Below, piece by piece: positions 1-64,000 of a stretch of DNA of 64,000 nt (positions are counted from its first letter, which is position 1; every line of letters begins with the position of its first letter). The notes under the pieces are model-generated. The model saw only the letters and a program-made list of their open reading frames with translations, had not been told where the DNA came from and made no database searches. The DNA lies in contig JAANWZ010000130.1 in assembly GCA_018263585.1 (NCBI GenBank), positions 14,062-78,061 of the forward strand, in the 5' to 3' direction. The position numbers and the translations under genes were made by a program. The stretch comes from Calditrichota bacterium (GTDB taxonomy: Bacteria > Electryoneota > Electryoneia > Electryoneales > Electryoneaceae).

Positions 1-1179
1 GAAGAAACCCCGGAGCGCGAATACTACGATCTCAACCTCGGCCCGTCCCACCCGGCGATGCACGGCATCCTCGAAAACCGGGTCAAGCTGGACGGCGAGC
101 GGATCGTCGACTGCGAATCCCACATCGGCTACTGCCACCGCAGCTTCGAGAAACTGGCCGAGCACTACAGCTACAACCAGGTGCTCACGATCACCGACCG
201 GATGAACTACGTGTCGGCGATGGCGAACAACATCGGCTGGACGCTCGCCGCGGAGAAACTGCTCGGGATCGAGGTGCCGAAGCGCGTGCAGTACGTGCGC
301 GTGATCATGCTCGAGCTGAACCGGATCATCGACCACCTCGTGCGCGTCGGCATCCTCGGCGTGGACAGCGGCGCGTACACCGGCTTTCTCTACTTCTTCG
401 AGCAGCGCGAACGGTCGTACAAGATCATCGAGAAGCTGACCGGCGCGCGGCTCACGACAACGTTCGGCCGCGTCGGCGGGCTCGACCGGCCGCTCTATCC
501 CGAGTTCAAGGAAGACATCTACGAGTGGATCGGCCCGTTGCGCAAGGTGCTGAAGGAGTTCCACACGATGCTCACGCGCAACCGGATCTTCATCGAGCGG
601 CTGCGCGACGTGAGCCCGATGAATGCCGAGCGTGCGCTCGAGTGGGGCTACACCGGACCGATGCTGCGCGCGGCGGGAGTCGAATATGACCTGCGCAAAC
701 ACGAGCCGTACAGCAGCTACGAGGACTTCGACTTCGAGATCCCGCTCGGCGGTACCGGCGACGCCTACGACCGCTACATGGTCTGCATGGAGGAGATGGA
801 GCAGAGCATCCGCATCATCGAGCAGGCCGTCGAAAACCTGCCGGAGGGCCCGCATCACGCCGATGTGCCCGAGGTCTATCTCCCCGAAAAGAAGGACGTC
901 TATTCGAACATGGAAGCGATGATCTACCACTTCAAGATCATCATGCACGGGATTTGTCCGCCGGCCGGGGAGGTGTACCAGGCGATCGAGGCGCCGAACG
1001 GCGAACTCGGCTTCTACTGCGTGAGCGACGGCGGCCCGAACCCGTACCGCCTCCACTTCCGTTCGCCCTGCCTCTACTACTACCAGTCGATCGAGGAACT
1101 GTTGCGGGGCGGGCTGATCGCGGACGCGATCATGACGATTTCCAGCATCAACGTGATCGCCGGCGAACTGGAGAGATAG
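1..1179 (+). CDS. nuoD: NADH-quinone oxidoreductase subunit D (49 kDa), truncated at the 5' end of the window
   Basis: Frame is open from nt 1 ([25 protein letters not shown]...). C-terminal sequence is typical of NuoD. Followed by nuoE-N in order. Confidence 0.9.
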
Positions 1180-1185
1180 CGAACG

Positions 1186-1683
1186 ATGGCCTACGAGCTT
1201 TCCGCGGAAAACCAGCAGCGGGTGAAGGAGGTCGCGGCACGGTACCCGCACAACATGTCCGCGATCCTCCCGGCGCTGCACATCGTGTTCGCCGAGCGCG
1301 GCTGGATCGACAGGGAAGCGTGCGATCATGTCGCCGAGTTGCTCGACGTGCCCCCGATCCACGTGTACGAGGCGATGACGTTCTACACCTACTTCCCGCG
1401 CAAACCGGTCGGGAAGTACCACATCCAGCTGTGCCACAACATCGCCTGCAACCTGCGCGGCGCGGAGAACCTGATCGAATACATGCGCGACAAACACGGG
1501 ATCGAGGAGGACAGGGTCACCGGGGACGGCCTGTTCTGCCTGCACCGCGTCGAATGTCTCGGCGCGTGCGGCGGCGCGCCGATGATGCAGGTCAACGACG
1601 ACTACTACGAAAACCTGTCCCCCGAGAAGATCGAAGAGCTGATCGAAGGCTGGAAACGGGAAGCGGGCAACGGGCGCAGGTAG
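1186..1683 (+). CDS. nuoE: NADH-quinone oxidoreductase subunit E (24 kDa, 2Fe-2S)
   Basis: 165 aa with CxxxxC...CxxxC cysteine motifs (CHNIACNL, CLGACGGAP). Sits between nuoD and nuoF. Confidence 0.88.
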   Translation: MAYELSAENQQRVKEVAARYPHNMSAILPALHIVFAERGWIDREACDHVAELLDVPPIHVYEAMTFYTYFPRKPVGKYHIQLCHNIACNLRGAENLIEYMRDKHGIEEDRVTGDGLFCLHRVECLGACGGAPMMQVNDDYYENLSPEKIEELIEGWKREAGNGRR

Positions 1684-1704
1684 CCCGGGTTCGCCGAACC
1701 CGGG
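1684..1704 (+). terminator. Hairpin CCCGGGTTCG-C-CGAACCCGGG immediately after the nuoE stop (no U-tract)
   Basis: Perfect 10-bp inverted repeat starting 1 nt after the TAG. Confidence 0.5.
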
Positions 1705-1743
1705 GACGGTCGACGGAACAGGCCCGTGTGAACGGAGACGATC

Positions 1744-3186
1744 ATGGCGCTCGAGAAGATCGTGTTCAAAGGGATCGATATCCCCGGCCGCACCGAGATC
1801 TCGGTGTACGAGGACGGCGGCGGGTATGCGCAGTGGAAACGCGTGCTCAGCGAGAAGATCGAGCCGAATGAGCTGATCGAAACCGTGAAGGCCTCCGGCC
1901 TGCGCGGGCGCGGCGGCGCGGGCTTCCCGACCGGGCTCAAGTGGAGTTTCGTGCCCGCCGATTCGCCGAAGCCGAAGTACATGCTCTGCAACGCGGACGA
2001 GTCCGAACCGGGCACGTTCAAGGACCGTGAGATTCTCGAAAAGGACCCGCATCAGTTGCTCGAGGGTGTGCTGCTCGGCTCGTACGCGATCGGCGCGAAC
2101 ACCGCCTACATCTACCTGCGCGGGGAGTTCGTCAAGGGCTGGAAGATGGTCGAGAGGGCGATCGCCGAGGCGCGCGAAGCCGGATACATCGGCAAAAACG
2201 TGCTCGGCAGCGGGTTCGATATCGAGGTGTGGACGCACCGCGGCGCCGGCGCATACATCTGCGGCGAAGAGACCGCGATGATCAACAGCCTCGAAGGAAA
2301 ACGCGGCGAACCACGGCTGAAACCGCCGTTCCCGGCCGTCGAGGGCTTCTACAAGTGCCCGACGATCGTGAACAATGTCGAGACGCTCGCCGCCGTGCCG
2401 AAGATCGTGGAGAACGGGCCCGAATGGTACGGCCAGTGGGGCACGGAGAAATCGAAGGGCACGAAGTTGTGGTCGGTGTGCGGGCATGTCGCGCGCCCGG
2501 GGGTCTATGAAGTCCCGCTCGGCTACCCTGCGCAGAAGTTCTTCGAGGAAGATCTCGGCGGCTGCTGGAACGGCAACAAGCTGAAGGCGGTGATCCCCGG
2601 CGGATCGTCCGTGTTTGCGATGACGCCGGACGAGTTCTTCGCCTGCAACCTCGACTACGAATCGATCGCCGAGCACGGCTCGATGCTCGGCTCCGGCGGG
2701 ATGATCATCTTCGACGAGACCGCCTGCCTCGTCGAAGCGAGCACGGTGATCGCTCACTTCTACGCGCACGAGTCGTGCGGGCAGTGCACACCGTGCCGCG
2801 AGGGGTGCGGCTGGGTGCTGCGCATGTTCAGAGACATCGAAGCCGGCCAGCCGCAGCCCGGCGCGAAAGATGTGCTGCTCGATGTGATGGACCAGATCTT
2901 CGGCGCGACGATCTGCCCGCTCGGCGACTCGATCGTGATGCCGATCAAGTCGATGATGGAGAAGTTCCCGGAGGAGTTCGAATACTACATCCGGGAGGGG
3001 AAGTCGATGGTGACCGGCAAGACCCGCCTCGCGCAGCTCGCCCAGCCGGACAAGCCGGAGAACTGGCGCCGCGGGGAACCGTTCGACTACCCGCGCGAGC
3101 AGGACTACAAGACGAGCTTCAAGGGCCTCGCGCACGATCTCTCGCGGGGTCCGGAGCCGCTGTTCACGAAGTTCGAGGACGAGTAG
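1744..3186 (+). CDS. nuoF: NADH-quinone oxidoreductase subunit F (51 kDa, FMN/NADH-binding), with a ~40 aa C-terminal extension
   Basis: GRGGAGFPTGLKW flavin/NADH motif. ESCGQCTPCREG 4Fe-4S motif. 480 aa. Confidence 0.9.
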   Translation: MALEKIVFKGIDIPGRTEISVYEDGGGYAQWKRVLSEKIEPNELIETVKASGLRGRGGAGFPTGLKWSFVPADSPKPKYMLCNADESEPGTFKDREILEKDPHQLLEGVLLGSYAIGANTAYIYLRGEFVKGWKMVERAIAEAREAGYIGKNVLGSGFDIEVWTHRGAGAYICGEETAMINSLEGKRGEPRLKPPFPAVEGFYKCPTIVNNVETLAAVPKIVENGPEWYGQWGTEKSKGTKLWSVCGHVARPGVYEVPLGYPAQKFFEEDLGGCWNGNKLKAVIPGGSSVFAMTPDEFFACNLDYESIAEHGSMLGSGGMIIFDETACLVEASTVIAHFYAHESCGQCTPCREGCGWVLRMFRDIEAGQPQPGAKDVLLDVMDQIFGATICPLGDSIVMPIKSMMEKFPEEFEYYIREGKSMVTGKTRLAQLAQPDKPENWRRGEPFDYPREQDYKTSFKGLAHDLSRGPEPLFTKFEDE

Positions 3187-3259
3187 CCCGGGTTCGCTGA
3201 ACCCGGGATCGAGGACTGCGAAACGTACGCTGGGAGACCCCGGCTTCGACGAAGCCGGG
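3187..3259 (+). repeat. Two CCCGGNTTCG/CGAANCCGGG hairpins plus a 20-nt direct repeat after the nuoF stop
   Basis: Hairpins at 3187-3207 and 3239-3259. Direct repeat CTGCGAAACGTACGCYGGGA at 3216-3235 and 3263-3282. Confidence 0.6.
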
Positions 3260-3292
3260 CTACTGCGAAACGTACGCCGGGAGTTCAACGAT

Positions 3293-4324
3293 ATGCCCAC
3301 TGTAACAATAGACGGCAAGCAGGTCGAGGTCCCGGATGGACTGACCATCCTCTGGGCCGCGCGCAAGGCGGGCGTGAACATCCCGACGTACTGCTACTAC
3401 CCGTGGTTCGCGCCGCAGGGCAATTGCCGCATCTGTCTCGTCGAGGTGGAGGGGGTCGGCAAGCTCCAGATCGGGTGCCAGACGCCGGTGCGTGACGGGA
3501 TGGTCGTGCACACGAACAACGAGCGCGTGTTCAAGGCGCGCCGCGGGGTGATGGAGTTCCTGCTCCTGCACCACCCGCTCGACTGCCCGATCTGCGACCA
3601 GGCGGGCGAGTGCGATCTGCAGGACTACGGCTACAAATACGGTTTCCCGGTCGGCCGCAACCGGCATCTCCGGCGCACGTTCCCGAAGACCGACTACGGC
3701 GAGAAGATCTCGAAGGAGATGAACCGCTGCATCCACTGCCGGCGCTGCATCCGTCTCGCGGAAGACTACATGGGCGTGCACCACATCGGCATGCTCAACC
3801 GCGGCGACCACTCCGAGATCGGGTCGTACATCGAGGCGGCGATCCCGAGCGGCTGGGCCGGCAACGTGATCGACATCTGCCCGGTCGGTGCGCTCACCGA
3901 CAAGAAGATGCGTTTCTCCGCCCGGGTCTGGGACCTCGAGCATGTCCCCGCGCGGCTGAAGGAGAGCGCGATGAAGGACCCGGTCAAGTGCCGGTACGGC
4001 TCCGAGGCGATGCTCGGTCTCTACCGCGGCAAGATCTACCGGGTGACCGCGCGCATGGATGAGCACCGGGTGATGAAGTCGATGATCTGCGACGAGGCCC
4101 GGTTCGAGCACTACGACCTCGACGACTGGATCATCGAGGAGGACGCCGACATCACGACCCCGGTGGAGAGCGGGCCGCGCCCGGCACGGGAGCTGGAAGA
4201 AATGGCGCGCAAGGAGCTGGAAGAGGAAGGCAAACTGAACGGCGGGAGGGTCGAATCGCCCCCGCCATCCGAAATCAGCAGCGCGCCGGGCACAGGAATG
4301 GACCTCGGCAGGCAAACGGAGTGA
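3293..4324 (+). CDS. nuoG: NADH-quinone oxidoreductase subunit G, short form (Fe-S N-terminal domains only, 343 aa)
   Basis: N-terminal 2Fe-2S ferredoxin fold (CRICLVEV..GCQTP). HHPLDCPICDQAGECDLQ 4Fe-4S motif. CIHCRRCIR motif. No molybdopterin-like domain. Confidence 0.85.
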   Translation: MPTVTIDGKQVEVPDGLTILWAARKAGVNIPTYCYYPWFAPQGNCRICLVEVEGVGKLQIGCQTPVRDGMVVHTNNERVFKARRGVMEFLLLHHPLDCPICDQAGECDLQDYGYKYGFPVGRNRHLRRTFPKTDYGEKISKEMNRCIHCRRCIRLAEDYMGVHHIGMLNRGDHSEIGSYIEAAIPSGWAGNVIDICPVGALTDKKMRFSARVWDLEHVPARLKESAMKDPVKCRYGSEAMLGLYRGKIYRVTARMDEHRVMKSMICDEARFEHYDLDDWIIEEDADITTPVESGPRPARELEEMARKELEEEGKLNGGRVESPPPSEISSAPGTGMDLGRQTE

Positions 4325-4328
4325 GCGA

Positions 4329-5381
4329 ATGAGCGAGATCGGCGCGTTTCTCCTCGAAAAGACAGTCGTCGGGTCGGTGATGTTCGGGGTCACACTCGGC
4401 GTGGTTGCGTACGCGACACTCGGCGAGCGCAAGCTGTCCGGGTTCTTCCAGGACCGTCACGGGCCGAACCGCGCCGGGCCGTGGGGCCTGTTCCAGCCGA
4501 TCGCGGACGGCGTCAAGTTCTTCACGAAAGAGGAGTTCATCCCGGACCGCGCGAACAAGGCGCTGTTTGTGATCGCGCCCACGTTCACATTCATGGCCGC
4601 CGGGTTCCTGATCGCGGTGATCCCGTTCGGCGATCGGATCGTGGTCAACGGGCGCGAGATCCTGCTCCAGATCGCGGATGTCAACATCGGCATCCTCTAC
4701 ATCCTCGCGATCAGTTCGCTCGGGGTTTACGGCGTGATCACCGGCGGCTGGGCGTCGAACAACAAGTATTCGCTGATGGGCGGGCTGCGCTCATCGAGCC
4801 AGATGATCTCCTACGAGATCGCGATGGGACTCGCGGTCGTCGCGCTGCTCATCGATCACGGCACCCTCTCGCTGCGACAGATCGTGCTCAACCAGACCGG
4901 GCCGATCTGGCAGTGGAGCGTGTTCACCCACCCGCTCGGGTTCATCATCTTCTACGTGTCCGCGTTCGCGGAGGCGGCGCGGATCCCGTTCGACCTGCCC
5001 GAGGCGGAAAACGAACTCGTCGGCGGCTACCACACCGAGTACTCGGCGATGAAGTTCGGCCTGTTTCAGTTCGGCGAGTACACGCACATGACGCTCGCGA
5101 GCGGGTTGATCGCGACGCTCTACTTCGGCGGCTGGTCGATCCCGTGGCTGACAGCGCCGGCGGAGCCGACGGTCTGGTGGGGACTGCTCACGTTCGCTGT
5201 GTTCTGGATCAAGACGTTCTTCTTCATGTTCGTGTTCATCTGGGTGCGCTGGACGCTGCCGCGGTTCCGCTACGACCAGCTGATGGGACTCGGCTGGAAG
5301 AAGCTGATCCCGCTCGCAGTGCTCAACATCTTGGCGATGGCGGCGATCCTGATCGCCACCGGCGGCGCGGGGATGGAATGA
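4329..5381 (+). CDS. nuoH: NADH-quinone oxidoreductase subunit H (membrane)
   Basis: 350 aa polytopic membrane protein with NuoH/ND1-like sequence. Starts 5 nt after nuoG. Confidence 0.9.
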   Translation: MSEIGAFLLEKTVVGSVMFGVTLGVVAYATLGERKLSGFFQDRHGPNRAGPWGLFQPIADGVKFFTKEEFIPDRANKALFVIAPTFTFMAAGFLIAVIPFGDRIVVNGREILLQIADVNIGILYILAISSLGVYGVITGGWASNNKYSLMGGLRSSSQMISYEIAMGLAVVALLIDHGTLSLRQIVLNQTGPIWQWSVFTHPLGFIIFYVSAFAEAARIPFDLPEAENELVGGYHTEYSAMKFGLFQFGEYTHMTLASGLIATLYFGGWSIPWLTAPAEPTVWWGLLTFAVFWIKTFFFMFVFIWVRWTLPRFRYDQLMGLGWKKLIPLAVLNILAMAAILIATGGAGME

Positions 5382-5660
5382 TTCGACCACGGATAAAACG
5401 GATGGAACGGATATATGGACCACAGAACACAGGGAATACACGGAACGATTGACTTTAATTGTCTCCTGGCAGATGTTGCTGTTCTCCCTGTTGATTTTAT
5501 CGGTTCGGATGGTTAGAGCTGAACTTCACTTTTAGATGCTCAATTAAGTAGTTGCAATTTGCAATACGTTCATCTTTTATCCGTGTTTTCCGTATCATCC
5601 GTGGTCAGAGAATTTGTTTTCAGTGTATTCCGTGGTAAGAGAGGCAGACCGAGGCAATAG
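5382..5660 (+). promoter_or_regulatory. AT-rich (~40% GC) island inside the nuo operon with terminal inverted repeats and an ACGGAT motif array; possible internal promoter or operator
   Basis: GACCACGGAT...ATCCGTGGTC inverted ends (5385-5414 vs 5579-5606). At least 8 ACGGA/TCCGT motifs in either orientation. GC content far below the flanks. Confidence 0.4.
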
Positions 5661-6173
5661 ATGGCGAACACCGAAGTAAAGAGCGACCCGTTCCGCAAGT
5701 ATGATCTCACGCTCGCGGAGCGTTTGTATATCCCGGCGATCATGAAGGGGATGGGGGTGACCCTGTCGCATTTCTTCCGCAAGCCGGTCACCGTCCAGTA
5801 CCCGGAGCAGAAGCCGGAGATCAGCCACCGCTGGCGCGGGCGGCACGTGCTCAAGCGTGACGAGTTCGGCCGTGAACGCTGCGTCGGCTGCCAGATGTGC
5901 GAGCTCGCGTGCCCGGCGGATGCGATCACGATCCAGGCGGGCGAGGTGCCACCGGAGCGACGCCATCTGCACACGACCGAACGCTACGCGGTCACTTATG
6001 AAATAGACATGCTGCGCTGCATCTATTGCGGAATGTGCGAGGAGGCGTGCCCGGAGGCGGCAATCTTCCTCACACCGTTCTACGAGTTCGCCGAAGACAG
6101 CCGCGAGAAGCTGATTTACTCGAAAGAGATGCTGACCGAGAAGGTCGGCGGGCCGATATTCTACAAGGACTGA
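5661..6173 (+). CDS. nuoI: NADH-quinone oxidoreductase subunit I (2x 4Fe-4S ferredoxin)
   Basis: Two CxxCxxCxxxCP motifs (CVGCQMCELACP, CIYCGMCEEACP). GAGG RBS upstream. Confidence 0.9.
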   Translation: MANTEVKSDPFRKYDLTLAERLYIPAIMKGMGVTLSHFFRKPVTVQYPEQKPEISHRWRGRHVLKRDEFGRERCVGCQMCELACPADAITIQAGEVPPERRHLHTTERYAVTYEIDMLRCIYCGMCEEACPEAAIFLTPFYEFAEDSREKLIYSKEMLTEKVGGPIFYKD

Positions 6174-6182
6174 ACGCGCCGC

Positions 6183-6200
6183 GTGTCATCCTGAACAAGC
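6183..6200. repeat. Solo terminus of a MITE-like element (GTGTCATCCTGAACAAGC)
   Basis: 18-bp match to the left end of variant copy E. Lies in the nuoI-nuoJ spacer. Confidence 0.5.
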
Positions 6201-6228
6201 CGGCGATAGCGCACAACCTGAGACGGTT

Positions 6229-6747
6229 ATGGACTCACAGACAATCGTGTTCGCGATCCTCGCGCTGATCTCGCTGTTCGGCGGGATCATGGTCGTGACG
6301 CGACGCAACCCGGTGCACAGCATCCTGTTCCTCGTGCTCACGTTCTTCTGTTTCGCGGGGTTCTATGTGATGCTCGGTGCGACCTTCCTCGCCGCGATCC
6401 AGGTGCTCGTCTATGCCGGCGCGATCATGGTCCTGTTCCTGTTTGTCGTGATGATGCTCAACCTGCGCGAGCCGGAGGCGCTGGAAGGCGGCCCGTCGTT
6501 CTTCCAGACGCTCGGGTTCATCGTCGCGGCGGGGATGGCGGTGCTGCTGCTCGCGTACTTCGCCGGGCGGCCGGGACCGGGCGTGCCGCCGTTTTCCGCG
6601 GGCGAGACGGCCTACGAGGTCGGCGGCCCGGAGAGCCTGGGCATGCTGCTGTTCACCGAGTACGTGTTCCCGGTCGAGATCGCGGGCATTCTCCTGCTCG
6701 CCGCGGTGATCGGCGCGGTCGCGCTGGCGAAACGGAAACGGGTGTGA
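6229..6747 (+). CDS. nuoJ: NADH-quinone oxidoreductase subunit J
   Basis: 172 aa hydrophobic protein in nuoI-nuoK position. Confidence 0.85.
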   Translation: MDSQTIVFAILALISLFGGIMVVTRRNPVHSILFLVLTFFCFAGFYVMLGATFLAAIQVLVYAGAIMVLFLFVVMMLNLREPEALEGGPSFFQTLGFIVAAGMAVLLLAYFAGRPGPGVPPFSAGETAYEVGGPESLGMLLFTEYVFPVEIAGILLLAAVIGAVALAKRKRV

Positions 6748-7061
6748 TCATGGAAACGACCGTCGGCCTCAACCATTACCTGATCCTTGCTGCGCTGTTG
6801 TTCTGCATCGGAATCGCCGGCGTGCTCACGCGCCGCAACCTGCTGATCATCTTCATGTCCGTCGAGCTGATGCTCAACTCGGCGAACCTGACCCTGATCG
6901 CGTTCAGCCACTACCTGGTGAACGCGGTCGGGATGGTATTCGTCTTTTTCACGATGACTGTCGCGGCGGCGGAGGTCGGTGTCGGGCTCGCGATCGTGGT
7001 TACGATCTTCCGCAACATCGAGTCGCTCGACATCCGGAAGCTGAACGTGCTCAAGCACTGA
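6744..7061 (+). CDS. nuoK: NADH-quinone oxidoreductase subunit K
   Basis: ~100 aa three-helix membrane protein (LNHYLILAALLFCIG...). GTGA overlap with the nuoJ stop. An alternative ATG start lies at 6750. Confidence 0.85.
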   Translation: MIMETTVGLNHYLILAALLFCIGIAGVLTRRNLLIIFMSVELMLNSANLTLIAFSHYLVNAVGMVFVFFTMTVAAAEVGVGLAIVVTIFRNIESLDIRKLNVLKH

Positions 7062-7065
7062 TCCG

Positions 7066-7107
7066 GCTGGCGGCTGGCGGCCGGCGGCTGGCGACCGACG
7101 GCTGACG
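7066..7107. repeat. Degenerate heptamer tandem repeat (GCTGGCG)n, about 6 units
   Basis: gctggcg gctggcg gccggcg gctggcg accgacg gctgacg, between nuoK and nuoL. Confidence 0.7.
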
Positions 7108-7132
7108 ACTGAATCAGGACAGGGAGGAACCG

Positions 7133-9133
<2,001 letters not shown>

Positions 9134-9167
9134 TGCCGGTTCATATCCAGTATGCGCGTTCCACTGT

Positions 9168-9309
9168 GTCATTCTGACGCCCGAAGGGCGGAAGAAGGTC
9201 CGAGTACGAAACCGGTGGTTACTGTCTGGATCACCCTTGCTGGAACTGGACCTTCCCTTCACTGCGTTCAGGATGAACTTCACGCCGCTGAGGCGGCGTT
9301 CAGAATGAC
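9168..9309. repeat. MITE/REP-like composite palindromic element, copy A
   Basis: Termini GTCATTCTGAC...GTTCAGAATGAC. Internal GAAGAAGGTCC / GGACCTTCCCTTCACTGCGTTCAGGA inverted pair. Confidence 0.8.
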
Positions 9310-9375
9310 GAAACGCCAACTGGATCGGAACTGGCAACAGTGGACCGGATCACATGAAACGACAGGTGACCGACC

Positions 9376-9529
9376 GTCATCCTGAAGCCGCGGGCGGCGT
9401 CAGTCTGCCCCACGCGACTGAAGGAGGTCCGAGTACGACGTCGGAGAGGCATGCATTTACAACCGTTTGTCTACCTGGACCTTCTTCACTACGCCCGATA
9501 AACTGAAATCGGGCTGCGTTCAGAATGAC
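9376..9529. repeat. MITE/REP-like element, copy B (tandem with A)
   Basis: GTCATCCTGAAGCC...GCGTTCAGAATGAC. Internal AAGGAGGTCC / GGACCTTCTTCACT. Confidence 0.8.
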
Positions 9530-9582
9530 GCAGAATCAGCTCTCGTTCCATGTGGTTTGTTCCGTTCATCAGGGAGACCACA

Positions 9583-11061
9583 ATGTCCTGGTGGTTAACC
9601 GCCATCGTGTTCATCCCGACCATCGGCGTGCTCGTGCTCCTGTTCGCGCCGCCGGCGCGGGAGAAGTTCATCCGCTGGTGGTCGTTCGCGGTGATGACGG
9701 TCGGCTTTCTTGTCTCGCTGCCGTTGTTCTGGTTGTTCGACGCGAGCACGGCGGCGTTTCAATTCATCGACAAGGCGCCGTGGATCCGTTCGCTCGGGAT
9801 CGACTACCACCTCGGCGTGGACGGGATCAGCCTGCTGCTCGTGCTGCTCACAACCTTCCTCGGCCCGATCGTCGTGCTCGGCAGCGGCAGCGTGACCAGG
9901 CACCTCAAGGGATACTTCATCAGCCTGCTCATCCTGCAGACCGGGATGCTCGGCGCGTTTGTCGCGCTCGACCTGTTCCTCTTCTACGTATTCTGGGAAG
10001 TGATGCTGATCCCGATGTACTTCATCATCGGGATCTGGGGCGGAGTCGCGCGCATCTACGCCGCGGTCAAGTTCTTCATCTACACGATGATCGGCTCATT
10101 GTTGATGCTGATCGGGATTCTCTGGATCTACTTCAACACGACCGTGCCGGGGATCGGCCACACGTTCGACTACACGCTGCTGGTGCAGCACGCGAACTTC
10201 CCGGTACAGGCGCAGATGTGGCTGTTCGCCGCGTTCGCGCTCGCGTTCGCGATCAAGGTGCCGATGTTCCCGTTCCATACGTGGCTCCCGGACGCGCACG
10301 TCGAGGCGCCGACCGCTGGCTCGGTGATCCTCGCCGGCGTGCTGCTGAAACTCGGCACGTACGGGTTCATCCGGTTCGCGATGCCGCTGTTCCCCGATGC
10401 GGTCGTCAGCTTCCGCCCGCTGATGCTCGCGCTCGCGGTGATCGGGATCATCTACGGCGCGATCGTCTCGATCGCGCAGAAGGACATGAAGAAACTGGTC
10501 GCGTACAGCTCGGTGAGCCACCTCGGGTTCGTGATGCTCGGGCTGTTCGCGCTCAACACGCAAGCGGTGTCCGGCGCGCTGATCCAGATGGTCAACCACG
10601 GGCTCTCGACCGGCGCCTTGTTCCTGCTCGTCGGCGTCGTCTACGACCGGCGGCACACGCGCCTGATCGCCGATTACGGCGGCATCGCCCGGTTCATGCC
10701 GTGGTATGCGGTCGTGTTCACAGCGGTCGCGTTATCGAGCATCGGCCTGCCCGGGCTGAACGGGTTCATCGGCGAATTCCTCGTGCTCGTCGGGACCTAC
10801 CAGGCGCACCCGGTGTGGGCGATCTTCGCCGCGACCGGCGTGATCCTCGCCGCGATCTACCTGCTCTGGATGATCCGGCGCGTCTTCTTCGGCGAGTTGA
10901 CGCACGATGAGAACAAGTCGCTGACCGACCTGAACGCGCGCGAGTGGGCGTCGCTGCTGCCGCTGCTCGTGTTCATCGTCTGGATCGGCGTGCATCCGAA
11001 CACGTTCCTGTCCAAGTTCACCGTCTCGATCCAGCATTTCCTGGCGCAGACGGTTCAGTAG
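9583..11061 (+). CDS. nuoM: NADH-quinone oxidoreductase subunit M (antiporter-like)
   Basis: ND4-family sequence. Start chosen at MSWWLTAIVF with an AGGGAG RBS 6 nt upstream. The ORF track's 9550 start runs into a repeat element. Confidence 0.85.
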   Translation: MSWWLTAIVFIPTIGVLVLLFAPPAREKFIRWWSFAVMTVGFLVSLPLFWLFDASTAAFQFIDKAPWIRSLGIDYHLGVDGISLLLVLLTTFLGPIVVLGSGSVTRHLKGYFISLLILQTGMLGAFVALDLFLFYVFWEVMLIPMYFIIGIWGGVARIYAAVKFFIYTMIGSLLMLIGILWIYFNTTVPGIGHTFDYTLLVQHANFPVQAQMWLFAAFALAFAIKVPMFPFHTWLPDAHVEAPTAGSVILAGVLLKLGTYGFIRFAMPLFPDAVVSFRPLMLALAVIGIIYGAIVSIAQKDMKKLVAYSSVSHLGFVMLGLFALNTQAVSGALIQMVNHGLSTGALFLLVGVVYDRRHTRLIADYGGIARFMPWYAVVFTAVALSSIGLPGLNGFIGEFLVLVGTYQAHPVWAIFAATGVILAAIYLLWMIRRVFFGELTHDENKSLTDLNAREWASLLPLLVFIVWIGVHPNTFLSKFTVSIQHFLAQTVQ

Positions 11062-11095
11062 TGGTTCGATTCGACTACTATGGGCGTAATTGATC

Positions 11096-11248
11096 GTCAT
11101 TCTGAAGCCGTGGCCGGTGTCCGTATACCGCCAACGGCTGAAGAAGGTCCAGATGCTGTACAGGTCAGCTATTCATAGAGACCGTCGGCGAACCGGGACC
11201 TTCTTCACTTCGTCCAGCAAACTAACGCTGGTCTTCGTTCAGAATGAC
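11096..11248. repeat. MITE/REP-like element, copy C
   Basis: GTCATTCTGAAGCC...CGTTCAGAATGAC. GAAGAAGGTCCA / GGACCTTCTTCACT. Confidence 0.8.
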
Positions 11249-11305
11249 GAATCATCTCCCGCCAGACCGTGTGGATTCGCCCATTAGGCCCTGAGGAGCC
11301 GACTC

Positions 11306-12778
11306 ATGTTCGACAGTCTGATCGCTGATATGCATGTGAGCCGCCTGATCCCGGAGATATTCGTGATCGGGCTCGCGCTCGTCGCCATCCTCGTCGATGT
11401 GGTCCTCCCGCGCGGCCGGAGCACTCGCGGCGTGCAGATCACCGTGCTGATCGGCCTGTTCGCCGTGATCGCCGCCACCGTGCTCGGCAAGGAAAACACC
11501 GGCGAAGCGTTCGGCGGGATGGTGGTCGTGGACGGGTTCACCTTCTTCTTCCGGCTCCTGCTTGCGATCATCACGTTCCTCGTCGTGCTCGTGAGTGAAC
11601 ATTACATCGAGCGGCTCAACATCCGGATCGCGGAATACTACCTGCTGTTGCTGTTCAGCCTGTTCGGGATGCTGCTGATGGCGATGGCGCAGGATCTGCT
11701 CATCGTGTTTCTCGGGATCGAGACGATGTCTGTGTCGCTGTACGCGCTCGTCGGACTCTCGCGGCAGAAGCACACGTCGAACGAGGGCGCGATCAAGTAC
11801 TTCCTGCTCGGCGCGTTCACGACCGCGATTTTCGTCTATGGGATCGCACTCATGTTCGGCGTCGTCGGCTCGACGAACATCAACGACATCGTGACCTTCC
11901 TCAGCGGACTCGGCGACTCGATGCCGCTGCTCGCGTGGGCGGGCGCCGGGTTGATCCTGATCGGGTTCGGGTTCAAAGCGGCGCTTGTCCCGTTCCACTG
12001 GTGGAGCCCGGACGCGTACGAGGGCGCGCCGACCACGATCACCGCGTTCATGTCCACCGCGCCGAAAGCCGCAGCGTTCGCCGCGTTTCTCCGTGTCTTC
12101 TACATCGCGTTCGGCGAGATGTGGGGTGAGTGGACGGTCGTGCTCTGGTGGATCGCGGTGCTCACGATGACGTTCGGCAACCTGCTCGCGCTCCGCCAGG
12201 ACAGCGTGAAACGAATGCTTGCGTTCTCGAGCATCACGCACGCCGGTTATCTCGTGATCGCGCTGCTCACGTTCGACCGGATCGGGGCGGCGGCGATGCT
12301 CTTCTACCTCGTCGTCTATGCGCTGATGAACCTCGGTGCGTTCCTCATCGCGATCGCGGTCAACCGTGACGAAAGCGAGGAGAAGGGCTACTGGTTCGAC
12401 GACTACAAGGGGCTGGTGTTCCGCAAACCCGCGCTCGCGCTCGCGATGCTCGTGTTCATGCTCGCGCTCGCGGGGATTCCGCCGACCGCCGGCTTCTTCG
12501 GGAAATACTACATATTCGCCTCGGCCGTGAACGCCGGCTTCGTCGGGCTCGCGGTGATCGGCGTGCTCAACAGCGCGGTGAGCGTGTACTACTACCTGCG
12601 GCTCGTCGTTTACATGTTCCTCCGCGACCGCGAGGCGCGCGAGCGCGAGGGGCCGCTTTGGATCACGGACGAGATCACGAACGTCGTCTTCCTCTGCCTC
12701 GTGCTCGTCCTGCTCGTCGGCCTGTTCCCGGACGCGCTGCTCACGTTCGCGACGAACTCGGTGAAGATGCTGCTCTGA
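11306..12778 (+). CDS. nuoN: NADH-quinone oxidoreductase subunit N (antiporter-like)
   Basis: 490 aa ND2-family membrane protein. GAGGAG RBS. Confidence 0.88.
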   Translation: MFDSLIADMHVSRLIPEIFVIGLALVAILVDVVLPRGRSTRGVQITVLIGLFAVIAATVLGKENTGEAFGGMVVVDGFTFFFRLLLAIITFLVVLVSEHYIERLNIRIAEYYLLLLFSLFGMLLMAMAQDLLIVFLGIETMSVSLYALVGLSRQKHTSNEGAIKYFLLGAFTTAIFVYGIALMFGVVGSTNINDIVTFLSGLGDSMPLLAWAGAGLILIGFGFKAALVPFHWWSPDAYEGAPTTITAFMSTAPKAAAFAAFLRVFYIAFGEMWGEWTVVLWWIAVLTMTFGNLLALRQDSVKRMLAFSSITHAGYLVIALLTFDRIGAAAMLFYLVVYALMNLGAFLIAIAVNRDESEEKGYWFDDYKGLVFRKPALALAMLVFMLALAGIPPTAGFFGKYYIFASAVNAGFVGLAVIGVLNSAVSVYYYLRLVVYMFLRDREAREREGPLWITDEITNVVFLCLVLVLLVGLFPDALLTFATNSVKMLL

Positions 12779-12920
12779 GTGAATGCCCGCGGGGACGGGC
12801 GCCGGCCCGTCACCGCGGTTGATCCAACGGTGCTGAACTGCGCCGGTGTCGAACCGCGGTTGCGTCCCCCTTCTCGCTCCGGCTTCCGCGAGACGGGAGC
12901 GCCCGAGGTCCTCCTGCCTG

Positions 12921-13223
12921 TTACGCCAGCTTCTGCTTCACCGATTCGACTTTCCGCTCCATCGACTGCGCTGCGTCGCGGCGGTCATCGATCTTGATCA
13001 CAGTGCTGATCCGCGGCGCGCCCGCTTCGACGAGCGCCACGTGCATCTTCTTCGCCACGTCGAACAGGTCGTCGATCTCCCCTTCGACGGTGGTGAACAT
13101 CGGGCCGAGCTCGTACTTGACACGCTTGTCCCGGCGCAGCACATCGACCGCTTTCGCGACATGTTCGCTCAGGCTCGTGTTGTCCCTGCCGGAAGCAGCG
13201 ACGCTGATCGCGAGGATCGCCAT
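12921..13223 (-). CDS. MTH1187/YkoF-family (DUF77) small protein
   Basis: 100 aa (MAILAISVAASGRDNTSLSEHVAKAVDVL...TVEGEIDDLFDVAKKMH) matches the thiamine-binding YkoF/MTH1187 fold family. Convergent with nuoN. Confidence 0.6.
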   Translation of the reverse strand: MAILAISVAASGRDNTSLSEHVAKAVDVLRRDKRVKYELGPMFTTVEGEIDDLFDVAKKMHVALVEAGAPRISTVIKIDDRRDAAQSMERKVESVKQKLA

Positions 13224-13458
13224 GTGAATGCCTCCGTCTGTTCGCCGACGCTCGCTCCTACTCGAAAGTGAGAGTGTCCCCGGGCGGCTCGCAACGCCCG
13301 GCGCGCGCACTCCGTCGAACCGGGAGGAAACAAGCCGGGCGTTGGCGCGTCCAACAACGGGCACAGGCGCGGGAGACTCGACCGACCGCCGGCTTGCGTC
13401 GAAACGGCCCGGGCCGTAGCTTCACATTCTCGTGCAACAGAGAACCAGGGACAGAGCG

Positions 13459-13674
13459 ATGAAGAAGGACATCCATCCGGACTATCATTACGTGCAGGTG
13501 ACGTGCGCCTGCGGCGAGCAGTGGCATACACGGAGCACGCAGCCGGGGGAGATCAAGGTCGAGATCTGCTCCAACTGCCACCCGTTCTTCACGGGCAAAC
13601 AGAAACTCGTTGACACGGCCGGCCGTGTTGACAAATTCTACCGGAAGTACGGGATAAAGGCGCAGGAAGGATGA
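13459..13674 (+). CDS. rpmE: 50S ribosomal protein L31
   Basis: [10 protein letters not shown]...[13 protein letters not shown] is the canonical L31 sequence, with the Zn-ribbon CxxC..CxxC. Confidence 0.92.
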
Positions 13675-14684
13675 GTCCGTCCCGGCGGCGGAACGGTCGG
13701 GAACAGCGCAAGCCGATGGTCGGCGGGCAGGCGGTGCTCGAGGGCGTGATGATGCGCTCGCCGTGGCGCGTGGCGGTCGCGGTGCGCAGTCCGGACGGCG
13801 CCGTGATCACCCGCGGCCGGCCGTTCGTCAGCCTCACGAAACGCCGCAAGTTGTTCGGGCTGCCGGTTGTCCGCGGCGCGATCGGGCTGTTCGAGGCGCT
13901 GCGGATCGGGATGGACGCGCTCTCATGGTCGGCGCGGATCGCAGATCCGGAGAGCGAGGAAAAGCGGCGCGGAAAGCCGGTGCCGTGGGATACGGTCCTC
14001 TCGATCACGTTCGCGCTCGTGCTCGCGGTCGGCCTGTTCATGCTCGTGCCCTACCTGGCGGCATCCGCGACCCCTGCCGAACAGAACCCGTTCCTGTTTC
14101 ACCTGATCGCCGGCGGGCTGCGTGTCACGCTGCTCATCCTCTACATGGTCGCGATCTCGCTGCTGCCCGACATCACGCGCGTGTTCCAGTATCACGGCGC
14201 CGAGCACAAGAGCATCTTCGCCTGGGAGCGCGACCTCGAGCTCGTCAACGGCAACGCGTGCGCGATGAGCCGGTTCCACCCGCGCTGCGGCACGAGTTTC
14301 CTCCTGCTCGCGGCGGTGTTGACAATGATCGGGTTCGCCTTCTTTGACGCGGCGTGGGCGGTGTGGATCGGCGACTACGCGAACGTGTTCCAGCGCCTGC
14401 TCGTTCACCTGCCCGCGATCCCGCTGATCGCCGGACTCGCGTACGAAGTGCTGAGGATCGTCGAAAGGCACGCGGACGAGCCGCTCTGGCAACCGCTGGT
14501 GAAGCCCGGGTTCTCGCTGCAGCGGATCACGACCCGCGAACCGGACGCCGCTCAAGTCGATGTCGCGCTCCATTCCCTCCGCGAAGCGCTGGTGAAGGAC
14601 GAGGGGGCGCACGAGGGCCCGGCCCGGTGCGAACTCGGCGCCGAGGACAGACCCGGCGAGCTCCGCCAGCCCGCGCACGCGTGA
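13671..14684 (+). CDS. DUF1385 (YqhQ-like) membrane protein
   Basis: ATGA overlap with the rpmE stop. QYHGAEHK motif. Multiple TM helices. Confidence 0.6.
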
Positions 14685-14744
14685 CTAAGTCCTCCAGCAA
14701 TTCCTGAAATATCCAGAGTTTCTGGCCCATTCCCGGAGTGATAC

Positions 14745-15269
14745 GTGAAGTCACGCACACGTGAACATGCTACGTTCGGCCATCGCACGCTGAGCGAGGC
14801 GGTCGCCGCGGAGCTCGTGGACAAGCTCGGCGAATACTACCTGCCGTGGATCCGCGAGGCGCTCAGCGCCGTCGATGACGCGACCTTGTGGACCCGTCCG
14901 CTCCCCGGCGTGAACAGCATCGGCAACCTGCTGCTCCACCTCGAGGGCAACGTGCGCCAGTGGGTGCAGCACGGCCTCGGAGGCGCTGCGGATCGGCGCG
15001 ACCGTGACGGCGAGTTCGCCGCCGACTCCGGCCCCGACCGCTGGTCACTCTATGAGAGACTCGCGCGGACAGTCGGCGAAGCGTGCGAGATCATCCGGTC
15101 GCCGCGCAGCGATGACGAGTGGCTGCGCGAACGGACGATCCAGCGATTCCGCACCACGACCTTCGCCGCCGCGATCCACGTCGTCGAGCACTTCGCTTAC
15201 CACACCGGACAGATCGTCTGCGTCGCAAAGATCGCCTCCGGCCGCGATCTCAAGTTCTATCACCTGTGA
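14745..15269 (+). CDS. DinB/YfiT-like (DinB_2, DUF1572) metal-dependent hydrolase family protein
   Basis: GTG start with GGAG RBS. HLxGN...H motifs of the DinB four-helix bundle (LLLHLEGNV, VEHFAYHTGQ). Confidence 0.55.
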   Translation: MKSRTREHATFGHRTLSEAVAAELVDKLGEYYLPWIREALSAVDDATLWTRPLPGVNSIGNLLLHLEGNVRQWVQHGLGGAADRRDRDGEFAADSGPDRWSLYERLARTVGEACEIIRSPRSDDEWLRERTIQRFRTTTFAAAIHVVEHFAYHTGQIVCVAKIASGRDLKFYHL

Positions 15270-15458
15270 GCGGCGCCCGTTCTCGCCGGCGGCTCATGCT
15301 CTCGCCTCGACTACCCGAGCGGCGAGAATTCGGCGTTCCGAACTCCGTGAAACCCGAGCACTTTCGACGTATATTTATCGCTTGCGAGCATCCGGTTGTG
15401 CCGTTCGCTCAGCCACTTGCATGGGCCGGAACTTTGATCGCATCCGGACGGCCGAGCC

Positions 15459-15626
15459 GTCATTCTGAAGCCGGCTTCACGCGTCTGTCTGCGTGAAGGC
15501 GGGTGGAGAAGGTCCACGTTATCCAAGGGTCATTTCACGAGTTTCATGGTATCCTCCACCCTTGTCGAAGCTGGACCTTCTTCCCTTCGCCCGACAAACG
15601 GACGTCGGGCTTCGGTCAGAATGACG
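15459..15626. repeat. MITE/REP-like element, copy D
   Basis: GTCATTCTGAAGCC...GGTCAGAATGAC. Reverse complement of copy F. Confidence 0.8.
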
Positions 15627-15720
15627 CCCTTTCCACCCGCTATTTTGCTCCCGGCTGAGCCAAAGGGATGACCGGATGCGAGCAGGCGTCGAAGCGAGTG
15701 CAGCGTGTACGGAAGGGACG

Positions 15721-16230
15721 ATGAGCCCGGAGCAGTACAACATCGACGAAGTGTTCGAGATGGCGGAACAGCTCGAGCGCAACGGCGCGCGTTTCTACCG
15801 CACCGCCGCGCGCCGCGCCGAGCGCGACATCGCCAACGAGATGCTGCTCGAACTCGCTGCGATGGAGGACGACCACGAGCGCGTGTTCATGCGGATGCGC
15901 GAACGGATCGCGCGCCGGGAGTTCGGCGACGTGTACTACGATCCGGAAGGCGAGGCCGGGCGCTACATCCAGGCGATGATGCACGGGCGCGTGTTCGGCG
16001 TCGAGGGCGATCCGTCGCGCGCGATCCAGCCCGGCGAGCCGCTCGACAGCATCCTGCGCACGGCGATCCTGCTCGAAAAAGACACGATCGCGTACTATTC
16101 GGGGATCAAGCTCGTGATGCCGGAGGACTTGGGCAGGGACAGGGTGGACTCGATCATCCGCGAGGAGATGAGCCATGTCACCCTGCTCAACCGCCGGCTC
16201 GAGCAGACGTTGAAACAGGGCGGGCGTTGA
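15721..16230 (+). CDS. Rubrerythrin/ferritin-like domain protein
   Basis: Paired EXXH-type helices (ELAAMEDDHERVF, REEMSHVTLL) typical of the ferritin-like diiron superfamily. Confidence 0.5.
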   Translation: MSPEQYNIDEVFEMAEQLERNGARFYRTAARRAERDIANEMLLELAAMEDDHERVFMRMRERIARREFGDVYYDPEGEAGRYIQAMMHGRVFGVEGDPSRAIQPGEPLDSILRTAILLEKDTIAYYSGIKLVMPEDLGRDRVDSIIREEMSHVTLLNRRLEQTLKQGGR

Positions 16231-16292
16231 GCGCCGCCAAGGTGGGAACGCGGGCCGCGGGGACGGCTCGCCAGTCATTCGGAGGAGCAAGT

Positions 16293-16772
16293 ATGCAGAT
16301 TATGCGTGGCATTCTGACGGCGTTGATCGTGCTCGCGGTCGCCGCCTGTTCGAGCAGCGATCAGCCGGCGGAGGAGATGGAAACCGCCGCCGTGATCGAG
16401 AAAGGCGAGCCGATCACAATCACCGACGTGACGTCGATCGACTCGATGATGGCGAACCCCGATCAGTACCTGAACAAGCATGTGCGGATCGAGGGTGAAG
16501 TGATGGGCCGTTGCGAAGGGAGCGGCTGCTGGATCTCGCTCGACCGCGGCGAGGAAAGCGAAGGGCTGATCGTCCAGGCCGCCGACCGCTCGTTCATCTT
16601 CCCCGAGGATTGCGTCGGCAAGCGCGTTGTCGTGCAGGGTGCGCTGATGCTTCACAACCCGGAGGAGATCGCGGAGCACGAACACGAGATGGGGGAAGGC
16701 GAGGAGAAGGACCACACCTGCCCGAACCCGGAGTACTTCTTCGCGCCGGAGGGGTTGAAGGTCACGTCCTGA
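16293..16772 (+). CDS. Lipoprotein, DUF4920-like, Cys/His-rich
   Basis: GGAGGAG RBS. Signal peptide plus lipobox (LAVAAC). CEGSGC and HTCPNP motifs. Confidence 0.5.
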   Translation: MQIMRGILTALIVLAVAACSSSDQPAEEMETAAVIEKGEPITITDVTSIDSMMANPDQYLNKHVRIEGEVMGRCEGSGCWISLDRGEESEGLIVQAADRSFIFPEDCVGKRVVVQGALMLHNPEEIAEHEHEMGEGEEKDHTCPNPEYFFAPEGLKVTS

Positions 16773-16850
16773 CGCGAACGCTCGTATTGCGAGCGATGGG
16801 CGGGCACTTCCGGGTGACCGCCGTATCTCGTGCTTCTACCCGGGGACATG

Positions 16851-17522
16851 CTACGGCAACCGCTCCGGCTGGCCGCTGAGCGCGTAGGCGATGATGTTCA
16901 CGCCCATCTGCAGCGCGGCCTCGCGTTTCGCCGCGGGGACGTTGTGCACGTCCGCATCCTCCCACCCGTCGCCGAGATCCGTCTGGTACGTGTAGTAGAG
17001 CACGACGCGGCCGTCGATCACGATCGCGTAGCCCTGCGCCGGTTCGCCGTCGTGCTTGTGGATCTTCGGCGGGCCGTCGGGGAACGGGAACACCATGTGG
17101 TAGATCGGGTGATCGTACGGCAGCTCGACCAGTTCCTCCTCCGGGAATACCTTGCTGATCTCCCGGCGGAACGACTCGTCGAGCCCGTAGTTGTCGTCCA
17201 CGTGCATGAACCCGCCGCCGAGCAGGTAGTCGCGCAGCCGGCCCGTCTCTTCCTTCGAAAACCGGATGTTCCCGTGCCCGGTCAGGTACAGGTACGGGTA
17301 GCGGAACAGGTCTTCGTCCATCAGCCGGACGACCTTTTCCTTTTCCGCTGTCTCAACGCCGAGCGTTTCCTCGAGGTAACGCTGGAGGTTGGCGAGCGAG
17401 GTCGGGTCGCCGTACCAGTCGCCGCCGCCGTCGTAGTGAACCCGTGCGATCGCGAACGGTTCGGCGGCGGCGGTTGCCGCGAGCGTGGCCAGCAGTGCGA
17501 GTGCGGCAATCAGAATACGCAT
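16851..17522 (-). CDS. DUF4159-domain secreted protein
   Basis: Signal peptide MRILIAALALLATLAATAAA. Conserved YYTYQTDLGDGWED region typical of DUF4159. Confidence 0.55.
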   Translation of the reverse strand: MRILIAALALLATLAATAAAEPFAIARVHYDGGGDWYGDPTSLANLQRYLEETLGVETAEKEKVVRLMDEDLFRYPYLYLTGHGNIRFSKEETGRLRDYLLGGGFMHVDDNYGLDESFRREISKVFPEEELVELPYDHPIYHMVFPFPDGPPKIHKHDGEPAQGYAIVIDGRVVLYYTYQTDLGDGWEDADVHNVPAAKREAALQMGVNIIAYALSGQPERLP

Positions 17523-17580
17523 CAGCAGTTGAGCTCTCGTCGGTGGATATGATCCGACTCGTGTACTCGGCGAACCGCGA

Positions 17581-18231
17581 CTATTCTCCGCCGCTCGGTT
17601 CAAACCGCACGAGATCGAAGAGCAGACCGTTCATGTCCTCGCGGACGACGCCGATGTCCTCGCTGAAGTACGTGTACGTCGTGTCAGTGGACGGGGGAAG
17701 CGGTGGATACTCCTGGACCTTAATGTCACGCACGACGAGGGTTTCGTACGTGCCCGAGTCGAGCTCGAGCGCATGTTCCGTCGCGATGATCTCGGAATCC
17801 ACGTAGTAGGTGGCGGTCTGCGAGCTGTTGTCCACCTTGCGCCAGGTTCGTTCCTCTTCGAGCGGCGCCTGCAGTTCGAGCAACTGGTCATCGAAGTTCT
17901 CGTAGATCGACACGTACAGGTTCTTCCCGGCCCAGCGCGCGTACTGCTTGCTCGTCTCGTTCTGCCGGTACACGTCGAACTCGCATTCCATCCCGTTCAC
18001 AGACGTTTCGTACTCGATGATCGTGTACGTGAACTCGACGCCTGCGTTGTTCTCGTACACCCACGTGTGTCCGAGTTGCATCGGGTAGAACTTGCGCGCC
18101 TGCTCGTACGACTGATTCTGCTCGATATTCGTCGGCTGGGGAGTCTGCGTTCCGCACGCGGTCGGGATCAGCAGTGCGGCGAGGGCAACTGCGAGTATCT
18201 CAAAACGGGATGATTTGGCGGCCGAGCGCAT
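17581..18231 (-). CDS. Hypothetical lipoprotein
   Basis: Signal peptide plus lipobox (LLIPTAC). Tyr/Thr/Glu-rich with good GC3. No family recognised. Confidence 0.45.
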   Translation of the reverse strand: MRSAAKSSRFEILAVALAALLIPTACGTQTPQPTNIEQNQSYEQARKFYPMQLGHTWVYENNAGVEFTYTIIEYETSVNGMECEFDVYRQNETSKQYARWAGKNLYVSIYENFDDQLLELQAPLEEERTWRKVDNSSQTATYYVDSEIIATEHALELDSGTYETLVVRDIKVQEYPPLPPSTDTTYTYFSEDIGVVREDMNGLLFDLVRFEPSGGE

Positions 18232-19252
18232 CGAGCACCTTCGCAAGAAGTTGACGCCGTTCCCGGTACGGCAGAAACGCGGATTTGAACCCCATCACGA
18301 TCAGGTCCTTGATCCCGCGCTTCGTGAACCCGAGATGATCCTGTGCGAGCGCGAGTTCACGGGAAACGGTGGTGTTGGACATCAGTGTGTTGTCCGTGTT
18401 CACCGTCACCCGCAAGCCCTGATCAAAGTAAAACTTGATCGGATGCTGCTCCAAATCGGGGACGGCGCCGACATGGACGTTCGACGACAGGCAGCACTCG
18501 AGCGGGATGCGGTGGTCGTTCACGTAGTTGAGCAGATCGCCGTCCTCTTTCAGCCGCGTGCCGTGACCGATCCGGTGCGCGTTCAGGTCGTGCAGCGCCT
18601 GGCGGATGCTCGCCGGCCCCCACGCCTCGCCCGCGTGCACGGTGCACGGAATGTTGTTCTTCCGGATCAGGTAGAACGCGTCCGCGTGGTCCTTCGCCGG
18701 GTACGAGTCCTCCTGGCCGGCGAGGTCGAAACCGACGACGCCGCGTCCCTTGTAGGAGATCGTGAGCTCCGCCAGTTGCAGTGACGTCGACGGGTCGATC
18801 GAACGGATCCCGCACACGATCACACCCGTCCGGATCCCCGTCTTCCGTTCGCCATCGTGCAACCCGGCGAGCACGGCGTCCATCACGCGCACAAGCGAGA
18901 GCCCGAGCCGCTGGTGCAGCACCGGCGAGAACCGCACCTCCAGGTACCAGACACCGTCGTCCCACGCGTCCTCGCACAGTTCGGTCGCGATCCTCGCGAT
19001 GTCCTCTTCCTGCTGCATCACGGAGAGCGTGAGCTCGAACGCCTCGAGATAGTCGGCGAGCGAGCCCGGCCTGCTCCCGGCCGCGATGATGCGCCCGAGC
19101 TCTTCGGGATCGTGGGCGGGGAGGCTGACGCCGCGTTTCTCCGCGATTGCGACCATTGTCCGCGGGCGCAGCGACCCGTCGAGGTGACGATGGAGATCGG
19201 TCTTCGGAAGAGACCTGATCTCTTCCAGTGTGAAGCGGTTTGACTCAGTCAT
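18200..19252 (-). CDS. add: Adenosine deaminase
   Basis: HRHLDGSL metal-binding motif, CTVHAGE, and SxNxxxxxDD near the C-terminus. The start could instead be the upstream ATG at 19285. Confidence 0.85.
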   Translation of the reverse strand: MTESNRFTLEEIRSLPKTDLHRHLDGSLRPRTMVAIAEKRGVSLPAHDPEELGRIIAAGSRPGSLADYLEAFELTLSVMQQEEDIARIATELCEDAWDDGVWYLEVRFSPVLHQRLGLSLVRVMDAVLAGLHDGERKTGIRTGVIVCGIRSIDPSTSLQLAELTISYKGRGVVGFDLAGQEDSYPAKDHADAFYLIRKNNIPCTVHAGEAWGPASIRQALHDLNAHRIGHGTRLKEDGDLLNYVNDHRIPLECCLSSNVHVGAVPDLEQHPIKFYFDQGLRVTVNTDNTLMSNTTVSRELALAQDHLGFTKRGIKDLIVMGFKSAFLPYRERRQLLAKVLDALGRQIIPF

Positions 19253-19514
19253 GGGATACTCTGCGAGAGTAACTGATTCAAGCAACGATCACGCGGGTCG
19301 TACACGCGGCACTCGATGAACGCGCCCGATCAGGGCCCATGCAGCAACTGGCGGCGGATGTCACGGCTGAGCCGGCGTGTTGTCTCCGCGGGCAAATCGT
19401 GCCACATGCCGTGCACCATAGGCGTTGACTTTTCCGGGCCCTCATTCACACGGACGACTTCCACCTTCGCGCGGGGCATATCATTGAACAGCGGATCGTT
19501 CGACGCAATCGTGA

Positions 19515-19802
19515 TCATCTCCTCCGGCTCGATCTCCCGCGGCGCGTCGAAGAAAAGCAGAGATGATCTGCGCGGGGATGCGCACGAGCAAGCGCGGCGC
19601 GGTTCGTTTCGTCGTCGCCCCCTCCGGCGGACCGTACCGCTGGCGGACGAGCGTGCGCGCGCGAACGCATCCGCCATTCACGCAGTGCGAGCACGAACGC
19701 GATCACGAGGAACGCGAGCAGGATCACTACGGCGAACACATCCCAGAAACTCAGCTCTTCCGGCTGCTGAAAAAAGCCCAGAATATCCTGCAGGCGTTCC
19801 AT
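19515..19802 (-). CDS. Small single-TM membrane protein, possibly frameshifted into the downstream frame (19330..19677)
   Basis: N-terminal TM helix (FWDVFAVVILLAFLVIAFVLAL). Then Arg-rich low complexity. An adjacent overlapping frame encodes a plausible ~75 aa C-terminal domain. Confidence 0.3.
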   Translation of the reverse strand: MERLQDILGFFQQPEELSFWDVFAVVILLAFLVIAFVLALREWRMRSRAHARPPAVRSAGGGDDETNRAALARAHPRADHLCFSSTRRGRSSRRR

Positions 19803-19971
19803 AATCGCAATCCGCGAAGTCCGTACCGGGGTTGCGTTTTCTGCTTCGCAACCGGACGTTCACCGGAGCGGTGACCGTGACAAATGAGTGGTGGAAAATA
19901 GCAAGGAACCGCGCGCCAGCCAAACCCGAATACGCGTAACGCAAATCCGCACGGGCCGCGGCTCCCGCAGG

Positions 19972-21078
19972 CTACGCCCGCACGCCGCTTACGAGCCGGA
20001 TCGGGTTCGAGTAGATCCAGCCGCGCCCGCGCCGGTGCACTTCCACGCGATAGACGCCCGGCAGATCGGTCTCGTAGCTGAGAGAGCGCCCGCGCGCCCG
20101 CAACAGCAGGCGGCCGTCGCGCAAAAGGTGGATGCGCCCGGGCAGCGGTGTGCGCGCGCGAAACCGGGTGCGACGCCCGGCCGGCAACGTGGAGACCGGC
20201 AGGCAGCGGCCGCCCGCATGTTCGGCGAAGAAGCGAAACCCGTGCGGGTCGCCGCCGCGGTGGTTCGCGCCGAAGTGACGGCCGCTGCGCAGCGCGCCGA
20301 ACACCTGGTCGCGCGCCCGTGCGTAGTCGTGCCGCGCGAGCGGTTCGTCCAAAAGCAGATGGGTGAGCAGGCTGCGGAACTGGACCTTGTAGTGGAACAC
20401 CTTCACCCGCACGAGCCCGCGCAGCAGCGGGTACCGGATCGCGTGCGCGTCCACGCCGACATACCCGACCACCGGCCGCTCGCGGTTGAGCCGGTCCCAG
20501 CTCGCGAGCGTGGCCGCGGACGGTTGCGTGAGGCTCTTAAGCGGATGGATGAACCTGTGATAGCGGTTGAACCGGGTCAGCCCCTCGACCCACTGGCTGA
20601 GCTGGTTCCAGATCTCGATCCCGTCGATCGGCGCGTTCCACTCGGTCCACGGGTACGGCGGCATGTCCGCGAACTGGTCGCGCCGCTCGTGCGGGTGCGC
20701 GACCGCGCCGAATCCCCCCGCTTCATGCACGCGCTCGATCATGCGCGCCGGGTCGGACTGGTCGGGGACATCCTCGATGCCGAACGCGAGGTAGTGGTTC
20801 GGTCCGTGCTCGTTTCCGAGCTCGGATCCGATCAGCACCCACACATCGCCGTAGCGCCCGTATTCGCCGCGCGCGAACGCCTCCATGTGACAGTGGTCGG
20901 TGATGATCAGCCAGTCGAGCTCGCGTTCGCCGGCGTAGCGGGCGATCTCTCCGACCGTGCCGGTGCCGTCCGAATACGTCGTGTGCATGTGCAGCACGCC
21001 GGCGCACTCGTGGATCTCCCGCGGCGCGTGTTGGACGGCGGTTTCGAGTTCCCGGAGCCTTCTTGTCATGGCCGACAA
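19972..21078 (-). CDS. PHP-domain metal-dependent phosphoesterase
   Basis: LHMHTTYSDG, ITDH, and AHP motifs of the polymerase/histidinol-phosphatase family. Arg-rich C-terminus. Confidence 0.65.
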   Translation of the reverse strand: MSAMTRRLRELETAVQHAPREIHECAGVLHMHTTYSDGTGTVGEIARYAGERELDWLIITDHCHMEAFARGEYGRYGDVWVLIGSELGNEHGPNHYLAFGIEDVPDQSDPARMIERVHEAGGFGAVAHPHERRDQFADMPPYPWTEWNAPIDGIEIWNQLSQWVEGLTRFNRYHRFIHPLKSLTQPSAATLASWDRLNRERPVVGYVGVDAHAIRYPLLRGLVRVKVFHYKVQFRSLLTHLLLDEPLARHDYARARDQVFGALRSGRHFGANHRGGDPHGFRFFAEHAGGRCLPVSTLPAGRRTRFRARTPLPGRIHLLRDGRLLLRARGRSLSYETDLPGVYRVEVHRRGRGWIYSNPIRLVSGVRA

Positions 21079-21121
21079 TGTAGCGCGAACGGCGGGGGAG
21101 AGGGAGTGGGCCGGCGCGGAA

Positions 21122-21718
21122 TCAGAGCGCGAATGTAACGGTCATCCCCACCTGCACGCCGTCGCCGGAAGGCGCGCTCTCCACGTTCGGATCGATGCGG
21201 AAATCGTAGAGGTGGGCTTCGACGTACGCGTCGAACACGGACAGCAACGTGACACCGGCGGTCCACCACAGCAGCTTGTTGCGGTCGTCGCGGTAGAAGT
21301 TCGCGGTGCGCTCGAGCAGGCGCTGTTCCGCGTCCGTCTTCGTCTTCTCCGACAGCTCGCGCGCGTCGAGGTAACGGGTGTGCTGCACTGCGGCGCCGTA
21401 GAGGAACCCGACATCGACGCCCAGGAACACCGCAGCCTTGATCCAGTTTCCCGTGTACGCCTGCCCCCAGCCGGGGAGGATCGCGCTGCGCAACGCCGCG
21501 CCGGTCGGGCTCTTGCTGAGCGGGACGCCGTGCTCCACGCGCGCGCTGTCCATCCGCGAAATGCGGTACGCCGCCGGCCGCTCCACTCCGCGGGGAGCGG
21601 ACATACTGCTCGTGTCGGCCTGAGCGGAGCTGACATCCTGGGCGAACACAGGCGCCGGCCGCGACAGGATCGCGACGAGCGCGGCGAGCACGACCAGCCA
21701 GCGCGCCGCGCGCGTCAC
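21122..21718 (-). CDS. DUF5683-domain protein (secreted)
   Basis: Signal peptide. [19 protein letters not shown] motif characteristic of DUF5683. Confidence 0.55.
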
Positions 21719-22101
21719 TCCTCGATCACCGCGACGGATTCCATCTCGACGAGCACGTCCTTCGGCAGCCGAGACGCCTCGACCGCGCTGCGCGCCGGGG
21801 CGTCGCCGGGGAAGTACTCCGCGTAGATCTCGTTCACCGTGATGAAATCGTCCATGTCCTGCAGGTACACGGTCGTCTTCACCACGTTCGCGAGCGAAGA
21901 ACCGCCGGCTTCTACGACCGCTTTCAGGTTCTCCAGCACCTGTCGCGCCTGTTCTTCGATCGTGTCGCCGGCGATCTCCCCGCTCGCCGGGTCGAGCGCG
22001 ATCTGGCCGGCGGTGAACAGGAACGCTCCGCTCGCGCGCACGGCCTGGTTGTACGGGCCGATCGCCCCCGGAGCCCGGTCGGTGCGCACAACAGTCCTCA
22101 T
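21715..22101 (-). CDS. ridA: RidA/YjgF-family reactive-intermediate deaminase
   Basis: 128 aa with PYNQAV...[11 protein letters not shown]...VKTTVYL, canonical for RidA. 4-nt overlap with the downstream gene. Confidence 0.85.
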
Positions 22102-22168
22102 CGGGAAGTCTCCTCTCCGTGCGGATTGCAGTTCAGCTCGCGTACGTTAGCCGAATCGGCGGTCGCGA

Positions 22169-23074
22169 TCAATGCCGGAGCCCGAGGATGTCCTTGAGCA
22201 CGTACCCGGCGACCTTCGGGTTCTCCTTCAACCGGCGCGCCGAGTACGCGTACCAGTCTTCGCCGAACGGGACATAGACCCGCATCCGGTGGCCTTCGGA
22301 GATGATTTGCCGGCGCAGGTCAGGGCGCACGCCGAGCAGCATCTGGAACTCGTACTGCTCGCGGTCGAGGCCGAGCTCGTCGATCAGGGTGAACGCCTCC
22401 CAGACGAGCAGTTCGTCGTGCGTCGCGATCCCGACGTACACCCCTGCCTCGAGCGCGATCCGCAGCAGGCGCACGTAGTTGCGGCGCACGACATCGAAGT
22501 CCCGGAACGCAATCTCCGACGGTTCGATGTAAATCCCCTTGCACAGGCGCAAATTGATCTTATCCGGGATGATTCGCTCGCGCAGGTCGGACATCGACCG
22601 GCGCATGTACGCCTGCAGCACCGCGCCGATCTTCCCGTACTCCCGGCGCAGATCCTGCACGAGGTCGAGCGTGAGCGTCGTGTACGGGCTGTCCTCCATG
22701 TCGATGCGGAGGAAGCTGTCATACATGCGCACCCGTTCGATCACGCGCAGGAAGTTCTCGCGGCAGGCGTCGTAGTCGAGCGCGAGCCCGAGCTGCGTCG
22801 GCTTGATCGAGATGTTCGCGTCGAGCCGCTCGCGCTCGATCGCGTCGAGCACGGGCAGGTAACTGTCGGCCGCCCGCGCCGCCTCGTCGAGGTTGGTCAC
22901 CGCCTCGCCGAGCACGTCGACAGTCGCCTTCGCCCCCTCACGGTTGAGCAGCTTGACGACTCGCACGGCGTCAGCGAGTTCCTCGCCGGCGATGTACGGG
23001 TCGGCGAAATGGCGGATGAACGGTCTCGGGACGAACGGGATGGTGGCGACGACGAGGCTGTCAAACAGGCTCAT
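22169..23074 (-). CDS. Proline dehydrogenase (monofunctional PutA-like)
   Basis: ~300 aa TIM-barrel PRODH-like sequence (LDANISIKPTQLGL...RLCKGIY...). GGAG RBS before the ATG at 23074. Confidence 0.7.
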   Translation of the reverse strand: MSLFDSLVVATIPFVPRPFIRHFADPYIAGEELADAVRVVKLLNREGAKATVDVLGEAVTNLDEAARAADSYLPVLDAIERERLDANISIKPTQLGLALDYDACRENFLRVIERVRMYDSFLRIDMEDSPYTTLTLDLVQDLRREYGKIGAVLQAYMRRSMSDLRERIIPDKINLRLCKGIYIEPSEIAFRDFDVVRRNYVRLLRIALEAGVYVGIATHDELLVWEAFTLIDELGLDREQYEFQMLLGVRPDLRRQIISEGHRMRVYVPFGEDWYAYSARRLKENPKVAGYVLKDILGLRH

Positions 23075-23327
23075 GCCGGGGACTCCGTGGGCCGGATTGT
23101 ACGATGTTTCACGAATATAGGGAGTTGCAGGCGTTTCCGCCAACGAGCGCACGAGCGAGCGAAAACTGTGGGAACCCGGGACACGCGCGGAGAGAACGCC
23201 CCCCGCAACTACGGTCACCGGCGTAATTCGGCTCCTGCTTGCGGGGGGCGGAGGTCGCGCGGCGTTGCGCCGCATACCTGGACCAAGTGTAGCGATCCGC
23301 ACCGATCGCTGTCAAGCGGAGAACGGC

Positions 23328-24494
23328 CTACGCCCGGTACACCTTCCCTTTCCAGATCACCGGCCAGTTGAACACGAGCGCGACGAGCAGCAGGTGGTTC
23401 ATCGCGATCTGCACCGGGAAATGGAGCGCGAGGTCGCGCGCCGGGATCGGATCCTCGAGGATCTCGTCCGCCTGCCGGATCAACGAGACCTCCGCCGCGA
23501 CCACGATCGCGAACGCCGCGAGCCCGGTGAGCGGAAACAGCAGCACCGACCACGGAATCGCGATCCGCATCAGGAACACGACCGCGTAGAGGAACGAGTT
23601 CGTCGCGTTGAACGTCTTCGTCGCCGACGCCCACCGCCGTGTCTGCCGCCAGAACTCGCGGAAGCTGCGGGAGGGGCGGGTTGTCACGACCGCCTCCGGG
23701 TCGATCAGCACCGCGATCCGCTTGTCCGTCTCGCGGATCATCCGGTTCACGAGCGCGACGTCCTCGATCAACGTCGGCCCGACCGTGCGGAACCCGCCGA
23801 TCTCCCGGTAGGTGGACATCCGCAGCCCCTGGTTGTTGCCCATGTTGAACGAGGGGCGCAGGTGTTTGAGCAGCAACCGGAACGGGCGCAGCCTCGGGTG
23901 ATACTGATCCGCCGGCAGTTGCAGCGTTGAATAGCCCGCGGAGAGGGCGAGGAACAACCGGTTGAGCACGTGCTGCATCCGCGCGAGGAACGAGTTCGGC
24001 CGGTGCGGATCCTCGACAGACACCTGGCTGTTCACGACCGCAACGTCCTCGTGGAACCCGGCCATCATCCGTTCGATCCACGTCTCCGGGACCGTGCAGT
24101 CGGCGTCGGTGAGCAGGACGAATTCCGTGTCAACGTGCCGCAGTGCAGTATCCAGCGCCTGCACCTTGCCGCGCAGCTCGCCGTCCTCTTCCCGAATGTG
24201 GATCACCCGCGCCGGCACGCGCGCATCGGCGGCGAACAATTCCATCAGCTCGCCGGTGCGGTCCTTCGACAGGTGATTGACGAGCAGCAGCGAATAGAGC
24301 TCGCGCGGGTAGGTCTGGTCGGACAGCGAAAACAGGCACTCCATGAGCACATCTTCTTCGTCGCGCGCGCAGACGACGACGGTGACCGGTTCGCGCCGCG
24401 ACGTCTTCGGCCACTGTTGCCGGCAGCCGTAGAGCGCGATCCAGGCGGCGACGGAGACGACGAGTGCGAGCAGGAGTGGCAGCAGCAACGGCAT
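23328..24494 (-). CDS. Family-2 glycosyltransferase (membrane, processive-type QxxRW)
   Basis: N-terminal TM. VVVCARDEE...DADC (DxD). QTRRW. C-terminal TM helices. Confidence 0.75.
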   Translation of the reverse strand: MPLLLPLLLALVVSVAAWIALYGCRQQWPKTSRREPVTVVVCARDEEDVLMECLFSLSDQTYPRELYSLLLVNHLSKDRTGELMELFAADARVPARVIHIREEDGELRGKVQALDTALRHVDTEFVLLTDADCTVPETWIERMMAGFHEDVAVVNSQVSVEDPHRPNSFLARMQHVLNRLFLALSAGYSTLQLPADQYHPRLRPFRLLLKHLRPSFNMGNNQGLRMSTYREIGGFRTVGPTLIEDVALVNRMIRETDKRIAVLIDPEAVVTTRPSRSFREFWRQTRRWASATKTFNATNSFLYAVVFLMRIAIPWSVLLFPLTGLAAFAIVVAAEVSLIRQADEILEDPIPARDLALHFPVQIAMNHLLLVALVFNWPVIWKGKVYRA

Positions 24495-24497
24495 GGG

Positions 24498-25232
24498 TCA
24501 CCAGTCCGGAAGAAACCGTGTGATGTCGGTGAACGTGACGCCGGCCCGTTTCAACGCAGGCAGCGTGCGGTCGAGTGCACCGGCGACCGCGCCGGCGCTT
24601 TCGCCCCCGTCATGTAAGAGCACGATGTCTCCCGGGTAAACATACCGGTAGAGCAGCCGGGAGAGGGAGGAGGGGGAGACCCCGGGCGCCCAGTCGCGCA
24701 TCGAGAGCCTCCAGTGCACGATCCGGCCGCCGAGTTCGCGCGCGGTCGCGATCGCGGCGAAATCGAGCCGGCCGTACGGCGCGCGCAGCAGCAGGCGCCC
24801 GTCTCCGACCGCGAACGGGTTCGGTTGCGCGCGGAGAACCATCAGCGGGTCGATTTCCACTCGCCGGTGCGCGTGCGAGCGGAACCACCACGCGCTGTGC
24901 GTGAGCCCGTGGTACCCGATCCGGTGTCCGGCGTCGAGCACGCGGTCGATCACATCCTCCCCGCCCGGGATCCGTTGCCCGCGGAGGAAGAACGTCGCCG
25001 GGATTTCATGCTTCGCGAGCACGTCGAGAATGCGCAGCGTGCCGTCCCCGGCCGGGCCGTCGTCGAACGTGAGATGCACCGGGCTGTCGGCCGCCGGGGC
25101 GGGGATTCCCCACACGACCCGCGGGAACAGCCGTTCGAGCAGCGGGTGGGTGCGGAGCACAGGCCCGCCGAGCTCGGCGAACGCGGCGAGCTCCGCCCGC
25201 CGTGACCACAGGCTCGCGCGAGAAACGGTCAT
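24498..25232 (-). CDS. Polysaccharide deacetylase (NodB homology domain)
   Basis: HLTFDDGP and HGLTH motifs. ATGA overlap with the upstream GT stop. 3-nt gap to the downstream GT. Confidence 0.75.
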   Translation of the reverse strand: MTVSRASLWSRRAELAAFAELGGPVLRTHPLLERLFPRVVWGIPAPAADSPVHLTFDDGPAGDGTLRILDVLAKHEIPATFFLRGQRIPGGEDVIDRVLDAGHRIGYHGLTHSAWWFRSHAHRRVEIDPLMVLRAQPNPFAVGDGRLLLRAPYGRLDFAAIATARELGGRIVHWRLSMRDWAPGVSPSSLSRLLYRYVYPGDIVLLHDGGESAGAVAGALDRTLPALKRAGVTFTDITRFLPDW

Positions 25233-26425
25233 GCCGCGATCCCGGAGGATCGGCGACCGGCCCGCTGCGCGGCGCTGCGCCCGGCGAGCGTCTGGCTCTT
25301 CCACTTGAACTTGAAGAACTGGCCGCGGAACCCGGCGTAGAAGATCGCCGGAGCGTGCAGGATCTGCGTGAGCAGGAACTTTACCGGCGGGTACCGCTCC
25401 TGGAACCGGCGCATCCCGTCGCGCATGATCACCGACTCGGTGCCGATCTTCGAGAGCGCGAGCAGCACCGGCAACGACGGCGCAGCCCGTCCGACCAGCG
25501 CGAGCGGCAGCGAGAGCGCGATCATCAGGTAGTAGAGGAACGTGCCGACGACGAGGAACATCAGGAACGGCGGGTAGTAGAAGCCCTTCGAGCTCCAGCG
25601 CGCGCGCTGGTTCACCCACTGGTTGAGCGTGTCCACGGGCTGGCTGAACACGTACGCCTCCGGCCGTTCGACGAAACGCACGGCCCCGCCGCGCGCGGCG
25701 ATGTCCTGGAGCAGGAACACGTCGTCGCCGGACGTGATCCGGTCGTTGCTCGCGTACCCGCCGATCCGTTCGTACGCGCTGCGCCGGGCGGCGAGGTTCG
25801 ACCCGTGCGCGTTCGTCACATGGCCCGCCGCGATCGAGCCCGCAGCCATCACCGAATATGACAGGTGCTCGAGGCTCTCGAGCTCGCTCCACCACGGCCG
25901 TTTCGCCCCGTCCGCGCGGATGAACCGGCTCACTCCGGTCACACCCTGCACTTCCGGATCGGTGAACGGCGAGAGCAGCGCGCGCAGCCAGCGCGGGCCC
26001 ATCCAGCAGTCGGCGTCGGTGGTCACGATCACCTCGCCGGTCGCGAGCGCGATCCCCCGCGAGAGCGCGTACTTCTTCGGCGCGCGACTCTCGCTCGCCC
26101 CGTCGCGGATGCGGACAACCCGGTAGCGCACCCCCGACCGCGCCCGCCCGCGCACGAGCTCGCCGGTCCGGTCGCGGCTGCGGTCATCGACGACGATCAC
26201 CTCGAACTTGTCGCGCGGGTAATCCTGCGCCTCCAAGCCGTCGAGCAGGCGGCCGATCCGGGTTTCTTCATCACGAGCCGCGATCACGATCGAAGCGAAC
26301 GGGAGTTCGCCGTCGTCCTCGACGATCCGCGTGCGCGGGAGGCGGCGCAGGCCGACATAGACGATCACCATGAACGCGGAATAGACGAGCCACGCGCACC
26401 ACGTGATCATATAGTAGGCCGTCAT
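25229..26425 (-). CDS. Family-2 glycosyltransferase (membrane, QxxRW)
   Basis: IVIAARDEE...TDADC...QRARW. ATGA overlap with the upstream flippase-like gene. The long N-terminal ORF extension is out of frame with that gene and was rejected. Confidence 0.75.
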   Translation of the reverse strand: MTAYYMITWCAWLVYSAFMVIVYVGLRRLPRTRIVEDDGELPFASIVIAARDEETRIGRLLDGLEAQDYPRDKFEVIVVDDRSRDRTGELVRGRARSGVRYRVVRIRDGASESRAPKKYALSRGIALATGEVIVTTDADCWMGPRWLRALLSPFTDPEVQGVTGVSRFIRADGAKRPWWSELESLEHLSYSVMAAGSIAAGHVTNAHGSNLAARRSAYERIGGYASNDRITSGDDVFLLQDIAARGGAVRFVERPEAYVFSQPVDTLNQWVNQRARWSSKGFYYPPFLMFLVVGTFLYYLMIALSLPLALVGRAAPSLPVLLALSKIGTESVIMRDGMRRFQERYPPVKFLLTQILHAPAIFYAGFRGQFFKFKWKSQTLAGRSAAQRAGRRSSGIAA

Positions 26426-27507
26426 CCCGCCCTCCTCCGCATCCGGCGGGTGATCCGGCCGAACACGTTCGTCGCCTTCACCTTCTGCAACACGAAGAAC
26501 CCGGCGATCGCCGGCAGCAGGATGTTGATCGTGAAGATGAGCAGCGAGGCGGTGAACGCGGTCGTGTCCGCGATCTCGAACCGGTGGTAGATGGAAACCG
26601 TCGCCCACTCGCTCACGCCGAGGTCGCCGAGCGATATCGGGAGCAGCGTTTTCACGAACAGCGACGCGGTGTACGTGTGCGCCGCGGTGAGCCAGTTCAC
26701 AGCCTGAAATGCGTTGCTCAGCAGGTGGAACTGGGTGAGGACAACGACGAACTGGCCGGCGGTGATCGCGGCCATCCGCCGGCTGTCGCGGGGCTCGACC
26801 CGGTCGAGCGCGTGCAGCAGGTCGGCGGCACTCCCTTTCAGCGGCAGCCGCTTCTGCAGCCACGCGAGCAGTCGCCGGAGCGGTACGGGAGTGAGCGCGT
26901 ACGAGAAGTAGAGAACCGGGAGCGCGCTCGTCGCGATGAGCAGCGAAACCCGCAGGCCGGGGGAGAGGTAGTCGCTGAACCCGGGCGTGTGATACACGAG
27001 CGCCGGGCCGAAAAAGACGAGCACGCCCATGAAATACGCCTTGTCGAGCACGTGCAGCCCGGCGAGCCGCACGCGCGACGGCGGCTGGAGCAGGAACACG
27101 CGCCCGATCTCGCCGACCCGGCCCGGAGTGATCAGGCCGAGCGACATCCCGCCGAGGAAGCTCGCGAACACCTTGGAAAACGGGACGCCGGGCATTTCGC
27201 CCCGGAGCGCGCACCACCAGCGCCGCCCCTGCAGCCACAGGTTGACCGGCATGAGCGCGAACGCCGCGAGCATGAACCAGCCGTTCGCGCCCGCGACCGC
27301 TTCTTCGAGCGCCGCGATCCGGATCGTGCGCACGAGCAGCCACAGCAGCGTGACCGCCACCGCCGCCTTGATGAGGTGTACGAGCCACACCTTCCACGGC
27401 CGCGGGCGGACTGTTCCGCTGTCCACGCGCGGGATCTCACCGGCCGCGGCTGCGGCGCGCGATTCGGCGGGCGCCGCGCTCTCGATTCGCTGGCCGTCAG
27501 GATTCAT
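26422..27507 (-). CDS. Flippase-like polytopic membrane protein (LPG_synthase_TM / UPF0104 family)
   Basis: 361 aa, ~8 TM helices. Resembles the N-terminal domain of MprF/HpnL-type proteins. Its stop overlaps the next GT start. Confidence 0.6.
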   Translation of the reverse strand: MNPDGQRIESAAPAESRAAAAAGEIPRVDSGTVRPRPWKVWLVHLIKAAVAVTLLWLLVRTIRIAALEEAVAGANGWFMLAAFALMPVNLWLQGRRWWCALRGEMPGVPFSKVFASFLGGMSLGLITPGRVGEIGRVFLLQPPSRVRLAGLHVLDKAYFMGVLVFFGPALVYHTPGFSDYLSPGLRVSLLIATSALPVLYFSYALTPVPLRRLLAWLQKRLPLKGSAADLLHALDRVEPRDSRRMAAITAGQFVVVLTQFHLLSNAFQAVNWLTAAHTYTASLFVKTLLPISLGDLGVSEWATVSIYHRFEIADTTAFTASLLIFTINILLPAIAGFFVLQKVKATNVFGRITRRMRRRAG

Positions 27508-28651
27508 CCGCCGCCGGTTCCGGTTCGATCGTTTGCGCGCGCCGTATCGTGCGCCCCTTCCAGCTCAGCTTCCCGAACAGCGCCTTCGGCCAGATGATCC
27601 ACCCCCAGAACGGGGCGAGCGACATCGTCACGAGCGCCTGCAGCGCGCGCTTCGGGTCGCGCAGCACACGCAGCCCGGCGGCCGCGAGCATGACGTCGCA
27701 GCCGGTCTTGAACAACCACGCGCCCCGCACCGCTGAAGCCGGCAGCAGCCGCACCACAGAAAGCAGCGTCGCGAGTCCGAGCCCGAGATAGAGCGCGCTC
27801 CCGATCAGCCCGATCAACACCCAGCCGGGCGCGTAGCGCGGGCCGACGCTCATGTGCCGAGCCTTGATCCCGACGGGGTCGTCGTGTTCGCGGAGCATTG
27901 CATGCACGACCGACTCCTTCGACGCCGCGAACTCGACCTTCCAGTCCGTGCGCGCGGCGACCCGTTGCAGGAACAGGTCGTCGTCGCCGGAGGCGTACCG
28001 GCCGTCCGAGCCGAACCCGCCCATGTCGAGATAGAGCCTGCGCCGAGCGGCGAAGTTTCGGCCGAACGCGTTGAACGGAAACCCGAGCCCGACTGCGGCC
28101 GCGCTCAACGTCGCGGACGAATACGACTCCCCCTCCGCGAGCCACTGGAGCGGGTTGTTCGGGCCGGTGAGCGGAGCGTAGCCGAGCACGATCCCGGCGC
28201 GGTCGCTCATGTACGCCGCGAGCGCGCGGATCCACTGCGGGCCGGGCACGCAGTCCGCATCGGTGAACACGACCCATTCCCCGCTGCAGCGACGGATCGC
28301 GGTGTAGAGCGCGCGTTTCTTCGGTGACTTGATCGGCAGCGTCGGGTTCGCGGAGATCACATGAAAGCGCCGGTCCCTGCGCGCCGCGTCGAGCGCGAGC
28401 GAAAGCGTGTTGTCCTCGGAGTGGTCGTCCACGATCCAGAAATCGATCTTCTCGCGCGGGTAATTCTGTGCGGAGAGCGCGGCCATCAGCCCGGGCAGGT
28501 AGGTCTCCTCGTTGCGGGCGGCGACGATCACCGAGACCTTCGGCAGCGACGGATCATCGGCCGGCAACGGGTCGCGCCTGTTCACGCGCAGCAGGCCGAG
28601 CGTCGCGAGCCCGGTGAGCGCGCCGTACACGGCTTTGTATCCGTTCAGCAA
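27497..28651 (-). CDS. Family-2 glycosyltransferase (membrane)
   Basis: VSVIVAARNEE...TDADC motifs. Start placed at TTG 28651, which has a GGGAG RBS 8 nt upstream. A longer ORF reaching 28855 would run through the 26-bp palindrome. Confidence 0.65.
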   Translation of the reverse strand: MLNGYKAVYGALTGLATLGLLRVNRRDPLPADDPSLPKVSVIVAARNEETYLPGLMAALSAQNYPREKIDFWIVDDHSEDNTLSLALDAARRDRRFHVISANPTLPIKSPKKRALYTAIRRCSGEWVVFTDADCVPGPQWIRALAAYMSDRAGIVLGYAPLTGPNNPLQWLAEGESYSSATLSAAAVGLGFPFNAFGRNFAARRRLYLDMGGFGSDGRYASGDDDLFLQRVAARTDWKVEFAASKESVVHAMLREHDDPVGIKARHMSVGPRYAPGWVLIGLIGSALYLGLGLATLLSVVRLLPASAVRGAWLFKTGCDVMLAAAGLRVLRDPKRALQALVTMSLAPFWGWIIWPKALFGKLSWKGRTIRRAQTIEPEPAADES

Positions 28652-28976
28652 CGTGCGTTCTCCCTGATTCGGGGACAGTCCGGGCGTCCGTGACCGCTCC
28701 GCCGGAGTCCCCCCGCGGTCGATCCAACATCGCAATATAGGGCGTGGCCCGGAGCGAAAACAGGTTTCCCCGTTCGCTCCCGCGGGCGCGCTGGTCCCTT
28801 TGCGCGCCGGGGCCTCCGGGGACGCTTGCTTGCAAGCGTCCCCTGCCTCTGCCACGTCTCCTTTGCGCGAGCGGGACCGGCGAATGTATGCTCTACACCG
28901 TTGTTCGTGAACGCTGCCCGTGGGAACGCCCGCTCCGGCGTTCCGTCTCTTTCACCGCAACCACCGGCGAGCGACG
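28652..28976. promoter_or_regulatory. Divergent promoter region between the GT-deacetylase-flippase operon (-) and the ABC exporter pair (+), containing the 26-bp palindrome
   Basis: 325-bp spacer between divergent start codons. Perfect palindrome at 28818-28843. Confidence 0.4.
28818..28843. repeat. 26-bp perfect palindrome GGGGACGCTTGC-TT-GCAAGCGTCCCC
   Basis: Seen directly. Lies in the divergent GT-operon / ABC-exporter intergenic region. Confidence 0.85.
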
Positions 28977-30725
28977 ATGGCCGAATTCATCCGCAGAGTG
29001 CTCTACTACTACCGCCCGTACCGGGGGGCGGTGATCGCCGGACTCGTGTTCGTCGTACTCGCGAACGTGTTCAAGTCATTGAGCCCGTGGGTGCTGCGGC
29101 TCGCTGTCAACAGCATCGAGAGCGGGCTCGAGCGCGCCGAGCTCTGGCACTGGGCCGGGCTGATCGTCGGCGTCGCCGCACTCGCCGGCCTGTTCACGCT
29201 GCTGATGCGGAAGAAGGTGATCAGCGTAAGCCGGCACATCGAATATGACATCCGCCAGCGGCTGCTGAGGCACCTGCTCGCGCTCGACCCGTCATTCTAC
29301 GACCGCTCGCGGATCGGCGACCTGATGACCCGGTCCACGCTCGACATCGAGCAGGTGCGGATGGTGATCGGCCCCGCGCTGATGTACACCGTGAACACGA
29401 TCTTCGGTTTCCTGTTCGCGATGGTGCTGATGTTCACGATCTCCGTGCCGCTCACGCTGATCGTGATCCTGATCGGACCGATCGTCGCCGGGCTCGTGTT
29501 CCTCGTCGGGCGCAGGGTGCATCGCGCGTCCACCGAGAGCCAGGAGGCGTTCTCCGACCTGAGCGCGTTCGTGCAGGAGAACGTGAGCGGGATCCGGGTC
29601 GTGAAGGCGTTTCTCCAGCACGAGCACCAGCAGCGAGAGTTCGCCGGCCGGAGCGGCACACTGCTGAAGAAGAAGATGAAGCTCGTGCTGTTCCAGGGCA
29701 CGTTCATGCCGCTGATCATGCTCCTGTTCGGGACCGCGGTGTCGGCGATCATGCTCGTCGGCGGTTACTACATCATCGAGGGCACACTCCGCGTCGGCGA
29801 CTACGTCGCGTTCACCGGCTACCTGATGATGCTCACGTGGCCGATGGTGTCGATCGGCTGGGTTGTCAGCCTCGCGCAGCGGGGGCGGGCGTCGCTCGAA
29901 CGCATCAACGACCTGCTCGACCGCGGGCCGGGGCTGCCGGACCCGGACCCGCCCTCCGACCCGCCGCCGCGCGGGAACGGAACCGTGCGCTTCGACAGCG
30001 TCACATTCACCTACCCGCAGGCGACCGCGCCCGCGCTGAACAGCGTCAGCTTCGAGCTCAAGCCGGGCGCGACGCTCGGCATCGTCGGCCGCGTCGGCTC
30101 CGGCAAGAGCACGATCGCCTCGCTGATCACGCGCATGTACGACGTCAGCAACGGCCGGCTCCGGTTCGACGGCGTCGATGTGCGCGCCTGGAGCCTCGCC
30201 GGGCTGCGCGGGCGGATCGCGGTTGTGCCGCAGGATCCGCTCCTGTTCAGCACGTCGATTCGCGACAACATCAGGCTCGGAGGAGAGTTCAGCGAGGATG
30301 AAGTCGCGCGCGCGGTCGAGATCAGCCGGCTCGTGCAGGACATCGACAGTTTCCCGGACGGCCTCGACACGGAAGTCGGCGAGCGCGGAATCACGCTCTC
30401 CGGCGGCCAGAAGCAGCGGGTTGCGATCGCGCGCGCGGTGATCCGAGACAGCGAGCTGATCCTGTTCGACGACGCGCTCAGCGCGGTCGATGCGAGCACC
30501 GAGGAGAAGATCCTCGACAACCTGAATCGCCACCTGGAAGACCGGACCGCGATCATCATCACCCACCGCACGACGAGCGTGCACGAGGCCGACGAGATCC
30601 TGGTGATCGACGACGGCGCGATCGTCGAGTGCGGCCGTCACGGCGAGCTGATCAAGCGCGGGGGCGTGTACGCCGACCTGTTCCGCCGGCAGAAGATGGC
30701 GCGCGAGCTCGAGGAGGCGGCATGA
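28977..30725 (+). CDS. ABC exporter, fused permease/ATPase (MsbA-like), subunit 1
   Basis: 6-TM domain plus Walker A GRVGSGKST, LSGGQKQR signature, and Walker B ILFDDALSAVD. Confidence 0.85.
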   Translation: MAEFIRRVLYYYRPYRGAVIAGLVFVVLANVFKSLSPWVLRLAVNSIESGLERAELWHWAGLIVGVAALAGLFTLLMRKKVISVSRHIEYDIRQRLLRHLLALDPSFYDRSRIGDLMTRSTLDIEQVRMVIGPALMYTVNTIFGFLFAMVLMFTISVPLTLIVILIGPIVAGLVFLVGRRVHRASTESQEAFSDLSAFVQENVSGIRVVKAFLQHEHQQREFAGRSGTLLKKKMKLVLFQGTFMPLIMLLFGTAVSAIMLVGGYYIIEGTLRVGDYVAFTGYLMMLTWPMVSIGWVVSLAQRGRASLERINDLLDRGPGLPDPDPPSDPPPRGNGTVRFDSVTFTYPQATAPALNSVSFELKPGATLGIVGRVGSGKSTIASLITRMYDVSNGRLRFDGVDVRAWSLAGLRGRIAVVPQDPLLFSTSIRDNIRLGGEFSEDEVARAVEISRLVQDIDSFPDGLDTEVGERGITLSGGQKQRVAIARAVIRDSELILFDDALSAVDASTEEKILDNLNRHLEDRTAIIITHRTTSVHEADEILVIDDGAIVECGRHGELIKRGGVYADLFRRQKMARELEEAA

Positions 30726-32506
30726 GCGAGCGCACGCGCAAGTCGATCCACGAAGAGGAGAGCCTCGGTGTCGTGTTCGAACCGCGGCTCGTGAAGCGTC
30801 TGCTCTCCTACCTGCGACCGTACCGCGGCAAGGTCGTGATCGCGGTGGTCCTGCTGCTCGCGGTCGCCGGGCTCGAGCAACTCGGACCGTACCTGACGAA
30901 AGTCGCGCTCGACGACTACATCAAGCCCGGCGATTTCCAGGGCCTGATCGGGGTCGTGCTGCTCTACCTCGGGCTGTACGTGCTGCTCTCGCTGGTGCGC
31001 GTCGGTCAGGCGGTGCTCACCGGCTGGGTCGGCGAACACGTGATGTACGACATCCGCCGCGAAGTGTTCGCCCACTTCCAGCGCCACACGCTCAGCTTCT
31101 TCGACCGCAACCCCGTTGGCAGGCTGGTCACGCGCAACACGAACGACGTGCAGACGCTGAGCGAGATCTTCTCCTCCGGAATCGTCGTCGTGTTCGGCGA
31201 CCTGTTCATGCTGATCGGGATCATCGTCGCGATGGTGCTGCTCAACTGGAAACTGGCGCTGGTCGCGATCGCGGTCGTGCCGCTCGTCGTGTTCGCGACG
31301 TTCTTCTTCCGCGGCCGCCTGCGCGACGCGTTCCGTTCGGTCCGCATTGAAACGGCCGGCGTCAATTCGTTCCTCCAGGAGCACCTTTCCGGCGTTCGAA
31401 TCGTGCAGCTGTTCAACCACGAATCGCACACCGACCGGGCGTTTTCACATGTCAACGGCCGTCTCCGCGGCGCCCACCTGCGCACGGTCAGCCTGTTCAG
31501 CGTGTTCTTCCCCGTGCTCGAGCTGCTGAGCGCGTCCGCGGTCGCGCTCATCATCTTCCGCGGCGGCGGGCTCAGCGTCGACGGCGCGATCACGATCGGG
31601 ACGCTCGTCGCGTTCCTCCAGTACGCCGAGCGCTTCTTCCGCCCGATTCGCGACCTCGCCGAGAAGTGGAACATCTTCCAGGCGGGGATGGCGTCCGCGG
31701 AGCGCGTGTTCAAGGTGCTCGACACGAAGCCGGAGATCAGCGACCCCGTTCGCCCGAAGCAGCCCGGCGAACGCAGGGGGAAGATCGAGTTCGATCATGT
31801 CCGGTTCGGCTACGGCGACGAGGAGGACGTGCTCAAGGACGTGCATTTCACGATCGAGCCGGGCGAGACCGCGGCGATCGTCGGCGTCACCGGCGCGGGC
31901 AAGACGACGATGATCAACCTGATCGGCCGTTTCTATGACGTGCGCTCCGGGGCGATCCGGATCGACGGCGTTGATGTCCGCGAACTCAGGCGCGAAGATC
32001 TGCTCCGCGAGCTCGCGTACGTGAGCCAGGACATCTTCCTGTTCAGCGGCACGATCCGCGACAACATCGCGCTCGGGGACGAGTTCACGGACGAGCAGAT
32101 CCGGCGTGCGGCGAAGATGGTGCACGCCGACACGTTCATCGAGCGCCTGCCGCGCGGATACGATGAGGAAGTCACGGAACGCGGCGGCACGCTCTCGACC
32201 GGCCAGCGCCAGCTCCTCTCGTTCGCCCGCGCGATGGTCCGCGACCCGAAGCTGCTCGTGCTCGACGAGGCGACCAGCTCCGTTGACCCGGAAACGGAGG
32301 CGCACATTCAGGACGCGACCGCCGTGCTGATGCGCGGGCGAACATCGATCATCGTCGCCCACCGGCTGAGCACCGTGCAGCGCGCGAACCGGATCCTCGT
32401 GATGCACAAGGGGAAGCTGTGCGAGATGGGTACACACCGCGAGCTGCTGCGCAAGCGCGGCATCTACTGGCGGCTGTTCGAGCTCCAGTACCGGCGCGTC
32501 GCCTGA
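30722..32506 (+). CDS. ABC exporter, fused permease/ATPase, subunit 2 (heterodimer partner)
   Basis: ATGA overlap with subunit 1. GVTGAGKTT, LSTGQRQL, LVLDEATSSVD. Confidence 0.85.
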   Translation: MSERTRKSIHEEESLGVVFEPRLVKRLLSYLRPYRGKVVIAVVLLLAVAGLEQLGPYLTKVALDDYIKPGDFQGLIGVVLLYLGLYVLLSLVRVGQAVLTGWVGEHVMYDIRREVFAHFQRHTLSFFDRNPVGRLVTRNTNDVQTLSEIFSSGIVVVFGDLFMLIGIIVAMVLLNWKLALVAIAVVPLVVFATFFFRGRLRDAFRSVRIETAGVNSFLQEHLSGVRIVQLFNHESHTDRAFSHVNGRLRGAHLRTVSLFSVFFPVLELLSASAVALIIFRGGGLSVDGAITIGTLVAFLQYAERFFRPIRDLAEKWNIFQAGMASAERVFKVLDTKPEISDPVRPKQPGERRGKIEFDHVRFGYGDEEDVLKDVHFTIEPGETAAIVGVTGAGKTTMINLIGRFYDVRSGAIRIDGVDVRELRREDLLRELAYVSQDIFLFSGTIRDNIALGDEFTDEQIRRAAKMVHADTFIERLPRGYDEEVTERGGTLSTGQRQLLSFARAMVRDPKLLVLDEATSSVDPETEAHIQDATAVLMRGRTSIIVAHRLSTVQRANRILVMHKGKLCEMGTHRELLRKRGIYWRLFELQYRRVA

Positions 32507-32653
32507 CCCGGCTCGCACGCTCCGCCTGCGAAACCGAGCCGCACCTCTCGCCCGTTGCCCGCCCGCCCGATCCGCCCTCATCTTCCTCCGGTCGATTGAG
32601 GTGGGGAGGACGGACCGCAGCCGGGAACCGGTCGCCGCAACAGCGGAGGAATC

Positions 32654-33673
32654 GTGGCGCGAGGCAAACTCACTCCCGCGGATTTCAGGAAACGTGCGCG
32701 CGCGGGCTCGCTCGCACCCGTGTACGCCGCGATCGGCGGGGAACTGCTGCTGCACGACGCCGTTGAACACGCCGCGCGCGCGATCCCGGACGAGCCCACG
32801 CGCGACTTCAACCTTGACATCCTTCACGGAGACGGGCTCGATGCGCGCGAGCTCGCGCCGGCGCTGTCCGCGCTGCCGGTGATGGCCGAGCGCAGGGTCG
32901 TACTCGTGAAACACGCGGAAGCGATCACACCGACCGTGCAGAAGTACGTCTCCGAGTACGCGAACGATCCGGTCGAGAGCACGCTGCTCGTGCTCCTGAT
33001 CGGCACGGACGGGAAGCAGGCGTGGGTGAAGAAGCTCGCGTCGGCCGTGGACGTGATCGACTGCGGCACTCCGCGGCGGCCGGCGCTCGCAAAATGGGCG
33101 CGGCGCACGGCGGAACAGCTCGGCGTCGGCATCGACGAGGACGCACTCGCGCTGCTGACCGACACCGGCGGGCGCTTGATCGACCTGTACGGCGAACTGC
33201 TGAAGGCGTCGCTGCTGATCGACGAGGGGGAGACGATCACGCTCGAGGTGCTGCAACGCGTCTGGGGCATCCGTGAGGAAGTGAACGTGTGGTCGTTTTT
33301 CGATCACGTCGCCGCCGGTGACAGGCTCACCGCGTTGAAGGAGCTGGAGGTGCTCCAGGACAATATCGACAAGGACTCGGGTTTTTTCTTCTCGCAGATC
33401 GCGCGGCGCTGGCGTCTCGCGGCGAAGGAGCGGGGCTACGATCGGCGCAGAGTGCCCCCTTCCGAGCGCAGATGGAGCGGGAACACGAAGCGGCAGTGGC
33501 AAATGGCGTCGGCGGCTGTGCGCGCCTTACCTTTCTCGTTTACCGACCGGCAGCTCGAGCGCCTGCTCGTCCATGACCGAACGAGGAAGACGCGCACGCT
33601 CGACCCGATGATCGGCTTCGCCAATCTGATCCACCGTATCTCGCTCGATCGGAAGGATGTCAATAATGGCTGA
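32654..33673 (+). CDS. holA: DNA polymerase III delta subunit-like
   Basis: 339 aa. N-terminal region resembles HolA clamp-loader delta (PVYAAIGGELLLHDAVEH...). GTG start after GGAGGA. Confidence 0.5.
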   Translation: MARGKLTPADFRKRARAGSLAPVYAAIGGELLLHDAVEHAARAIPDEPTRDFNLDILHGDGLDARELAPALSALPVMAERRVVLVKHAEAITPTVQKYVSEYANDPVESTLLVLLIGTDGKQAWVKKLASAVDVIDCGTPRRPALAKWARRTAEQLGVGIDEDALALLTDTGGRLIDLYGELLKASLLIDEGETITLEVLQRVWGIREEVNVWSFFDHVAAGDRLTALKELEVLQDNIDKDSGFFFSQIARRWRLAAKERGYDRRRVPPSERRWSGNTKRQWQMASAAVRALPFSFTDRQLERLLVHDRTRKTRTLDPMIGFANLIHRISLDRKDVNNG

Positions 33674-34277
33674 GCGGCCACGTCCGAATCATGAGCAACC
33701 ATACAGGGATCTCACCGACGAAGAGCTGATGGCGCTCGTCCAGCAGGACGACGAGATCGCGTTCGAGCTCCTCGTCGAGCGCTATCAGCATCCGTTGATG
33801 ACTTTCATCTCCCGCTTTCTCGGAGCGGGCAGCCACACGCAGGACGTGTTGCAGGAGACGTATATCCGCGTGTGGCGGCACCGGCATCACTACAAGACGG
33901 TCGCCAGGTTCTCGACCTGGGTCTATACGATCGCGGGCAACCTCTCGAAGACTGAGCTGCGCCGGCAGAAGATCCGGCGCATGGTCCCGATCCGCACCGG
34001 CGGGGAGTCACCGGAGGACGAGTCGGTCGATGTCGAGGATCCGGGGCCGGCGACGGACGAGCGCGCGCGGCGAAACGAGATCCGCCGCCGGGTGAACCAG
34101 GAGATGCAGCGGCTGCCGGACGCGTATCGCGCCGCCGTGATCCTGAGAGACTTGCAGAACAAGAGCTACGAGGAGATTGCGGAGATTCTCAATGTGCCGA
34201 TCGGCACGATCAAGTCGCGTGTAAACCGCGGGCGCGCCCGGCTGCAGAAGCGGCTCAAGGCCCTCCGGGAGCCGTAA
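33666..34277 (+). CDS. ECF-type RNA polymerase sigma-70 factor
   Basis: Region 2 (YIRVWRHRHHY...STWVYTIAGN) and region 4 HTH (SYEEIAEILNVPIGTIKSRVNRGRARL). Confidence 0.85.
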   Translation: MAERPRPNHEQPYRDLTDEELMALVQQDDEIAFELLVERYQHPLMTFISRFLGAGSHTQDVLQETYIRVWRHRHHYKTVARFSTWVYTIAGNLSKTELRRQKIRRMVPIRTGGESPEDESVDVEDPGPATDERARRNEIRRRVNQEMQRLPDAYRAAVILRDLQNKSYEEIAEILNVPIGTIKSRVNRGRARLQKRLKALREP

Positions 34278-34651
34278 TCGGCCGCCGGGGAACCTTGACG
34301 GCCGGGGCGAGTACCAGCATCGAAACACGCGTTCGTCCGACTCATGCACGGTGTCGCGTCCGGTTCCGGGGAGGTGTTCGCGGAGCTGTCCGGGAACGCC
34401 TGCGCGACTTGCGTGTGCAACCGTTCGACGATGGCAGTGGAGGACCGCGCCGGTCCCGGTGTGCGCGGCGCGGGAGCTGCTTGACAGTGCGATTGCTTCC
34501 TCACGGTGTCGTACATGGTCCGGGGGATGAGCCGCGTTCGTACCGGCTCACGGATCCATCAATACAGGTCTGCTTGTTCAGGGAGATGGAGGTGACGAAG
34601 CCCGTGGAGGCAAGCTGTATGTCCGCGGGCGAGTGAGAACCGTTGACATGA

Positions 34652-35197
34652 GTGTGGACGATGAATCTTGAGACGTTTGAGGAGCTCTGGCCGGAGCGCG
34701 ACCGGATGGACGACGAAACGCGTGCGCTGCTTGAACAGATGTACGCGAGCGATCGTCACTGCCGCGCCTACGCCGACGGCGGTGATTGGGTGAGAGTTCT
34801 CCTGCAGGCTGATGATCCCGAGCTCGCCCCCGCCGATTTGTCCTACCGAATGCGCCTGTTCGCGCAGAACAACCCCGACACAGACGAACCCGGTTCACGA
34901 TCCTGGCTGCGCTGGCCGGTTGTCACGGTCGGAGCTGCGGCCGGAGTCGCCGCGATGTTTGTCGCGTTCGGCCCGATGCTGAACGAGGAACACGCGTCGA
35001 CTGCGCCCGCGAGCGCCGGCCACTCGGGGGAAGAGGACGCTCGGATGGCGCCGGTTCCATTGGTTCTCGGTGCGGACGAGACAAGAGAGCTGGCGAAGTC
35101 GTCGGACAGCACGCGCGCGGACAGCGTGAAAACCCCTGCGCGGGACGTCGATCAGCCCGACTGGGACATGCGCGCCGTGAGCGCGGGCAACCAGTAA
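34652..35197 (+). CDS. Putative anti-sigma factor (single TM)
   Basis: N-terminal cytoplasmic segment with HC motif. One TM helix (WPVVTVGAAAGVAAMFVAF). Low-complexity periplasmic tail. Lies downstream of the ECF sigma after a 380-nt spacer. Confidence 0.35.
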   Translation: MWTMNLETFEELWPERDRMDDETRALLEQMYASDRHCRAYADGGDWVRVLLQADDPELAPADLSYRMRLFAQNNPDTDEPGSRSWLRWPVVTVGAAAGVAAMFVAFGPMLNEEHASTAPASAGHSGEEDARMAPVPLVLGADETRELAKSSDSTRADSVKTPARDVDQPDWDMRAVSAGNQ

Positions 35198-35355
35198 TCG
35201 CCCGTACGCGGGACCGGCTCGTGTTCAGACGCCGCCCCGGTGCGGCAGGGTGGCCCGGGGCTCCCCGCGGGTTTCATGCACGCATGGATAAGCCGCGCGG
35301 GCAAGGTGCGCACCGCACCCGGGCCGCACGGGCGACACTGATGTGATTGGCGGAG

Positions 35356-35381
35356 GGGGACGCTTGCTGGCAAGCGTCCCC
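35356..35381. repeat. 26-bp perfect palindrome GGGGACGCTTGC-TG-GCAAGCGTCCCC
   Basis: Seen directly. In the non-coding region downstream of the putative anti-sigma gene. Confidence 0.85.
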
Positions 35382-35527
35382 GGTGTCGGGGCCTGGTGGC
35401 CCGCGAGCTTGCCGCGGGACAGGAGTCTGAGCTACATTCCACACCTGCAGATCCACCCGTCCCCGGGTGGATCGCTTATCTTGAACGGTTCGCAATTACA
35501 GGGCCGGTTGCGCATTCGGCGCAGGGT

Positions 35528-35680
35528 GTCATCCTGAACAAGCGCGGCGTCCGTTTGCCGCGCGCTGTGAAGGATCTACGCGGTGCACCACCAGGATGTC
35601 ATTTGACACGCACCCGCGCGGTTCTTGCTGGCAGATCCTTCACCCCCGCACAATAGAGACGTGCGGGGGTTCAGGATGAC
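35528..35680. repeat. MITE/REP-like element, variant copy E
   Basis: GTCATCCTGAACAAGC...GTTCAGGATGAC termini. Divergent interior carrying the GAAGGATC / GATCCTTC pair. Confidence 0.7.
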
Positions 35681-35780
35681 ACTGAGGCGGCGCTAAAACG
35701 GACCGGTGGCTGGGGTCCAAGATGACTCGACCTTGCATTTGCGCGGAAGCCTATTCAAAGAGAAACGCAGGAGTTTTCAG

Positions 35781-35978
35781 ATGGCCAAGGGGAAATCGTT
35801 CGCCGCGAAGCTGGCGAAGGGAAAGGGCGCGTCGAAGCGGGTGAACGCCGCCGGCGAAGAGATAACCACCGTGCGCGTGCTCAAGCCCACCGAGGTCCCG
35901 GGCAAGCCCGGCGTGTATCGTTATCGTGAAGTGATGGTGGACGTGGTCCCGTCGAAGGAAAAGGAGATCTTTGGCTGA
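35781..35978 (+). CDS. Small basic protein (DUF4295-like?)
   Basis: AGGAG RBS. 65 aa, Lys-rich N-terminus and PGKPGVYRYREVMV core resemble DUF4295 small proteins. Confidence 0.4.
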   Translation: MAKGKSFAAKLAKGKGASKRVNAAGEEITTVRVLKPTEVPGKPGVYRYREVMVDVVPSKEKEIFG

Positions 35979-37161
35979 TCGCGACCGCCGTGCGTTCCTG
36001 ATCGTGCTCGACGGCGTCGGGATCGGCGCGGCGCCGGACGCCGGCGAGTACGGTGATGCCGGCGCGAACACGCTCGCGCATGTCGCCGGTATGTCCGGCG
36101 GGGTGGAGCTGCCCGTGCTCGCGCGACTCGGGCTCGGAAACATCGCCTCGCTCACAGGCGTCCGGCCGGCGCGGAATCCGCAGGCGTCCCACGGGCTGAT
36201 GCGCGAACTCGGCGCCGGCAAGGACTCGATCACCGGCCACTGGGAACTGTGCGGCGTGATCAACGACACGCCGTTTCCCACGTACCCGGACGGGTTCCCC
36301 GGCGACGTCGTCGCTCTCGTCGAGCGGATCAGCGGCCGGGACGTGATCGGCAACGAGGCGGCCTCGGGCACGGAGATCATGCAGCGCCTGGGCGCGGAGC
36401 ATCTGCGCACGGGCGCTTTGATTATCTACACTTCCGCCGATTCCGTGCTCCAGATTCTCGCGCACGAACGTGTAGTCCCGCTTGCCGAGCTGTACCGGAT
36501 CTGCGAGCGCATCCGCAGGCAACTCCCCCGCGAGCACCGGGTCGGGCGCGTGATCGCGCGGCCGTTCGCCGGTGAACAGGGCGGGTTCGAACGCACCGCG
36601 AACCGCCGCGACTTCGCCGTCGAGCCGCCCGATCAGACGCTGCTCGACCAGTTGATGAGAGAGCGGGTGCGCGTGCACGGGATCGGCAAAGTGGACACGC
36701 TGTTCGCGGGAAGAGGCTTCACGAGCCGCACGCGCACGAAGAGTAACACGGACGGGATCATTGCCACGCTCGAGCGAATCCGATCGACGGTGCCCGGTCT
36801 CGTGTTCACGAACCTGCTCGATTTCGACACGCGCTGGGGCCACCGGAATGACGTCGCCGGCTTCGCGAAGGGCCTCGAGGATTTCGACAAGGGGCTCAAG
36901 TACTGGGTCGAAGCCCTGCGCCCGGGCGATTTGATGATTCTCACCGCGGATCACGGCAACGACCCGACCTTCCCGGGCACCGACCACACGCGCGAGCTCG
37001 TTCCGCTGCTCGCATGGCATGGCGGTGGGATCCGCGGCCGTGACCTCGGCCTGCGCCACGGGTTCGCCGATGTCGCCGCGACTGTAGCCGCGCATTTCGG
37101 GCTCGAATGGAACGGTCCGGGCGAGTCGTTCCTCTCCGATGTGCCGTATCCGTGGGGTTGA
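35971..37161 (+). CDS. deoB: Phosphopentomutase
   Basis: LIVLDGVGIG and TADHGND alkaline-phosphatase-superfamily motifs typical of DeoB. TTG start after AAGGAG. Confidence 0.85.
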   Translation: MADRDRRAFLIVLDGVGIGAAPDAGEYGDAGANTLAHVAGMSGGVELPVLARLGLGNIASLTGVRPARNPQASHGLMRELGAGKDSITGHWELCGVINDTPFPTYPDGFPGDVVALVERISGRDVIGNEAASGTEIMQRLGAEHLRTGALIIYTSADSVLQILAHERVVPLAELYRICERIRRQLPREHRVGRVIARPFAGEQGGFERTANRRDFAVEPPDQTLLDQLMRERVRVHGIGKVDTLFAGRGFTSRTRTKSNTDGIIATLERIRSTVPGLVFTNLLDFDTRWGHRNDVAGFAKGLEDFDKGLKYWVEALRPGDLMILTADHGNDPTFPGTDHTRELVPLLAWHGGGIRGRDLGLRHGFADVAATVAAHFGLEWNGPGESFLSDVPYPWG

Positions 37162-37176
37162 GCAGAGCGGCTGCCG

Positions 37177-37767
37177 ATGACGAAGTTGTACGTATCAACG
37201 AAGAACCCGGACAAACTCCGCGAGCTGGGTGAACTGCTCGGCGCGGATGTCGAGCTGCTCCATCCGGACCCGGGCGACCCGGAGATCGAGGAGACGGGCG
37301 CGACGTTGTCGGAAAACGCGCGCCTGAAGGCGGAAGCGGGCCACCGTCGCAGCGGGCTGATCAGCCTCGCCGACGATACGGGCCTGGAGGTCGATGCGCT
37401 CTCCGGCGCGCCGGGCGTGTACTCCGCCCGCTACGCCGGCCCGGGCGCGAGCTACCGGGACAACCTTCAGCGGCTGCTGCGCGAGCTGCACGGCACGGAT
37501 CCGGCTCACCGCACGGCCCGGTTTCGCTGCGTGATCTGTTGCGCGGGCGTCGATAATGAGCCTCGTCGCTTCGACGGCGTGCTCGCAGGCCGGATCATCG
37601 ACACGCCCCGCGGCGACCGCGGATTCGGCTACGACCCGGTGTTCGTCCCGGACGGCGAGGAACGCACGCTCGCCGAGCTGAGTGCAGATGAGAAGAACCG
37701 GATCAGCCACCGCGGGCGCGCGCTCCGGGCGTTTCTCGCCTGGTGGAGAGAGAGGGTGGCTGTTTGA
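37177..37767 (+). CDS. rdgB: Non-canonical purine NTP pyrophosphatase (RdgB/HAM1)
   Basis: 196 aa with TKNPDKLRE, FRCVI, and GFGYDPVF motifs. Confidence 0.88.
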   Translation: MTKLYVSTKNPDKLRELGELLGADVELLHPDPGDPEIEETGATLSENARLKAEAGHRRSGLISLADDTGLEVDALSGAPGVYSARYAGPGASYRDNLQRLLRELHGTDPAHRTARFRCVICCAGVDNEPRRFDGVLAGRIIDTPRGDRGFGYDPVFVPDGEERTLAELSADEKNRISHRGRALRAFLAWWRERVAV

Positions 37768-37822
37768 TTTGACGGCGCGGGTTCCGTTCATGACCGGACC
37801 GCGCGAGCTGGATGAGGCGACG

Positions 37823-39034
37823 ATGCCGGTGAAGGAGAAGAAGCGGCCCGCCGTGGACGCGGGAGCGCGAGTCGGCGGGCCGGTCTATCTCGACCACAGC
37901 GCGACCACGCCCGTGGACCCCGAGGTGGCGGATCTCGTGCACCGAGTGATGCTCGAGGGCTGGGGCAACCCGAGCAGCAAGTACAAGCCCGGCAACGCGG
38001 CGAAGATCGTGCTCGAACGCAGCCGCGAACGTGTCGCAAACCTGCTCGGCGCGCCGAAGGAGGACGTGTTCTTCACCTCCGGCGGCACGGAATCGGACAA
38101 CCTCGCGATCTTCGGGGTGATGGAGGCGGCTCGTGACGCCGGCCGCGGCGACCACTTCATCACCGACGCGATCGAGCACAGCGCCGTGCTGCACACCGTG
38201 GACGCGCTCCGCGAGGACGGTTTCCGTGTCACCGTGCTCCCGGTGACGGCGGGCGGGTTCGTCGAGCCGGATGCGCTGCGCGACGCGATCGACGACCGCA
38301 CCGTGCTCGCGAGCGTGATGCACGTGAACAACGAGATCGGCACGATCGAGCCGATCCGCGAGCTGGCCGCGGTCGCGCATGAACGCGGCGTTCTTTTCCA
38401 CACCGACGCTGTGCAGTCGTTCGGCAAAGAGGCGTTGGATGTGCGCGAGTCGGAGGTTGATCTCGTGTCGGTGAGCAGCCACAAGATCTACGGGCCGAAG
38501 GGTGTCGGCGCGCTCTACATCCGGCACGGCGTCGAGATCCGCCCGCGCCAGTTCGGCGGCGGGCAGGAGCGCGGAATCCGCACCGGCACGGAGAACATGC
38601 CCGGGATCGCCGGCTTCGGCGCGGCCGCGGAGTTGTGCGGTGAACGGATGGACGCCGACCGCGAGCGCATCGGCGCGCTCTGTGACCGCTTCCTCGGCTG
38701 GATCCGCGACGAGTGCGGCGGCGATGTGCTCGTCAACGGCAGCCGCGAGAACCGGATCTACCTCAACCTCAACCTCCGCTTCCCGGACGTGGAAGGCGAA
38801 TCGCTGTTGCTCGCGCTCGACCTCGACGGAATCGCGGTGTCCACCGGGTCCGCGTGCAGCTCCGGTTCGACGGAGCCGTCACACGTGCTGCTCGCACTCG
38901 GGCTCAGCGAACAGGAGGCGCACTCTTCGATTCGGCTCACGCTCGGCCGCGGCAACGACGAGGTCGGTCTCCGTTACGCCGCGGAGTGTATCGGCCGCCA
39001 CGTCCGCCGCTTGCGTGAGATGGCGGCGTGGTGA
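37823..39034 (+). CDS. Cysteine desulfurase (IscS/NifS family)
   Basis: YLDHSATTP. SSHKIYGPKGVGALY (PLP lysine). SGSACSSGS active-site Cys loop. GAGG RBS. Confidence 0.88.
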   Translation: MPVKEKKRPAVDAGARVGGPVYLDHSATTPVDPEVADLVHRVMLEGWGNPSSKYKPGNAAKIVLERSRERVANLLGAPKEDVFFTSGGTESDNLAIFGVMEAARDAGRGDHFITDAIEHSAVLHTVDALREDGFRVTVLPVTAGGFVEPDALRDAIDDRTVLASVMHVNNEIGTIEPIRELAAVAHERGVLFHTDAVQSFGKEALDVRESEVDLVSVSSHKIYGPKGVGALYIRHGVEIRPRQFGGGQERGIRTGTENMPGIAGFGAAAELCGERMDADRERIGALCDRFLGWIRDECGGDVLVNGSRENRIYLNLNLRFPDVEGESLLLALDLDGIAVSTGSACSSGSTEPSHVLLALGLSEQEAHSSIRLTLGRGNDEVGLRYAAECIGRHVRRLREMAAW

Positions 39035-39171
39035 GATGGTTTCCCCGGGCGGCGTCCCGGTGCTGTGTCGTCGCGCCGGGCGAGGACGACTCACTTCCCT
39101 CGTGCGTGCACTTGCGAGCATTCGGTTATCCCTTTGGCTCAGCCGGGAGCAATATCGCGGGTGGCAAGGGT

Positions 39172-39363
39172 GTCATTCTGACCGAAGCCCGACGTCTTTT
39201 TGTCGGGCGAAGGGAAGAAGGTGCAGGTCTGACACGGGTGGAGGATACCATGAAACTCGTGAAATAACCCTTGGATAAGCTGGACCTTCTTTATCCGCGT
39301 TCACGCAAACAGACGCGTGAGGAGGGGACGCTTGCTGGCAAGCGTCCCCACAGCCAGAATGAC
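39172..39363. repeat. MITE/REP-like element, copy F (inverse orientation of D; carries a nested 26-bp palindrome)
   Basis: About 85% identical to the reverse complement of D. GGGGACGCTTGCTGGCAAGCGTCCCC is inserted near one end. Confidence 0.8.
39324..39349. repeat. 26-bp perfect palindrome GGGGACGCTTGC-TG-GCAAGCGTCCCC (nested in element F)
   Basis: Seen directly. Confidence 0.85.
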
Positions 39364-39473
39364 GCCTCTGCCACCCGGGTGTGCTTCAGAGTCCGGTCCA
39401 TGCACGTGGCTGAGCGAACGGTATAACCCGTTGCCGGCAGGCGTCCCTTTTTCGAGGAAGACTCAATCCACCG

Positions 39474-40637
39474 ATGGCGATAAAGACGACAGAAAAGCGG
39501 GTCGGCGTGCTGATGAGCGGCGGGGTGGACAGCTCCGTCGCGGCGGCGCTGCTGAAGCGGAAGGGATATCACGTTGTCGGCGTCACGCTCCAGCTCTGGG
39601 ATTATGAAACCAACGGACGGCGTCCCCCGGGCGAGCGCGGCTGCTGCGACATCTCGCACCAGATGGACGCCCGCTTCGTCTGCCACCATCTCGGCGTCGA
39701 ACACGTCGTCCTCGACCTGCGTGACGCCTTCCGCCGCGCGGTGGTCGGGCCCTACGAAAACGCCTACCTTTCCGGGAGAACGCCGAATCCGTGCATCGCC
39801 TGTAACACGCACATCAAGTGGGCGGAGGTGATCAGGCGCGCGCCGGTGTTCGGGCTCGATTTCATCGCGACCGGCCACTACGCGCGCGTGGTTCGCGGCC
39901 GGGACGGCGTCCGGCTCGAGAAGGGCGTCGATCGCGCGAAGGACCAGAGCTACGCGCTGTGGCAGATCCCGCGGCACGTGCTCGCGCGCACGATCTTCCC
40001 GCTCGGCACGTGGACGAAGCGTTCGATACGGGAAGAGGCGCGTCAGCTCGGCCTGCGCACGGCCGACAAGCCCGAGAGCCAGGAGGTCTGCTTCATCGAC
40101 GGCCGCTACGACGAGCACCTGCGCGAGGAGTACGCGGACCGGGTTTCGCGGATCGGCGCGGGCGAGATCGTGGACACCGCGGGGCGCACGCTCGGCGGGC
40201 ACAGCGGCTTTTTCTCGTTTACGATCGGCCAGCGGAAAGGGCTCGACATTTCCGACGGCCGGGGCCCGTATTACGTGACCGAGCTCGACGCGGCGCGTAA
40301 CCGGGTCGTCGTCGGCGACCGCCGTTCGCTCGCGCGCACAGGCCTCGTCGCGGTCGAGCCGAACTGGGTGTCGTTCGACCCGCCGGAGCGGCCGGAGCGG
40401 TGCGCGGTGAAGGTGCGCTACAATGACCCGGCCGGCGCGCCCGCGACCGTGCATCCGCCTGAAGATGGACGCGTGCTGATTCGGTTCGACAACCCGGTCG
40501 ATGCGGTCACCCCCGGCCAGTCCGCGGTCTGGTATCGCGGAAACGCCGTCTGGGGCGGCGGAATCATCAGCCGCGCGTTGAAGGACGGTGACGCGGCGGC
40601 AGACAGTCACAGGATGAACCTCGAGGCAGACTGGTGA
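39474..40637 (+). CDS. mnmA: tRNA-specific 2-thiouridylase
   Basis: PP-loop SGGVDSSVAA. Catalytic Cys motifs. Full-length MnmA. Confidence 0.88.
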   Translation: MAIKTTEKRVGVLMSGGVDSSVAAALLKRKGYHVVGVTLQLWDYETNGRRPPGERGCCDISHQMDARFVCHHLGVEHVVLDLRDAFRRAVVGPYENAYLSGRTPNPCIACNTHIKWAEVIRRAPVFGLDFIATGHYARVVRGRDGVRLEKGVDRAKDQSYALWQIPRHVLARTIFPLGTWTKRSIREEARQLGLRTADKPESQEVCFIDGRYDEHLREEYADRVSRIGAGEIVDTAGRTLGGHSGFFSFTIGQRKGLDISDGRGPYYVTELDAARNRVVVGDRRSLARTGLVAVEPNWVSFDPPERPERCAVKVRYNDPAGAPATVHPPEDGRVLIRFDNPVDAVTPGQSAVWYRGNAVWGGGIISRALKDGDAAADSHRMNLEADW

Positions 40638-40788
40638 AAAAGGCGTGATCGTCCGTCATGCTGAACGAAGTGAAGCAGGTCCAGGTTCGCAAAGGGTCGG
40701 TCTCATAAGCCAACCTGTTGATAACTCGGATCTTTCCTTCACTGCGTTCAGGACATGCTTCCGCCGCCTGCGGCGGCGTCAGAATGAC
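40638..40788. repeat. MITE/REP-like element, copy G
   Basis: GGCGTGATC..GTCATGCTGAACGAAGTGAAGCAGGTCCAGGTT...GGATCTTTCCTTCACTGCGTTCAGGACATG...GTCAGAATGAC. Confidence 0.85.
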
Positions 40789-40856
40789 ATGCCACCGGCG
40801 GTCGGCGGTTCATCAAGCTGGAAATACTTCATCAACAGTCTCGATGGGGAGCGCTG

Positions 40857-41660
40857 ATGGCGCGCAACAAGATCACGGCACCGCGGATCGTCGAGATGAA
40901 GCGGGAGGGAGTCCCGATCGCCGCGCTCACCGCGTATGACGCAACGTTCGCCGCGGTGCAGGACAAGGCCGGGCTCGACATCATCCTCGTCGGCGACTCC
41001 GCCGGCATGGTCGTCGCCGGCGACCCGGACACGCTGTCGATCACACTCGACGAGATGATCTTCCTCTGCCGCAACGCGAGCCGCGGGGTGAAACACGCGC
41101 TGCTGGTCGGGGACATGCCGTTCGGGTCCGCGCAGCTCTCCACTGAAGCGACAATCTCCGCCGCGGTCCGGTTCATGAAGGAGGGGCGCGCGGAGGCGGT
41201 GAAGGTCGAAGGCGCCGGCCCGGCGCTCGCGGCGATCAGGCGGATGACCGCGATGGGAATCCCGATCATGGGCCATCTCGGGCTCACGCCGCAGTCGGTG
41301 AACTCGTTCGGCGGCTACGGCCTGCGTGGCGCGACCGACATCGAAGCGCAGCGGATCCGCGACGACGCGCTCGCGCTCCAGGACGCGGGCGTGTTCTCGA
41401 TCGTGCTCGAGAAGATCCCGATCGAACTCGCGCGCGTGGTCACTGAGGACCTGGACGTTCCGACAATCGGGATCGGTGCGGGCCCGCACTGCGACGGGCA
41501 GATCCTCGTCAGCTACGACATGTTCGGGCTCGGCCCGAAGTTCCGGTTCGTGCGCCGCTACCTGGAGGGGGACCGGCTGATCGACGGCGCTGTCCGCAAG
41601 TACATCGAGGATGTGCGCAACCGCGACTTTCCCAGCGAAGACGAGAGTTTCGCCGGATGA
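40857..41660 (+). CDS. panB: 3-methyl-2-oxobutanoate hydroxymethyltransferase
   Basis: LTAYD...VGDSAGMV...GHLGLTPQS motifs. Confidence 0.9.
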   Translation: MARNKITAPRIVEMKREGVPIAALTAYDATFAAVQDKAGLDIILVGDSAGMVVAGDPDTLSITLDEMIFLCRNASRGVKHALLVGDMPFGSAQLSTEATISAAVRFMKEGRAEAVKVEGAGPALAAIRRMTAMGIPIMGHLGLTPQSVNSFGGYGLRGATDIEAQRIRDDALALQDAGVFSIVLEKIPIELARVVTEDLDVPTIGIGAGPHCDGQILVSYDMFGLGPKFRFVRRYLEGDRLIDGAVRKYIEDVRNRDFPSEDESFAG

Positions 41661-42505
41661 ATGTGCTCGCGACCGCGGATGAGATGCGCCGCTGGACCGT
41701 GCAGCGCAAGGCCGCCGGCGAGTCGGTCGGCCTCGTCCCGACGATGGGCTACCTGCACGAAGCCCACCTCAGCCTCGTCGATCTCGCGAAGCGCGCATCC
41801 GGTGCGGTCGTTGTCAGCGTGTTCGTCAACCCGACCCAGTTCGGCCCGGGCGAGGACTACGAGGCGTACCCGCGCGACGAAGAGCGCGACCTCCGCCTCT
41901 GCCGGGAACGAGGCGTCGCGGCGGTCTATCTGCCGCCGGTGTCGGAGATGTATCCGGAAGGGTATGCGACCTACGTCGAGGTCGAAGGTCTCGGCGACCA
42001 GCTCTGCGGCGCGAGCCGGCCCGGTCATTTCCGCGGCGTGTGCACGGTCGTGAGCAAGCTGTTCAACGCCGTGCAGCCCGACGTCGCCGTGTTCGGTAGA
42101 AAAGACGCGCAGCAGGCGCGCATCCTCGAGCGGATGACCTCCGACCTGCAGTTCGGGATCCGGATCGTGCTCGGCGACACGCTCCGGGAACACGACGGGC
42201 TCGCGATGAGCAGCCGCAATGTCCGCCTCTCGCGCGAACATCGGGCGCAGGCGCCGGCGCTTTACCGCGGGTTGCGGGACGCGCTCCGCCTGTTCGAACG
42301 TGGCGAGCGGTCGGCGAGTGAGATCGTGCGCGCCGCCCGCGAGCGAATCGAACGCGACGCGCCGGGCGGCGACGTCGAGTACGTCGAACTCGTGGACTGG
42401 AACACACTTGCGCCGGTCACGTCGATCGAACGGACCGCGCTGCTCGCGCTCGCTGTGCGGTTCGGGCCGGTGCGGCTGATCGACAACGTGCTGCTGGAGG
42501 TCTGA
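41657..42505 (+). CDS. panC: Pantoate--beta-alanine ligase
   Basis: ATGA overlap with panB. PTMGYLHEAH HIGH-like motif. Confidence 0.9.
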   Translation: MNVLATADEMRRWTVQRKAAGESVGLVPTMGYLHEAHLSLVDLAKRASGAVVVSVFVNPTQFGPGEDYEAYPRDEERDLRLCRERGVAAVYLPPVSEMYPEGYATYVEVEGLGDQLCGASRPGHFRGVCTVVSKLFNAVQPDVAVFGRKDAQQARILERMTSDLQFGIRIVLGDTLREHDGLAMSSRNVRLSREHRAQAPALYRGLRDALRLFERGERSASEIVRAARERIERDAPGGDVEYVELVDWNTLAPVTSIERTALLALAVRFGPVRLIDNVLLEV

Positions 42506-43257
42506 TGTCCGGAGATCGGAAACTGGCGGCGATCATCATGGCCGCCGGGCACGGGAAACGGATGAAGTCAGAACTGCCGAAGGTGCTGCACGAAGTCGGC
42601 GGCGAACCGATGCTCGCGCATGTGATCGCGCAGGCGAAGAGCAGCGGCGCCGAGAGGGTCGTGGTTGTCGTCGGCCACAGGCGCGAGCTCGTGTTTCCGG
42701 TCGTGGAACGGGCAGGCGTCGAAGCGGCGGTGCAGGAACAGCAGCTCGGAACCGGTCACGCGGTGAAGGCCGCCGCCGGCCATTTCACCGACTACGACGG
42801 CGAAATCCTCGTCCTTTCCGGGGACGTACCATTGCTCAGCGAGGAAACGATCCGCGGCGCGGTCGAGTATCACCGGTCGAAAGGGGCCGTCGCGACCGTA
42901 ATCACCGCCGAGGCGCCCGATCCGATCGGGTACGGGCGCATCCTCCGCGGCCGGGACGGCAACGTCGTCGCGATCCGCGAGCACAAGGACTGTACTGAGC
43001 AGGAGCGGCGCGTGCGCGAGATCAACTCCGGGATCTACCTGTACGACGCGCGCCGGCTGTTTCCCGAGCTCGACAATTTGAGCAACGACAACGCGCAGGG
43101 GGAGTACTATCTCACGGACGTGTTCGAGGCGTTCTTCGCCGCCGGTCTCCCGGTTGCCGCGTACACGGCCGAGTTCGGCGAGATCCACGGCGTCAACGAC
43201 CGCGACGATCTCGCCGAAGCCGAGCAGATCTGGCGCGAACGTCGCCGCTCCGCTTGA
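42505..43257 (+). CDS. Sugar-phosphate nucleotidyltransferase (GlmU N-terminal-like, 250 aa)
   Basis: AIIMAAGHGKRMKS (GxGxRM) and EQQLGTGHAV motifs. No LbH acetyltransferase domain. Confidence 0.65.
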   Translation: MSGDRKLAAIIMAAGHGKRMKSELPKVLHEVGGEPMLAHVIAQAKSSGAERVVVVVGHRRELVFPVVERAGVEAAVQEQQLGTGHAVKAAAGHFTDYDGEILVLSGDVPLLSEETIRGAVEYHRSKGAVATVITAEAPDPIGYGRILRGRDGNVVAIREHKDCTEQERRVREINSGIYLYDARRLFPELDNLSNDNAQGEYYLTDVFEAFFAAGLPVAAYTAEFGEIHGVNDRDDLAEAEQIWRERRRSA

Positions 43258-43308
43258 TTCGACCACGCGCGCTGGGTACTTTCGTGAGCGGTCACGAGAG
43301 GAGGATGT

Positions 43309-43908
43309 ATGAGACGACTTGGAACTGCAATTGTGCTGGCGGTGCTGCTCTCCGTCGCGACGTTCGACGGCGCGTACGGCCAGTCTCCCTACCGTGATAC
43401 GAAACCGCCGACGACCACCGAAACCCTGCGCCAGCCCGTGATCGATGACGGTGGTCAGGGGTTCTCCGGCCTGCTCGATCTGTCGCGCCTCTCGATGGAC
43501 CACCAGTTCGGAATGGGCTACATGAGCAGCGGCGGGCGCGGGTACACGCAGGGCTACTATCTGAACACGCTCACCTACCGGTTCAACGCGCCGGTGCTGC
43601 TGCGTCTGCGCACGGGAGTGACGAACAACCCGTTCGCGCAGAGCGGCTCGATGACCCGGCCCGGGCAGTCCGCGATGAGCGCGTTTTTCAACAACGCCGA
43701 GTTCTTCGGCGGCGCCGACCTGCTCTGGAAACCGAGCGAGAACACGCGGCTGATGATTTCGGTCGAGCGCACGCCGCCGGGTATGTTCGGCGGCGGGAGG
43801 TACGTGAACCCGTACGGCTCGCCGGGCTTCTGGAATCGGGGCGGCTTCGGAGCCTATCACCCGGCGTACGGCTTCGACGACCCGGGCTTCGACCCGCACC
43901 GGAATTAG
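43309..43908 (+). CDS. Secreted Gly-rich hypothetical protein
   Basis: GGAGGA RBS. Signal peptide. Good GC3. No family recognised. Confidence 0.45.
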   Translation: MRRLGTAIVLAVLLSVATFDGAYGQSPYRDTKPPTTTETLRQPVIDDGGQGFSGLLDLSRLSMDHQFGMGYMSSGGRGYTQGYYLNTLTYRFNAPVLLRLRTGVTNNPFAQSGSMTRPGQSAMSAFFNNAEFFGGADLLWKPSENTRLMISVERTPPGMFGGGRYVNPYGSPGFWNRGGFGAYHPAYGFDDPGFDPHRN

Positions 43909-43943
43909 CGGACCGAATCACATGAAACGAGGTTTGATATTGC

Positions 43944-44120
43944 GTCATTCTGAACGCAGCCCGATGTCAGTTTATCGGGCGCAGTGAAGTTTATCCTGAA
44001 CGAAGTGAAGGGAAGGTCCAGGTAGATAAACTGTTGTAAATGCATATATTACCGATGTCATACTCGGACCTTTCCTTCACTGCCTTCAGGACATGCTTCA
44101 GCCGCGTGCGGCAAACTGAC
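43944..44120. repeat. MITE/REP-like element, modular copy H
   Basis: GTCATTCTGAACGCAGCCCGAT..ATCGGGCGCAGTGAAG module, then the CTGAACGAAGTGAAGGGAAGGTCCAGGT...GGACCTTTCCTTCACTGCCTTCAGGACATG module. Confidence 0.75.
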
Positions 44121-44239
44121 GCCGGCCGCGGCTTCAGGGTGACCGTGAGTCACCCGTTGTTCCATGTGATCCGGTCCACGAGCGGCGTGTGAGGACCGGC
44201 GGTTCGATCTGACGAGATGAGGGGGAGGTCCGGAACAGC

Positions 44240-44845
44240 ATGAACCGGGTGCCGGCGCGCGGCGGACAGAGACGATCCACGAACGACCTCGAGCGCAAAG
44301 TCACGGCCCTGTCGTGGCTTGTCGGCCTGCAGGTCGTTCTTTTGCTCGTGCTCGTCGGCTTCGAGGTCGCGGACCTGTGGGCGGCGGGCGCGAGGGAGCT
44401 CAGCGACCGCGTCGGGCTCGACTCCGGGAACCCGTCCGCGGAACTCGCGGCCGGCGGGGCGATGCATGAGGCCGCCGGGGGACGCGCGGATCAGCAGGCG
44501 GCGCACGAGCCCGGCGACGTTCTCCCTCCGGAGGCGGAGCCGATCCGCCCGGTGCGCATCGAGATCCTCAACGGCTGCGGCGTGAACGGGCTCGCCGCGA
44601 GCTACGCGCGGATCCTGCGCAACGCCGGGTTCGACGTCCGCGACACGCGCAACGCCGACCGGCTCGACTACGAACACTCCCGCGTGATCGACCGCGGCTC
44701 GCTTCCCGGCGCGGGACTGAAACTGGCGTCGGAGTTGGGCATCCCGGCCGACTCGCTGAGGCGTGAATCCGATCCGGGCCTCGTCGATGTCGACGTGACC
44801 CTGATCCTCGGCAACGACTACAAAACACTGAAACTCCAACCCTGA
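44240..44845 (+). CDS. LytR_C (LytR cell-envelope-related C-terminal) domain membrane protein
   Basis: TM helix. VRIEILNGCGVNGLAASYARILRNAGFDV is the LytR_C signature. Confidence 0.6.
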   Translation: MNRVPARGGQRRSTNDLERKVTALSWLVGLQVVLLLVLVGFEVADLWAAGARELSDRVGLDSGNPSAELAAGGAMHEAAGGRADQQAAHEPGDVLPPEAEPIRPVRIEILNGCGVNGLAASYARILRNAGFDVRDTRNADRLDYEHSRVIDRGSLPGAGLKLASELGIPADSLRRESDPGLVDVDVTLILGNDYKTLKLQP

Positions 44846-44847
44846 CC

Positions 44848-45216
44848 TTGACTTCCCACCAGATTGCGAGCAAAGTCGCTCGGTTCGCTCTCGAGAAACA
44901 GGCCGAAGATGTGCTCGTGCTTGACCTCCGCGAGCTGACCACGATCGCCGACTACTTCGTGATTGTCACCGGAACCGTGGACGTGCACCTGAGGGCGATC
45001 ATCGATCACGTGGAACGCGAGCTGCGCAGACTCGAAGAGCCGATCAAACCTTTGCACGTTGAAGGCTACACTCATCTCAATTGGGTTCTGGTCGATCTCG
45101 GTGAGGTCGTGCTGCACGCGTTCCAGCCGGAGGCGCGCCGGTACTATCAGCTCGAGCAGTTGTGGGGCGATGCGCCCACGGAACGCCTGGAGAACGTCGC
45201 GGACATTCGCTCCTGA
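44848..45216 (+). CDS. rsfS: Ribosome silencing factor RsfS (Iojap)
   Basis: TTG start. EDVLVLDLRELTTIADYFVIVTG. Sits upstream of argS. Confidence 0.8.
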   Translation: MTSHQIASKVARFALEKQAEDVLVLDLRELTTIADYFVIVTGTVDVHLRAIIDHVERELRRLEEPIKPLHVEGYTHLNWVLVDLGEVVLHAFQPEARRYYQLEQLWGDAPTERLENVADIRS

Positions 45217-45246
45217 CCCGCCGAGTCACGCGAAACGAGACGCGCG

Positions 45247-46839
45247 ATGAACCTGAAGGACCGGCTCACCCAGTCATTGCGCCCGCTTGTCGGGCCGGAT
45301 GTCGAGATCCGCTGGACGATCCCGAAACACAAGCGGCAGGGGGATCTCTCGACGAACGCGGCGATGATCGCTGCGGGCCGGCGCGGTGTGCCGCCCCGCG
45401 AACTCGCGCAGGAACTGGCACGCGCGATTCCCGCCCGCGAGCTCGCGCTCGAGAAGGTCGAGGTCGCCGGCCCCGGGTTCGTGAATGTGTGGGTCGGCGC
45501 GGAATACTACCAGTCGGTGGTGCACGAGATCCTGCGCGAGGGGCCGGCGTACGGCGCGTCCGCAGCGGGCGGCGGTCGCAGCGTGATCGTCGAGTTCGTG
45601 AGCGCGAACCCGACCGGTCCGCTCAACGTCGTCAGCGCCCGCGCCGGCGCGATCGGCGACAGCCTCGTCCGCGTGTTGCGCAAGGCGGGCTACCGGGTCT
45701 CCGCCGAGTTCTACGTGAACGATTCGGGCCGGCAGGTGCGCCGTCTTGGCGAGTCCGTGATCGCGCGCGCGCGCGGAAAGCAGCCGCCGGAGGACGGCTA
45801 TCACGGCGGAGATGTGATCGAACTCGCGCGCCGCATCTACGCCGGCCGCGACCCGTCCGAAGCGGACGACTCCGACGAGATCGGCCGGCTCGCCGCCGAA
45901 CACAACGTCGAGCGCCAGCGCGCCGTGCTCGACCGCTACCGCGTTGCGTTCGACCGCTGGTTCCGCGAGAGCGAGCTGCACGAACAGGACGCGCCCGCGC
46001 GCGCGCTGGAACAGTTGCGCGAACGGGGCGCGATCTACGAGAAGGACGGGGCGACGTGGTTCGCCGGGAGCCGATTCGGCGACGACGAGGACCGGGTTGT
46101 CGTCACCAGCGGCGGCCGCCCCACATATTTGCTGCCCGACCTCGCCTACCATTTGAACAAGGCCGCGCGCGGCAACAAAACCGCGATCGACCTGCTCGGG
46201 CCTGACCATCACGACTACGTGAACCGGATGCAGGCCGCGCTCACCGCGCTCGGCCACGACAGGTTTCTCGAGGTGCTGATCGTGCAGCAGGTGCACCTCG
46301 TCCGGGGCGGGGAGCGGGTGAAGATGTCGAAACGCGCGGGTAAACTGGTCACGCTCGGGGAATTGCTCGAGGAGGTCGGCGTCGATGTCGCCCGCTATTT
46401 CTTCCTCCAGCGGAAGACATCGACGCCGCTCGAGTTCGATCTTGATCTGGCACGTGAACAGAGCGACCGTAACCCGGTCTATTACGTGCAATACGCGCAC
46501 ACGCGCATCCGCGGCATTCTCCGCCAGGAGGGGTTCCCGTCCCCGAATGCGGACAGCGACCTGTCGCCGCTCGGTCAGCCGGAAGAGATCGAGCTGATCA
46601 AGCATCTCGAGCGGTTCGGGGAGACGATCGCGCGGGCGGCGGACACCCGCGAGCCGCAGCGGCTCGTCGGCTACCTCGAGGAGATCGCGAACCGGTTCCA
46701 CAAGTTCTACACCGCGCACCGGGTTGTCGGCGTCGAACCGGACGTTTCCGAGGCGCGCGGGGCGCTCGTGCTCGCGGCCGGGATCGTACTCAAGGAAGGG
46801 TTGAACCTGCTCGGCGTACACGCGCCGGAAAGGATGTGA
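45247..46839 (+). CDS. argS: Arginine--tRNA ligase
   Basis: 530 aa. Class I HIGH-like motif (SANPTGPLNV). MSKRAG. C-terminal DALR domain ending ...ERM. Confidence 0.9.
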   Translation: MNLKDRLTQSLRPLVGPDVEIRWTIPKHKRQGDLSTNAAMIAAGRRGVPPRELAQELARAIPARELALEKVEVAGPGFVNVWVGAEYYQSVVHEILREGPAYGASAAGGGRSVIVEFVSANPTGPLNVVSARAGAIGDSLVRVLRKAGYRVSAEFYVNDSGRQVRRLGESVIARARGKQPPEDGYHGGDVIELARRIYAGRDPSEADDSDEIGRLAAEHNVERQRAVLDRYRVAFDRWFRESELHEQDAPARALEQLRERGAIYEKDGATWFAGSRFGDDEDRVVVTSGGRPTYLLPDLAYHLNKAARGNKTAIDLLGPDHHDYVNRMQAALTALGHDRFLEVLIVQQVHLVRGGERVKMSKRAGKLVTLGELLEEVGVDVARYFFLQRKTSTPLEFDLDLAREQSDRNPVYYVQYAHTRIRGILRQEGFPSPNADSDLSPLGQPEEIELIKHLERFGETIARAADTREPQRLVGYLEEIANRFHKFYTAHRVVGVEPDVSEARGALVLAAGIVLKEGLNLLGVHAPERM

Positions 46840-46840
46840 C

Positions 46841-47758
46841 GTGGGTGAGGGGGGCAGACCGATTCTCGTCGTCGGCTCGGCGGCGCTGGACACACTGCAC
46901 ACGCCGGCCGGGTCGGAGGAGGACGTGCTCGGCGGATCGTCGTTCTACTTCTCCGCGGCCGCGAGCCTGTTCGCGCCGGTCCGGCTCGTCGCCGTCGTCG
47001 GCACCGATTTCCCGCGCGAGCAGCTCGAGTTCATGAACGGGCGGCGTGTCGATCTCTCCGGCCTCGAAGTCGCTGACGGCGAGACGTTCCGCTGGGGAGG
47101 ACGGTACGGCGAGGACCCGAACCAGCGCGAGACCCTGTTCACCCGGCTCGGCGTGTTCGCACGGTTCGAGCCGAAGATCCCGGCGCATTTCCGCGACACG
47201 CCGCTCGTGTTTCTCGGCAACATCCACCCGAACCTGCAGTTGCGCGTGCTCGAGCAGATCGAACGGCCGGAACTCGTCGTGCTCGACACGATGAACTTCT
47301 GGATCCACGGCACGCCGGACGAGCTGCGCGAGGTGATCTCCCGCTGCAACATCCTGATTGTCAACGATGAAGAGGCTGGGGAGTTGACCGGCCGGGTTCA
47401 TCTGTTCGACGCGGCGCAGGAGCTGCTCGCCGGCGGGCTCGAGGCGCTCGTCGTGAAGAAGGGCCGGCACGGCGCGATCCTGTTCCGGCGAAACGAGCGG
47501 CCGTTTTTCGTCCCCGCCTACCCGGTGCCGGTTGTGAAGGATCCGACCGGCGCGGGAGACACGTTCGCCGGCGGGTTCCTCGGGTATCTCGCGCACGGCG
47601 AAGCGTCCGATCCCGCCGAGTGGCGCCGCGCGGTCGTGCACGGCACGGTGACCGCGTCCGCCACAGTCGAGGACTTCTCGCTGCGCGGTATCCTCGCGCT
47701 GAAGCCTGCGGACGTGGATCTTCGCGTCGGAGAACTGCGGGAGATGACGAGGTTCTGA
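46841..47758 (+). CDS. PfkB-family carbohydrate kinase
   Basis: DPTGAGDTFAGGFL anion-hole motif. GTG start. Confidence 0.75.
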   Translation: MGEGGRPILVVGSAALDTLHTPAGSEEDVLGGSSFYFSAAASLFAPVRLVAVVGTDFPREQLEFMNGRRVDLSGLEVADGETFRWGGRYGEDPNQRETLFTRLGVFARFEPKIPAHFRDTPLVFLGNIHPNLQLRVLEQIERPELVVLDTMNFWIHGTPDELREVISRCNILIVNDEEAGELTGRVHLFDAAQELLAGGLEALVVKKGRHGAILFRRNERPFFVPAYPVPVVKDPTGAGDTFAGGFLGYLAHGEASDPAEWRRAVVHGTVTASATVEDFSLRGILALKPADVDLRVGELREMTRF

Positions 47759-47760
47759 AG

Positions 47761-48756
47761 ATGACCGTGCCCCGCGGCCTCCACTGGGACGAGAAACAAC
47801 TGGAGTTCCTCGACCAGACGCTGCTCCCGGACGAGGCACGGAGCGTGCGCACGGACGACTGGCGGGACGTGGTCGCGGGGATCCGGCGGCTCGCGATCCG
47901 CGGTGCGCCGGCGATCGGGGTTGCGGGGGCGTGCGCGGTTGCGCTCGCGTTCCGCCGGGCCGACACGCGCGAACAGTTCGAGGACGCACTCGCGGAGATC
48001 GAGCGCGCGCGCCCGACCGCGGTCAACCTCGCGTGGGCGGTGAACCGGATGCGCGCCGTGATGCGAGCCGGCGGCGACCGTGAACGGTTCGAAGTCGAAC
48101 TCGCGCGGGAAGCGACCCGGATCGCGGAGGAGGACGCGCGCATGTGCGAGCGGATCGCCGTGCACGGCCAGCGCCTGATCCCGGAGAATTGCCGCGCGCT
48201 CACGCACTGCAACACGGGCGCGCTCGTCACGTACGGAATCGGGACCGCAACCGGCGTGCTCCGGCGCGCGCATGAACGCGCTGCGCTCGCGCATGTGTAC
48301 GCCTGCGAAACCCGCCCGCTCGGCCAGGGCGCGCGGCTCACGATCTGGGAGCTGGAAAGGCTGGAGATACCGGCCACTTTGCTCTGCGACTCCGCGGCCG
48401 GCCGTCTGATGCAGGAGGGGAAAGTCGATCTCGTGATCGTCGGCGCGGACCGGATCGCGGCGAACGGCGACACGGCGAACAAAGTCGGCACCTATCCGCT
48501 CGCGGTGCTCGCACGCAGACACGGGATCCCGTTCTACGTAGCGGCGCCGTCCTCGAGTTTCGACCCGTCACTCGGCTCCGGAGACGAGATCCCGGTCGAG
48601 CAGCGTGACCCCGGCGAAGTTCGTATGTATGGTGGAGTTCGGATCACGGTCGAGGGTGCCGCGGCATACAATCCGGCGTTCGACATCACCCCGGCCGAGT
48701 TGATCAGCGCGTTCGTTCGCGAGGATGGGATCCATCGAGACCCTGCAACTTGGTAG
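47761..48756 (+). CDS. mtnA: Methylthioribose-1-phosphate isomerase (eIF-2B alpha/beta/delta family)
   Basis: AIRGAPAIGV...CNTGAL...GADRIAANGDTANKVGT motifs. Confidence 0.8.
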   Translation: MTVPRGLHWDEKQLEFLDQTLLPDEARSVRTDDWRDVVAGIRRLAIRGAPAIGVAGACAVALAFRRADTREQFEDALAEIERARPTAVNLAWAVNRMRAVMRAGGDRERFEVELAREATRIAEEDARMCERIAVHGQRLIPENCRALTHCNTGALVTYGIGTATGVLRRAHERAALAHVYACETRPLGQGARLTIWELERLEIPATLLCDSAAGRLMQEGKVDLVIVGADRIAANGDTANKVGTYPLAVLARRHGIPFYVAAPSSSFDPSLGSGDEIPVEQRDPGEVRMYGGVRITVEGAAAYNPAFDITPAELISAFVREDGIHRDPATW

Positions 48757-48866
48757 ATGGTCAGGCTTGACAGGATTTTCCTGTACCGGATATATTGAGA
48801 GGCTGGCAGGCTCCGGCCGGAACGTGGGGAGAGCCGCGCTCTGCGTGGCGAACACAAGAGGGGACT

Positions 48867-49958
48867 ATGCGTAACCCGAGGATCCGTATTGTCGCGGCTG
48901 TGACCGTCGCCGCCCTGCTTCTCGCGGCTCTTGCGGGGTGTACGAGCACAGCGGTCCGTTCCGCGAAAATCTACATGCAGCAGGAAGACCCCGAGAACGC
49001 GAAGGAGGTGTTGCTCGAAGGGCAGGCGGCGAATGCGGAAAACGCCGAGTACTGGTACGTGCTCGGGAAGGTCTATGCCGAGCTCGAAGAGTGGGAGAAT
49101 ATGAACGAGGCGTTCGCCGAGGCAGAGGAGCTCACCGACAAATACAACGAGGACATCCGGAACACACGCCAGGACGCGTGGCGGCTGAAGTACAACTCGG
49201 CGGTGACTCCGTTCAACGAGGGCGACTACGAGAAGGTCATCGAGATTCTCAACGTCGCGCAGAAGATCAAGCCCGGCGACGCGGAGACCCTGAAGCGGAT
49301 CGGCCTCTCCTACCTGCAGCTCGAAGAGTACGAGAAGGCCGAGCAGTACATGAGGGAGACGATCGCGAACGAGGGGGACACGCCGGATGTTTCGACCCGC
49401 TACAACCTGCTGATGCTGTACTGGTCGCAGGAAGACTACGAGAAGGCGATCGACCTCGTGAACGAGATCCTCGACGTCGGGCGCGACCTGCTGAATACGG
49501 AGCGGCTCAACGATGTAATCCAGAAGAAGGCGCTCGCGCTGCAGCAACTCGGGAGGAAGGAGGAGGCGATTCAGACCTGGGAGACGGCGATCGCCACGAA
49601 TCCGGACAACCCGGACTTCTATTTCAACAAGGCGATTCTGCTTCACGGGATGGAGCGGTTCGACGAGGCGGCGGCCGCCTACCTGAAGGTGATCGAGCTG
49701 AACCCGGAGGACAACGAGGCCCGAGTGAACGCCTCCCGCGCGCTCATGGCCGGGGAGAAGTGGGACCAGATCGTGCAGATTATGGAACCCTGGCTGTTCC
49801 CGGGCGGTGAGGTGGACGAGGAGACTGTCGTTGCCGAGGAAATGGACCCGTATCAGATCCTCCGCGCCGCCTACATCAATCTCGGCGAGGATGAGAAGGC
49901 GGACTCCCTCGCCCGGCTTCTCGTCAGGATGCAGGAAGAGAAAGAAGCGGGTTCCTGA
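48867..49958 (+). CDS. TPR-repeat lipoprotein
   Basis: Lipobox LAGC. Multiple TPR-like 34-aa repeats. Confidence 0.6.
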   Translation: MRNPRIRIVAAVTVAALLLAALAGCTSTAVRSAKIYMQQEDPENAKEVLLEGQAANAENAEYWYVLGKVYAELEEWENMNEAFAEAEELTDKYNEDIRNTRQDAWRLKYNSAVTPFNEGDYEKVIEILNVAQKIKPGDAETLKRIGLSYLQLEEYEKAEQYMRETIANEGDTPDVSTRYNLLMLYWSQEDYEKAIDLVNEILDVGRDLLNTERLNDVIQKKALALQQLGRKEEAIQTWETAIATNPDNPDFYFNKAILLHGMERFDEAAAAYLKVIELNPEDNEARVNASRALMAGEKWDQIVQIMEPWLFPGGEVDEETVVAEEMDPYQILRAAYINLGEDEKADSLARLLVRMQEEKEAGS

Positions 49959-50060
49959 GGCAGCGGAGAACGCGACGTCGGCGGCGAGGCGGATCGTCCG
50001 GATCTGTCTCGCCGGTTCATCGCAACCCCTCCGTTCAACCGCGGCATATCGGTTTACGCA

Positions 50061-50852
50061 ATGGAAGCGAGTTCAGCGAACCAGCACGATCCGAAACACC
50101 CGGCGCAGCTCAGCGACGAGCGGCTGCAACGTGTTGTGCTCGAGCATCCCGAGAGAATGCCCCGGCACGTCGCGTTCATCATGGATGGCAACGGCCGCTG
50201 GGCGAAACAGCGAAACCTCGCGCGCCTGTTCGGCCACAAGGAGGGCGTGAAGTCCGTCCGCGAGATGGTCGAGGCCGGCGTGGACATCGGCATCGATGCG
50301 ATGACGTTCTTCACGTTTTCCAAGGAGAACTGGAAGCGGCCGAAGAAAGAAGTGTCCGCGCTGATGCAGTTGCTCGTGTCCACGATCCGCAAGGAGGTCG
50401 CCGAGCTCGACAACAACAACGTCACCCTGCGCACGATCGGCTGCCTCGACGATCTGCCGGAAGTCCCGCGCCGGGAGCTGATGCTGGCGATGGACCGGCT
50501 CGCGAAGAACGACGGGCTCGTGCTCACGCTCGCGATTTCGTATTCGGGACGGCAGGACATCCTCGACGCGGTCAATCACCTCGTCACGAGCGGCGTGACC
50601 CCGATCCGCGAGCAGGACATCTCCGGCGCGCTCACCACCGCCGGGCTCCCCGATCCCGACCTGCTGATCCGCACCTCCGGCGAACGCCGGATCAGCAATT
50701 TCCTGCTCTGGCAGATCGCCTATTCGGAGCTGTTCATCACGCGCACGTTCTGGCCGGACTTCCGCCGCCGGCAACTGCTTGAGGCGATCTACGACTACCA
50801 GCATCGCGAACGTCGGTTCGGCTGCATCAGCGAACAACTGATCGAACCGTGA
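50061..50852 (+). CDS. uppS: Di-trans,poly-cis-undecaprenyl-diphosphate synthase
   Basis: HVAFIMDGNGRWA and ...RRISNFLLWQ motifs. Confidence 0.9.
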   Translation: MEASSANQHDPKHPAQLSDERLQRVVLEHPERMPRHVAFIMDGNGRWAKQRNLARLFGHKEGVKSVREMVEAGVDIGIDAMTFFTFSKENWKRPKKEVSALMQLLVSTIRKEVAELDNNNVTLRTIGCLDDLPEVPRRELMLAMDRLAKNDGLVLTLAISYSGRQDILDAVNHLVTSGVTPIREQDISGALTTAGLPDPDLLIRTSGERRISNFLLWQIAYSELFITRTFWPDFRRRQLLEAIYDYQHRERRFGCISEQLIEP

Positions 50853-51547
50853 CCGCCCCCACCGGCATCATTGAGGATCTGCACGCCCGGTTCAGCGAAA
50901 TCGTCCTGCGGGATGTCGAGTATCCGTCCGTGATCCCGACCACGATCGAACAGGTGTCGGAGCTGATCCACTGGTGCCGGGAACGCGTGTGGAAGGTGCT
51001 CCCGGTCGGGCGCGGGCATTCGTTTTCTGAACAACACCACGTGCCGACCGGGGTGTTGACGGTGGTTTCCACAGGGCGCCGCGGGATGTCGGAACCGAGT
51101 TCCCGCGATCTCGCGATCGACGTCGAGGCCGGAGTGCCCGCGAAGACGGTCGCGGAGGTGGTCGAAGGCGCCGGTTTTATCCTCGAGCGCTGGCCACGCG
51201 AATACCCCGGAACCGTCGGCGGGCTGTTCTGCGGCACGCGCGGCTCCGAGTTGCGCGCGCTCGTGCTCGGTGTGCAGATGGTGGACGGCACCGGGCGCGT
51301 GCTCCGGTTCGGCGGGCGGATCCGGAAGGACGTGAGCGGGTTTGACGCCGCCGGTACGCTGATCGGGAGCCGGGGAACCATCGGCTGGCTCGACCGTGTC
51401 TGCCTCAGGTTGAGGCCGGGCGTGTCCGCGCCCGCCGAGCGCGTTTCGCTGCCGGGCAGCACCGCGCCGGCGCCGTTCGCGGGCCTGTCGAAACGGGTCG
51501 CGCGAGCCTACGACCCGTACGATGTGTTTGTGAAGCATGAGCGGTGA
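50849..51547 (+). CDS. FAD-binding (PCMH-type, GlcE-like) domain protein, short
   Basis: 232 aa with a FAD_binding_4-like region. No C-terminal substrate domain. GTGA overlap with uppS. Confidence 0.45.
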   Translation: MTAPTGIIEDLHARFSEIVLRDVEYPSVIPTTIEQVSELIHWCRERVWKVLPVGRGHSFSEQHHVPTGVLTVVSTGRRGMSEPSSRDLAIDVEAGVPAKTVAEVVEGAGFILERWPREYPGTVGGLFCGTRGSELRALVLGVQMVDGTGRVLRFGGRIRKDVSGFDAAGTLIGSRGTIGWLDRVCLRLRPGVSAPAERVSLPGSTAPAPFAGLSKRVARAYDPYDVFVKHER

Positions 51548-54500
51548 GTGTCATGGTCCGGCGTCCGTGGATCATCCTCGTCACCCTGGTTGTCCTCTTT
51601 CTCGCCTTCTCCGGGATCGTCACATTCCGCTATCTCAATCGCTCCAACGCGCTCCGTGACAGGATTCTCAGCGAACTTTCGCAAGCCGGCGCTGTCGCCA
51701 CCCTGAAACAGGCCACGCTGAACGCGAACGGAGTCGTGCTCCACGGGTTCTCCTGGTCAACCCGCGATTCTTCGCTGACGGTCGCGGTGGACCGGGCGAG
51801 CATCCGGGCCTCGGCCGCGAATCTGATTCGTCATCCCGGGGATCTTCCCGGCGCGATCGAAAGCGTCTCACTCGCCGGGCCGGCCGTCGTTTACCGCCCG
51901 GACCGTGCGAGCGGGAAGGCGGTGCAACCGGACGAGCCCCCGGCGTTTCCATCACTGGCCGACTGGTCGGACCTCGAGCGGTTGATTCTGATCGGCGGCT
52001 CGTTTCGAATCGAAACGGGGCCAGGAGATGTCTGGTTCGAGCTCGCGGACGTCGAAGGGGCGGTTACCGGCCGGCGCGGGAGCACGGTTGAGCTCGACGT
52101 CTCCGCGTCGCTGCCCGGCGACACGGTTCGCACGATCGACGTGTACGGGAGCGGGGATCTCGCGAATCCCTCCCTGAACGCGCGGCTGGACGCCGGTCCG
52201 TTGGCGCTCGCATCGGTGACGCTGCCCGAATCCAGCCCGCTCGGCGATCTTGCGGGACAGTTCGAGCTGCACGCCCGCGGCACGCTCACCCCCGGCGGCT
52301 GGGACGCACTCGCGAGCTGGGAGCTGAACGGCGCTTCGCTGCTGATCGACGAGTCGATCAGGGTTGACCGGATCAACCTGACCGGTCTGCTCGAAAACAA
52401 GCTGCTGACGACGTCGGGATCGATCCGGTTCGAGGGGGACGAGGGCGACGTGGACGCCGAACTCGACCTCACCGCTGGACCGACGCTGCGCGCCTCTGCG
52501 GACGTGCCGGAGGTTGAGATCGGCCGCCAGCTCGGCACGTTCGCCGGGCTCACTCCGGATGAACGGCCGGAGGGCAAGGTCGCGTCAACCGGCGATTTCA
52601 CGTACGACCTCTCGACCGGGCGGATGGAGCTGACCGCGGTGGCACAGGGGCCGGTGCTCGCGTCGCCGGCCGGCGATTTCCGCGATGTCCGGCTCGACTT
52701 CTCCTGGGACAACGAACGCCACGAGCTCCGGTTCGATCACATCGCGACGGAGTGGTACGGGCTGAACGTGACCGGAGCCGGTCGATACCGGCCGTCCCGG
52801 GAGATTCCGTTCGTCGTCGAAGCGACCTACAACGGGCACGGGAAGACCTGGGACCTGCCCGAATGGCTGGCCCCGATCGAGAGCAAGACCGCCGAGGGCC
52901 GGCTCACGATCAACGATCTGCCCGACGAGGGCTGGGTGATCAGGACTGAGGCGCGGGTTCTCACCGACGCGAACCCATCCGTCGGCGAGTTCCAGGGCCG
53001 GTACAGCGCGCACGGGTACGACGCACGGCTCGACCTGTACGCGCTCCAGCTTCCGGACGCTTCCCTCCGCGTGCACACATCAAGCGTGCCCGTGAACGTG
53101 CAGGCGACGCAGCCGCAGATCGTCGCGACGTGGTGGGACGAGGACATCGAGTTCAGCGAGCACGTGCGCGGGATGGATGTACGCGCCTCCGGCCGGATCG
53201 AGCGCGACAGCGTGCGTACGCGTGCGACGATCGACGACCCGGTCACCGGCTTTTCCCTGAAACTCTCCGGCGCGTCCCGGATTGACAGCGTCGGCGCGGT
53301 GCTGACGACCGCCGGCTACGGGGTTCAGCGGAACGGCAGGTTCGTCGGCAACGGAGAGCTGACGGCGCGCTACCACGATGACCGGCTCACGATCACGGAC
53401 GCGTCATTCATGGACGCAGTCCGGGTCGCGGCGGACCTCGATTTCGCCGCGTCGCGCTTTCGGAACTTGAGCGTGACGATCGAGGAGCTCGACGCCGGCT
53501 ACCTGATCCCCGCGCTCGCGGGAATCCCGGACGGGCTCGTCGGAGGTTCGCTGAACGGACGGTTCCGGATGCGGGGACCGTTCGCGCGGCCTGATGTCAC
53601 CGCCCATCTCGAGTTGTTCGGGGGACGGTATGGGGAGCTCACCGACTACTGGGGTTTGATCACGTTCGCGACGGATTCGCTGCACAACGTGCGCGTCCGC
53701 CAGGGCGCGTTCGGGCGTGCCGGGACCACGCTGTTCACGCTGATCGGCGGGTACTCGATCCCGGACGACGAAGTGGACCTGTATGTCGAGACGCCCGGAT
53801 CCGACGCGAACACGATAACCGCGATGCTCACCGGCAACGAGGATCTGCTGAAAGGTGAGGCGGGGCTGCGCGGGCGCGTGCACGGACCGCTGGCGCTGCC
53901 CTCCTGGGACGCCGAATTCTCGATGACCGGCGGCCGGATCAGCGGCATCTACTTCGACACGGTTGACGTCCGGCTGCGCGGAGAAACGAGCGAGCGACTC
54001 GGGCACGTGCTCTATTTCGACAGGTTCGAATTCGACCGCCCGGAGCACTATCACCTCGCGATGACCGGCGCCGCACCGCTCAGCCGGGGGGCGGGTGAGA
54101 TCGAACTCAGCTTGAGCGGCGACATTCTCTCCCTGTTCCCGCAGTGGTCGGCTTTCATCGAACAGGCGTCGGGCGCCGGCGAATTGTCGTGGACGACCAC
54201 GGTCGTCGCCGGCAGACTCGTCGCGTCGCGCGGCGACCTCTCGATCCGGAACGGGTCGGCGCGGTTCAAGGAGGTGTTCCCGCCGCTGACCGACCTCGAC
54301 GTGAAGATGTCGGTCGATCCGGACGGAAACGCGCTCGTCGAGAAATTCGCCGGCGAGTTCGACGAGCAGTACGGGTTCGAGATGCGCAACCGTCCGGGCG
54401 GGGGGGCGGATTCGACACGGCTCCCGGTCCGGTTCGCTCTTCCGCCGATCAACTTCGGCGTGCTCGAGCTGAGAACTGTGGATGAGAACGGCATCCCGTT

Positions 54501-55818
54501 CCGTCTGCCGGGCATCAGCACGACGGACGGCTACGCCCGGCTCGCGATGCAGGGCAAAGGCGACTCGGACTGGTTCACGATCGCGGGCCCGGCGGACAGG
54601 CTCTACCTCGACGGCCGGCTCCGGCTCACGTCGGCCCGGTTCACGTTTCCGCCGGTGCCGGAAGAGGACGAGGTGGACATCCTCGCGAGCATCATCCCGC
54701 GCGGGGCGCTGTTCCTCGACGAGGAGCAGCAGGTCGAGACGGAAATCCCGGGGTCCATCAATCACGCGCGCTGGGATGTGAACGCGTACGTCGGCCATGA
54801 CGTTCACTTCGCACGGATCGTGAAGGGGCTGGAGAACACGCCGTTCCTCGAGACATTCTCCAGTTTCCTCGGGCAGGTCGTGCTCAACGTTGACCTCGAG
54901 CCGACGGAACCCGGCTGGCCGATCCACGTGAGCGGTACGCTGGCGGACGAGTCGTTCCGGCTCGCCGGGAAGATCGTGTCCACCGAGGGCCGGATCGAGT
55001 TCCTCGACCTCCTGTTCGAAATGGACCGCGCGGAGGTGCAGTTCGACCCGACTTCGATCTATCCCGTTGTCAGCATGCGCGCGGTGACGAACGTGATCGA
55101 GGAGGAGTTCACGCGGCAGATGTACCTGACGCTGTATGTGATCGACCCGGTCACCGGAGAACGCGTGCAGCGGGGGCGCTGGGGCGAGTTCACGTTCGTG
55201 CTCGAGGACGACATCGGCTCGAGCCAGGAGGAGGTGCTGAGCGCGATGGGGGTCGGCATCTCGGACCTGACCGGGCTGCAGAACCGGGTGATCACTTCCG
55301 GCGCCGGCGAGATCGGAAGAGCGGTCGCCCGCCGCTGGCTGCGGCCGATCGAACGCGAAGCGGCCGACTGGCTCGGGCTCGACCTCGTCCACTTCCGCCC
55401 ACAGTTCACGCAGAACCTGATCGGGCCGAACCCGACGGACTTCTTCTCCGCACAGGCCGAAGATGACCAGCGCACGACGGCGAATAGCGGACGGAAGAAC
55501 CTGTTCCGCGCGAGCCGGATCACGCTCGGCAAGTACATCGACCGTAACATCTTCATCTCGTACACTGGACAGTTCGGTGAGGAGGCGCGCTACGCGACGG
55601 TCGAGGACATCCAGCTCGGACGGCTCGGGTTGTTGCAGAAGTGGAACCTCGAATACCGCGTGCAGCCGATCTCGCCGAATTTCGTGCTCGAGCTGGGCTG
55701 GGAATACGAGAACGTGGAGAATGTGAACTACCGGTCCGCGAGAATGAAGTACTCGGTCGTGTTCGACCTGATGAGTCTGAGCTTCAGGAACCTGCAGCGC
55801 ACGGCTCTCAGACGGTGA
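51544..55818 (+). CDS. TamB/AsmA-like translocation-and-assembly-module protein (1424 aa)
   Basis: N-terminal signal-anchor helix. Very long beta-rich periplasmic protein. C-terminal DUF490-like region. Immediately upstream of bamA. Confidence 0.5.
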   Translation: MSVMVRRPWIILVTLVVLFLAFSGIVTFRYLNRSNALRDRILSELSQAGAVATLKQATLNANGVVLHGFSWSTRDSSLTVAVDRASIRASAANLIRHPGDLPGAIESVSLAGPAVVYRPDRASGKAVQPDEPPAFPSLADWSDLERLILIGGSFRIETGPGDVWFELADVEGAVTGRRGSTVELDVSASLPGDTVRTIDVYGSGDLANPSLNARLDAGPLALASVTLPESSPLGDLAGQFELHARGTLTPGGWDALASWELNGASLLIDESIRVDRINLTGLLENKLLTTSGSIRFEGDEGDVDAELDLTAGPTLRASADVPEVEIGRQLGTFAGLTPDERPEGKVASTGDFTYDLSTGRMELTAVAQGPVLASPAGDFRDVRLDFSWDNERHELRFDHIATEWYGLNVTGAGRYRPSREIPFVVEATYNGHGKTWDLPEWLAPIESKTAEGRLTINDLPDEGWVIRTEARVLTDANPSVGEFQGRYSAHGYDARLDLYALQLPDASLRVHTSSVPVNVQATQPQIVATWWDEDIEFSEHVRGMDVRASGRIERDSVRTRATIDDPVTGFSLKLSGASRIDSVGAVLTTAGYGVQRNGRFVGNGELTARYHDDRLTITDASFMDAVRVAADLDFAASRFRNLSVTIEELDAGYLIPALAGIPDGLVGGSLNGRFRMRGPFARPDVTAHLELFGGRYGELTDYWGLITFATDSLHNVRVRQGAFGRAGTTLFTLIGGYSIPDDEVDLYVETPGSDANTITAMLTGNEDLLKGEAGLRGRVHGPLALPSWDAEFSMTGGRISGIYFDTVDVRLRGETSERLGHVLYFDRFEFDRPEHYHLAMTGAAPLSRGAGEIELSLSGDILSLFPQWSAFIEQASGAGELSWTTTVVAGRLVASRGDLSIRNGSARFKEVFPPLTDLDVKMSVDPDGNALVEKFAGEFDEQYGFEMRNRPGGGADSTRLPVRFALPPINFGVLELRTVDENGIPFRLPGISTTDGYARLAMQGKGDSDWFTIAGPADRLYLDGRLRLTSARFTFPPVPEEDEVDILASIIPRGALFLDEEQQVETEIPGSINHARWDVNAYVGHDVHFARIVKGLENTPFLETFSSFLGQVVLNVDLEPTEPGWPIHVSGTLADESFRLAGKIVSTEGRIEFLDLLFEMDRAEVQFDPTSIYPVVSMRAVTNVIEEEFTRQMYLTLYVIDPVTGERVQRGRWGEFTFVLEDDIGSSQEEVLSAMGVGISDLTGLQNRVITSGAGEIGRAVARRWLRPIEREAADWLGLDLVHFRPQFTQNLIGPNPTDFFSAQAEDDQRTTANSGRKNLFRASRITLGKYIDRNIFISYTGQFGEEARYATVEDIQLGRLGLLQKWNLEYRVQPISPNFVLELGWEYENVENVNYRSARMKYSVVFDLMSLSFRNLQRTALRR

Positions 55819-55918
55819 CGCTGCGCGGGCTGATCTGCCTGAGACGGGACGCACGTTCGCTTGTCTTCACGGGACTGTGCGCGTACATTCCGATTCGCTT
55901 GAAACAGCAGATTCCGCC

Positions 55919-58267
55919 ATGCCTATCCGCCACCTGACCATCTCACTGATCATCGCTTCCGTCGCGGTCGTCCTGTTTGCGCCGGAGTCCTGTTTCGCCC
56001 AGCAGGCCGCCCCCCGCTCCGGGATCAAGGTGATGGGTGTGCGCGTGGAGGGGGAGCGATTGGCCGACCCCGGCCTGATCCTCGCCAACTCCGGGCTCGT
56101 CGTCGGCAAGGAGATCACCGGGGAGGACATCCAGCGGGCGATCCGGCGCATCTGGCGGCTCGGGTTGTTCAAGGATGTGGAGATTCTGCTCGAGCGGGAG
56201 GTGCCCGGCGGCGGTTTCTTCGTGATCAAAGTTGAGGAGTTCCCCCGCATCGCGCAAATCGAGATCAGCGGGAACCGGAAGATCAAGGACGATGAGGCAC
56301 TCGAGCTGCTCGACCTGTACCGCGGCCAGGTGATGCGGCCCGCGAAGCTGCAGGCCGCGCGGAGAAACCTGCTCGACGAATACAAGGAGAAGGGCTACCT
56401 GCTCGCCACCGTCGAGATCGAAGCGGAGGACACGGACGACCCGCTGCGCAAGAAGATCCGGTTCGTGATCGACGAAGGCCGAAAGGTACGGATCGAGGAG
56501 ATCAACTTCGTCGGTAACGAGGCGTTCGAAGACAAGACGCTGCGCAAGCAGTTCGAGGAGACGGAGCAGCGCGGCTGGTTCATTCTGAGCTGGTTCACGA
56601 CCGGTGATTTCGACCGCAGCGAATACGAAGACGATCTCGACCGGCTCGTCTCGTTCTACCGCAACCAGGGCTACCGTGACGCTGAAGTCGTGAGCGACTC
56701 GATCTCGTACACCCGCGATCTCAGTCGGATGATCCTCACAATCCGCGTTCGGGAAGGGATCCAGTACTACTTCGGCGACGTTGAGTTCGCAGGCAACAAG
56801 ATCTTCACCGAAAACCAGCTTCTCGACCGGCTCGCGTTCCGCCCGGGCGACGTGTACAGCGAGGAGAAGCTGCAGCTCACGACCGGCGAACGGCTTGGCA
56901 ACCTCTACTACGACCGCGGCTACATCTACTCGAGCATCGAGCCGCTGCTCGTTCCCGCGGCGAAGGACACGCTGGATGTCACGTTCCAGATTCACGAAGG
57001 GAACCAGTTCACCGTCCGCAAGATCCACATCCTCGGCAACACGAAGACGAAAGACAAGGTGATCCGGCGGGAGATGGTCCTGTTTCCGGGGGAGACATTC
57101 GACGTGTCGCTGCTGCGCAGGAGCGTGCGCGAGCTCACGATTCTCAACTACTTCGCGAACGTGACCCCGGACGTGCAGCCCGTGAGCGACAGCGAGGTGG
57201 ATCTCTACGTGGAAGTGGAGGAGAAACCGACGGACCAGGCGAACGTGTCCGCGGGCTACAGCGAGCGCGACGGCGTGATCGGCGCGATCGGGTTCGCGAT
57301 GCCGAATTTCCTCGGGAACGGCCAGCGGTTCAGCCTCGACTGGAACTTCGGCCGCATCTACCGCAGCTTCTCGATCAGCTTCACCGAGCCGTGGATGTTC
57401 AACACGCCGACGCTCGGCGGGATCAGCTTCTTCGACCTGCGCCGGGGCGGCTCGTTCTACGGGTTCGACGAGCACGTGTCCGGCGCGAGCTTCCGTCTCG
57501 GGCGACGGTTCCGCTGGCCGGACGACTATACCCGCGGCGACTGGATCTACCGCATCGACCGCGCCGAGTATGACAATTTCACGCGGTCGTTCCGTGAGAA
57601 CAACCCGCGCGCGCTCGAGGAAGGGCGAATCCGCTGGAGCAGCTCGCTGACCCAGATCTTCACCCGTGACAGCCGCGACAACCCGGAGTTTCCAACCCGC
57701 GGCAGCGTGTTCTCCTACTCCACCGAGCTCACCGGGCGCTTCCTCGGCGGTGACGACGAGTTCCTGAAACACAGGGTGAGCGGAGAATGGTACACTCCGC
57801 TCTACGGCAAGCTGACGCTGTATTCGCACACGCTGTTCGGCGTGCTCTACGAGCTCGGCGACGCGCGCGATGTGCCGTACATCGACTACTTCTTCATGGG
57901 CGGCAGCGGGATCAGCTTCGGCGAGTCGCTGCGCGGGTACGAGGAGGGCGATGTCGGCCCGCAGGCGGGGGGCTACCCGATCGGCGGCCAGAGCATGTTC
58001 AAGCAGACGATGGAGATCCGTCTCCCCGTGATCCCGAACCCGACCGTGTTCGTGCTCGGGTTCGCGGAAGCGGGGAACACGTGGGCCTCCCGCGGGCAGA
58101 CGAACCTCAACGACCTGCGGCGATCGGTCGGGCTCGGCGTGCGCCTCTACATGCCGTTCATCGGCCTGATCGGGCTCGACTACGGGTACGGGTTCGACTA
58201 TGTCGGCGACCAGGGACGGCGCGAGGGCCGCTGGGTCCCCCACTTCCAGTTCGGACGCACATTCTGA
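55919..58267 (+). CDS. bamA: Outer membrane protein assembly factor BamA
   Basis: Signal peptide. Five POTRA-like repeats. C-terminal beta-barrel ending ...QFGRTF. Confidence 0.85.
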   Translation: MPIRHLTISLIIASVAVVLFAPESCFAQQAAPRSGIKVMGVRVEGERLADPGLILANSGLVVGKEITGEDIQRAIRRIWRLGLFKDVEILLEREVPGGGFFVIKVEEFPRIAQIEISGNRKIKDDEALELLDLYRGQVMRPAKLQAARRNLLDEYKEKGYLLATVEIEAEDTDDPLRKKIRFVIDEGRKVRIEEINFVGNEAFEDKTLRKQFEETEQRGWFILSWFTTGDFDRSEYEDDLDRLVSFYRNQGYRDAEVVSDSISYTRDLSRMILTIRVREGIQYYFGDVEFAGNKIFTENQLLDRLAFRPGDVYSEEKLQLTTGERLGNLYYDRGYIYSSIEPLLVPAAKDTLDVTFQIHEGNQFTVRKIHILGNTKTKDKVIRREMVLFPGETFDVSLLRRSVRELTILNYFANVTPDVQPVSDSEVDLYVEVEEKPTDQANVSAGYSERDGVIGAIGFAMPNFLGNGQRFSLDWNFGRIYRSFSISFTEPWMFNTPTLGGISFFDLRRGGSFYGFDEHVSGASFRLGRRFRWPDDYTRGDWIYRIDRAEYDNFTRSFRENNPRALEEGRIRWSSSLTQIFTRDSRDNPEFPTRGSVFSYSTELTGRFLGGDDEFLKHRVSGEWYTPLYGKLTLYSHTLFGVLYELGDARDVPYIDYFFMGGSGISFGESLRGYEEGDVGPQAGGYPIGGQSMFKQTMEIRLPVIPNPTVFVLGFAEAGNTWASRGQTNLNDLRRSVGLGVRLYMPFIGLIGLDYGYGFDYVGDQGRREGRWVPHFQFGRTF

Positions 58268-58292
58268 CAGGACATTCAACACCGAGGACGTG

Positions 58293-58802
58293 ATGAGAAA
58301 GTCGATCGTACTGCTGGCGGCGCTCCTGTTCGCCGTCGCCGCAGCGCCGGCACTCGCGGAAATGAAGGTCGGCATCATCATCTCCGACCGCATCCTCAAC
58401 GAGTATCCGGAGGCGCAGGACGCGCAGAAGATCCTCGAGGAGGAGATCGCCGAGTGGCAGCGCCAGGCGAAGGAGATGGAGGAGGAGCTCACCGAGCTCG
58501 ACAAGGAACTCGCCGAAGGCAACATGTTCTACAGCGAGGAGAAGAAGGCCCAGGTGCAGGCGAAGTTCGACCGCAAGATGCTCGAGTACCGCGAGTTCCA
58601 GGCGAACATCGAGCGCCGCGCGATGCAGCGGAACCAGGAGCTGTTCGCCCCGATCAACGAGAAGATCCAGAAGGTGATCGACGAGATCGCGCAGGAGGAC
58701 GGTTACGACATCATCTTCGATGCGGTCGGCACCGCGATCGCATACGCCGACCCCGAGCTCGACATCACCGACCTCGTGCTCGAGGAGTTGAAGAAACAAT
58801 GA
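58293..58802 (+). CDS. skp: Periplasmic chaperone Skp (OmpH)
   Basis: Signal peptide. 170 aa coiled-coil Lys/Glu-rich. Downstream of bamA. Confidence 0.8.
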   Translation: MRKSIVLLAALLFAVAAAPALAEMKVGIIISDRILNEYPEAQDAQKILEEEIAEWQRQAKEMEEELTELDKELAEGNMFYSEEKKAQVQAKFDRKMLEYREFQANIERRAMQRNQELFAPINEKIQKVIDEIAQEDGYDIIFDAVGTAIAYADPELDITDLVLEELKKQ

Positions 58803-59812
58803 GCGTGACCGCGGCGGCGCTGGCGGAGTTGATCGGTGCCGAGCTCGTCGGGGACGGCTCGCTCCCGCTCGACGGCGTTGCGAAAATCGAAGACGCCGGT
58901 GAGCGCAAGGTCACGTTCATCGCCAACCGGAACTACCTCAAGTATCTGCCTGAGACCGGCGCGGGGGCGGTGATCCTCGCCTCGATCCCGGAGGGGGAGG
59001 AGGGCCGACGCAGCTACCTCGTGACAGATGATCCGTACGCCGGCTTCGTCAAGGTCCTCCGCCATTTCCACCCGGAACCCGCGAAGCCGGAGCCGGGCGT
59101 ACATCCGTCCGCGGTCGTCGCCGGCGACGCCGTGATCGCGGAGTCGGCGTCGGTCGGCCCGCTCTCCGTGGTCGAATCCGGCGCGGCGATCGGCGAGCGA
59201 ACCGTGCTGCTCGCGCACTGCTACGTCGGCCGTGACGCGAACATCGGCGCGGACTGCTTCCTCCACACCCGGGTCACCGTCCGCGAACGTTGCGAAATCG
59301 GCAGTCGCGTCGTGATCCAGGACAGCGCGGTGATCGGATCGGACGGGTTCGGCTATGCCCCGGGCGAGGAGGGGTACGCGAAGATCCCGCAGGTCGGGAA
59401 CGTCGTGCTCGAGGATGATGTCGAAATCGGCGCGAACACGACGATCGACCGTGCGACGCTCGGCTGCACGATCATCCGCCGCGGGGTCAAGCTCGACAAC
59501 CTGATCCAGATCGCGCACAACGTGGACGTCGGCGAGGACACGGTGATGGCGGCGCAGGTCGGAGTCGCCGGCTCATCGACGATCGGCCGGCGTTCGATGT
59601 TCGGCGGCCAGGTCGGCATCTCCGGCCACATCCGGCTCAGTGACGGCGTGATGATCGCCGCCCAATCCGGGGTGCACAAAGACTTCGGCCCGGACAGGAT
59701 CCTCGGCGGCTACCCGGCCGTCGAAATCCGCGAGTGGCGGAAGAACGAGGCCGCGATCCGCCAGTTGCCCGACCTGATAAAGCGCGTGAGGAAACTGGAG
59801 GGGGGGAAGTGA
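58799..59812 (+). CDS. lpxD: UDP-3-O-acylglucosamine N-acyltransferase
   Basis: ATGA overlap with skp. Left-handed beta-helix hexapeptide repeats. Confidence 0.85.
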   Translation: MSVTAAALAELIGAELVGDGSLPLDGVAKIEDAGERKVTFIANRNYLKYLPETGAGAVILASIPEGEEGRRSYLVTDDPYAGFVKVLRHFHPEPAKPEPGVHPSAVVAGDAVIAESASVGPLSVVESGAAIGERTVLLAHCYVGRDANIGADCFLHTRVTVRERCEIGSRVVIQDSAVIGSDGFGYAPGEEGYAKIPQVGNVVLEDDVEIGANTTIDRATLGCTIIRRGVKLDNLIQIAHNVDVGEDTVMAAQVGVAGSSTIGRRSMFGGQVGISGHIRLSDGVMIAAQSGVHKDFGPDRILGGYPAVEIREWRKNEAAIRQLPDLIKRVRKLEGGK

Positions 59813-59822
59813 GGATGGGACG

Positions 59823-61223
59823 TTGCTGAAGAACCAGCGCACGATCGCGCAGGAAGTCGCACTCGAAGGAATCGGCCTGCACACCGGCGTGACGACGCAG
59901 ATGACGTTCAAGCCCGCGCCGGCGGGGTCGGGGTACTGGTTCGAAAGGAGCGATCTCGACAGCGCGCCCCGGATCAAGGCGGACATCGATCATGTGATCG
60001 ACATCTCCCGCGGGACAACGATCGCCCAGGGCGACGTCAAGGTGCACACCGTCGAACACGTCCTCTCCGCGATCGCCGGACTCGGGATCGACAACTGCGT
60101 CGTCGCGCTCGACAATGTCGAACCGCCGGTGATCGACGGCAGCTCGAAACCGTTCGTCGATGCGCTGCTCAAGGGCGGAATAAAGGAGCAGGACGCGCCG
60201 AAGGAATACCTCGAGATCAACAAGACGCTGATCTACCACAACGAGGAGAAGGGGATCGACCTCGTGATCGTGCCCTCGGACGAGTTCCGGATCACGTACA
60301 TGGTCGATTACCGCAACCCGGCGCTCGGCACGCAGTACACGTCGATGTACACGCTCGAGGACGAGTACGCCAGCGAGTTCGCGGAGGCGCGCACGTTCGC
60401 CTTTCTCAGCGAGATCGAGCAGCTCAAGAAACAGGGCCTGATCAAGGGCGCGTCGCTCGACACCGGGCTCGTGATCGTCGATCGCGACCTCGACGGCACG
60501 GGGCTGAAGCGGCTGAAGGACCTGTTCGAGGTGGACCATCCGCTCAAGCTCGGCGAGAGCGGCATCCTCGACGACCGCGAGCTGCGCTTCTACAACGAAC
60601 CGGTGCGGCACAAGGTGGTGGACCTGATCGGCGACTTCGCGCTGCTCGGGATTCCGATCCGCGGGCATGTGATGGCGGCGCGCGCGGGCCACGAGGCGCA
60701 CGTGGAAATGGTCCGCAAGATGCGCAAAATCTACCAGCAGCGGAAACTGACGAAAAAGTACCAGCGCTCGACGACCACCACGTACGTGTTCGACGTGGAG
60801 GCGATCCAGCGCCTGCTCCCGCACCGGTACCCGTTCCTGCTCGTCGATCGCATCCTCGAGCTCGTGCCCGGGGAGCTGGTCTCCGGGATGAAGAACGTGA
60901 CCGTGAACGAACCGTTTTTCCAGGGCCACTTTCCCGGCCATCCGGTGATGCCGGGCGTGCTCGTCATCGAGGCAATGGGCCAGGTCGGCGGCGTGCTCCT
61001 GCTCAACGAGTCGGCGAACCCGGAGAACAGCGTCGTCTATTTCACCCGGCTCGAGAACGTGCGGTTCAAGCGGATGGTCGTCCCGGGCGACACGCTGTTC
61101 ATCCGCGTCGAGCTCGTCTACTTCCGGCGCGGGGTGTGCAAGATGCAGGGCCGGGCGTTTGTCGATGATGATCTCGCCGCGCAGGCGGAGCTGCAGGCTG
61201 TCATCCGGGAGCAGGAAACATGA
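59823..61223 (+). CDS. lpxC/fabZ: Bifunctional UDP-3-O-acyl-GlcNAc deacetylase / 3-hydroxyacyl-ACP dehydratase
   Basis: N-terminal LpxC (HTVEHVLSA, zinc ligands). C-terminal FabZ hot-dog (FFQGHFPGHPVMPGVL). TTG start. Confidence 0.85.
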   Translation: MLKNQRTIAQEVALEGIGLHTGVTTQMTFKPAPAGSGYWFERSDLDSAPRIKADIDHVIDISRGTTIAQGDVKVHTVEHVLSAIAGLGIDNCVVALDNVEPPVIDGSSKPFVDALLKGGIKEQDAPKEYLEINKTLIYHNEEKGIDLVIVPSDEFRITYMVDYRNPALGTQYTSMYTLEDEYASEFAEARTFAFLSEIEQLKKQGLIKGASLDTGLVIVDRDLDGTGLKRLKDLFEVDHPLKLGESGILDDRELRFYNEPVRHKVVDLIGDFALLGIPIRGHVMAARAGHEAHVEMVRKMRKIYQQRKLTKKYQRSTTTTYVFDVEAIQRLLPHRYPFLLVDRILELVPGELVSGMKNVTVNEPFFQGHFPGHPVMPGVLVIEAMGQVGGVLLLNESANPENSVVYFTRLENVRFKRMVVPGDTLFIRVELVYFRRGVCKMQGRAFVDDDLAAQAELQAVIREQET

Positions 61224-62020
61224 GCGTGATCGACCGGCATGCGGATGTGGATCCGGGGGCTGAGCTCGGCGACGATGTCACCGTCGGCCCGTTCGCCGTG
61301 ATCGAGGCGGGGGCGGTGCTCGGTCATGGCTGCCGTGTCGGCCCACACGCGTACGTGACGAAATGGGCGCGGCTCGGCAACGACGTCCAGGTCCACAACG
61401 GAGCGGTCGTCGGCAGCGACCCGCAGGATCTCAAGTTCGAGGGCGAGGAGACGACACTCGCGGTCGGCGACCGCACCGTGATCCGCGAGTTCGCCACGCT
61501 CAACCGCGGCACGAACGAGTCCGGCAGCAGTTCGGTCGGCGCCGACTGCCTGCTGATGGCGTACACACACGTCGCGCACGACTGCCATCTCGGCGATCAT
61601 GTGATCCTCGCGAACTCGGTGAACATGGGCGGGCACGTGTACATCGGCGACTGGGCGATCGTCGGCGGACTCGTGCCGATTCACCAGTTCGTGCACATCG
61701 GCTGCCACTGCTTCATCGGCGGCGGCTGGCGCGTGCCGCAGGATGTGCCGCCGTACATGCTCGCCGCCGGAAGCCCGCTCAGCTACCGGGGATTGAACTC
61801 CATCGGCCTCCGGCGCAGAGGGTTCTCCTCCGAGAACATCATCGCGCTGAAGCGGGCGTACAAGCTCATCTACCGCAGCAATCTCAACCTGACCCAGGCC
61901 GTTGAGCGAATTCACTCCGAGCTGGAGATGACGAGTGAAATCGGAGAATTGCTCCGCTTCATCGAACAAGATTCGAAACGCGGGATCATCGGGCGCGGCG
62001 GAGTGGAATCCGATTTCTGA
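61220..62020 (+). CDS. lpxA: Acyl-ACP--UDP-N-acetylglucosamine O-acyltransferase
   Basis: ATGA overlap. Hexapeptide repeats. C-terminal helical domain. Confidence 0.85.
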   Translation: MSVIDRHADVDPGAELGDDVTVGPFAVIEAGAVLGHGCRVGPHAYVTKWARLGNDVQVHNGAVVGSDPQDLKFEGEETTLAVGDRTVIREFATLNRGTNESGSSSVGADCLLMAYTHVAHDCHLGDHVILANSVNMGGHVYIGDWAIVGGLVPIHQFVHIGCHCFIGGGWRVPQDVPPYMLAAGSPLSYRGLNSIGLRRRGFSSENIIALKRAYKLIYRSNLNLTQAVERIHSELEMTSEIGELLRFIEQDSKRGIIGRGGVESDF

Positions 62021-62085
62021 ATCCCGGCGGATTCGACCGGCGGCTTGCCGCGGGCGACGCCGCGGATGCACATTCCGAGGACTGC

Positions 62086-62239
62086 TGGAAAAGGCGTGAT
62101 CCTTCGTCATGCTGAACGAAGTGAAGCAGGTCCAGGTTTGAAGACGGTCGTACATATGACTCAACCTGTTGATAACTCGGACCTTTCCTTCACTGCGTTC
62201 AGGACATGGTTCCGCCGCCTGCGGCGGCGTCAGAATGAC
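62086..62239. repeat. MITE/REP-like element, copy I (about 90% identical to G)
   Basis: Collinear with G apart from a diverged central ~30 bp. Confidence 0.85.
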
Positions 62240-62350
62240 ACGTCACCGACGGTGGGCGGTTTTTCGATCCTGGAGTACTTTTTCGACAGTCTCTTCTCGT
62301 AGCAGTGCGGGGGGACCGAGGCCGTCCGACAATCCGAAAAGGGAGGTACG

Positions 62351-63028
62351 ATGAAGGCGATGAGGCTTGTTCTGACCGCGGTTCTGCTCGCGACGTTCGC
62401 AACTCCGTCGCTGGCCGGGTTCGGCATCCACTTCAACTACGACATGATGACGATCGGTGAGGAGACGAAGGAATTCAATTTCGAGGGCCAGACAGAACTG
62501 GCGAATCTGCAGCGTCTCGAATCGACCAGTCCGATCGGCGGAGGGGTTGATTTCACATTCGGCCTGCTCCCGATCGTCGACCTGATGCTGAGCGTGGAGG
62601 GCGCATACGGCAGCTATGAGACGAGTTACGAAACCCCGGACGACAACGTCTCCACGGACGCTCCCTTCCTCCGCGCCGGCGCCGACCTGACCGGCACGGT
62701 CACCGTTTTCAGTTTTCCCCCGATTGCGAAGATCGGTTCCGTGTACGCGGGCGGCGGGCCGAGTTTCATGATGGTGGCGCCGGTGTTTTCGGAGGGCCTT
62801 GTCAAGGACAACTTCGACTCCATCGATGACAAAGTGGATCCCGCCGATCTTGCCGACGACGTGCAGGCCGAATTCGGCGTCCATTTCACCGCGGGTGTGA
62901 AGCTGGATCCGACCGGGCTGCCGTTCTCGTTCCGTGTCGCCGGCAAGTACTACATGATCCCGACTCTCGAGGAACCGGCGCCGACGTCCTGGCTGACCGT
63001 ACAGGCCGGCATCGCGTTCGGAGGCTGA
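62351..63028 (+). CDS. Small outer-membrane beta-barrel protein (OmpW/OmpA-like porin family)
   Basis: Signal peptide. Alternating amphipathic beta strands. C-terminal aromatic residue ...AFGG. Confidence 0.5.
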   Translation: MKAMRLVLTAVLLATFATPSLAGFGIHFNYDMMTIGEETKEFNFEGQTELANLQRLESTSPIGGGVDFTFGLLPIVDLMLSVEGAYGSYETSYETPDDNVSTDAPFLRAGADLTGTVTVFSFPPIAKIGSVYAGGGPSFMMVAPVFSEGLVKDNFDSIDDKVDPADLADDVQAEFGVHFTAGVKLDPTGLPFSFRVAGKYYMIPTLEEPAPTSWLTVQAGIAFGG

Positions 63029-63191
63029 GCCGCGAAGGAACCGAAGTCCGACTCACCTCGTACATCGGTTGGCAACCTTGCGCGGGCCGGCTCATCTTAC
63101 CGTGAGTCGGCCCCGCGTTTCAGATAAGCCCGGGCTCGCGTCGCCTGTGCGCGGCGCGCTCCCCGGCCCCGACAAAAAGGCAACCCCGCAC

Positions 63192-64000
63192 ATGCTGCTC
63201 ACCGCCGTTTCATTCATCGTCGTGCTTGGCGTCGTCGTGTTCGTGCACGAGTTCGGCCATTTTTCCGCGGCGAAGCTGGTCGGCGCGCGCGTGGAAGCGT
63301 TCTCGCTCGGGTTCGGCAAGCTGTTCGGGATCAAGCGGGGGGACACGGAATACCGAGTCGGCTACATCCCGCTCGGCGGGTACGTGAAGATCTCCGGGAT
63401 GGTCGATGAGTTCGGCGGGGATGAGATCACCGGCGCGCCGTACGAGTTCCAGTCGAAGAACACGTTCCAGAAGGCGTTCATCATCACCGCGGGCGTGTTG
63501 ATGAACTTTCTGCTCGGGATCGCTCTCTACGCGGCGATCGCGTTCTTCCAGGGAGAGGCGGTCGTCTCTCCGGAGCCGGAGATCGGCGATGTCGTTCCCG
63601 ACAACCCCGCGGCGGCCGCGGGAATCAAGCCCGGCGACAGGGTGATCGGCGTCGATGGCGAACCGGTTTCGAGCTGGATCGAGTTCCGGGACGCGGTGCA
63701 CGCCCGGCCCGAAGAAGAAGTTGCGCTCGTGTGGGTGAGCGGCACGGACACCCTGTCCGCGTCGATGACCACGCGCACGGGGAAGGTCATAGATTGGGAC
63801 GGCGTGCGCGAGGTCGGGCTGGTCGGCGTCGGACCGGTCGTGCACTACCAGCCCGTCGGGTTGTTCAAATCGCTCGAGATGGGCTGGCGGATGACCGGCC
63901 GCGTGCTCGGACTCACGTTGCTTTCGATCCGGATGCAGTTCACCGGCGACGCGTCGATCAGTGACCTCACCGGCCCGGTCGGGATCGTGCATCTCAGCGG
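63192..64000 (+). CDS. rseP: RIP metalloprotease RseP (site-2 protease), truncated at the 3' end of the window
   Basis: HEFGH zinc motif in the first TM helix. PDZ domain (GIKPGDRVIGVDG). Runs off the window. Confidence 0.85.
   Translation, partial: MLLTAVSFIVVLGVVVFVHEFGHFSAAKLVGARVEAFSLGFGKLFGIKRGDTEYRVGYIPLGGYVKISGMVDEFGGDEITGAPYEFQSKNTFQKAFIITAGVLMNFLLGIALYAAIAFFQGEAVVSPEPEIGDVVPDNPAAAAGIKPGDRVIGVDGEPVSSWIEFRDAVHARPEEEVALVWVSGTDTLSASMTTRTGKVIDWDGVREVGLVGVGPVVHYQPVGLFKSLEMGWRMTGRVLGLTLLSIRMQFTGDASISDLTGPVGIVHLS

Follow-up and report, generated by a model that had tools for sequence, protein, structure and literature searches.

The AT-rich spacer that separates nuoH from nuoI in the nuo operon is best explained as an insertion. 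We assign a probability of about 0.7 to the reading that positions 5385-5637 of the window, as we call the whole 64-kb stretch of DNA analysed here, are a gene-less copy, non-autonomous or decayed, of a palindromic repeat family that is dispersed across phyla, and that this copy sits passively in the nuo operon. Sequence comparison places the element in a family built on arrays of CACGGAT units, in which it represents an AACGGAT subtype behind a GACC head, and indicates that it was inserted, relative to the closest relatives, into a spacer that was originally short. The copy in the window carries no gene. The spacer as a whole (5382-5660, 279 nt) lies between two genes that the ORF calls place on the plus strand, and is composed as follows:

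4329..5381, plus strand: nuoH, ORF, context gene
5385..5413, plus strand: left arm U1, GACCACGGATAAAACGGATGGAACGGATA, made of three 9-nt units, each with its ACGGAT core intact
5418..5444, plus strand: second left arm U2, degenerate, GACCACAGAACACAGGGAATACACGGA, ACGGA retained in the third unit only
5445..5577, no strand: AT-rich interior, 38.3% G+C
5578..5606, minus strand: right arm U3, inverted partner of U1, GACCACGGATGATACGGAAAACACGGATA on the minus strand
5615..5642, minus strand: outer right arm U4, degenerate, a 31-nt tandem duplicate of 5584-5611 that takes in the flank AGAGA
5638..5660, plus strand: remnant of the native spacer with the ribosome-binding region of nuoI, AGAGAGG...GAGG, matching the aTAGAGAGGt found before nuoI in relatives
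5661..6173, plus strand: nuoI, ORF, context gene

The stop codon of nuoH (TGA, 5379-5381) is native, the C-terminus that precedes it (...TGGAGME*) being similar to that of a relative (...TGGAGSN* in L225), and the insert begins 3 nt downstream. At the other end, the conservation of the aTAGAGAGGt region places the right boundary of the insert near position 5637. The insert has a G+C content of 41.5%, against 65.2% for the window, with a further drop in the interior (5445-5577), and the bin 5401-5600 (41%) is the minimum among all 200-nt bins of the 64-kb window. The initial annotation had described a spacer of approximately 40% G+C with inverted-repeat ends and at least eight copies of ACGGA/TCCGT, and was accurate in each respect: eight cores were found, and the coordinates it gave for the arms (here 5385-5413 and 5578-5606) are correct within 2 nt.

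In a repeat search, the arms U1 and U3 are 29 nt long, 79% complementary and 164 nt apart. Cores lie at 5389, 5398, 5407 and 5440 (ACGGA on the plus strand) and at 5580, 5589, 5598 and 5629 (TCCGT). The units of the arms follow a strict period of 9 nt, a feature absent from the initial annotation, as is the degenerate second arm on each side (5418-5444 on the plus strand and 5615-5642 on the minus strand). U2 is still approximately 80% identical to arms at other loci, and the outer right arm originates from a tandem duplication of 31 nt (5584-5611 versus 5615-5642, 82% identical). None of the six ACGGA cores in U1 and U3 is altered: the two arms differ by six mismatches, all located outside the cores, five affecting spacer bases between the units and the sixth the T that follows the middle core (GGAT in U1, GGAA in U3). 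The word ACGGAT as such is not enriched in the window (35 occurrences observed versus 42 expected), five of the 35 lying within 214 nt. Triple ACGGA cores with the 9-nt period occur at only two sites in the window, 5389 on the plus strand and 5580 on the minus strand, and never in shuffled sequences; similarly, the 19-mer GACCACGGATAAAACGGAT, when allowing up to three mismatches, is found in the window only at the U1 and U3 sites (0.01 expected). The array in the spacer is not a chance pattern. Within the interior, the stretch 5495-5510 (TTTTATCGGT followed by TCGGATGG) resembles two abutting degenerate units, one of a right arm and one of a left arm, and the 222-nt element may consist of two decayed hairpins side by side, as judged from matches of 10 nt only.

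Both U1 and U3 fit the family pattern GACCACGGATNNNACGGANNNNACGGA, with at least three units, an ACGGA(T) core and a GACC head. This pattern (27 nt, 20 of them specified bases) was scanned against GTDB with one genome per species (596 Gb), for which chance alone would, by our own arithmetic, yield approximately one match (2 x 596 Gb / 4^20). A search for ACGGAT arrays elsewhere had been proposed as a check in the initial annotation; the 9-nt triple, confined in the window to the two arms of the element, has its counterpart in GTDB in the 27-nt arm GACCACGGATnnCACGGATnnCACGGAT, which occurs at at least 119 loci from approximately 96 assemblies. Among the matches listed, these belong mostly to Verrucomicrobiota and Planctomycetota, and further to Chloroflexota (Caldilineae/Anaerolineae), Acidobacteriota, Bacteroidota, Hydrogenedentota, Lentisphaerota, Kiritimatiellota, Nitrospirota and a few more. 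Where the pattern specified no base, C (88%), T (87%) and C (83%) still predominate in the matches listed, which defines the unit as CACGGATnn. An arm is often preceded by a T-run, its partner then being followed by an A-run, and the palindrome is thereby longer; as these flanks are inverted, they are part of the palindrome itself. An inverted partner (at least 20/27 complementary) lies within 1.5 kb of 72 of the 137 arms among the matches listed, when random 27-mers average 15.7. Again among the matches listed, the arms stand 0-30 nt apart in 34 cases and 31-100 nt apart in 16; gaps of 101-250 nt, the range to which the window element belongs, were counted 11 times and gaps of 251-700 nt 10 times, and 24 of the listed family members have a spacing of 91-300 nt, comparable to the 164 nt in the window. 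The arms are encountered as short hairpins, as non-coding palindromes of 100-300 nt such as that of the window, and as flanks of a gene for a GxxExxY protein of approximately 125 aa. By the strict pattern, several assemblies among the matches listed contain two to four separate loci; the 64-kb window holds one copy of the element, and no second one was found in it by the triple-core and 19-mer searches. The arm sequences were not encountered in the searchable literature, whose coverage is incomplete, and we provisionally consider the repeat family as apparently undescribed.

Several loci of the family display further arrangements. In an uncultured bacterium (L020, 3506-3928), at least eight copies of a 44-nt unit that holds a whole 27-nt CACGGAT arm follow each other head to tail. 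Other periodic arrays (CACAGAAGG/CACAAAAAG, CACGAAT and heptamer runs) are nested in CACGGAT elements or abut them at L024, L085, L105, L039, L032, L009 and L031, and this nesting suggests mutual insertion among several array families. At L219 (~1425-1490), L004 (137-163) and L076 (~1860-1900), arms overlap the ends of ORFs or lie inside them and read (Thr-Asp-x)n. Since the 9-nt period amounts to three codons, in-frame insertions would be tolerated, a likeness to the in-frame insertions tolerated in ORFs in the case of the Rickettsia palindromic elements.

The arms are physically linked to genes encoding GxxExxY proteins. In the 300-700-nt class, a protein of approximately 125 aa is encoded between the arms in either orientation (L036, L038, L089, L103, L120), and decayed remnants of such genes lie between the arms at L068 and L113. 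A profile search detected 13 GxxExxY genes or remnants in the loci derived from the pattern, all of them within approximately 125 nt of an arm and nine with arms on both sides; this is the only recurrent family of small ORFs adjoining the arms, no other recurrent cargo gene being found next to them among these loci. Arrangements of the type arm+ arm- gene arm- are common. When GxxExxY genes were fetched by protein sequence alone, all five were flanked by C[AG]CGGAT hairpins, their contexts being a gap between glycosyltransferase and GAPDH genes, two type I restriction-modification operons, and the vicinity of mutL and of an ankyrin gene. Six out of seven more distant homologues (30-39% identical, on viral contigs) have flanking inverted periodic arrays made of other units (CACGAA, ACGGAAT, CGCAGAT, TTACTTAAAAT, AAGAAAATT). 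In a blind test, flanking inverted repeats reaching at least 21/25 were present at 10 of 13 unbiased GxxExxY genes, with 300 random pseudo-genes as control attaining a maximum of 20 and a mean of 16.2. From the protein-first and blind-test results, the architecture of a small nuclease gene between inverted arrays of short units is thus a property of the protein family, beyond the CACGGAT subfamily. A divergent GxxExxY protein (37% identical) lies between standard CACGGAT arms at L036, which weakens a simple specificity of one protein for one unit. The cassettes located in type I restriction-modification operons (L211 and L219) occupy a gap between hsdS and hsdM or lie beside a DUF1016/YhcG gene, and two PDDEXK_3 genes occur in a stretch of 1.5 kb at L211.

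The cassette protein corresponds to TIGR04256 ("GxxExxY protein", E-values of 1e-37 to 1e-42) and to PF13366 (PDDEXK_3), a Cas4/RecB-like PD-(D/E)XK nuclease family. The residues kept in 30 close homologues (E37, P65-D66, D76-x-K78 and Q90-x3-Y94) are the catalytic set of PD-(D/E)XK enzymes and the QxxxY motif of the RecB/Cas4 group. Unlike Cas4 and RecB nucleases, the GxxExxY protein is a minimal core of 125 aa devoid of an Fe-S cluster module, and its genes are not found beside cas genes and form many paralogues, each within repeat arrays. A search by sequence gave no structural relative in the PDB, and no PADLOC defence model matched the protein. The family is large, PF13366/TIGR04256 comprising 9,848 clusters at 50% identity (E-values up to 0.001); in the searchable literature, PDDEXK_3 is listed as of unknown function and the term "GxxExxY" occurs in three papers, in at least one of them incidentally. 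Members of the subfamily linked to CACGGAT are 78-88% identical across phyla, which suggests frequent horizontal transfer.

In the window, the interior of the element (5445-5577) has no ORF with homologues. No remnant of a GxxExxY gene was detected in the spacer, neither by a filter-free profile search (best E-value 0.23) nor by blastp against the protein encoded at the same position in the relative L123 (see below), and a profile search found no GxxExxY gene anywhere in the 64-kb window. The interior has no similarity to the other fetched loci or to the rest of the window, its sole match being the same locus in a near-identical strain. With neither a remnant nor a likeness to other interiors, a decayed cassette is here indistinguishable from a gene-less insertion. 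No target-site duplication is visible at the window element, which is flanked by TGATTC before GACC on the left and by AGAGAG after GGTA on the right.

The lineage is poorly sampled, with only approximately 14 NuoI relatives at 73% identity or more, the next ones being Bacteroidota at 57%. Comparison of the nuoH-nuoI junction in these relatives, also proposed in the initial annotation, revealed three states. In six of them (L121, L122, L225, L226/L227, L228 and L230), the spacer measures 9-113 nt and has no array, often containing a small simple hairpin together with the conserved aTAGAGAGGt ribosome-binding region. In L123, an AT-rich relative with 84% NuoI identity, the spacer of approximately 470 nt holds a cassette, i.e., a GxxExxY ORF (PF13366, E-value 1.5e-41) between inverted arrays of four 8-9-nt AGGAT units; this ORF (2071-2442) contains one in-frame TAA, which may reflect a pseudogene, a sequencing error or recoding. 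In L124, a relic is left: a 23-aa remnant of the GxxExxY gene of L123 (E-value 4e-8), in the same orientation, and a fragment of the right arm. An element is found in the nuoH-nuoI spacer in three out of nine cases (window, L123, L124), an occupancy not easily reconciled with random insertion and which could reflect a preference for the site or a function for the host. The near-identical strain (Logan contig L001) has the same right half of the element and an identical NuoI; it differs from the window at 3 of 127 spacer bases (5560, 5649, 5656) and at none of 1,399 in nuoI-nuoK, which indicates that the spacer evolves faster than its flanks. Contig sets that are 98.5-100% identical showed no insertion polymorphism of the arms. 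The gap between nuoI and nuoJ in L226/L227 has received a DUF6713 gene (2016-2396), which further indicates that nuo spacers accept insertions in this group. We also observed that NuoG of the window (3293-4324) is only 343 aa long and consists of the Fe-S domains only; relatives are alike in this respect (341 aa in L225), and the short NuoG is therefore a trait of the lineage.

These comparisons could also be accommodated by a single event, in which one ancient insertion of a GxxExxY cassette was inherited vertically, staying nearly intact in L123, decaying to a relic in L124 and to mere arms in the window, and being lost in the six others, the arms being kept by selection or gene conversion. 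We regard this scenario as possible, though less likely than not. It accounts for the occupation of the spacer in three of nine cases, for the gene and orientation shared by L123 and L124, and for the fact that a profile search of 80 fetched nuo loci (310 kb) found no GxxExxY gene other than that of L123. However, the NuoH+NuoI tree is star-like, every occupied genome having neighbors whose sites are empty, and several precise losses would therefore be needed. Moreover, the units differ, being ACGGAT in the window and AGGAT in L123 and L124, and no trace of the gene is seen in the interior of the window copy, in spite of arm cores that are intact. Another possible history, favored by the differing unit types, is that of independent insertions into a hot spot or preferred landing site between nuoH and nuoI.

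Compatible with an origin by insertion is a later co-option of the element as an RNA structure in the nuo mRNA, where it might act as an RNase III-type site or as a stability barrier that uncouples the amounts of nuoA-H and nuoI-N, much as the stems bordering 23S rRNA intervening sequences undergo processing. A panhandle is indeed strongly predicted on the plus strand (-73 kcal/mol, z -4.0), U1 pairing with U3 through 23 Watson-Crick and 2 G-U pairs out of 29. Small hairpins are also found in the empty spacers of relatives, the same spacer is occupied in three relatives, and the arm cores are intact around an unrecognisable interior. Yet the fold of the antisense strand is just as good (-70 kcal/mol, z -5.4, U1 again pairing with U3), the transcribed strand thus not being favored and nothing pointing to selection on RNA. 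Across 31 hairpins of the family, mismatches comprise 27 G-T, 24 A-C and 58 others, i.e., no excess of wobble pairs, and the variable positions are Watson-Crick in 79 out of 124 cases, the motif being better conserved than the pairing. With Rfam 15 at gathering score, the window and 15 family loci gave no match for the element and one tRNA elsewhere (in L047), and the E-value mode, applied to the spacer and a model hairpin, returned only generic, sub-threshold miRNA-like hairpins. Six relatives, finally, do without the element. Such a co-option thus seems unlikely to us, and a dedicated regulatory role probably does not exist; given the equal folding of both strands, we regard the window element as a tolerated passenger.

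Three readings had been offered in the initial annotation, namely an internal promoter for nuoI-N with an array of transcription-factor binding sites, a mobile element unrelated to the GTCATTCTGA repeat family of the window, or a horizontally acquired remnant. The mobile or acquired nature is borne out by the insertion relative to relatives and by the membership in a cross-phylum repeat family, and the element shares nothing with the GTCATTCTGA family, as had been proposed; the link to GxxExxY cassettes, and their presence in the same spacer in relatives, were out of reach of the initial annotation. The promoter, with the ACGGAT units as operators for a host transcription factor, is not supported, and we deem it very improbable. 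It had in its favor that promoters often lie in AT-rich DNA when the genome is GC-rich, that a weak -35/-10-like pair is present (TTGCAA at 5553, 17 nt, TTTTAT at 5576), and that the regular spacing of the units resembles an operator array. However, no sigma-70-like promoter was found on either strand in a scan of 5200-5800, a region in which three terminator-like sites were detected, all inside nuoI and none in the spacer. The array is missing in six relatives, and the 9-nt period would present successive sites on different faces of the helix. An identical array is found in more than 100 unrelated contexts in many phyla, flanking a nuclease gene, and it is therefore not a nuo-specific operator. 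The spacer is most likely a relic of a selfish element and not a purpose-built promoter.

The tight linkage of a small nuclease gene to short repeat arrays might also evoke a type III-like toxin-antitoxin system, with the arrays as RNA partners that neutralise the nuclease and the solo hairpins as orphan antitoxin-like RNAs, but we give this almost no credence, as the gene has inverted arrays on either side instead of a direct one upstream, each unit measures only 9 nt, the Cas4/RecB-like fold points to DNA ends and not to an endoribonuclease, and PADLOC gave no match. Two further candidates were rejected. A sponge for CsrA-type regulators binding GGA motifs was discarded as the GGA cores lie in the paired arms, not in loops, and as the units are tied to a nuclease gene; a cluster of DnaA boxes (TTATCCGTG versus TTATCCACA) was dropped given the cross-phylum palindromic context.

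Among known systems, REP/REPIN-RAYT is the closest analogue in logic, the RAYT being an HUH Y1 transposase related to those of IS200/IS605. As in that system, we find short extragenic palindromes, with two to four loci in several of the assemblies among the matches listed, inverted doublets that form hairpins, an associated nuclease gene flanked by the repeats, gene-less copies that far outnumber the gene-bearing ones, no target duplication, and tolerance inside operons; the gene-less hairpins would by analogy parallel REPINs or MITEs in their relation to autonomous partners. However, two defining features are absent, as the family has neither a GTAG/CGTC head nor an HUH enzyme. Its arms start with GACCAC behind a (T)nGACC head and are arrays of 9-nt units instead of a single imperfect palindrome, whereas the palindromes of tagged REP families are headed by a GTAG or CGTC tetranucleotide (PMC3733652). 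Its partner is a PD-(D/E)XK Cas4/RecB-like nuclease, not an HUH tyrosine transposase, and its arm sequence is nearly the same across phyla, when a given REP is usually confined to one species or genus (PMC3733652).

The terminal inverted arms, the small size, the AT-rich non-coding interior, the intergenic position and the existence of longer relatives that have the same arms and carry a gene also recall MITEs. The window element indeed has terminal inverted repeats, a small size and no coding capacity, and the longer elements with the same arms, which would take the place of the cognate autonomous elements, encode GxxExxY and not a known transposase. The multiple short repeated sites at each end resemble the subterminal transposase-binding arrays of Tn7, Mu and Ac/Ds. 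What sets the family apart from MITEs and transposons is that no target-site duplication is seen in the element and that no DDE, serine or tyrosine transposase is involved, the linked gene encoding a 125-aa nuclease without known transposition activity. The intervening sequences of 23S rRNA (23S_rRNA_IVP/four-helix-bundle) share with the family a small, selfish-looking ORF placed between stem-forming inverted repeats in an essential, highly expressed unit, which is not destroyed by the insertion, and their flanking stems are processed; GxxExxY proteins may themselves be linked to intervening sequences, as a database comment has it. In our case, by contrast, the host is an mRNA spacer, the protein family is another one, and the stem is predicted only.

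A second dispersed repeat, unrelated to the element, is present in the window. Its copies, with the core CGTCATTCTGAACG..., lie at 9240-9570, 11160-11256, 15379-15684, 39113-39443, 40629-40842, 43904-44179 and 62080-62293, and two of them fill the nuoL/nuoM and nuoM/nuoN spacers. The CGTC head of this CGTCATTCTGAACG family recalls the CGTC-tagged REP superfamily (PMC3733652).

Returning to the family of the nuoH-nuoI element, its intact members carry the GxxExxY gene (approximately 125 aa), either between the arms or beside them, and we propose that the unit arrays would serve as multi-site recognition sequences, most likely for the flanking GxxExxY nuclease. This is suggested by a motif that outlasts the pairing, by mismatches without wobble bias, and by unit sequences that differ between protein subfamilies. 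The nuclease may also be responsible for the movement of the arrays. Gene-less hairpins could result from the loss of the gene from cassettes, perhaps by recombination between arms in the same orientation, as the common arm+ arm- gene arm- arrangements would permit, or they could have been moved in trans. As for the copy in the window, it would be co-transcribed with the nuo operon, and the panhandle formed by its arms would keep the nuoH stop codon and the ribosome-binding site of nuoI close to each other, which may be why the operon tolerates it. It is most likely a non-autonomous or decayed member of the cassette family, passive in the nuo transcript. It is the dispersal, the nesting and the patchy occupancy of the elements that point to mobility; against active movement speak the missing target duplication and the lack of filled and empty alleles among the contigs that are 98.5-100% identical. 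More broadly, GxxExxY genes and their flanking arrays of 9-nt units might constitute an undescribed class of selfish elements found across phyla, a PD-(D/E)XK counterpart of REP/RAYT in which the nuclease recognises the arrays and mobilises or maintains both cassettes and hairpins, with the nuoH-nuoI spacer as a recurrent landing site and the window element as one gene-less copy. We put this forward as a conjecture, short of even odds.

Once the unusual AT-rich island of this essential operon is explained as an insertion, an internal nuo promoter is no longer needed. The element of the window in itself appears as an ordinary relic, and the novelty seems to lie in the family of mini-nucleases and unit arrays, REP-like in kind. 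The analysis exposes PF13366/TIGR04256 as a large family of unknown function whose genes are embedded in inverted arrays of short units, with gene-less palindromes scattered over phyla. Such repeats are likely to fragment metagenome assemblies and to mislead gene calling, some arms appearing as (Thr-Asp-x)n at the ends of ORFs. If the nuclease does act on the arrays, this would represent a new enzymatic route to REP-like genome repeats and would provide the GxxExxY family with a function; as the units differ between subfamilies, it would also offer nuclease/array pairs that are programmable by sequence.

Follow-up and report, generated by a model that had tools for sequence, protein, structure and literature searches.

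The nuo operon for respiratory Complex I raises the question of what occupies the two long spacers that flank nuoM in the stretch of DNA that we analysed (64 kb; hereafter, the window). Four nucleotides separate nuoG from nuoH, and nuoJ overlaps nuoK by 4 nt; nuoL (7133-9133), nuoM (9583-11061), and nuoN (11306-12778), all on the + strand, are separated by 449 and 244 nt, respectively. A first-pass annotation put these spacers at ≈450 and ≈245 bp, in agreement with the gene map, and assigned two repeat elements to the nuoL-nuoM spacer, one to the nuoM-nuoN spacer, and a solo end to the nuoI-nuoJ spacer. All of these were found when the window was searched by nhmmer, regular expressions, and repeat finding.

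Elements within the nuo operon

The nuoL-nuoM spacer consists of elements A and B plus a 13-nt ribosome-binding-site stretch, and essentially nothing else. The full unit of element A (≈9134-9338, + strand; core 9168-9309) has the outer inverted repeat TGCCGGTTCATATCCAGT / ACTGGATCGGAACTGGCA, a short hairpin in its left arm (GCCCGAAGGGC), and a duplicated terminal unit in its right arm. Element B (full unit 9340-9569, + strand; core 9376-9529) stops 13 nt short of the nuoM start and leaves the ribosome-binding site AGGGAGA free. That start is backed by an exact 492-aa database protein, and both termini of NuoM are intact when set against relatives; NuoL ends in VYF*, which is one residue shorter than the VYVR* and LYLR* of relatives. 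In the nuoM-nuoN spacer, element C (full unit ≈11080-11285, + strand; core 11096-11248) has the outer inverted repeat ATGGGCG / CGCCCAT. Subtraction of element C leaves 38 nt of this spacer, and the 20 nt on its 3' side (11286-11305), which contain the ribosome-binding site GAGGAG, match the whole 18-nt nuoM-nuoN spacer of relatives. The solo end between nuoI and nuoJ (6183-6200, + strand; GTGTCATCCTGAACAAGC) matches copy E, which lies outside the operon, at 18 of 18 positions of its left end (35526-35543). Short ORFs of 62-77 aa that overlap the two nuo spacers were judged spurious.

The source genome bears the NCBI label Calditrichaeota, and its nearest named relative is Candidatus Electryonea. 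Syntenic relatives, whose NuoM is 79-82% identical, do not have the element (four relatives, and five syntenic loci at 81-82% NuoM identity), and their nuoM-nuoN spacers are 12-18 nt long compared to 244 nt here, which implies that the insertions are lineage-specific. Likewise, the element was not found in 80 nuo loci from other species, and the median nuoM-nuoN spacer is 12 nt in 73 loci. At the level of sequence comparison, the copies of the element are thus shown to be insertions into, or expansions within, intergenic spacers after the split from element-free relatives. This result bears out the first-pass annotation, which had proposed insertion and had named spacers of equal length and unrelated sequence in relatives as the contrary finding; the short spacers of the relatives are of another kind. 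We infer the timing and mode of insertion from a comparison in which even the nearest relatives differ by 18% in NuoM. A search of other assemblies for empty sites at strain level recovered none: each contig that encodes NuoL, NuoM, or the downstream proteins in exact form contains an element or breaks in one, and NuoE gave no match.

A family of nested palindromes in the window

The window contains nine copies and one stub (≈1 copy per 7 kb; ≈3% of the window), all intergenic and in both orientations, with six copies outside the nuo operon. Copy D (full unit 15379-15684, + strand; core 15459-15625) occupies a 406-nt spacer, flanked by a DinB-family gene and a rubrerythrin-family gene, that measures 141-232 nt in relatives. 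Copy F (full unit 39113-39443, − strand; core 39172-39363) is the reverse complement of D at 87% identity and carries an additional 26-nt palindrome at 39324-39349. Copy G (full unit 40629-40848, − strand; core 40655-40788), between mnmA and panB, has a left arm of the short form that lacks a hairpin (GTCATGCTGAACGAAGTGAAGCAGGTCC), and copy I (full unit 62080-62299, − strand; core 62106-62239), downstream of lpxA, is 85% identical to G. Copy H (full unit 43904-44179, − strand; core 43944-44143) is the reverse complement of B, to which it is ≈85% identical over matched segments that include 36-39 nt beyond the GTCAT termini, and has a symmetric additional 23-nt layer in both arms. Copy E is represented by its core only (35528-35680, + strand), with the central stem GTGAAGGATCT. 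The 85-87% identity of the sister pairs B/H, D/F, and G/I implies that whole units were duplicated.

Cores are 134-200 nt long, and full units reach ≈205-331 nt once the outer inverted-repeat layers are counted. The core ends are terminal inverted repeats of 12-28 nt (GTCATYCTGAAC-GnAG-TGAAG-rAGGTCC), paired as GTCATYCTGAAC / GTTCAGRATGAC and reaching 28 nt in the short form, and the central stem of the core is GAAGAAGGTCC/GGACCTTCTTC. In most cases a hairpin of 22-32 nt, whose 8-nt loop is GTCNGTTT, fills a slot just inside each terminus; the centre is variable. The stems of these subterminal hairpins covary at 7 of 7 pairs, their loop is near-invariant, and hairpins with this loop are confined to the elements. 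In the REP literature, a conserved GTAG or GTGG head adjoins the palindrome; the elements do not have this head as a feature, and the tetranucleotide beside the hairpin is G(A/C)AG instead of the GTAG/GTGG of REPINs. The flanks of the hairpins read GAAG, GCAG, or CTGAAG, and GTAG occurs only once, in the right arm of B. Most copies have further inverted-repeat layers outside the core, the outer repeats differ between subfamilies, and both folding and the pairwise homology of B/H, D/F, and G/I indicate that the repeated units run past the GTCAT termini. The idea that the outer layers are older copies of the same terminus gained no support at ≤2 mismatches.

The two-motif pattern of the family has 7 matches, compared to 0.00 expected in shuffles, and the 12-nt terminus with ≤2 mismatches has 29 matches, compared to 7.4 ± 2.6. 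The first-pass annotation had reasoned that transcription would turn the spacers into large structured RNA segments, and the predicted folds of the nuoL-nuoM and nuoM-nuoN spacers are indeed very stable (z = -8.5 and -6.1, respectively). Fold energies are much alike on both strands; in 6 of 9 copies the sense strand folds more stably, with a mean difference of ≈2 kcal/mol, an asymmetry that is uninformative as a sign of RNA-level selection.

Likeness to known repeats

No Rfam family matched anywhere in the window, and the region 5300-11400 gave chance-level matches only. Element B (9340-9569) had no blastn match (word size 11) among 5,426 complete E. coli genomes, viral contigs and plasmids likewise yielded no match to the element, and literature searches by sequence string returned primer coincidences only. 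Hence the comparison with ERIC and REP elements made in the first-pass annotation holds as an analogy of kind and fails as one of sequence.

Like REPINs, the elements are symmetric, with two conserved inverted ends that each contain a small palindrome and a variable spacer between them; they can adopt alternative long-hairpin and 'clover' folds with compensatory changes; and they are strictly extragenic, multicopy, clustered as adjacent units, and without coding capacity (PMC3116915). The two inverted palindromic units and their spacer form a hairpin, and the ends are more conserved than the rest. Unlike REPINs, the elements are 2-3 times longer (205-330 nt) and have additional outer layers, and their sequence is not similar to that of E. 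coli REPs. As in MITEs, the elements are short (<500 bp) and non-coding, have terminal inverted repeats in the range of ≈4-30 bp, and occur as dispersed copies that are missing at the orthologous sites of relatives (definition and features in PMC10969869). Target-site duplications, which flank MITEs at least in young copies, were looked for with offsets allowed, and direct repeats of ≥3 nt did not recur consistently at core or full-unit boundaries. The conserved motif is internal and the outermost termini vary by subfamily, an arrangement that is atypical for a simple MITE.

Particular families offer closer likenesses. The ERIC/IRU elements of enterobacteria are also imperfect palindromes (at least ≈127 nt) in transcribed intergenic operon regions, have size variants that arise from internal insertions, and can alter mRNA decay; however, they belong to a different phylum and share no sequence similarity with the elements, which have subterminal hairpins and nested layers. 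Correia elements of Neisseria (NEMIS/CREE) are MITEs of 100-155 nt with ≈26-nt terminal inverted repeats that are co-transcribed with neighbouring genes as hairpins and cleaved by RNase III; their sequences are unrelated, and their TA target duplication was not found here. [quoted passage not shown] Conserved terminal inverted and direct repeats mark Chunjie, whereas here the conserved motif lies inside the full unit, and direct repeats are absent.

A metagenome scan with the two-motif pattern revealed related short palindromes of 70-125 nt (GTCATCCTGAGCGcAGCGAAGGAcCTC ... GAGGTCCTTCGC..GCTCAGGATGAC) that have a 25-28-nt terminal motif in common with the window elements. Among the matches listed, nhmmer recognised no true copy of the window family in at least 120 stretches. 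Two metagenome contigs (L152 and L159) read GAACG(A/C)AGTGAAGGA, as in copies G, I, and E, and the central stem of copy E is the nearest match to these palindromes. Like the window elements, the palindromes are interspersed among housekeeping genes and occasionally have an extra hairpin in the same slot. By contrast, they are simple single hairpins, without GTCNGTTT hairpins or outer layers, on contigs of unassigned taxonomy. No name for them was found in Rfam or the searchable literature; in Rfam, only generic miRNA-hairpin models matched, far below threshold. Pfam searches of 80 ORFs beside the palindromes detected housekeeping genes only and no transposase family.

Origin of the nuo copies and alternative readings

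Taken with the comparison of relatives, these likenesses lead us to conclude that the spacers probably hold lineage-specific, non-coding, nested-palindromic interspersed repeats that belong, as selfish and non-autonomous mobile DNA, to the MITE/REPIN kind. The repeat family is new, and this kind of small selfish DNA is well known. The copying enzyme would be encoded at another genomic site and may be an IS transposase; a RAYT-like single-strand DNA enzyme is considered as an alternative because the hairpin loops are sequence-specific and the plan is that of an inverted doublet. MITEs depend on the transposase of a related autonomous IS with matching termini, and REPINs flank a RAYT gene, which is Y1 transposase-like. 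No transposase family was detected among the ORFs of the 64-kb window, no RAYT gene was seen within it, and a search for distant inverted termini 0.4-4 kb apart revealed no autonomous partner at any of the loci examined.

A sigma-70 scan of 5300-13500, limited to promoters of the sigma-70-like type, found none; terminator-like sites showed no excess (7 compared to 5.8 ± 2.7 in shuffles); and no U-tract follows the element hairpins of the nuo copies. These results are compatible with read-through transcription as judged from sequence. RNA polymerase would then read through the nuo copies, and the transcripts would fold into closed, branched hairpins of ≈200 nt. Each element would be self-closing between the upstream stop codon and an intact downstream ribosome-binding site, so the flanks would stay close and translation of nuoM and nuoN could still start, which would explain how an essential operon tolerates three copies. 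The analogy with ERIC, REP, and Correia elements makes effects on nuoM and nuoN dosage or on RNA processing, as suggested in the first-pass annotation, plausible; any influence on the half-life or cleavage of the mRNA would be incidental. One candidate for a direct effect, masking of the nuoN Shine-Dalgarno sequence, was rejected: pairing with the 12 nt after the nuoM stop had a probability of 0.46-0.98 in the isolated spacer and ≈0 with coding flanks.

A different reading is that the nuo copies are domesticated cis-acting RNA modules, whose hairpins stabilise 3' ends or are processed by RNase III/E and in this way set different amounts of the antiporter-like subunits NuoL, NuoM, and NuoN. The very stable predicted RNA structures, the orientation of B and C with the operon, the absence of terminator or promoter signals, and the RNase III/E and related effects documented for Correia, ERIC, and REP elements (PMC10969869) are consistent with this function. 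Nevertheless, we consider it unlikely. The family also occupies unrelated housekeeping spacers, and its occurrence in both orientations relative to flanking genes, together with the similar fold energies of the two strands, makes it less likely that the family exists for the sake of a strand-specific RNA function. Moreover, the same operon of relatives works without elements, and the predicted helix over the nuoN ribosome-binding site vanishes with coding flanks. A broader and still more tentative proposal, to which we give somewhat less credence, is that the elements are over-grown members of a widespread, unnamed hairpin-repeat superfamily with the terminus GTCATYCTGA(A/G)CGnAG(C/T)GAAGGAyC. 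Their copying would depend on a single-strand DNA enzyme, resident in the host as a single copy, that recognises the hairpin with loop GTCNGTTT, in a REPIN/RAYT-like symbiosis outside Proteobacteria, and in this lineage they would be co-opted as self-closing RNA insulators or processing sites in essential operons such as nuo.

It is improbable that the elements are not mobile and act instead at the DNA level as binding sites for host proteins, in nucleoid organisation or for gyrase or IHF-like proteins, as proposed for BIMEs. The near-invariant loop and the conserved 12-nt terminus do resemble protein-recognition motifs, and the arrangement is symmetric and orientation-independent, but these motifs could equally be transposase recognition sites. 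In addition, relatives with the same gene order all lack elements, and the diverged, truncated, and nested copies and the stub fit proliferation and decay. More improbable again is a split of the operon by terminators or promoters in the elements that would make nuoM and nuoN separate transcription units. The distance for translational coupling is lost (449 and 244 nt compared to 18 nt between nuoM and nuoN in the closest relatives), and element C contains one weak terminator-like hairpin, but the promoter and terminator scans and the hairpins without U-tracts count against such a split. Finally, there is scarcely any chance that the spacers are assembly artefacts produced in the MAG by the collapse or chimeric joining of repeats: short-read contigs break inside A, B, and I, with all nuoL contigs stopping at 9160 and with reproducible breaks in B and I, as repeats are expected to cause, but the nuoM-element C-nuoN junction is identical in four independent assemblies, and independent Logan assemblies of several runs also recover the junction between the right half of B and nuoM and that between the right end of I and the gene downstream of it.

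Our understanding of Complex I and of bacterial repeats in general is unchanged. A dense repeat family is now documented in an uncultured lineage that has received very little study, where the repeats break up short-read assemblies of the source organism and can seed spurious ORF calls. An essential, usually compact respiratory operon of 14 genes can absorb three large palindromes, provided that each falls after a stop codon and ahead of the ribosome-binding site that follows. The conserved loop of the hairpins and the shared terminal motif of the palindromes on unrelated metagenome contigs provide a concrete handle for finding the enzyme that moves the family.

Gene map and anatomy of the repeat copies

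The window has a G+C content of 65% and begins with a complete + strand nuo gene run that includes nuoH (4329-5381), nuoI (5661-6173), nuoJ (6229-6747), nuoK (6744-7061), nuoL (7133-9133), nuoM (9583-11061), and nuoN (11306-12778). The nuoM start was fixed by an exact match to a 492-aa database protein, NADH-quinone oxidoreductase subunit M [Calditrichaeota bacterium]. The spacers between nuoL and nuoM and between nuoM and nuoN therefore measure 449 and 244 nt, respectively, in agreement with the sizes claimed in the first-pass annotation. Its placing of the repeats was likewise borne out by repeat finding, nhmmer, and motif scans, which located nine copies (A to I) of the palindromic GTCAT family. 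Copies A (core between the GTCAT termini, 9168-9309; full unit, ~9134-9338) and B (9376-9529; 9340-9569) occupy the nuoL-nuoM spacer, and C (11096-11248; ~11080-11285) the nuoM-nuoN spacer. The solo end in the nuoI-nuoJ spacer is an 18-nt stretch (6183-6200) identical to the left end of E. The other six copies, D (15459-15625; 15379-15684), E (core 35528-35680), F (39172-39363; 39113-39443), G (40655-40788; 40629-40848), H (43944-44143; 43904-44179), and I (62106-62239; 62080-62299), are all intergenic and flanked by housekeeping genes, including DinB-family/rubrerythrin-family, class-V aminotransferase/mnmA, and mnmA/panB pairs and a site downstream of lpxA. The repeat pattern is far above chance, with 7 matches to a two-motif pattern compared to 0.00 in shuffles, and 29 terminus matches compared to 7.4 ± 2.6.

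From the outside inward, an arm begins with the terminus GTCATYCTGAAC; next comes a slot, in most cases occupied by a hairpin, then (G/C)TGAAG and the central-stem arm rAGGTCC, followed by a variable center. In G and I, the left arm has a short form lacking the hairpin (GTCATGCTGAACGAAGTGAAGCAGGTCC). The hairpin in the slots of B, C, D, F, and H is of one of two types: one has direct GAAG or GCAG on either side, and the other direct CTGAAG. An 8-nt loop, GTCNGTTT, is nearly invariant across the eleven slot hairpins, and 7 of the 7 stem pairs adjoining it have changed on both sides. Stem pairing is 89.6% compared to 64% when shuffled and 29-44% with partners slid, where sequences rather than independent events were counted and sisters entered twice. 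Hairpins with this loop are confined to the elements (5 strict matches compared to 0.01 expected).

A tandem second terminal unit is present in the right arms of A, G, and I and in both arms of H, and H carries an extra symmetric layer of 23 nt on both arms compared to its sister B. Identity within the closest pairs (B/H, D/F, and G/I) is 85-87% over 214-330 nt, and this homology extends 30-90 nt past the GTCAT termini; the flanking sequence that it covers is itself an inverted repeat and differs from pair to pair. Therefore, the true units are ~205-330 nt. The observation made in the first-pass annotation is confirmed, with refined coordinates.

Comparison with relatives and independent assemblies

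The best match among species-representative genomes was Candidatus Electryonea clarkiae, whose NuoM is 79% identical and whose nuoL-nuoM and nuoM-nuoN spacers are 22 and 12 nt. Three more lineages (NuoM 81-82% identical; ≈20 kb of synteny with the window; 50-58% G+C) contain no element copies, and the element was found in 0 of 80 nuo loci compared. The nuoH-I, I-J, K-L, L-M, and M-N spacers are 279, 55, 71, 449, and 244 nt in the window, compared to 153, 90, 268, 224, and 18 nt in relative locus L205; 113, 81, 118, 107, and 18 nt in L206; and 106, 2, 176, 155, and 18 nt in L207. By rough estimate, median nuoL-M and nuoM-N spacers over 73 nuo loci are 35 and 12 nt. Relatives thus differ in spacer length, rather than carrying unrelated sequence of identical length, and this comparison of sequences shows that the nuo-spacer elements are insertions, as the first-pass annotation had proposed, and are specific to this lineage. 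In this clade, the nuoL-nuoM junction was already loose, and the nuoM-nuoN junction was tight. Without C, the nuoM-nuoN spacer is 38 nt, and its 3' 20 nt align with the relatives' 18-nt spacer, which contains the ribosome-binding site; without D, its spacer is ~100 nt compared to 141-232 nt in relatives. The termini of the NuoL, NuoM, and NuoN proteins are intact, apart from a one-residue shortening of NuoL.

A chimeric artefact as the source of the elements is very unlikely. The nuoM-C-nuoN sequence is the same in Logan assemblies of four separate runs. All four contigs begin at 9477, within B, three others begin at 62219, within I, and every nuoL-carrying contig ends at 9159, 26 nt beyond the stop codon; such reproducible breaks within elements are expected of high-copy or polymorphic repeats.

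Several features of the nuo spacers were observed besides. The relatives' nuoL-nuoM spacers share a conserved leader (L205 9977-10000; L206 9969-10000; L207 9963-10000) in which tandem CCCATAGCC units directly precede the nuoM ribosome-binding site (TTTGAGGGAGACCGCA); this leader is gone in the window, where the end of B stands instead. The nuoK-nuoL spacer holds a short tandem array (7065-7110) of a 7-nt unit, GGCTGGC/GGCCGGC. Independent assemblies begin within it, and one has a single-base difference (GGCGCCCGAC compared to GGCGACCGAC), which shows micro-diversity in the source population. The 279-nt nuoH-nuoI spacer (5382-5660) is AT-rich (~40% G+C compared to 65% for the genome), unique in the window, and folds as a single long hairpin edged by inverted CGGAT x3/ATCCG x3 arrays with 9-nt spacing. 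The corresponding 476-nt spacer of Ca. Electryonea clarkiae (L001 1676-2151) contains a GxxExxY-family pseudogene (TIGR04256, E = 1.5e-42) with an internal stop, flanked by inverted AGGAT x4 arrays. The window has no detectable remnant of GxxExxY, and the L205-L207 spacers (106-153 nt) have no arrays. This spacer may represent a second, unrelated type of mobile insertion or an operon hot spot.

Other palindromes in the window and in metagenomes

A 26-nt palindrome (GGGGACGCTTGC..GCAAGCGTCCCC) occurs alone in the spacer of E (35356-35381) and within F (39324-39349), is missing from F's sister D, and looks like a separate tiny unit able to land in other repeats. The 508-nt spacer around E (35198-35705) is nearly all self-complementary (predicted -282 kcal/mol) and holds other palindromes, rich in G+C, that have no relation to the GTCAT family, such as GATCCACCCGTCCCCGGGTGGATC (~35450-35473); therefore, the genome seems to carry several palindrome families.

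Among the matches listed by a pattern scan of metagenomes, none was a true copy of the family in the window. Of the 120 contigs listed, 25 carry complete 70-125-nt palindromes, which are laid out as GTCATCCTGAGCGcAGCGAAGGAcCTC-loop-GAGGTCCTTCGC..GCTCAGGATGAC, some with an additional hairpin in the corresponding slot, and lie between ordinary housekeeping genes, sometimes two per contig (L132 123-199 and 2218-2295; L161 4738-4817 and 9434-9511). Contigs L152 and L159 in this set read GTCATCCTGAACG(A/C)AGTGAAGGA, in agreement with the window's short-form terminus at positions left free by the search pattern. No transposase family was among the 25 families most frequently matched near these palindromes, Rfam gave no match, and none of the papers searched prints their sequence. 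The elements of the window look like relatives of this simple palindrome that have been enlarged and given several layers.

Nature of the family and its place in the nuo operon

We conclude that the repeat is multi-copy, non-coding, strictly intergenic, orientation-independent, palindromic, and absent from relatives, and that the family evolves by duplicating whole units, by gaining or losing layers symmetrically, and by decaying to stubs. No Rfam family reached threshold in the window, its ORFs matched no transposase family, and no similar sequences occurred in 72,556 plasmids, 5,426 E. coli genomes, or viral contigs. A scan limited to sigma-70-type promoters found none, and terminator-like sites were not commoner than in shuffles. 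The elements are probably non-autonomous mobile DNA whose copying enzyme would be encoded elsewhere. Their plan matches that of REPINs, with two conserved inverted ends that each bear a hairpin, a variable center, and compensatory changes (PMC3116915), and a loop with a specific sequence on stems whose sequence can vary suggests that what is recognized is single-stranded DNA in folded form. They otherwise fit the usual description of a MITE (PMC10969869), except that no consistent target duplication occurs at core or full-unit boundaries. The elements belong to a known kind but constitute a new family, which is unusual in its nested layers, its conserved hairpin loop, its lack of target duplication, and the position of its conserved motif inside the full unit.

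Whole element spacers are predicted to fold as closed, branched hairpins (nuoL-nuoM, -196.9 kcal/mol, z = -8.5; nuoM-nuoN, -103.7 kcal/mol, z = -6.1), about equally on either strand, which supports, at the level of predicted folds, the claim of large structured segments. A predicted helix that would mask the nuoN ribosome-binding site until the ribosome terminates at nuoM was context-dependent and was dropped. The nuo-operon elements would most simply be passengers. Each lies downstream of a stop codon and upstream of a ribosome-binding site that is still intact (AGGGAGA for nuoM; GAGGAG for nuoN) and would keep its flanks together, because each is predicted to close on itself. Chunjie provides a precedent for a MITE inside an operon, as do Correia and ERIC elements for effects that involve RNase III or RNase E (PMC10969869); by analogy with these precedents, the regulatory idea of the first-pass annotation is reasonable, and the elements may affect nuo mRNA processing or dosage.

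Follow-up and report, generated by a model that had tools for sequence, protein, structure and literature searches.

CGTC REPs carry a CGTC or TGTC tag (variant CCTC), followed by an AT-starting stem and a CCA tail, and they are arranged mostly as inverted dimers with structured spacers of 20-100 bp and without a transposase (PMC3733652). The monomer is a compact stem-loop of 25-30 nt with a stem of 8-9 bp and a loop of 4-5 nt (PMC3733652). Members of this superfamily include dRS3 of Neisseria and RPE-4 and RPE-6 of Rickettsia (Di Nocera, De Gregorio and Rocco, 2013, PMC3733652), and no transposase gene flanked by CGTC repeats was found by these authors (PMC3733652). Canonical REPs located near TnpA-Y1 genes carry a GT[AG]G tag (Quentin et al., 2018, PMC6006769).

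Here we describe palindromic repeats in a 64-kb stretch of DNA (the window) from a MAG of Ca. Electryoneota/'Calditrichaeota' in the FCB group, a host outside the five phyla of the 2013 survey (PMC3733652). We consider it likely that these repeats represent a lineage-specific, structurally elaborated, non-autonomous family of the REP/REPIN/BIME kind within the CGTC/TGTC-tagged REP superfamily. What is new is the family in this lineage and its structural elaboration; the kind of element is already known.

On both strands of the window, GTCATYCTGA has 15 exact matches as compared with 0.25 +/- 0.52 in shuffled sequences. These matches, among them one at position 6185, are the ends of nine intergenic palindromes and of one solo end, which bears out the repeat family that a first-pass annotation of this DNA had proposed. 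The conserved end is one base longer than GTCAT and reads YGTCAT...ATGACR. Over the 18 ends of the nine elements, the tag is CGTC in 11 cases, TGTC in six and GGTC in one; all canonical ends read YGTC-AT-YCTGA, the exception being the degenerate right end of element H (GGTC-AC-CCTGA). The sequence GGACCTTYCYTTCACTGC, with up to three mismatches, occurs five times (0.10 expected), in A, G, H (twice) and I. The elements are gene-free palindromic DNA of 135-355 bp, found only where a spacer separates co-directional housekeeping genes; their orientation relative to transcription is mixed, as seen in B versus H and in D versus F. The copies are known from the 64-kb window and from short read contigs only, and the nuo genes named below were identified by synteny.

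6184-6205, plus strand: solo left end, TGTCATCCTGAACAAGCCGGCG, in the 55-nt nuoI-nuoJ spacer; by eye about 20/22 identical to the left end of E.
9167-9310, plus strand: element A, 144 nt, in the nuoL-nuoM spacer; TGTC head, small left hairpin, central GAAGGTCC/GGACCTTC hairpin, right hairpin and CGTC tail end, with an additional inner degenerate right head, TTCAGGATGAAC, before the right hairpin.
9340-9569, plus strand: element B, composite, in the nuoL-nuoM spacer; core 9375-9530 (156 nt) of four-way design; outer inverted arms GGACCGGATCACATGAAACGA / CTCGTTCCATGTGGTTTGTTCC, common to H.
11095-11249, plus strand: element C, 155 nt, of four-way design, in the nuoM-nuoN spacer.
15379-15708, plus strand: element D, composite, between DinB-like and rubrerythrin genes; core 15458-15626 (169 nt) of four-way design; outer arms of about 80 nt, mutually inverted repeats, common to F.
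35527-35681, plus strand: element E, 155 nt, of the window copies the nearest to the cross-phylum consensus; layout TGTCATCCTGAAC-hairpin-GTGAAGGATC ... GATCCTTCAC-hairpin-GTTCAGGATGACA.
39089-39443, minus strand: element F, composite, between a cysteine desulfurase-like gene and mnmA; core 39171-39364 (194 nt); the D type in reverse complement, with an extra 26-nt perfect palindrome (39324-39349) missing from D.
40593-40842, plus strand: element G, composite; core 40654-40789, left head CGTCATGCTGA; about 250 nt common to I; on the left, the outer part reaches into the final codons of the mnmA ORF (stop 40637).
43904-44179, minus strand: element H, composite; core 43943-44144 (202 nt); the B type in reverse complement plus one symmetric inner layer, about 23 nt per arm, missing from B.
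62047-62293, plus strand: element I, composite, downstream of lpxA; core 62105-62240; sister of G.

Beyond their cores, the pairs B/H, D/F and G/I have outer palindromic arms in common, which are inverted repeats in their own right. The common regions span 9340-9569 with 43904-44179 (B/H), 15379-15708 with 39089-39443 (D/F) and 40593-40842 with 62047-62293 (G/I). Because three copy pairs share these arms, the repeated units measure 230-355 bp, outer arms included, and not the 135-190 bp of the first-pass annotation. The element ends listed there do hold GTCATYCTGA matches, with corrections needed for three elements: H ends at 44144 (GGGTGACC) and not at 44120, and the canonical left ends of G and I (CGTCATGCTGA) lie at 40654 and 62105 and not at 40638 and 62086. 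Sister copies, located at unlinked loci, are only 83-86% identical (mean column identity of pairwise comparisons over 230-355 nt) and hence give no sign of present mobility. One element per 7 kb, described earlier as an unusually high density, is ordinary beside REP-rich genomes. In such genomes, for example those of E. coli and Neisseria, about one element is present per 3-8 kb.

All nine copies are inverted head pairs whose spacers contain side hairpins and a central hairpin, and each of the nine folds, as had been predicted, into a long hairpin that is branched and has an energy of -56 to -103 kcal/mol; folding z-scores of the tested examples are -6.4 for D and -9.9 for H. Six full copies have a four-way design in common, consisting of a closing stem, two variable side hairpins and the central GAAGGTCC/GGACCTTC hairpin. 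In an alignment of these six copies to that design, 86.7% of the cells are paired as compared with 30-43% when the partners are slid, and 15 two-sided pair changes are found as compared with 7.0 +/- 1.8 in shuffles, none of 500 of which reaches 15. Covariation is present in all helices of the design; it is no proof of a functional structure, since template-switch (quasipalindrome) correction in palindromic DNA can yield it without selection. A reading of CUGA...GAAG as part of a hammerhead or another ribozyme was rejected by inspection: the sequences lack the CUGANGA/GAAA core and the junction is four-way.

The modules move independently. Element H combines the CCCGAT..ATCGGG hairpin of B with the CTGAACGAAGTGAAGG layer of the G/I type, as the first reading of this DNA had recognized, and the 26-nt perfect palindrome recurs at 28818, at 35356 and inside F, not in its sister D. 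Five copies (C, D, F, G and I) have an inner arm that ends in GAAGGTCCA; in A, B and H this end is GGTCCG, and in E it is GGATCTA. These ends resemble GGATCCA, without the local stem that defines a tail.

We compared the locus with five relatives (about 79-82% NuoM identity). The nuoM-nuoN gap measures 244 nt in the window (11062-11305) and 12-18 nt in the relatives, and paired ends of the YGTCAT type are absent from their syntenic 21 kb. Element C is intact between nuoM and nuoN in three independent Logan read assemblies (SRR10589502, SRR10589505 and SRR10589506), so that an assembly artefact, which the earlier reading had named as a point to check, is excluded for this copy; independent read assemblies break within element B, as expected for a repeat. 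Taken together, the relatives without paired ends, their short nuoM-nuoN gap and the recovery of C in reads mark the copies as real, derived insertions. Two subfamily-specific patterns had 0 matches in JGI metagenome contigs, and no further copies were gained for the source lineage as a result. The subfamilies look specific to the source lineage.

The resemblance to the CGTC/TGTC REPs extends from sequence to arrangement. In the window elements, CGTC or TGTC is followed by AT (YGTC-AT-YCTGA) and the first arm ends in a GG(A)TCC(A) motif that may correspond to the tail; both groups mostly form inverted dimers with structured spacers of 20-100 bp, some with a stem-loop at each spacer end, and both lie between unidirectional genes, without an associated transposase and beside GTAG REPs in the same genome. 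A separate family of genuine GTAG REPs is likewise present in the window. Unlike those of the CGTC/TGTC REPs, the heads of A-D and F-I have no local complement and pair with the opposite end 130-190 nt away; the window copies place large variable hairpins at the position of the loop, and extra palindromic layers enlarge the units to 230-355 bp. Local monomer pairing is kept only in E, as an interrupted ATCCT...AGGAT. Since most window copies depart from the strict monomer definition, the kinship rests on the 11-nt head, the GAAGG(A)TCC motif and the architecture, and convergence instead of kinship with the CGTC REPs is a less likely source of the likeness. A supplement to the 2013 study lists the REP-encoded peptides VILD... 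and VIPG... (PMC3733652), which are consistent with heads reading GTC ATC CTG and GTC ATC CCG. Literature searches by sequence strings and repeat-encoded peptides returned no match, and the RepRanger paper (PMC12306157) holds nothing specific to the window elements.

Other families of repeats resemble the window elements in part, and their description as non-coding, non-autonomous, modular intergenic repeats comparable to REP, BIME, Correia and ERIC is upheld. BIMEs and the Correia, ERIC and BOX elements are transcribed together with the operons in which they lie, and the stability or processing of the mRNA can change as a result; TA duplications and IS-like inverted repeats are features of Correia elements, and BIMEs consist of GTAG-type REPs. 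All of these, including the BIMEs of E. coli, are modular or mosaic palindromic intergenic repeats, but they have no sequence relationship to the window elements. The REPINs and GTAG REPs, which are mobilized by RAYT (TnpA-REP, HUH Y1 transposases), are likewise inverted doublets of tagged hairpins, intergenic and of high copy number, with no target duplication and with a presumed ssDNA intermediate; the window elements differ in their YGTC tag and their stems, and a RAYT gene was not found among the window ORFs scanned. Neisserial intergenic mosaic elements (NIMEs) are repeat units bounded by dRS3, found in arrays of RS units. Like the window elements, they are intergenic mosaics of short modules bounded by CGTC-type inverted repeats (PMC3733652), whereas the window elements are nested palindromes with a four-way fold and show no sign of use as phage attachment sites.

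The pattern GTCATYCTGA-N120-150-TCAGRATGAC was found at no fewer than 118 genome loci labelled as originating from over a dozen phyla, and on contigs of tailed phages. Among the 118 matches listed, 107 carry an inner GAAGGAYC-type motif on at least one arm and 71 carry it on both (chance 0.017 per arm). Four Acidobacteriota loci (L052, L032, L012 and L008) have the same closing stem, side hairpins and central hairpin, and three sphingomonad loci (L074, L016 and L022) read CGTC-ATCCTGAA-loop-TTCAGGAT-CCA and, by reading of their sequences, appear to have the compact local stem-loop. At position -1 of 254 ends from other genomes among the matches listed, T accounts for 72% and C for 20%. These data suggest that the CGTC/TGTC superfamily is much wider than the five phyla of 2013 and reaches phage genomes. 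They also divide the earlier phrase "uncharacterised lineage-specific" element family. It holds for the subfamilies, given the 0 matches in the JGI contigs and the lack of paired ends in the syntenic 21 kb of the relatives. It does not hold for a stand-alone family, since the head, GAAGGAYC and the inverted-dimer/four-way layout recur at the at least 118 loci and fit the superfamily of 2013 (PMC3733652). All-against-all BLASTP comparison of the ORFs of the 118 loci and of the ORFs up to 300 nt away in 137 loci found no gene linked to the elements; the families recurring near them (118-142 loci) are only generic ones, namely ABC transporters, ECF sigma factors, histidine kinases and aminotransferases.

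In the first-pass annotation, the elements were also labelled as MITE-like. Classical MITEs are IS deletion derivatives moved by cut-and-paste by a DDE transposase that recognizes terminal inverted repeats. The terminal inverted repeats of the window elements, their size of 135-355 bp, their intergenic position in both orientations and the solo end would fit such an origin, but we regard it as quite unlikely. Direct repeats are absent from the core ends and the composite ends in the window flanks; 75% of 117 listed superfamily elements have no abutting repeat, and abutting repeats of at least 3 nt are present in 7.7% of the 117 elements as compared with 2.1% in the control. A target-site duplication is not consistently seen, and the 64-kb window holds no IS whose ends match. 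A Pfam scan of about 40 window ORFs yielded no transposase, integrase or HUH domain, in agreement with the earlier statement that the window lacks a transposase or RAYT gene, and no transposase recurs beside the elements in the 118-142 loci. Moreover, the ends of the copied units, the outer arms, differ by subfamily with the conserved head internal to them, and this head is common to many phyla, unlike IS-specific inverted repeats. Another reading takes the elements for folded, attC-like sites at which an integron-like or another site-specific system recombines; in its favour, they are imperfect palindromes, 60-200 nt long, whose single strands fold and whose structure is better conserved than their sequence. 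This reading is scarcely credible and is effectively refuted by gene context, the flanks being core housekeeping genes in conserved synteny and not cassettes; orientation is mixed, no integrase was found in the window ORFs scanned, and by reading of the sequences the GTTRRRY/RYYYAAC core sites are absent.

Two further explanations place the function of the elements in RNA. Were they operon-internal processing or stability elements whose four-way fold is kept by selection, one would expect what is in fact seen: location between co-directional genes, several copies in the nuo operon and thus probably transcribed, very stable folds and covariation in all helices. Yet the elements face either way relative to transcription, folding is equally good on the two strands (the plus strand is better in 7/9 copies, by only 1-5 kcal/mol), the same operons of the relatives run without them, and covariation is expected of any maintained DNA palindrome. 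The Rfam search proposed in the first-pass annotation was run on the window and gave no relevant family: at gathering score there was no match, and in E-value mode the segment 9100-9600 gave sub-threshold hits only, the best being Bacillaceae-1 with 24 bits against a cut-off of 35. In gathering mode, 18 loci from other phyla gave only tRNA and 6S RNA. A selected RNA fold is therefore unlikely. Very improbable is an origin as intrinsic terminators or attenuators with incidental sequence sharing. GC-rich hairpins downstream of stop codons would be in line with it, but no T-tract follows the stems, a terminator scan showed no enrichment (1 and 6 sites where 4.2 and 5.6 were expected), with only one marginal site in an element, and the elements separate genes of an obligately co-expressed complex (nuoL, nuoM and nuoN).

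For the reading that we prefer, an elaborated REP family of the CGTC/TGTC superfamily, the following course of events can be proposed. When single-stranded, whether as DNA or as RNA, the core with its inverted heads YGTCATYCTGA ... TCAGRATGACR folds into a four-way junction, which consists of the head-head closing stem, variable left and right hairpins and the central GAAGGTCC/GGACCTTC hairpin, whose tip is variable. Added inside or outside of the core, further palindromic layers and small hairpin modules give mosaic units of 230-355 bp, and it is these units that are copied between loci. We infer that spread would occur as folded single-stranded DNA that is cut and joined at the YGTC tag. The enzyme responsible would have its gene at another place in the genome and, by analogy to the RAYT/GTAG REPs, might be of the HUH type or another ssDNA nuclease. 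Insertion would take place without target duplication and would favour sites in or beside existing palindromes, from which the nesting of elements would follow. Palindromic flanks of at least 4 nt beyond the head occur in 6.8% of the elements as compared with 0.7% in the control, an enriched minority. Given their location within operons, nuoL-M-N among them, the elements are probably transcribed along with the genes, and their very stable RNA structures would then be likely to influence how the mRNA decays or is processed, as a by-product and not as a purpose; the equal stability of plus- and minus-strand folds lends no support to a role at the RNA level.

A bolder proposal, which we hold to be doubtful, is that the YGTCATYCTGA palindromes of the window, of more than a dozen phyla and of tailed phages form one pan-bacterial mobile system. 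In such a system, folded ssDNA would be inserted into or beside existing hairpins, with no target duplication, by an enzyme class new to REPs, and this would account for the nesting of arrays ('>>> <<<'), for the symmetry of the extra layers and for the palindromic flanks seen in some cases. If it were true, the lineage burst missing from sister genomes would provide a clean comparative handle on the enzyme.

The window holds a fresh expansion of CGTC/TGTC-tagged REPs in a phylum without an earlier report, missing at the same loci in sister genomes. A complete genome compared with element-free relatives might make the question of the mobilizing enzyme, which has stood since 2013, testable; the window alone is insufficient for this. 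For annotation, the elements explain why the intergenic spacers of this MAG are inflated, why spurious small ORFs appear, why contigs break when short reads are assembled and why mnmA has an altered 3' end.

The nine intergenic palindromic elements of the window (A to I) constitute a real repeat family. Counting both strands, the 64-kb window has 15 matches to the motif GTCATYCTGA, against 0.25 expected from dinucleotide-preserving shuffles; they lie at the ends of the nine elements, with one more at 6185, part of a solo left end. An inner motif, GGACCTTYCYTTCACTGC, was recovered five times when up to three mismatches were allowed (0.10 expected in the window). BLAST comparison of the window with itself recovered every pairwise relationship, with copies present in both orientations, and each copy is predicted to fold as a branched hairpin (−56 to −103 kcal/mol); z-scores relative to shuffled sequences were −6.4 for D and −9.9 for H, the examples tested. 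Element C is intact between nuoM and nuoN in each of three Logan assemblies built independently from reads of this organism. All begin exactly at GGACCTTC, within element B, the way in which repeats break de Bruijn assemblies. The elements reported in the first-pass annotation are therefore real and no artefact.

The anatomy described there was largely correct, although several end coordinates and unit sizes required revision. The conserved end (head) is YGTCAT...ATGACR, one base longer than proposed, and an inverted pair of heads bounds each core. The tags at the 18 element ends are CGTC (11), TGTC (6) and GGTC (1). The right boundary of H lies at 44144 rather than 44120, and G and I have their canonical left heads (CGTCATGCTGA) at 40654 and 62105. 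Three pairs of elements share stretches longer than the extents first assigned to them, and a small palindrome occurs in three copies:

9340-9569 and 43904-44179, unit shared by B and H
15379-15708 and 39089-39443, unit shared by D and F
40593-40842 and 62047-62293, unit shared by G and I
28818-28843, 35356-35381 (standing alone) and 39324-39349 (inside F), 26-nt perfect palindrome GGGGACGCTTGCWWGCAAGCGTCCCC

The extra outer arms are mutually inverted, so that D folds into a 330-nt palindrome. The mosaic character of the elements, already claimed from the sequence, is real: H corresponds to B plus a symmetric layer of ~23 nt per arm, a diverged head unit (GTCCTGAAGGCAGTGAAGG...); F corresponds to D plus GGGGACGCTTGCWWGCAAGCGTCCCC, which, being absent from the sister copy D, acts as a small hairpin module moving independently; and in A a further, degenerate right head lies within the outer one. 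Copying between unlinked spacers has involved units of 135-355 bp, inside which small hairpin modules and extra layers have been gained and lost. The left outer arm of G (40593-40637) overlaps the end of the mnmA open reading frame (39474-40637), covering its last ~15 codons and its stop, while the same sequence in the sister copy I is purely intergenic; the insertion of G hence appears to have given MnmA a new C-terminal tail.

RNAalifold, applied to an alignment of six copies [B (9375-9530), C (11095-11249), D (15458-15626), E (35527-35681) and, on the minus strand, F (39171-39364) and H (43943-44144)], predicted a four-way design common to all of them:

part 1, 12-bp closing stem formed by both heads
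part 2, left hairpin
part 3, central hairpin opening with GAAGGTCC/GGACCTTC (in E, GAAGGATC/GATCCTTC)
part 4, right hairpin

On this design 86.7% of the cells are paired, as compared with 30-43% when the partners are slid by 1-3 columns. Double-sided pair changes number 15, versus 7.0 ± 1.8 in shuffled data, and 0 of 500 shuffles reached 15. The stems of the side hairpins vary, both among copies and from one arm to the other within a copy, with complementarity kept. By reading, YGTC starts 10 of the 12 side-hairpin loops of these six copies when read outward-in (CGTCAGTTT, CGTCCGTTT, CGTCAGTYT, CGTCTGTYT and similar), so that single-stranded loops repeat the motif of the terminal tag.

Every element resides in a spacer between co-directional housekeeping genes: nuoL-nuoM, nuoM-nuoN (nuo genes assigned by synteny), DinB-like-rubrerythrin, cysteine desulfurase-like-mnmA, mnmA-panB and downstream of lpxA. 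In line with the first-pass annotation, a Pfam scan of ~40 open reading frames from the window detected no transposase, integrase or HUH domain. The NuoM protein encoded between B and C is 100% identical to an NCBI protein from 'MAG: Calditrichaeota bacterium', and its next relatives, among them that of Ca. Electryonea clarkiae (FCB group, Ca. Electryoneota), share at most 82% identity. Synteny of the nuo operon is kept in five relatives (loci L122, L123, L143, L144 and L145; NuoM identity ~79-82%). Their 21-kb loci contain no paired heads of the window type, and the nuoM-nuoN gap, 244 nt in the window, measures 12-18 nt in them. Judged by these element-free loci and short gaps, the elements are derived insertions of the window's lineage. 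Two patterns specific to window subfamilies had no match in JGI metagenome contigs, which is consistent with a restriction of the subfamilies to this lineage. The GC content is ~65% (62-69%) in the window and 41-58% in the syntenic loci of the five relatives, a large shift inside the lineage that coincides with the repeat expansion.

Scanning GTDB (one genome per species) for GTCATYCTGA-N120-150-TCAGRATGAC yielded at least 118 loci, and we estimate ~60-70 chance matches in the whole 596-Gb collection. Chance does not account for the loci listed: an inner GAAGGAYC-type motif is present on one or both arms in 107 of the 118, and on both arms in 71 (chance, 0.017 per arm). The titles of the matches listed name Acidobacteriota, Verrucomicrobiota, Bacteroidota, Chloroflexota, Planctomycetota, Nitrospirota, Patescibacteria, Elusimicrobiota, Bacillota, Actinomycetota, Campylobacterota, Myxococcota, Thermodesulfobacteriota and Alphaproteobacteria. 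Their most frequent form is YT-GTCATCCTGAGCGAAGCGAAGGATC...GATCCTTCGCTTCGCTCAGGATGAC-AR; sphingomonad loci read CGTC-ATCCTGAA-loop-TTCAGGAT-CCA. Four acidobacterial loci (L052, L032, L012, L008) possess a window-like closing stem, two variable side hairpins and a central hairpin; those acidobacterial side hairpins that were inspected lack YGTC loop starts. No Rfam family covers the window elements or the loci of other phyla tested. Heads form nested '>>> <<<' arrays at several loci. Long nested or tandem arrays with a period of ~23-80 nt are present at L036 (Pedobacter frigidisoli; 29 half-sites within 2.7 kb), L090, L111 and L078, suggesting that palindromes grow layer by layer, repeatedly. 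In IMG/VR, the dimer pattern was present in only 19 of 2.9 million viral contigs. Three of them come from related tailed phages: L125 and L140 each encode a portal protein, the former together with a major head protein, and L141 encodes a minor tail protein. Their intergenic regions hold canonical TGTCATYCTGAG palindromes and nested arrays of heads; phages may accordingly host the superfamily and possibly act as its vectors.

Published work recognises two REP superfamilies, one tagged GTAG and the other CGTC (Di Nocera et al., 2013; PMC3733652). CGTC REPs have 4-5 nt loops and tails fitting CCA, are mostly inverted dimers with 20-100 bp spacers (some with a stem-loop at each spacer end), lie between unidirectional genes without an associated transposase, and were reported in five phyla, Neisseria dRS3 and Rickettsia RPE-4/RPE-6 included (PMC3733652). 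Among the peptides encoded by intragenic REPs, the supplement of that study tabulates VILDGRNIEF (Kosmotoga olearia, CGTC-2) as well as VIPGLDPGIH (Starkeya novella, CGTC-3), consistent with heads GTC ATC CTG and GTC ATC CCG (PMC3733652). The window elements agree with this description in their tag, in starting with AT, in being inverted dimers whose spacers are structured, in their gene context and in lacking an associated transposase; however, they lack a compact local stem-loop and only approximate the CCA tail (GGTCCA/GGTCCG). By these features we assign them to the CGTC superfamily as a new family of more elaborate structure, not as textbook monomers. Contrary to the initial proposal, the family is not uncharacterised: the lineage-specific member is new, and this kind of palindromic repeat is known and widely distributed.

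The MITE label, in its strict sense, was rejected: no insertion sequence with matching ends was seen in the sequences examined, and abutting direct repeats are inconsistent in the window copies and in 117 elements of other genomes (none in 75%; repeats of at least 3 nt in 7.7% versus 2.1% in the control). The palindrome runs at least 4 nt past the head in 6.8% of elements versus 0.7% in the control, an enriched minority. Nor is the density unusually high, since one element per 7 kb is typical of REP-rich genomes.

Target duplications are absent, the elements contain no gene, neither strand nor orientation is preferred (B, C, D versus F, H), and the plus- and minus-strand folds are equally good. 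The elements probably spread in the form of folded single-stranded DNA, with a putative trans-acting enzyme encoded elsewhere cutting and joining them at the YGTC tag, a proposal modelled on the RAYT/GTAG-REP paradigm (PMC6006769). Nesting would arise if hairpin loops or palindrome centres were preferred targets, or else by template switching inside palindromes, which would also yield apparent compensatory changes without selection. Interest attaches to what mobilises CGTC-type REPs and to the range of the superfamily, which apparently covers many more phyla than the literature reports and extends to phages; the window only hints at both. As the elements lie within operons, folds of −60 to −100 kcal/mol must be present in the RNA and probably affect its decay or processing as a side effect; a scan of the window found no terminator signature.

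Outside this family, the window contains unrelated GTAG-tagged REPs (GTAGCCCGGGTTCGCYGAACCCGGG; three matches versus 0 expected):

1680-1704, plus strand, GTAG REP
3183-3207, plus strand, GTAG REP
3239-3263, minus strand, GTAG REP

The TAG of the tag is the stop codon of nuoE and likewise of nuoF, and the nuoF-nuoG spacer holds an inverted, REPIN-like doublet (3183-3263). Four of the five relatives (L122, L123, L143 and L145) have the 9-mer GTAGCCCGG in their loci too, so that this family may predate the CGTC-type burst. The nuoH-nuoI spacer, 113-153 nt in two relatives, holds an AT-rich 222-bp stretch (5385-5606) flanked by 29-nt inverted repeats of ACGGAT repeats (GACCACGGATAAAACGGATGGAACGGATA / TATCCGTGTTTTCCGTATCATCCGTGGTC), which may be a further inserted element or a regulatory region.

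What the first reader, a model, noticed from the sequence alone, without database searches (positions are those of the whole stretch)
15459..39363. Inverted copies D and F of the same element 24 kb apart; F carries a nested 26-bp palindrome
Element F (39172-39363) is the reverse complement of D (15459-15626) along its whole length. The shared blocks include GGGTGGAGGATACCATGAAACTCGTGAAAT and the terminal GTCATTCTGACCGAAGCCCGACGTC. F also contains an inserted GGGGACGCTTGCTGGCAAGCGTCCCC. This suggests nested insertion of one small palindromic repeat into another. The inverted pair could mediate inversion of the intervening ~24 kb, which includes the GT operon, ABC exporters and the sigma/anti-sigma pair.
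Basis: seen in the sequence. Interest (0 to 1): 0.5.

Follow-up and report, generated by a model that had tools for sequence, protein, structure and literature searches.

The report
Abundant nested palindromic intergenic repeats
The two inverted sequences are real, but they are only two of about ten copies in this 64-kb stretch of a small, hairpin-forming, non-coding repeat that has spread between the genes of an uncultured bacterium, and the DNA between them has not been flipped.

Summary
D and the reverse complement of F align at 86% identity. The homology is longer than reported: about 310 nt (15379-15688) against about 335 nt (39109-39443). F carries an extra 26-nt palindrome that also occurs twice on its own in the window.

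D and F are not a special pair. They are one subfamily of a dense repeat family with ends GTCATTCTGA/TCAGAATGAC. The window holds at least 9 copies, all intergenic, several inside conserved operons (nuoL-M-N, iscS-mnmA-panB). Other pairs exist: A2/H (inverted, 34 kb apart) and G/I (direct, 21 kb apart).

Each copy is built of concentric inverted repeats:
- a subfamily-specific outer shell
- the shared 10-nt end
- a side hairpin whose loop (GTCNGTTT) is conserved while its stem covaries
- a GAAGAAGGTCC clamp
- a subfamily-specific core

Two syntenic relatives have short, empty spacers at the same sites and are collinear across both D and F, so no inversion is fixed. I found no target-site duplication, no transposase carrying these ends, and no Rfam match.

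Best reading: non-autonomous MITE/REPIN-like mobile repeats, probably recognised as folded single strands. This is a new member of a known kind, of modest interest.

The parts
15379..15688 (+). D composite unit (whole palindromic repeat, outer shell included)
   Evidence: The extended D/F alignment gives outer ends CGCTTGCGAGCATCCGG (15379-15395) and CCGGATGCGAGCAGGCG (15672-15688). The ssDNA fold is -81.9 kcal/mol, z = -6.4. The unit lies between a promoter-like site at 15347-15375 and the rubrerythrin ATG at 15721.
15459..15625 (+).
   Evidence: folds as a four-way junction
15475..15498 (+). D left side hairpin CTTCACGC-GTCTGTCT-GCGTGAAG
15589..15610 (+). D right side hairpin GCCCGAC-AAACGGAC-GTCGGGC
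15516..15572 (+). D/F-specific core between the GGTCC and GGACC clamps. It contains the longest D/F exact block (15532-15561).
39109..39443 (-). F composite unit (the same subfamily as D, opposite orientation)
   Evidence: ssDNA fold z = -3.8; lies between the iscS stop (39034) and the mnmA start (39474)
39172..39363 (-). One end is GTCATTCTGA; the other is degenerate (CCAGAATGAC).
39324..39349 (.). 26-nt perfect palindrome GGGGACGCTTGCTGGCAAGCGTCCCC nested in one arm of F
39187..39208 (+). F side hairpin GCCCGAC-GTCTTTTT-GTCGGGC
39300..39321 (+). F second side hairpin TTCACGC-AAACAGAC-GCGTGAG
28818..28843 (.). stand-alone copy of the 26-nt palindrome (centre TT), in the divergent spacer between the glycosyltransferase (GT) operon and the ABC exporter genes
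35356..35381 (.). stand-alone copy of the 26-nt palindrome, 147 nt upstream of copy E
9168..9309 (+). family copy A1 (nuoL-nuoM spacer)
9340..9564 (+). family copy A2 with its outer shell (inner module 9376-9529); inverted partner of H
11096..11248 (+). family copy B (nuoM-nuoN spacer; that spacer is 18 nt in the relatives)
35528..35680 (+). family copy E (ends GTCATCCTGA)
40629..40842 (+). family copy G with its shell (inner module 40655-40788), in the mnmA-panB spacer; direct partner of I
43909..44179 (-). family copy H (same subfamily as A2, reverse orientation, with an extra end layer on both arms)
62080..62293 (+). family copy I (85% identical to G)

Best explanation
SHOWN. D and F are two diverged copies (86% identical, opposite orientation) of one composite subfamily of a non-coding, palindromic, interspersed repeat family. 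The family has proliferated in the intergenic spacers of this uncultured, 65% G+C bacterium (a MAG labelled Calditrichaeota).

Every copy is an onion of concentric inverted repeats:
- a subfamily-specific outer shell
- a shared 10-nt end, GTCATTCTGA
- a side hairpin with conserved loop GTCNGTTT and a covarying stem
- a GAAGAAGGTCC clamp
- a subfamily-specific core

As a single strand, each copy folds into a four-way junction (a 'clover'). The copies are lineage-specific insertions: the same spacers in two syntenic relatives are short and empty. Smaller palindromes, such as the 26-mer in F, and further end modules are nested inside copies.

INFERRED (about 0.4 for this step). The copies are non-autonomous and are moved in trans by an enzyme not encoded in the window. 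That enzyme recognises the folded single-stranded ends, as HUH/Y1 transposases do with IS200/IS605 ends and REPINs. That would fit three features: the absence of target-site duplications, loops that are more conserved than stems, and mirror-symmetric gain or loss of layers.

INFERRED. In operons the copies are co-transcribed as large stem-loops and tolerated, because they lack terminator tails and leave stop codons and ribosome-binding sites intact.

The D/F pair has no dedicated role. It is a possible but inefficient recombination substrate, and the present gene order is the ancestral one.
For: Repeat family:
- The 10-mer end occurs 21 times (<=1 mismatch) against 2.9 expected.
- There are nine bounded copies plus solo ends, all between genes.
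- An nhmmer profile of the end module finds 19-20 ends in the 64-kb window against one weak element in 82 kb of syntenic DNA from the relatives.

Lineage-specific insertions:
- iscS/mnmA/panB overlap or lie <=35 nt apart in the relatives, against 439 and 219 nt in the window.
- nuoM-nuoN is 18 nt against 244 nt.
- DinB-rubrerythrin is 142-232 nt against 451 nt.
- The spacer upstream of the LytR_C-domain gene is 63 nt against 331 nt.

Repeat status in independent data:
- Logan short-read contigs from 4 runs stop inside F, G and D.

Architecture:
- Folds are (z = -6.4 and -3.8).
- The D/F, A2/H and G/I alignments show shared inner modules with different shells and cores.

Hairpin covariation (21 distinct ends from 4 genomes):
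- 89.8% of cells are paired, against 56% in shuffles and <=43.5% when the partners are slid.
- All 7 pairs show double-sided changes, 45 such cells in total.
- The loop is >=90% conserved at 5 of 8 positions.

Other points:
- The family is present with the same plan in related MAGs (MAG87, CAXXKJ, CAJVXH, CAZKGR).
- No direct repeats flank either the GTCAT ends or the shell ends.
- No terminator-like sites lie in or around D, F or G.
- REPINs are described as inverted doublets with compensatory changes and an alternative 'clover' fold that a Y1 transposase might read (PMC3116915).
Against: - No transposase of any kind carries these ends in the roughly 450 kb held. The only Y1 transposase found is an independent IS200-family IS that has inserted into copies in relatives; it is not the family's parent.
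- Long terminal inverted repeats (>=28 nt, conserved across phyla) are more typical of DDE transposons than of IS200/REP elements.
- REPs normally carry a GTAG head, which is absent here.
- In the CAJVXH genome the outermost layer is flanked by TA on both sides. That could be a Tc1/IS630-type duplication.
- Copies are in both orientations within one replichore. That argues against strict strand-specific insertion.
- The hairpin set was selected for forming hairpins, so the paired fraction is inflated.
- Palindromes can also keep complementarity through the way they arise, not only through selection.
- No relative is close enough (best 71% MnmA identity) to give exact empty sites.
Confidence: 0.7

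Rival explanations
1. Classical MITEs. The copies are deletion derivatives, or end mimics, of a DDE-transposase insertion sequence. They are cut and pasted in trans via the double-stranded terminal inverted repeats. Target duplications are short (for example TA) or have decayed. The hairpins and shells are passengers or earlier nested insertions.
For: - Size is 134-335 nt, the copies are non-coding, and the inverted ends are long and conserved across several phyla.
- Copy number is high, location is intergenic, and presence/absence differs from the relatives.
- CAJVXH copies end in TATAGT...ACTATA with TA on both sides.
- An IHF-type consensus lies in the core of G, I and several relatives' copies, as in Correia-type MITEs (PMC2229807).
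- The MITE definition allows direct repeats to fade with age (PMC10969869).
Against: - No direct repeats flank any window copy, nor the two identical-ended young copies in L012.
- The module shared by the subfamilies is internal, not terminal.
- Loop-conserved, stem-variable hairpins make no sense for a protein reading duplex DNA.
- No DDE transposase with these ends was found.
Confidence: 0.3
2. One reading: the D/F inverted pair works as, or commonly causes, an inversion switch for the intervening 24 kb.
For: Inverted orientation, about 310 nt of homology, and four exact blocks of 24-30 nt. Homologous recombination between inverted repeats is known to invert segments (established knowledge).
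Against: - Gene order and orientation across both junctions are identical to two relatives.
- Identity is only 86%.
- An inversion would break the conserved iscS-mnmA-panB arrangement and remove the rubrerythrin gene from its promoter-like site.
- Other pairs of the family (A2/H, G/I) would be equally eligible.
- No recombinase gene or site-specific crossover sequence was seen.
Confidence: 0.04
3. Host-selected structured elements. The copies persist mainly because they serve the cell, for example as mRNA stabilisers or processing sites inside operons, 5'-UTR regulators, or nucleoid-protein (IHF/HU) binding sites. Mobility would be secondary.
For: - Strong predicted folds.
- Placement inside operons and in a 5' UTR that leaves stop codons, ribosome-binding sites and a promoter-like site intact.
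- A conserved loop motif across genomes.
- IHF-like sites in some cores.
- REP/BIME, ERIC and Correia elements have such documented side effects (PMC2229807; PMC10969869).
Against: - The sites are not conserved between relatives.
- Orientation relative to transcription is not fixed: D and F are opposite.
- The cores differ between subfamilies.
- There is no Rfam match, even at E <= 1.
- Preservation of gene signals is what purifying selection on random insertions would leave in any case.
Confidence: 0.12
4. Assembly or binning artefact: repeats collapsed or mis-joined in the MAG contig.
For: Short-read assemblies do break at these repeats.
Against: - Independent Logan contigs from several runs reproduce the unique-to-repeat junctions at D, F and G base for base.
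- Gene order matches two independent relatives throughout.
- The copies differ from one another, so they are not collapsed duplicates.
Confidence: 0.02

Closest known systems
REPINs (REP doublets forming hairpins) with RAYT transposases, e.g. Pseudomonas fluorescens SBW25 (PMC3116915)
   Same: - Extragenic and non-coding, with many copies per genome.
- Two inverted end modules, each with its own small palindrome, separated by a less conserved spacer.
- Alternative long-hairpin and 'clover' folds.
- Compensatory changes.
- No target duplication.
- Lineage-specific sequence families.
   Different: - No GTAG head.
- The ends are longer and have several concentric layers.
- The loop, not the stem, is the conserved part.
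- No RAYT was found. The only Y1 transposase seen nearby scores as IS200, not RAYT, and is an independent IS.
- These units are 134-335 nt, larger than SBW25 REPINs, whose two invariant 16-mers start 71 bp apart (PMC3116915).
Correia elements (CREE/NEMIS) of Neisseria and similar bacterial MITEs (RUP, ERIC), as reviewed in PMC2229807 and PMC10969869
   Same: - 100-300 nt with terminal inverted repeats, intergenic, often co-transcribed.
- Strong stem-loop transcripts.
- Size variants produced by internal segments.
- An IHF-type site in the core of some copies.
   Different: - No TA or other duplication was demonstrated in the window.
- G+C-rich rather than A+T-rich.
- No related IS was identified.
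- The side hairpins with covarying stems and the subfamily-specific outer shells have no counterpart.
BIMEs / BOX elements (mosaic, modular intergenic repeats of E. coli and S. pneumoniae)
   Same: Built from a small set of modules that occur in different combinations and numbers, located between genes of operons.
   Different: The modules here are arranged concentrically (mirror-symmetric), not head-to-tail. There is no sequence similarity, and the function of the modules is untested.
IS200/IS605 family and its non-autonomous derivatives (PATEs)
   Same: Structure-dependent ends, no target duplication, and hairpins near the ends. A genuine IS200-family IS lives inside copies of this family in relatives.
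   Different: - IS200/IS605 ends are not inverted repeats of each other.
- The IS found has different hairpins (CCGAAGC-TT-GCTTCGG).
- It also moves without the GTCATTCTGA ends (L049).

Membership tests
MITE (definition in PMC10969869) | Length under about 500 bp and non-coding | tested here: met
   Inner modules are 134-192 nt and composite units 214-335 nt. Only a 5-codon mini-ORF is present.
MITE (definition in PMC10969869) | Terminal inverted repeats | tested here: met
   GTCATTCTGA / TCAGAATGAC, extended to >=28 nt with the GAAGAAGGTCC clamp. The shells also end in inverted repeats.
MITE (definition in PMC10969869) | Flanking direct repeats (target-site duplication), at least in young copies | tested here: not met
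   None at the GTCAT ends or the shell ends of any window copy, nor at the L012 copies. There is an ambiguous TA at CAJVXH copies only.
MITE (definition in PMC10969869) | Multiple dispersed copies with presence/absence variation between genomes | tested here: met
   At least 9 copies in 64 kb, with orthologous spacers empty in two relatives.
MITE (definition in PMC10969869) | A related autonomous IS whose transposase can act in trans | tested here: inconclusive
   None in the window or in about 450 kb of related loci. The whole genome is not available.
REP/REPIN-RAYT system (PMC3116915) | Inverted doublet of end modules that folds into a hairpin, with compensatory changes | tested here: met
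REP/REPIN-RAYT system (PMC3116915) | A cognate RAYT (Y1 transposase) gene, usually single-copy and flanked by the repeats | tested here: inconclusive
   No RAYT in the sequence held. The Y1 gene in L006/L048/L049 scores as IS200 (127 bits) and is below the RAYT cut-off (34 < 80). It is multi-copy and moves alone.
REP/REPIN-RAYT system (PMC3116915) | Conserved GTAG-type head next to the REP palindrome (from my own knowledge of REP classes) | tested here: not met
   The ends read GTCATTCTGA; there is no GTAG adjacent to the side hairpins.
Correia-type MITE | TA target duplication and a TATAG... terminal repeat | tested here: not met
   Not present in the window copies. A TATAGT end with TA is seen only in the outer layer of the CAJVXH copies.
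Correia-type MITE | IHF binding site in the core | tested here: inconclusive
   The consensus WATCAANNNNTTR is present in G and I only (2 hits, 0.14 expected) and in some relatives' copies. D and F have a degenerate version. Binding is untested.
IS200/IS605-derived element (PATE) | Left and right ends that match the subterminal hairpins of a resident IS200/IS605 element | tested here: not met
   The IS hairpins CCGAAGC-TT-GCTTCGG / CCCCGTAGC-TT-GCTGCGGGG differ from the family's GTCNGTTT-loop hairpins.
Intrinsic terminator | G+C-rich hairpin followed by a T run | tested here: not met
   0 terminator-like sites in 15200-15800 and 38950-40900.
Any curated RNA family (Rfam 15) | Covariance-model match | tested here: not met
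   0 hits at gathering scores. There are only two sub-threshold chance hits at E <= 1.
Invertible-segment (site-specific inversion) system | Inverted crossover sites plus an adjacent recombinase, with both orientations found | tested here: not met
   No recombinase was noted next to D or F. The orientation is identical to two relatives. Population-level orientation is not testable with these tools.

The most novel reading that the evidence does not exclude
The family is a REPIN-like population in a deep FCB-group lineage that is propagated as folded single-stranded DNA. An as yet unidentified structure-specific enzyme reads the conserved GTCNGTTT hairpin loop. The elements grow by inserting into, or copying across, the symmetry centre of existing palindromes. 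That would produce the concentric 'Russian-doll' layers and the mirror-symmetric gain or loss of layers seen between A2 and H. It would be a mode of repeat evolution and target choice not described for REP/RAYT or MITE systems.
Probability: 0.15. Interest if true: 0.55.

Novelty: new member of a known kind. Interest (0 to 1): 0.3.

Why it matters
The practical value is mainly for annotation and assembly.

- These repeats roughly double to tenfold the length of many intergenic spacers in this lineage.
- They sit inside essential operons (NADH dehydrogenase, iscS-mnmA-panB).
- They break short-read assemblies.
- They generate spurious ORFs and wrong start codons.

Recognising them prevents over-interpreting any single pair as a regulatory switch.

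Biologically, they add an undescribed, very dense palindromic repeat family from an uncultured FCB-group bacterium. Its hairpin loop is conserved while its stem covaries. If followed up in a complete genome, this could identify the enzyme that moves it and test whether REPIN-like single-strand mobilisation exists outside the Proteobacteria and Cyanobacteria.

Tried and rejected
- Rfam at gathering and at E <= 1: nothing relevant.
- Literature search by sequence strings of the ends: only primers and unrelated hits.
- The look-up of encoding contigs with nuoM from 9550: no record. The start codon was wrong; the real start is probably 9583.
- Metagenome scan for the 26-nt palindrome: 0 hits.
- The second and last metagenome scan, for the D/F outer-shell arm, used a mis-specified pattern that does not match even the window. 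It is uninformative. The corrected pattern finds the four D/F arms plus L041.
- Viral-contig scan for the end pattern: 0 hits.
- Idea that the IS200-family gene bracketed by family ends in L006 is the autonomous parent or a RAYT: rejected. It interrupts a standard copy at one point (...CTTCAC|IS|TTCGTTCAGAATGAC). An identical IS in L049 lies outside any copy after ...TGTTCAC. It scores as IS200, not RAYT.
- Search for any gene bracketed by inverted family ends 0.6-3.5 kb apart: only host genes (FG-GAP, fatty-acid desaturase, luciferase-like).
- Terminator role: no T tails.
- The SD + 5-codon mini-ORF in the D/F core as a functional leader: not supported, because it is sense to transcription in F but antisense in D.
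- Bacteroidetes-type promoter inside the shell: no convincing match on reading the sequence.
- Orientation bias as a test for strand-specific insertion: copies run both ways within one replichore, which is not decisive for near-palindromic elements.

Full report
OBSERVATION

- The reverse complement of F aligns with D over its whole length. Mean column identity is 87%. The repeat finder reports inverted arms of 208 nt at 89% and of 89 nt at 76%. Self-blastn gives E = 2e-78.
- The homology does not stop at the GTCATTCTGA ends. It runs from about 15379 to 15688 and from 39109 to 39443.
- Over these units there are 264 matches, 42 mismatches and 30 gap columns (86% identity). The longest exact run is 30 nt.
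- F has an extra 26-nt perfect palindrome at 39324-39349. D has a diverged 9-nt stretch there.

D AND F ARE NOT A SPECIAL PAIR

The 10-mer GTCATTCTGA (<=1 mismatch) occurs 21 times in the window against 2.9 expected. It bounds nine elements:

| Copy | Coordinates |
|---|---|
| A1 | 9168-9309 |
| A2 | 9376-9529 |
| B | 11096-11248 |
| D | 15459-15625 |
| E | 35528-35680 |
| F | 39172-39363 |
| G | 40655-40788 |
| H | about 43944-44143 |
| I | 62106-62239 |

There is also a possible solo end at 6185.
- A profile of the end module finds 19-20 ends in the window.
- A2 and H are another inverted pair, 34 kb apart. G and I are a direct pair, 21 kb apart and 85% identical over 214 nt.
- All copies lie between genes, several inside operons: nuoL-[A1,A2]-nuoM-[B]-nuoN and iscS-[F]-mnmA-[G]-panB.

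ANATOMY

Each copy is a set of concentric inverted repeats. From the outside in:
1. A subfamily-specific outer shell. For D/F this is CGCYTGC..GCATCCGG ... GCTCAGCC, with four arms matching GGCTGAGNNAANNGGATNACCGGATGCNNGCA.
2. The shared end GTCATTCTGA.
3. A side hairpin.
4. A clamp, GAAGAAGGTCC / GGACCTTCTTC.
5. A subfamily-specific core of 45-60 nt.

As single strands the inner modules fold into a four-way junction: a terminal stem, two side hairpins and a central stem. The whole D and F units fold into one long interrupted hairpin (-81.9 kcal/mol, z = -6.4; -76.5 kcal/mol, z = -3.8).

Layers can be present or absent. H differs from A2 by two mirror-symmetric 23-nt segments, which form an extra hairpin-less end module on both arms. 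G and I have a plain end on one side and a plain end plus hairpin plus GTCATTCTGA on the other.

THE SIDE HAIRPIN

I collected 21 distinct ends from the window and three related genomes.
- The 8-nt loop is conserved (GTCNGTTT, 5 positions >=90%).
- The 7-bp stem differs from copy to copy but stays complementary. 89.8% of cells are paired, against 56% in column shuffles and at most 43.5% when the partners are slid. All seven pairs carry double-sided changes, 45 cells in total.
- Caveat: I chose ends that form hairpins, and palindromes can keep complementarity through the way they arise.
- A loop that is more conserved than its stem still points to recognition of an extruded hairpin (single-stranded DNA or RNA) rather than of duplex DNA.

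THE 26-NT PALINDROME

GGGGACGCTTGC(NN)GCAAGCGTCCCC occurs three times in the window, with none expected. No duplication or clean insertion boundary can be seen.

ORGANISM AND RELATIVES

The MnmA protein of the window is 100% identical to one from a MAG labelled 'Calditrichaeota bacterium'. The next best hits are 71% identical.

Two relatives were compared: MAG87 (GCA_020444425.1, contig JAHLLB010000002.1) and JGI contig Ga0675942_0000053.
- Both are collinear with the window from nuoH through nuoN, L31, DinB, rubrerythrin, DUF4920, the minus-strand glycosyltransferase block, the two ABC exporters, holA, the sigma factor, iscS, mnmA, panBC and on to argS and beyond. Rubrerythrin and mnmA are on the same strand, about 23.7 kb apart, as in the window.
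- The junctions across D (DinB->rubrerythrin) and across F (iscS->mnmA) are therefore ancestral. No inversion is fixed in this assembly.

The relatives' spacers at the insertion sites are short:

| Spacer | Relatives | Window |
|---|---|---|
| iscS-mnmA | overlap or 35 nt | 439 nt |
| mnmA-panB | none | 219 nt |
| nuoM-nuoN | 18 nt | 244 nt |
| upstream of the LytR_C-domain gene | 63 nt | 331 nt |
| DinB-rubrerythrin | 142-232 nt | 451 nt |

- Only one weak family member is present in 82 kb of these syntenic regions. The copies are lineage-specific insertions.
- The D unit sits directly after a promoter-like site (GTGAAA-17-TATATT, 15347-15375). The TATATTT box of that site is conserved in the relatives. 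The unit ends 33 nt before the rubrerythrin ATG, so it is probably transcribed as 5' UTR. This is an inference.
- No terminator-like sites lie in or near D, F or G.
- Short-read contigs from four runs of the source project end inside F, G and D, as expected for repeats, and reproduce the junctions exactly.

DISTRIBUTION

- Several hits per genome came from MAG87, CAXXKJ01 (a 4.5-Mb contig), CAJVXH01 and CAZKGR01.
- A simpler relative of the end (GTCATYCTGAGCG.AGCGAAGGA...) turned up in a Chloroflexota MAG (several loci) and in single loci from Terriglobia, Eubacteriales and Opitutae MAGs.
- The related MAGs show the same plan, including GTCNGTTT-loop hairpins on different stems.
- In CAJVXH the unit has yet another outer layer, TATAGTAGTTCTTGAAAGT...ACTTTTGAGAATGACTATA, with TA on both sides. 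That is either a TA duplication or just an extension of the inverted repeat.
- Viral contigs gave nothing. JGI metagenomes gave nothing for the palindrome. A second metagenome scan was wasted on a mis-typed pattern.

SEARCH FOR THE MOBILISING ENZYME
- No direct repeats flank the copies at either the inner or the outer ends.
- A tblastn with remembered IS200 and RayT sequences found one Y1 transposase gene, in L006, bracketed by family ends. Pfam Y1_Tnp scores 124 bits. NCBIfam IS200 scores 127 bits, and RAYT scores 34 bits, below its cut-off of 80.
- Closer reading shows that it is an independent IS of about 545 nt which has landed inside a standard copy, exactly between ...CTTCTTCAC and TTCGTTCAGAATGAC. 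It does the same in L048. An identical copy in L049 lies outside any family copy, again after TTCAC.
- This IS is therefore a tenant, not the parent.
- Genes bracketed by family ends 0.6-3.5 kb apart are ordinary host genes.
- The enzyme remains unknown.

MECHANISM

Shown:
- a multi-copy, lineage-specific, intergenic, non-coding palindromic repeat
- a modular, nested architecture
- hairpins with conserved loops

Inferred:
- The copies are non-autonomous mobile elements.
- I favour, at about 0.4, recognition as folded single strands. That is the logic of IS200/IS605 ends and of REPINs, which are inverted REP doublets with compensatory changes and a 'clover' alternative fold (PMC3116915). The reasons are the absence of target duplication, the conserved loop, and the symmetric layer changes.
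- A classical DDE MITE (definition in PMC10969869) is the main rival, at about 0.3. The long conserved inverted ends, the TA at the CAJVXH copies, and an IHF-type consensus support it. That consensus occurs in the window only in the G and I cores (2 hits against 0.14 expected), and 6 of 15 hits in related DNA lie next to the clamp.
- Host use (RNA stability or processing, nucleoid-protein binding) may exist as a side effect. It is not needed to explain the data.

INVERSION

The D/F pair could in principle recombine. The evidence is against any role:
- The gene order is ancestral.
- Identity is 86%, with at most 30 nt of exact match.
- The product would be disruptive.
- Other equally good pairs exist.
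- GC skew shows no switch within the window.

Population-level polymorphism needs long reads.

VERDICT

This is an ordinary phenomenon, interspersed palindromic mobile repeats, in an undescribed and unusually dense, layered form. It is a new member of a known kind. Interest is modest (0.3). The conserved-loop hairpin and the concentric growth are the only features worth following up.

Noticed in passing
L006 3895-4440; L048 about 2946-3488; L049 about 2950-3488: A roughly 545-nt IS200/IS605-family IS (TnpA 148-153 aa, with HUH and Tyr motifs) lies inside copies of the repeat family in two relatives. In both it sits exactly between ...CTTCTTCAC and TTCGTTCAGAATGAC. It occurs once outside any copy, after ...TGTTCAC. 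This suggests a TTCAC target that the repeat's arm happens to supply.
   Followed up: yes
window 9340-9564 versus 43909-44179: A2 and H are the same subfamily, but H has two mirror-symmetric 23-nt extra segments, an additional end module on both arms. Symmetric gain or loss of a layer is unexplained.
   Followed up: partly
window 40711-40723 and 62162-62174: The only two matches to the IHF consensus WATCAANNNNTTR in the 64-kb window lie in the cores of copies G and I (0.14 expected). Similar sites sit next to the GGTCC clamp in copies from related MAGs.
   Followed up: partly
L043 1931-2198; L045 2258-2375; L006 3776-3793: The relatives carry a different REP-like 20-nt palindrome (CCACGGACTTMAGTCCGTGG) in the nuoK-nuoL spacer and elsewhere. 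Each lineage seems to have its own small palindromic repeat.
   Followed up: no
window 39250-39267 (and the reverse complement in D, within 15532-15561): The D/F core carries a Shine-Dalgarno-like GGAGGA followed by a 5-codon ORF (ATG AAA CTC GTG AAA stop). The one difference between the copies keeps a stop codon (TAA against TGA). It is sense to transcription in F but antisense in D, so it is probably meaningless.
   Followed up: partly
window 9550 / 9583: The longest nuoM ORF starts at 9550, inside the shell of copy A2. Comparison with the relatives (RBS AGGGAGACC) places the real start at 9583. The repeat creates a false upstream start codon.
   Followed up: partly
window 15347-15381; L043 about 9940; L045 about 9955: A TATATTT box about 50 nt upstream of the rubrerythrin ATG is conserved in the relatives (TATATTTG in L045, the Bacteroidetes-type -7 motif). 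In the window the D unit has been inserted just downstream of it.
   Followed up: partly
L041 120-273: Four tandem 31-nt units (gacgcgggtcacaggggcatgcgtgtagaaa) are followed by a single arm homologous to the D/F outer shell (GGCTGAGTAAACTGGATAACCGGATGCGAGCA), in a different genome. The shell arm may be an element or motif in its own right.
   Followed up: no
L029 3869-4095; L024 5212-5421: Head-to-tail arrays of 68-nt 'half elements' (GTCATTCTGA...GAAGAATCTGGCAGG...TGATGC) precede a full copy. Short tandem heptamer and hexamer arrays lie next to copies in L048, L049 and L006.
   Followed up: no
window 6185-6230: A possible solo end (GTCATCCTGAACAAGCC...) lies in the 55-nt nuoI-nuoJ spacer.
   Followed up: no
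window 40629-40640: The left shell of copy G begins at the last codons and stop codon of mnmA (GAC TGG TGA). The homologous stretch of copy I has no stop. The repeat may have supplied or reshaped the end of the gene.
   Followed up: no
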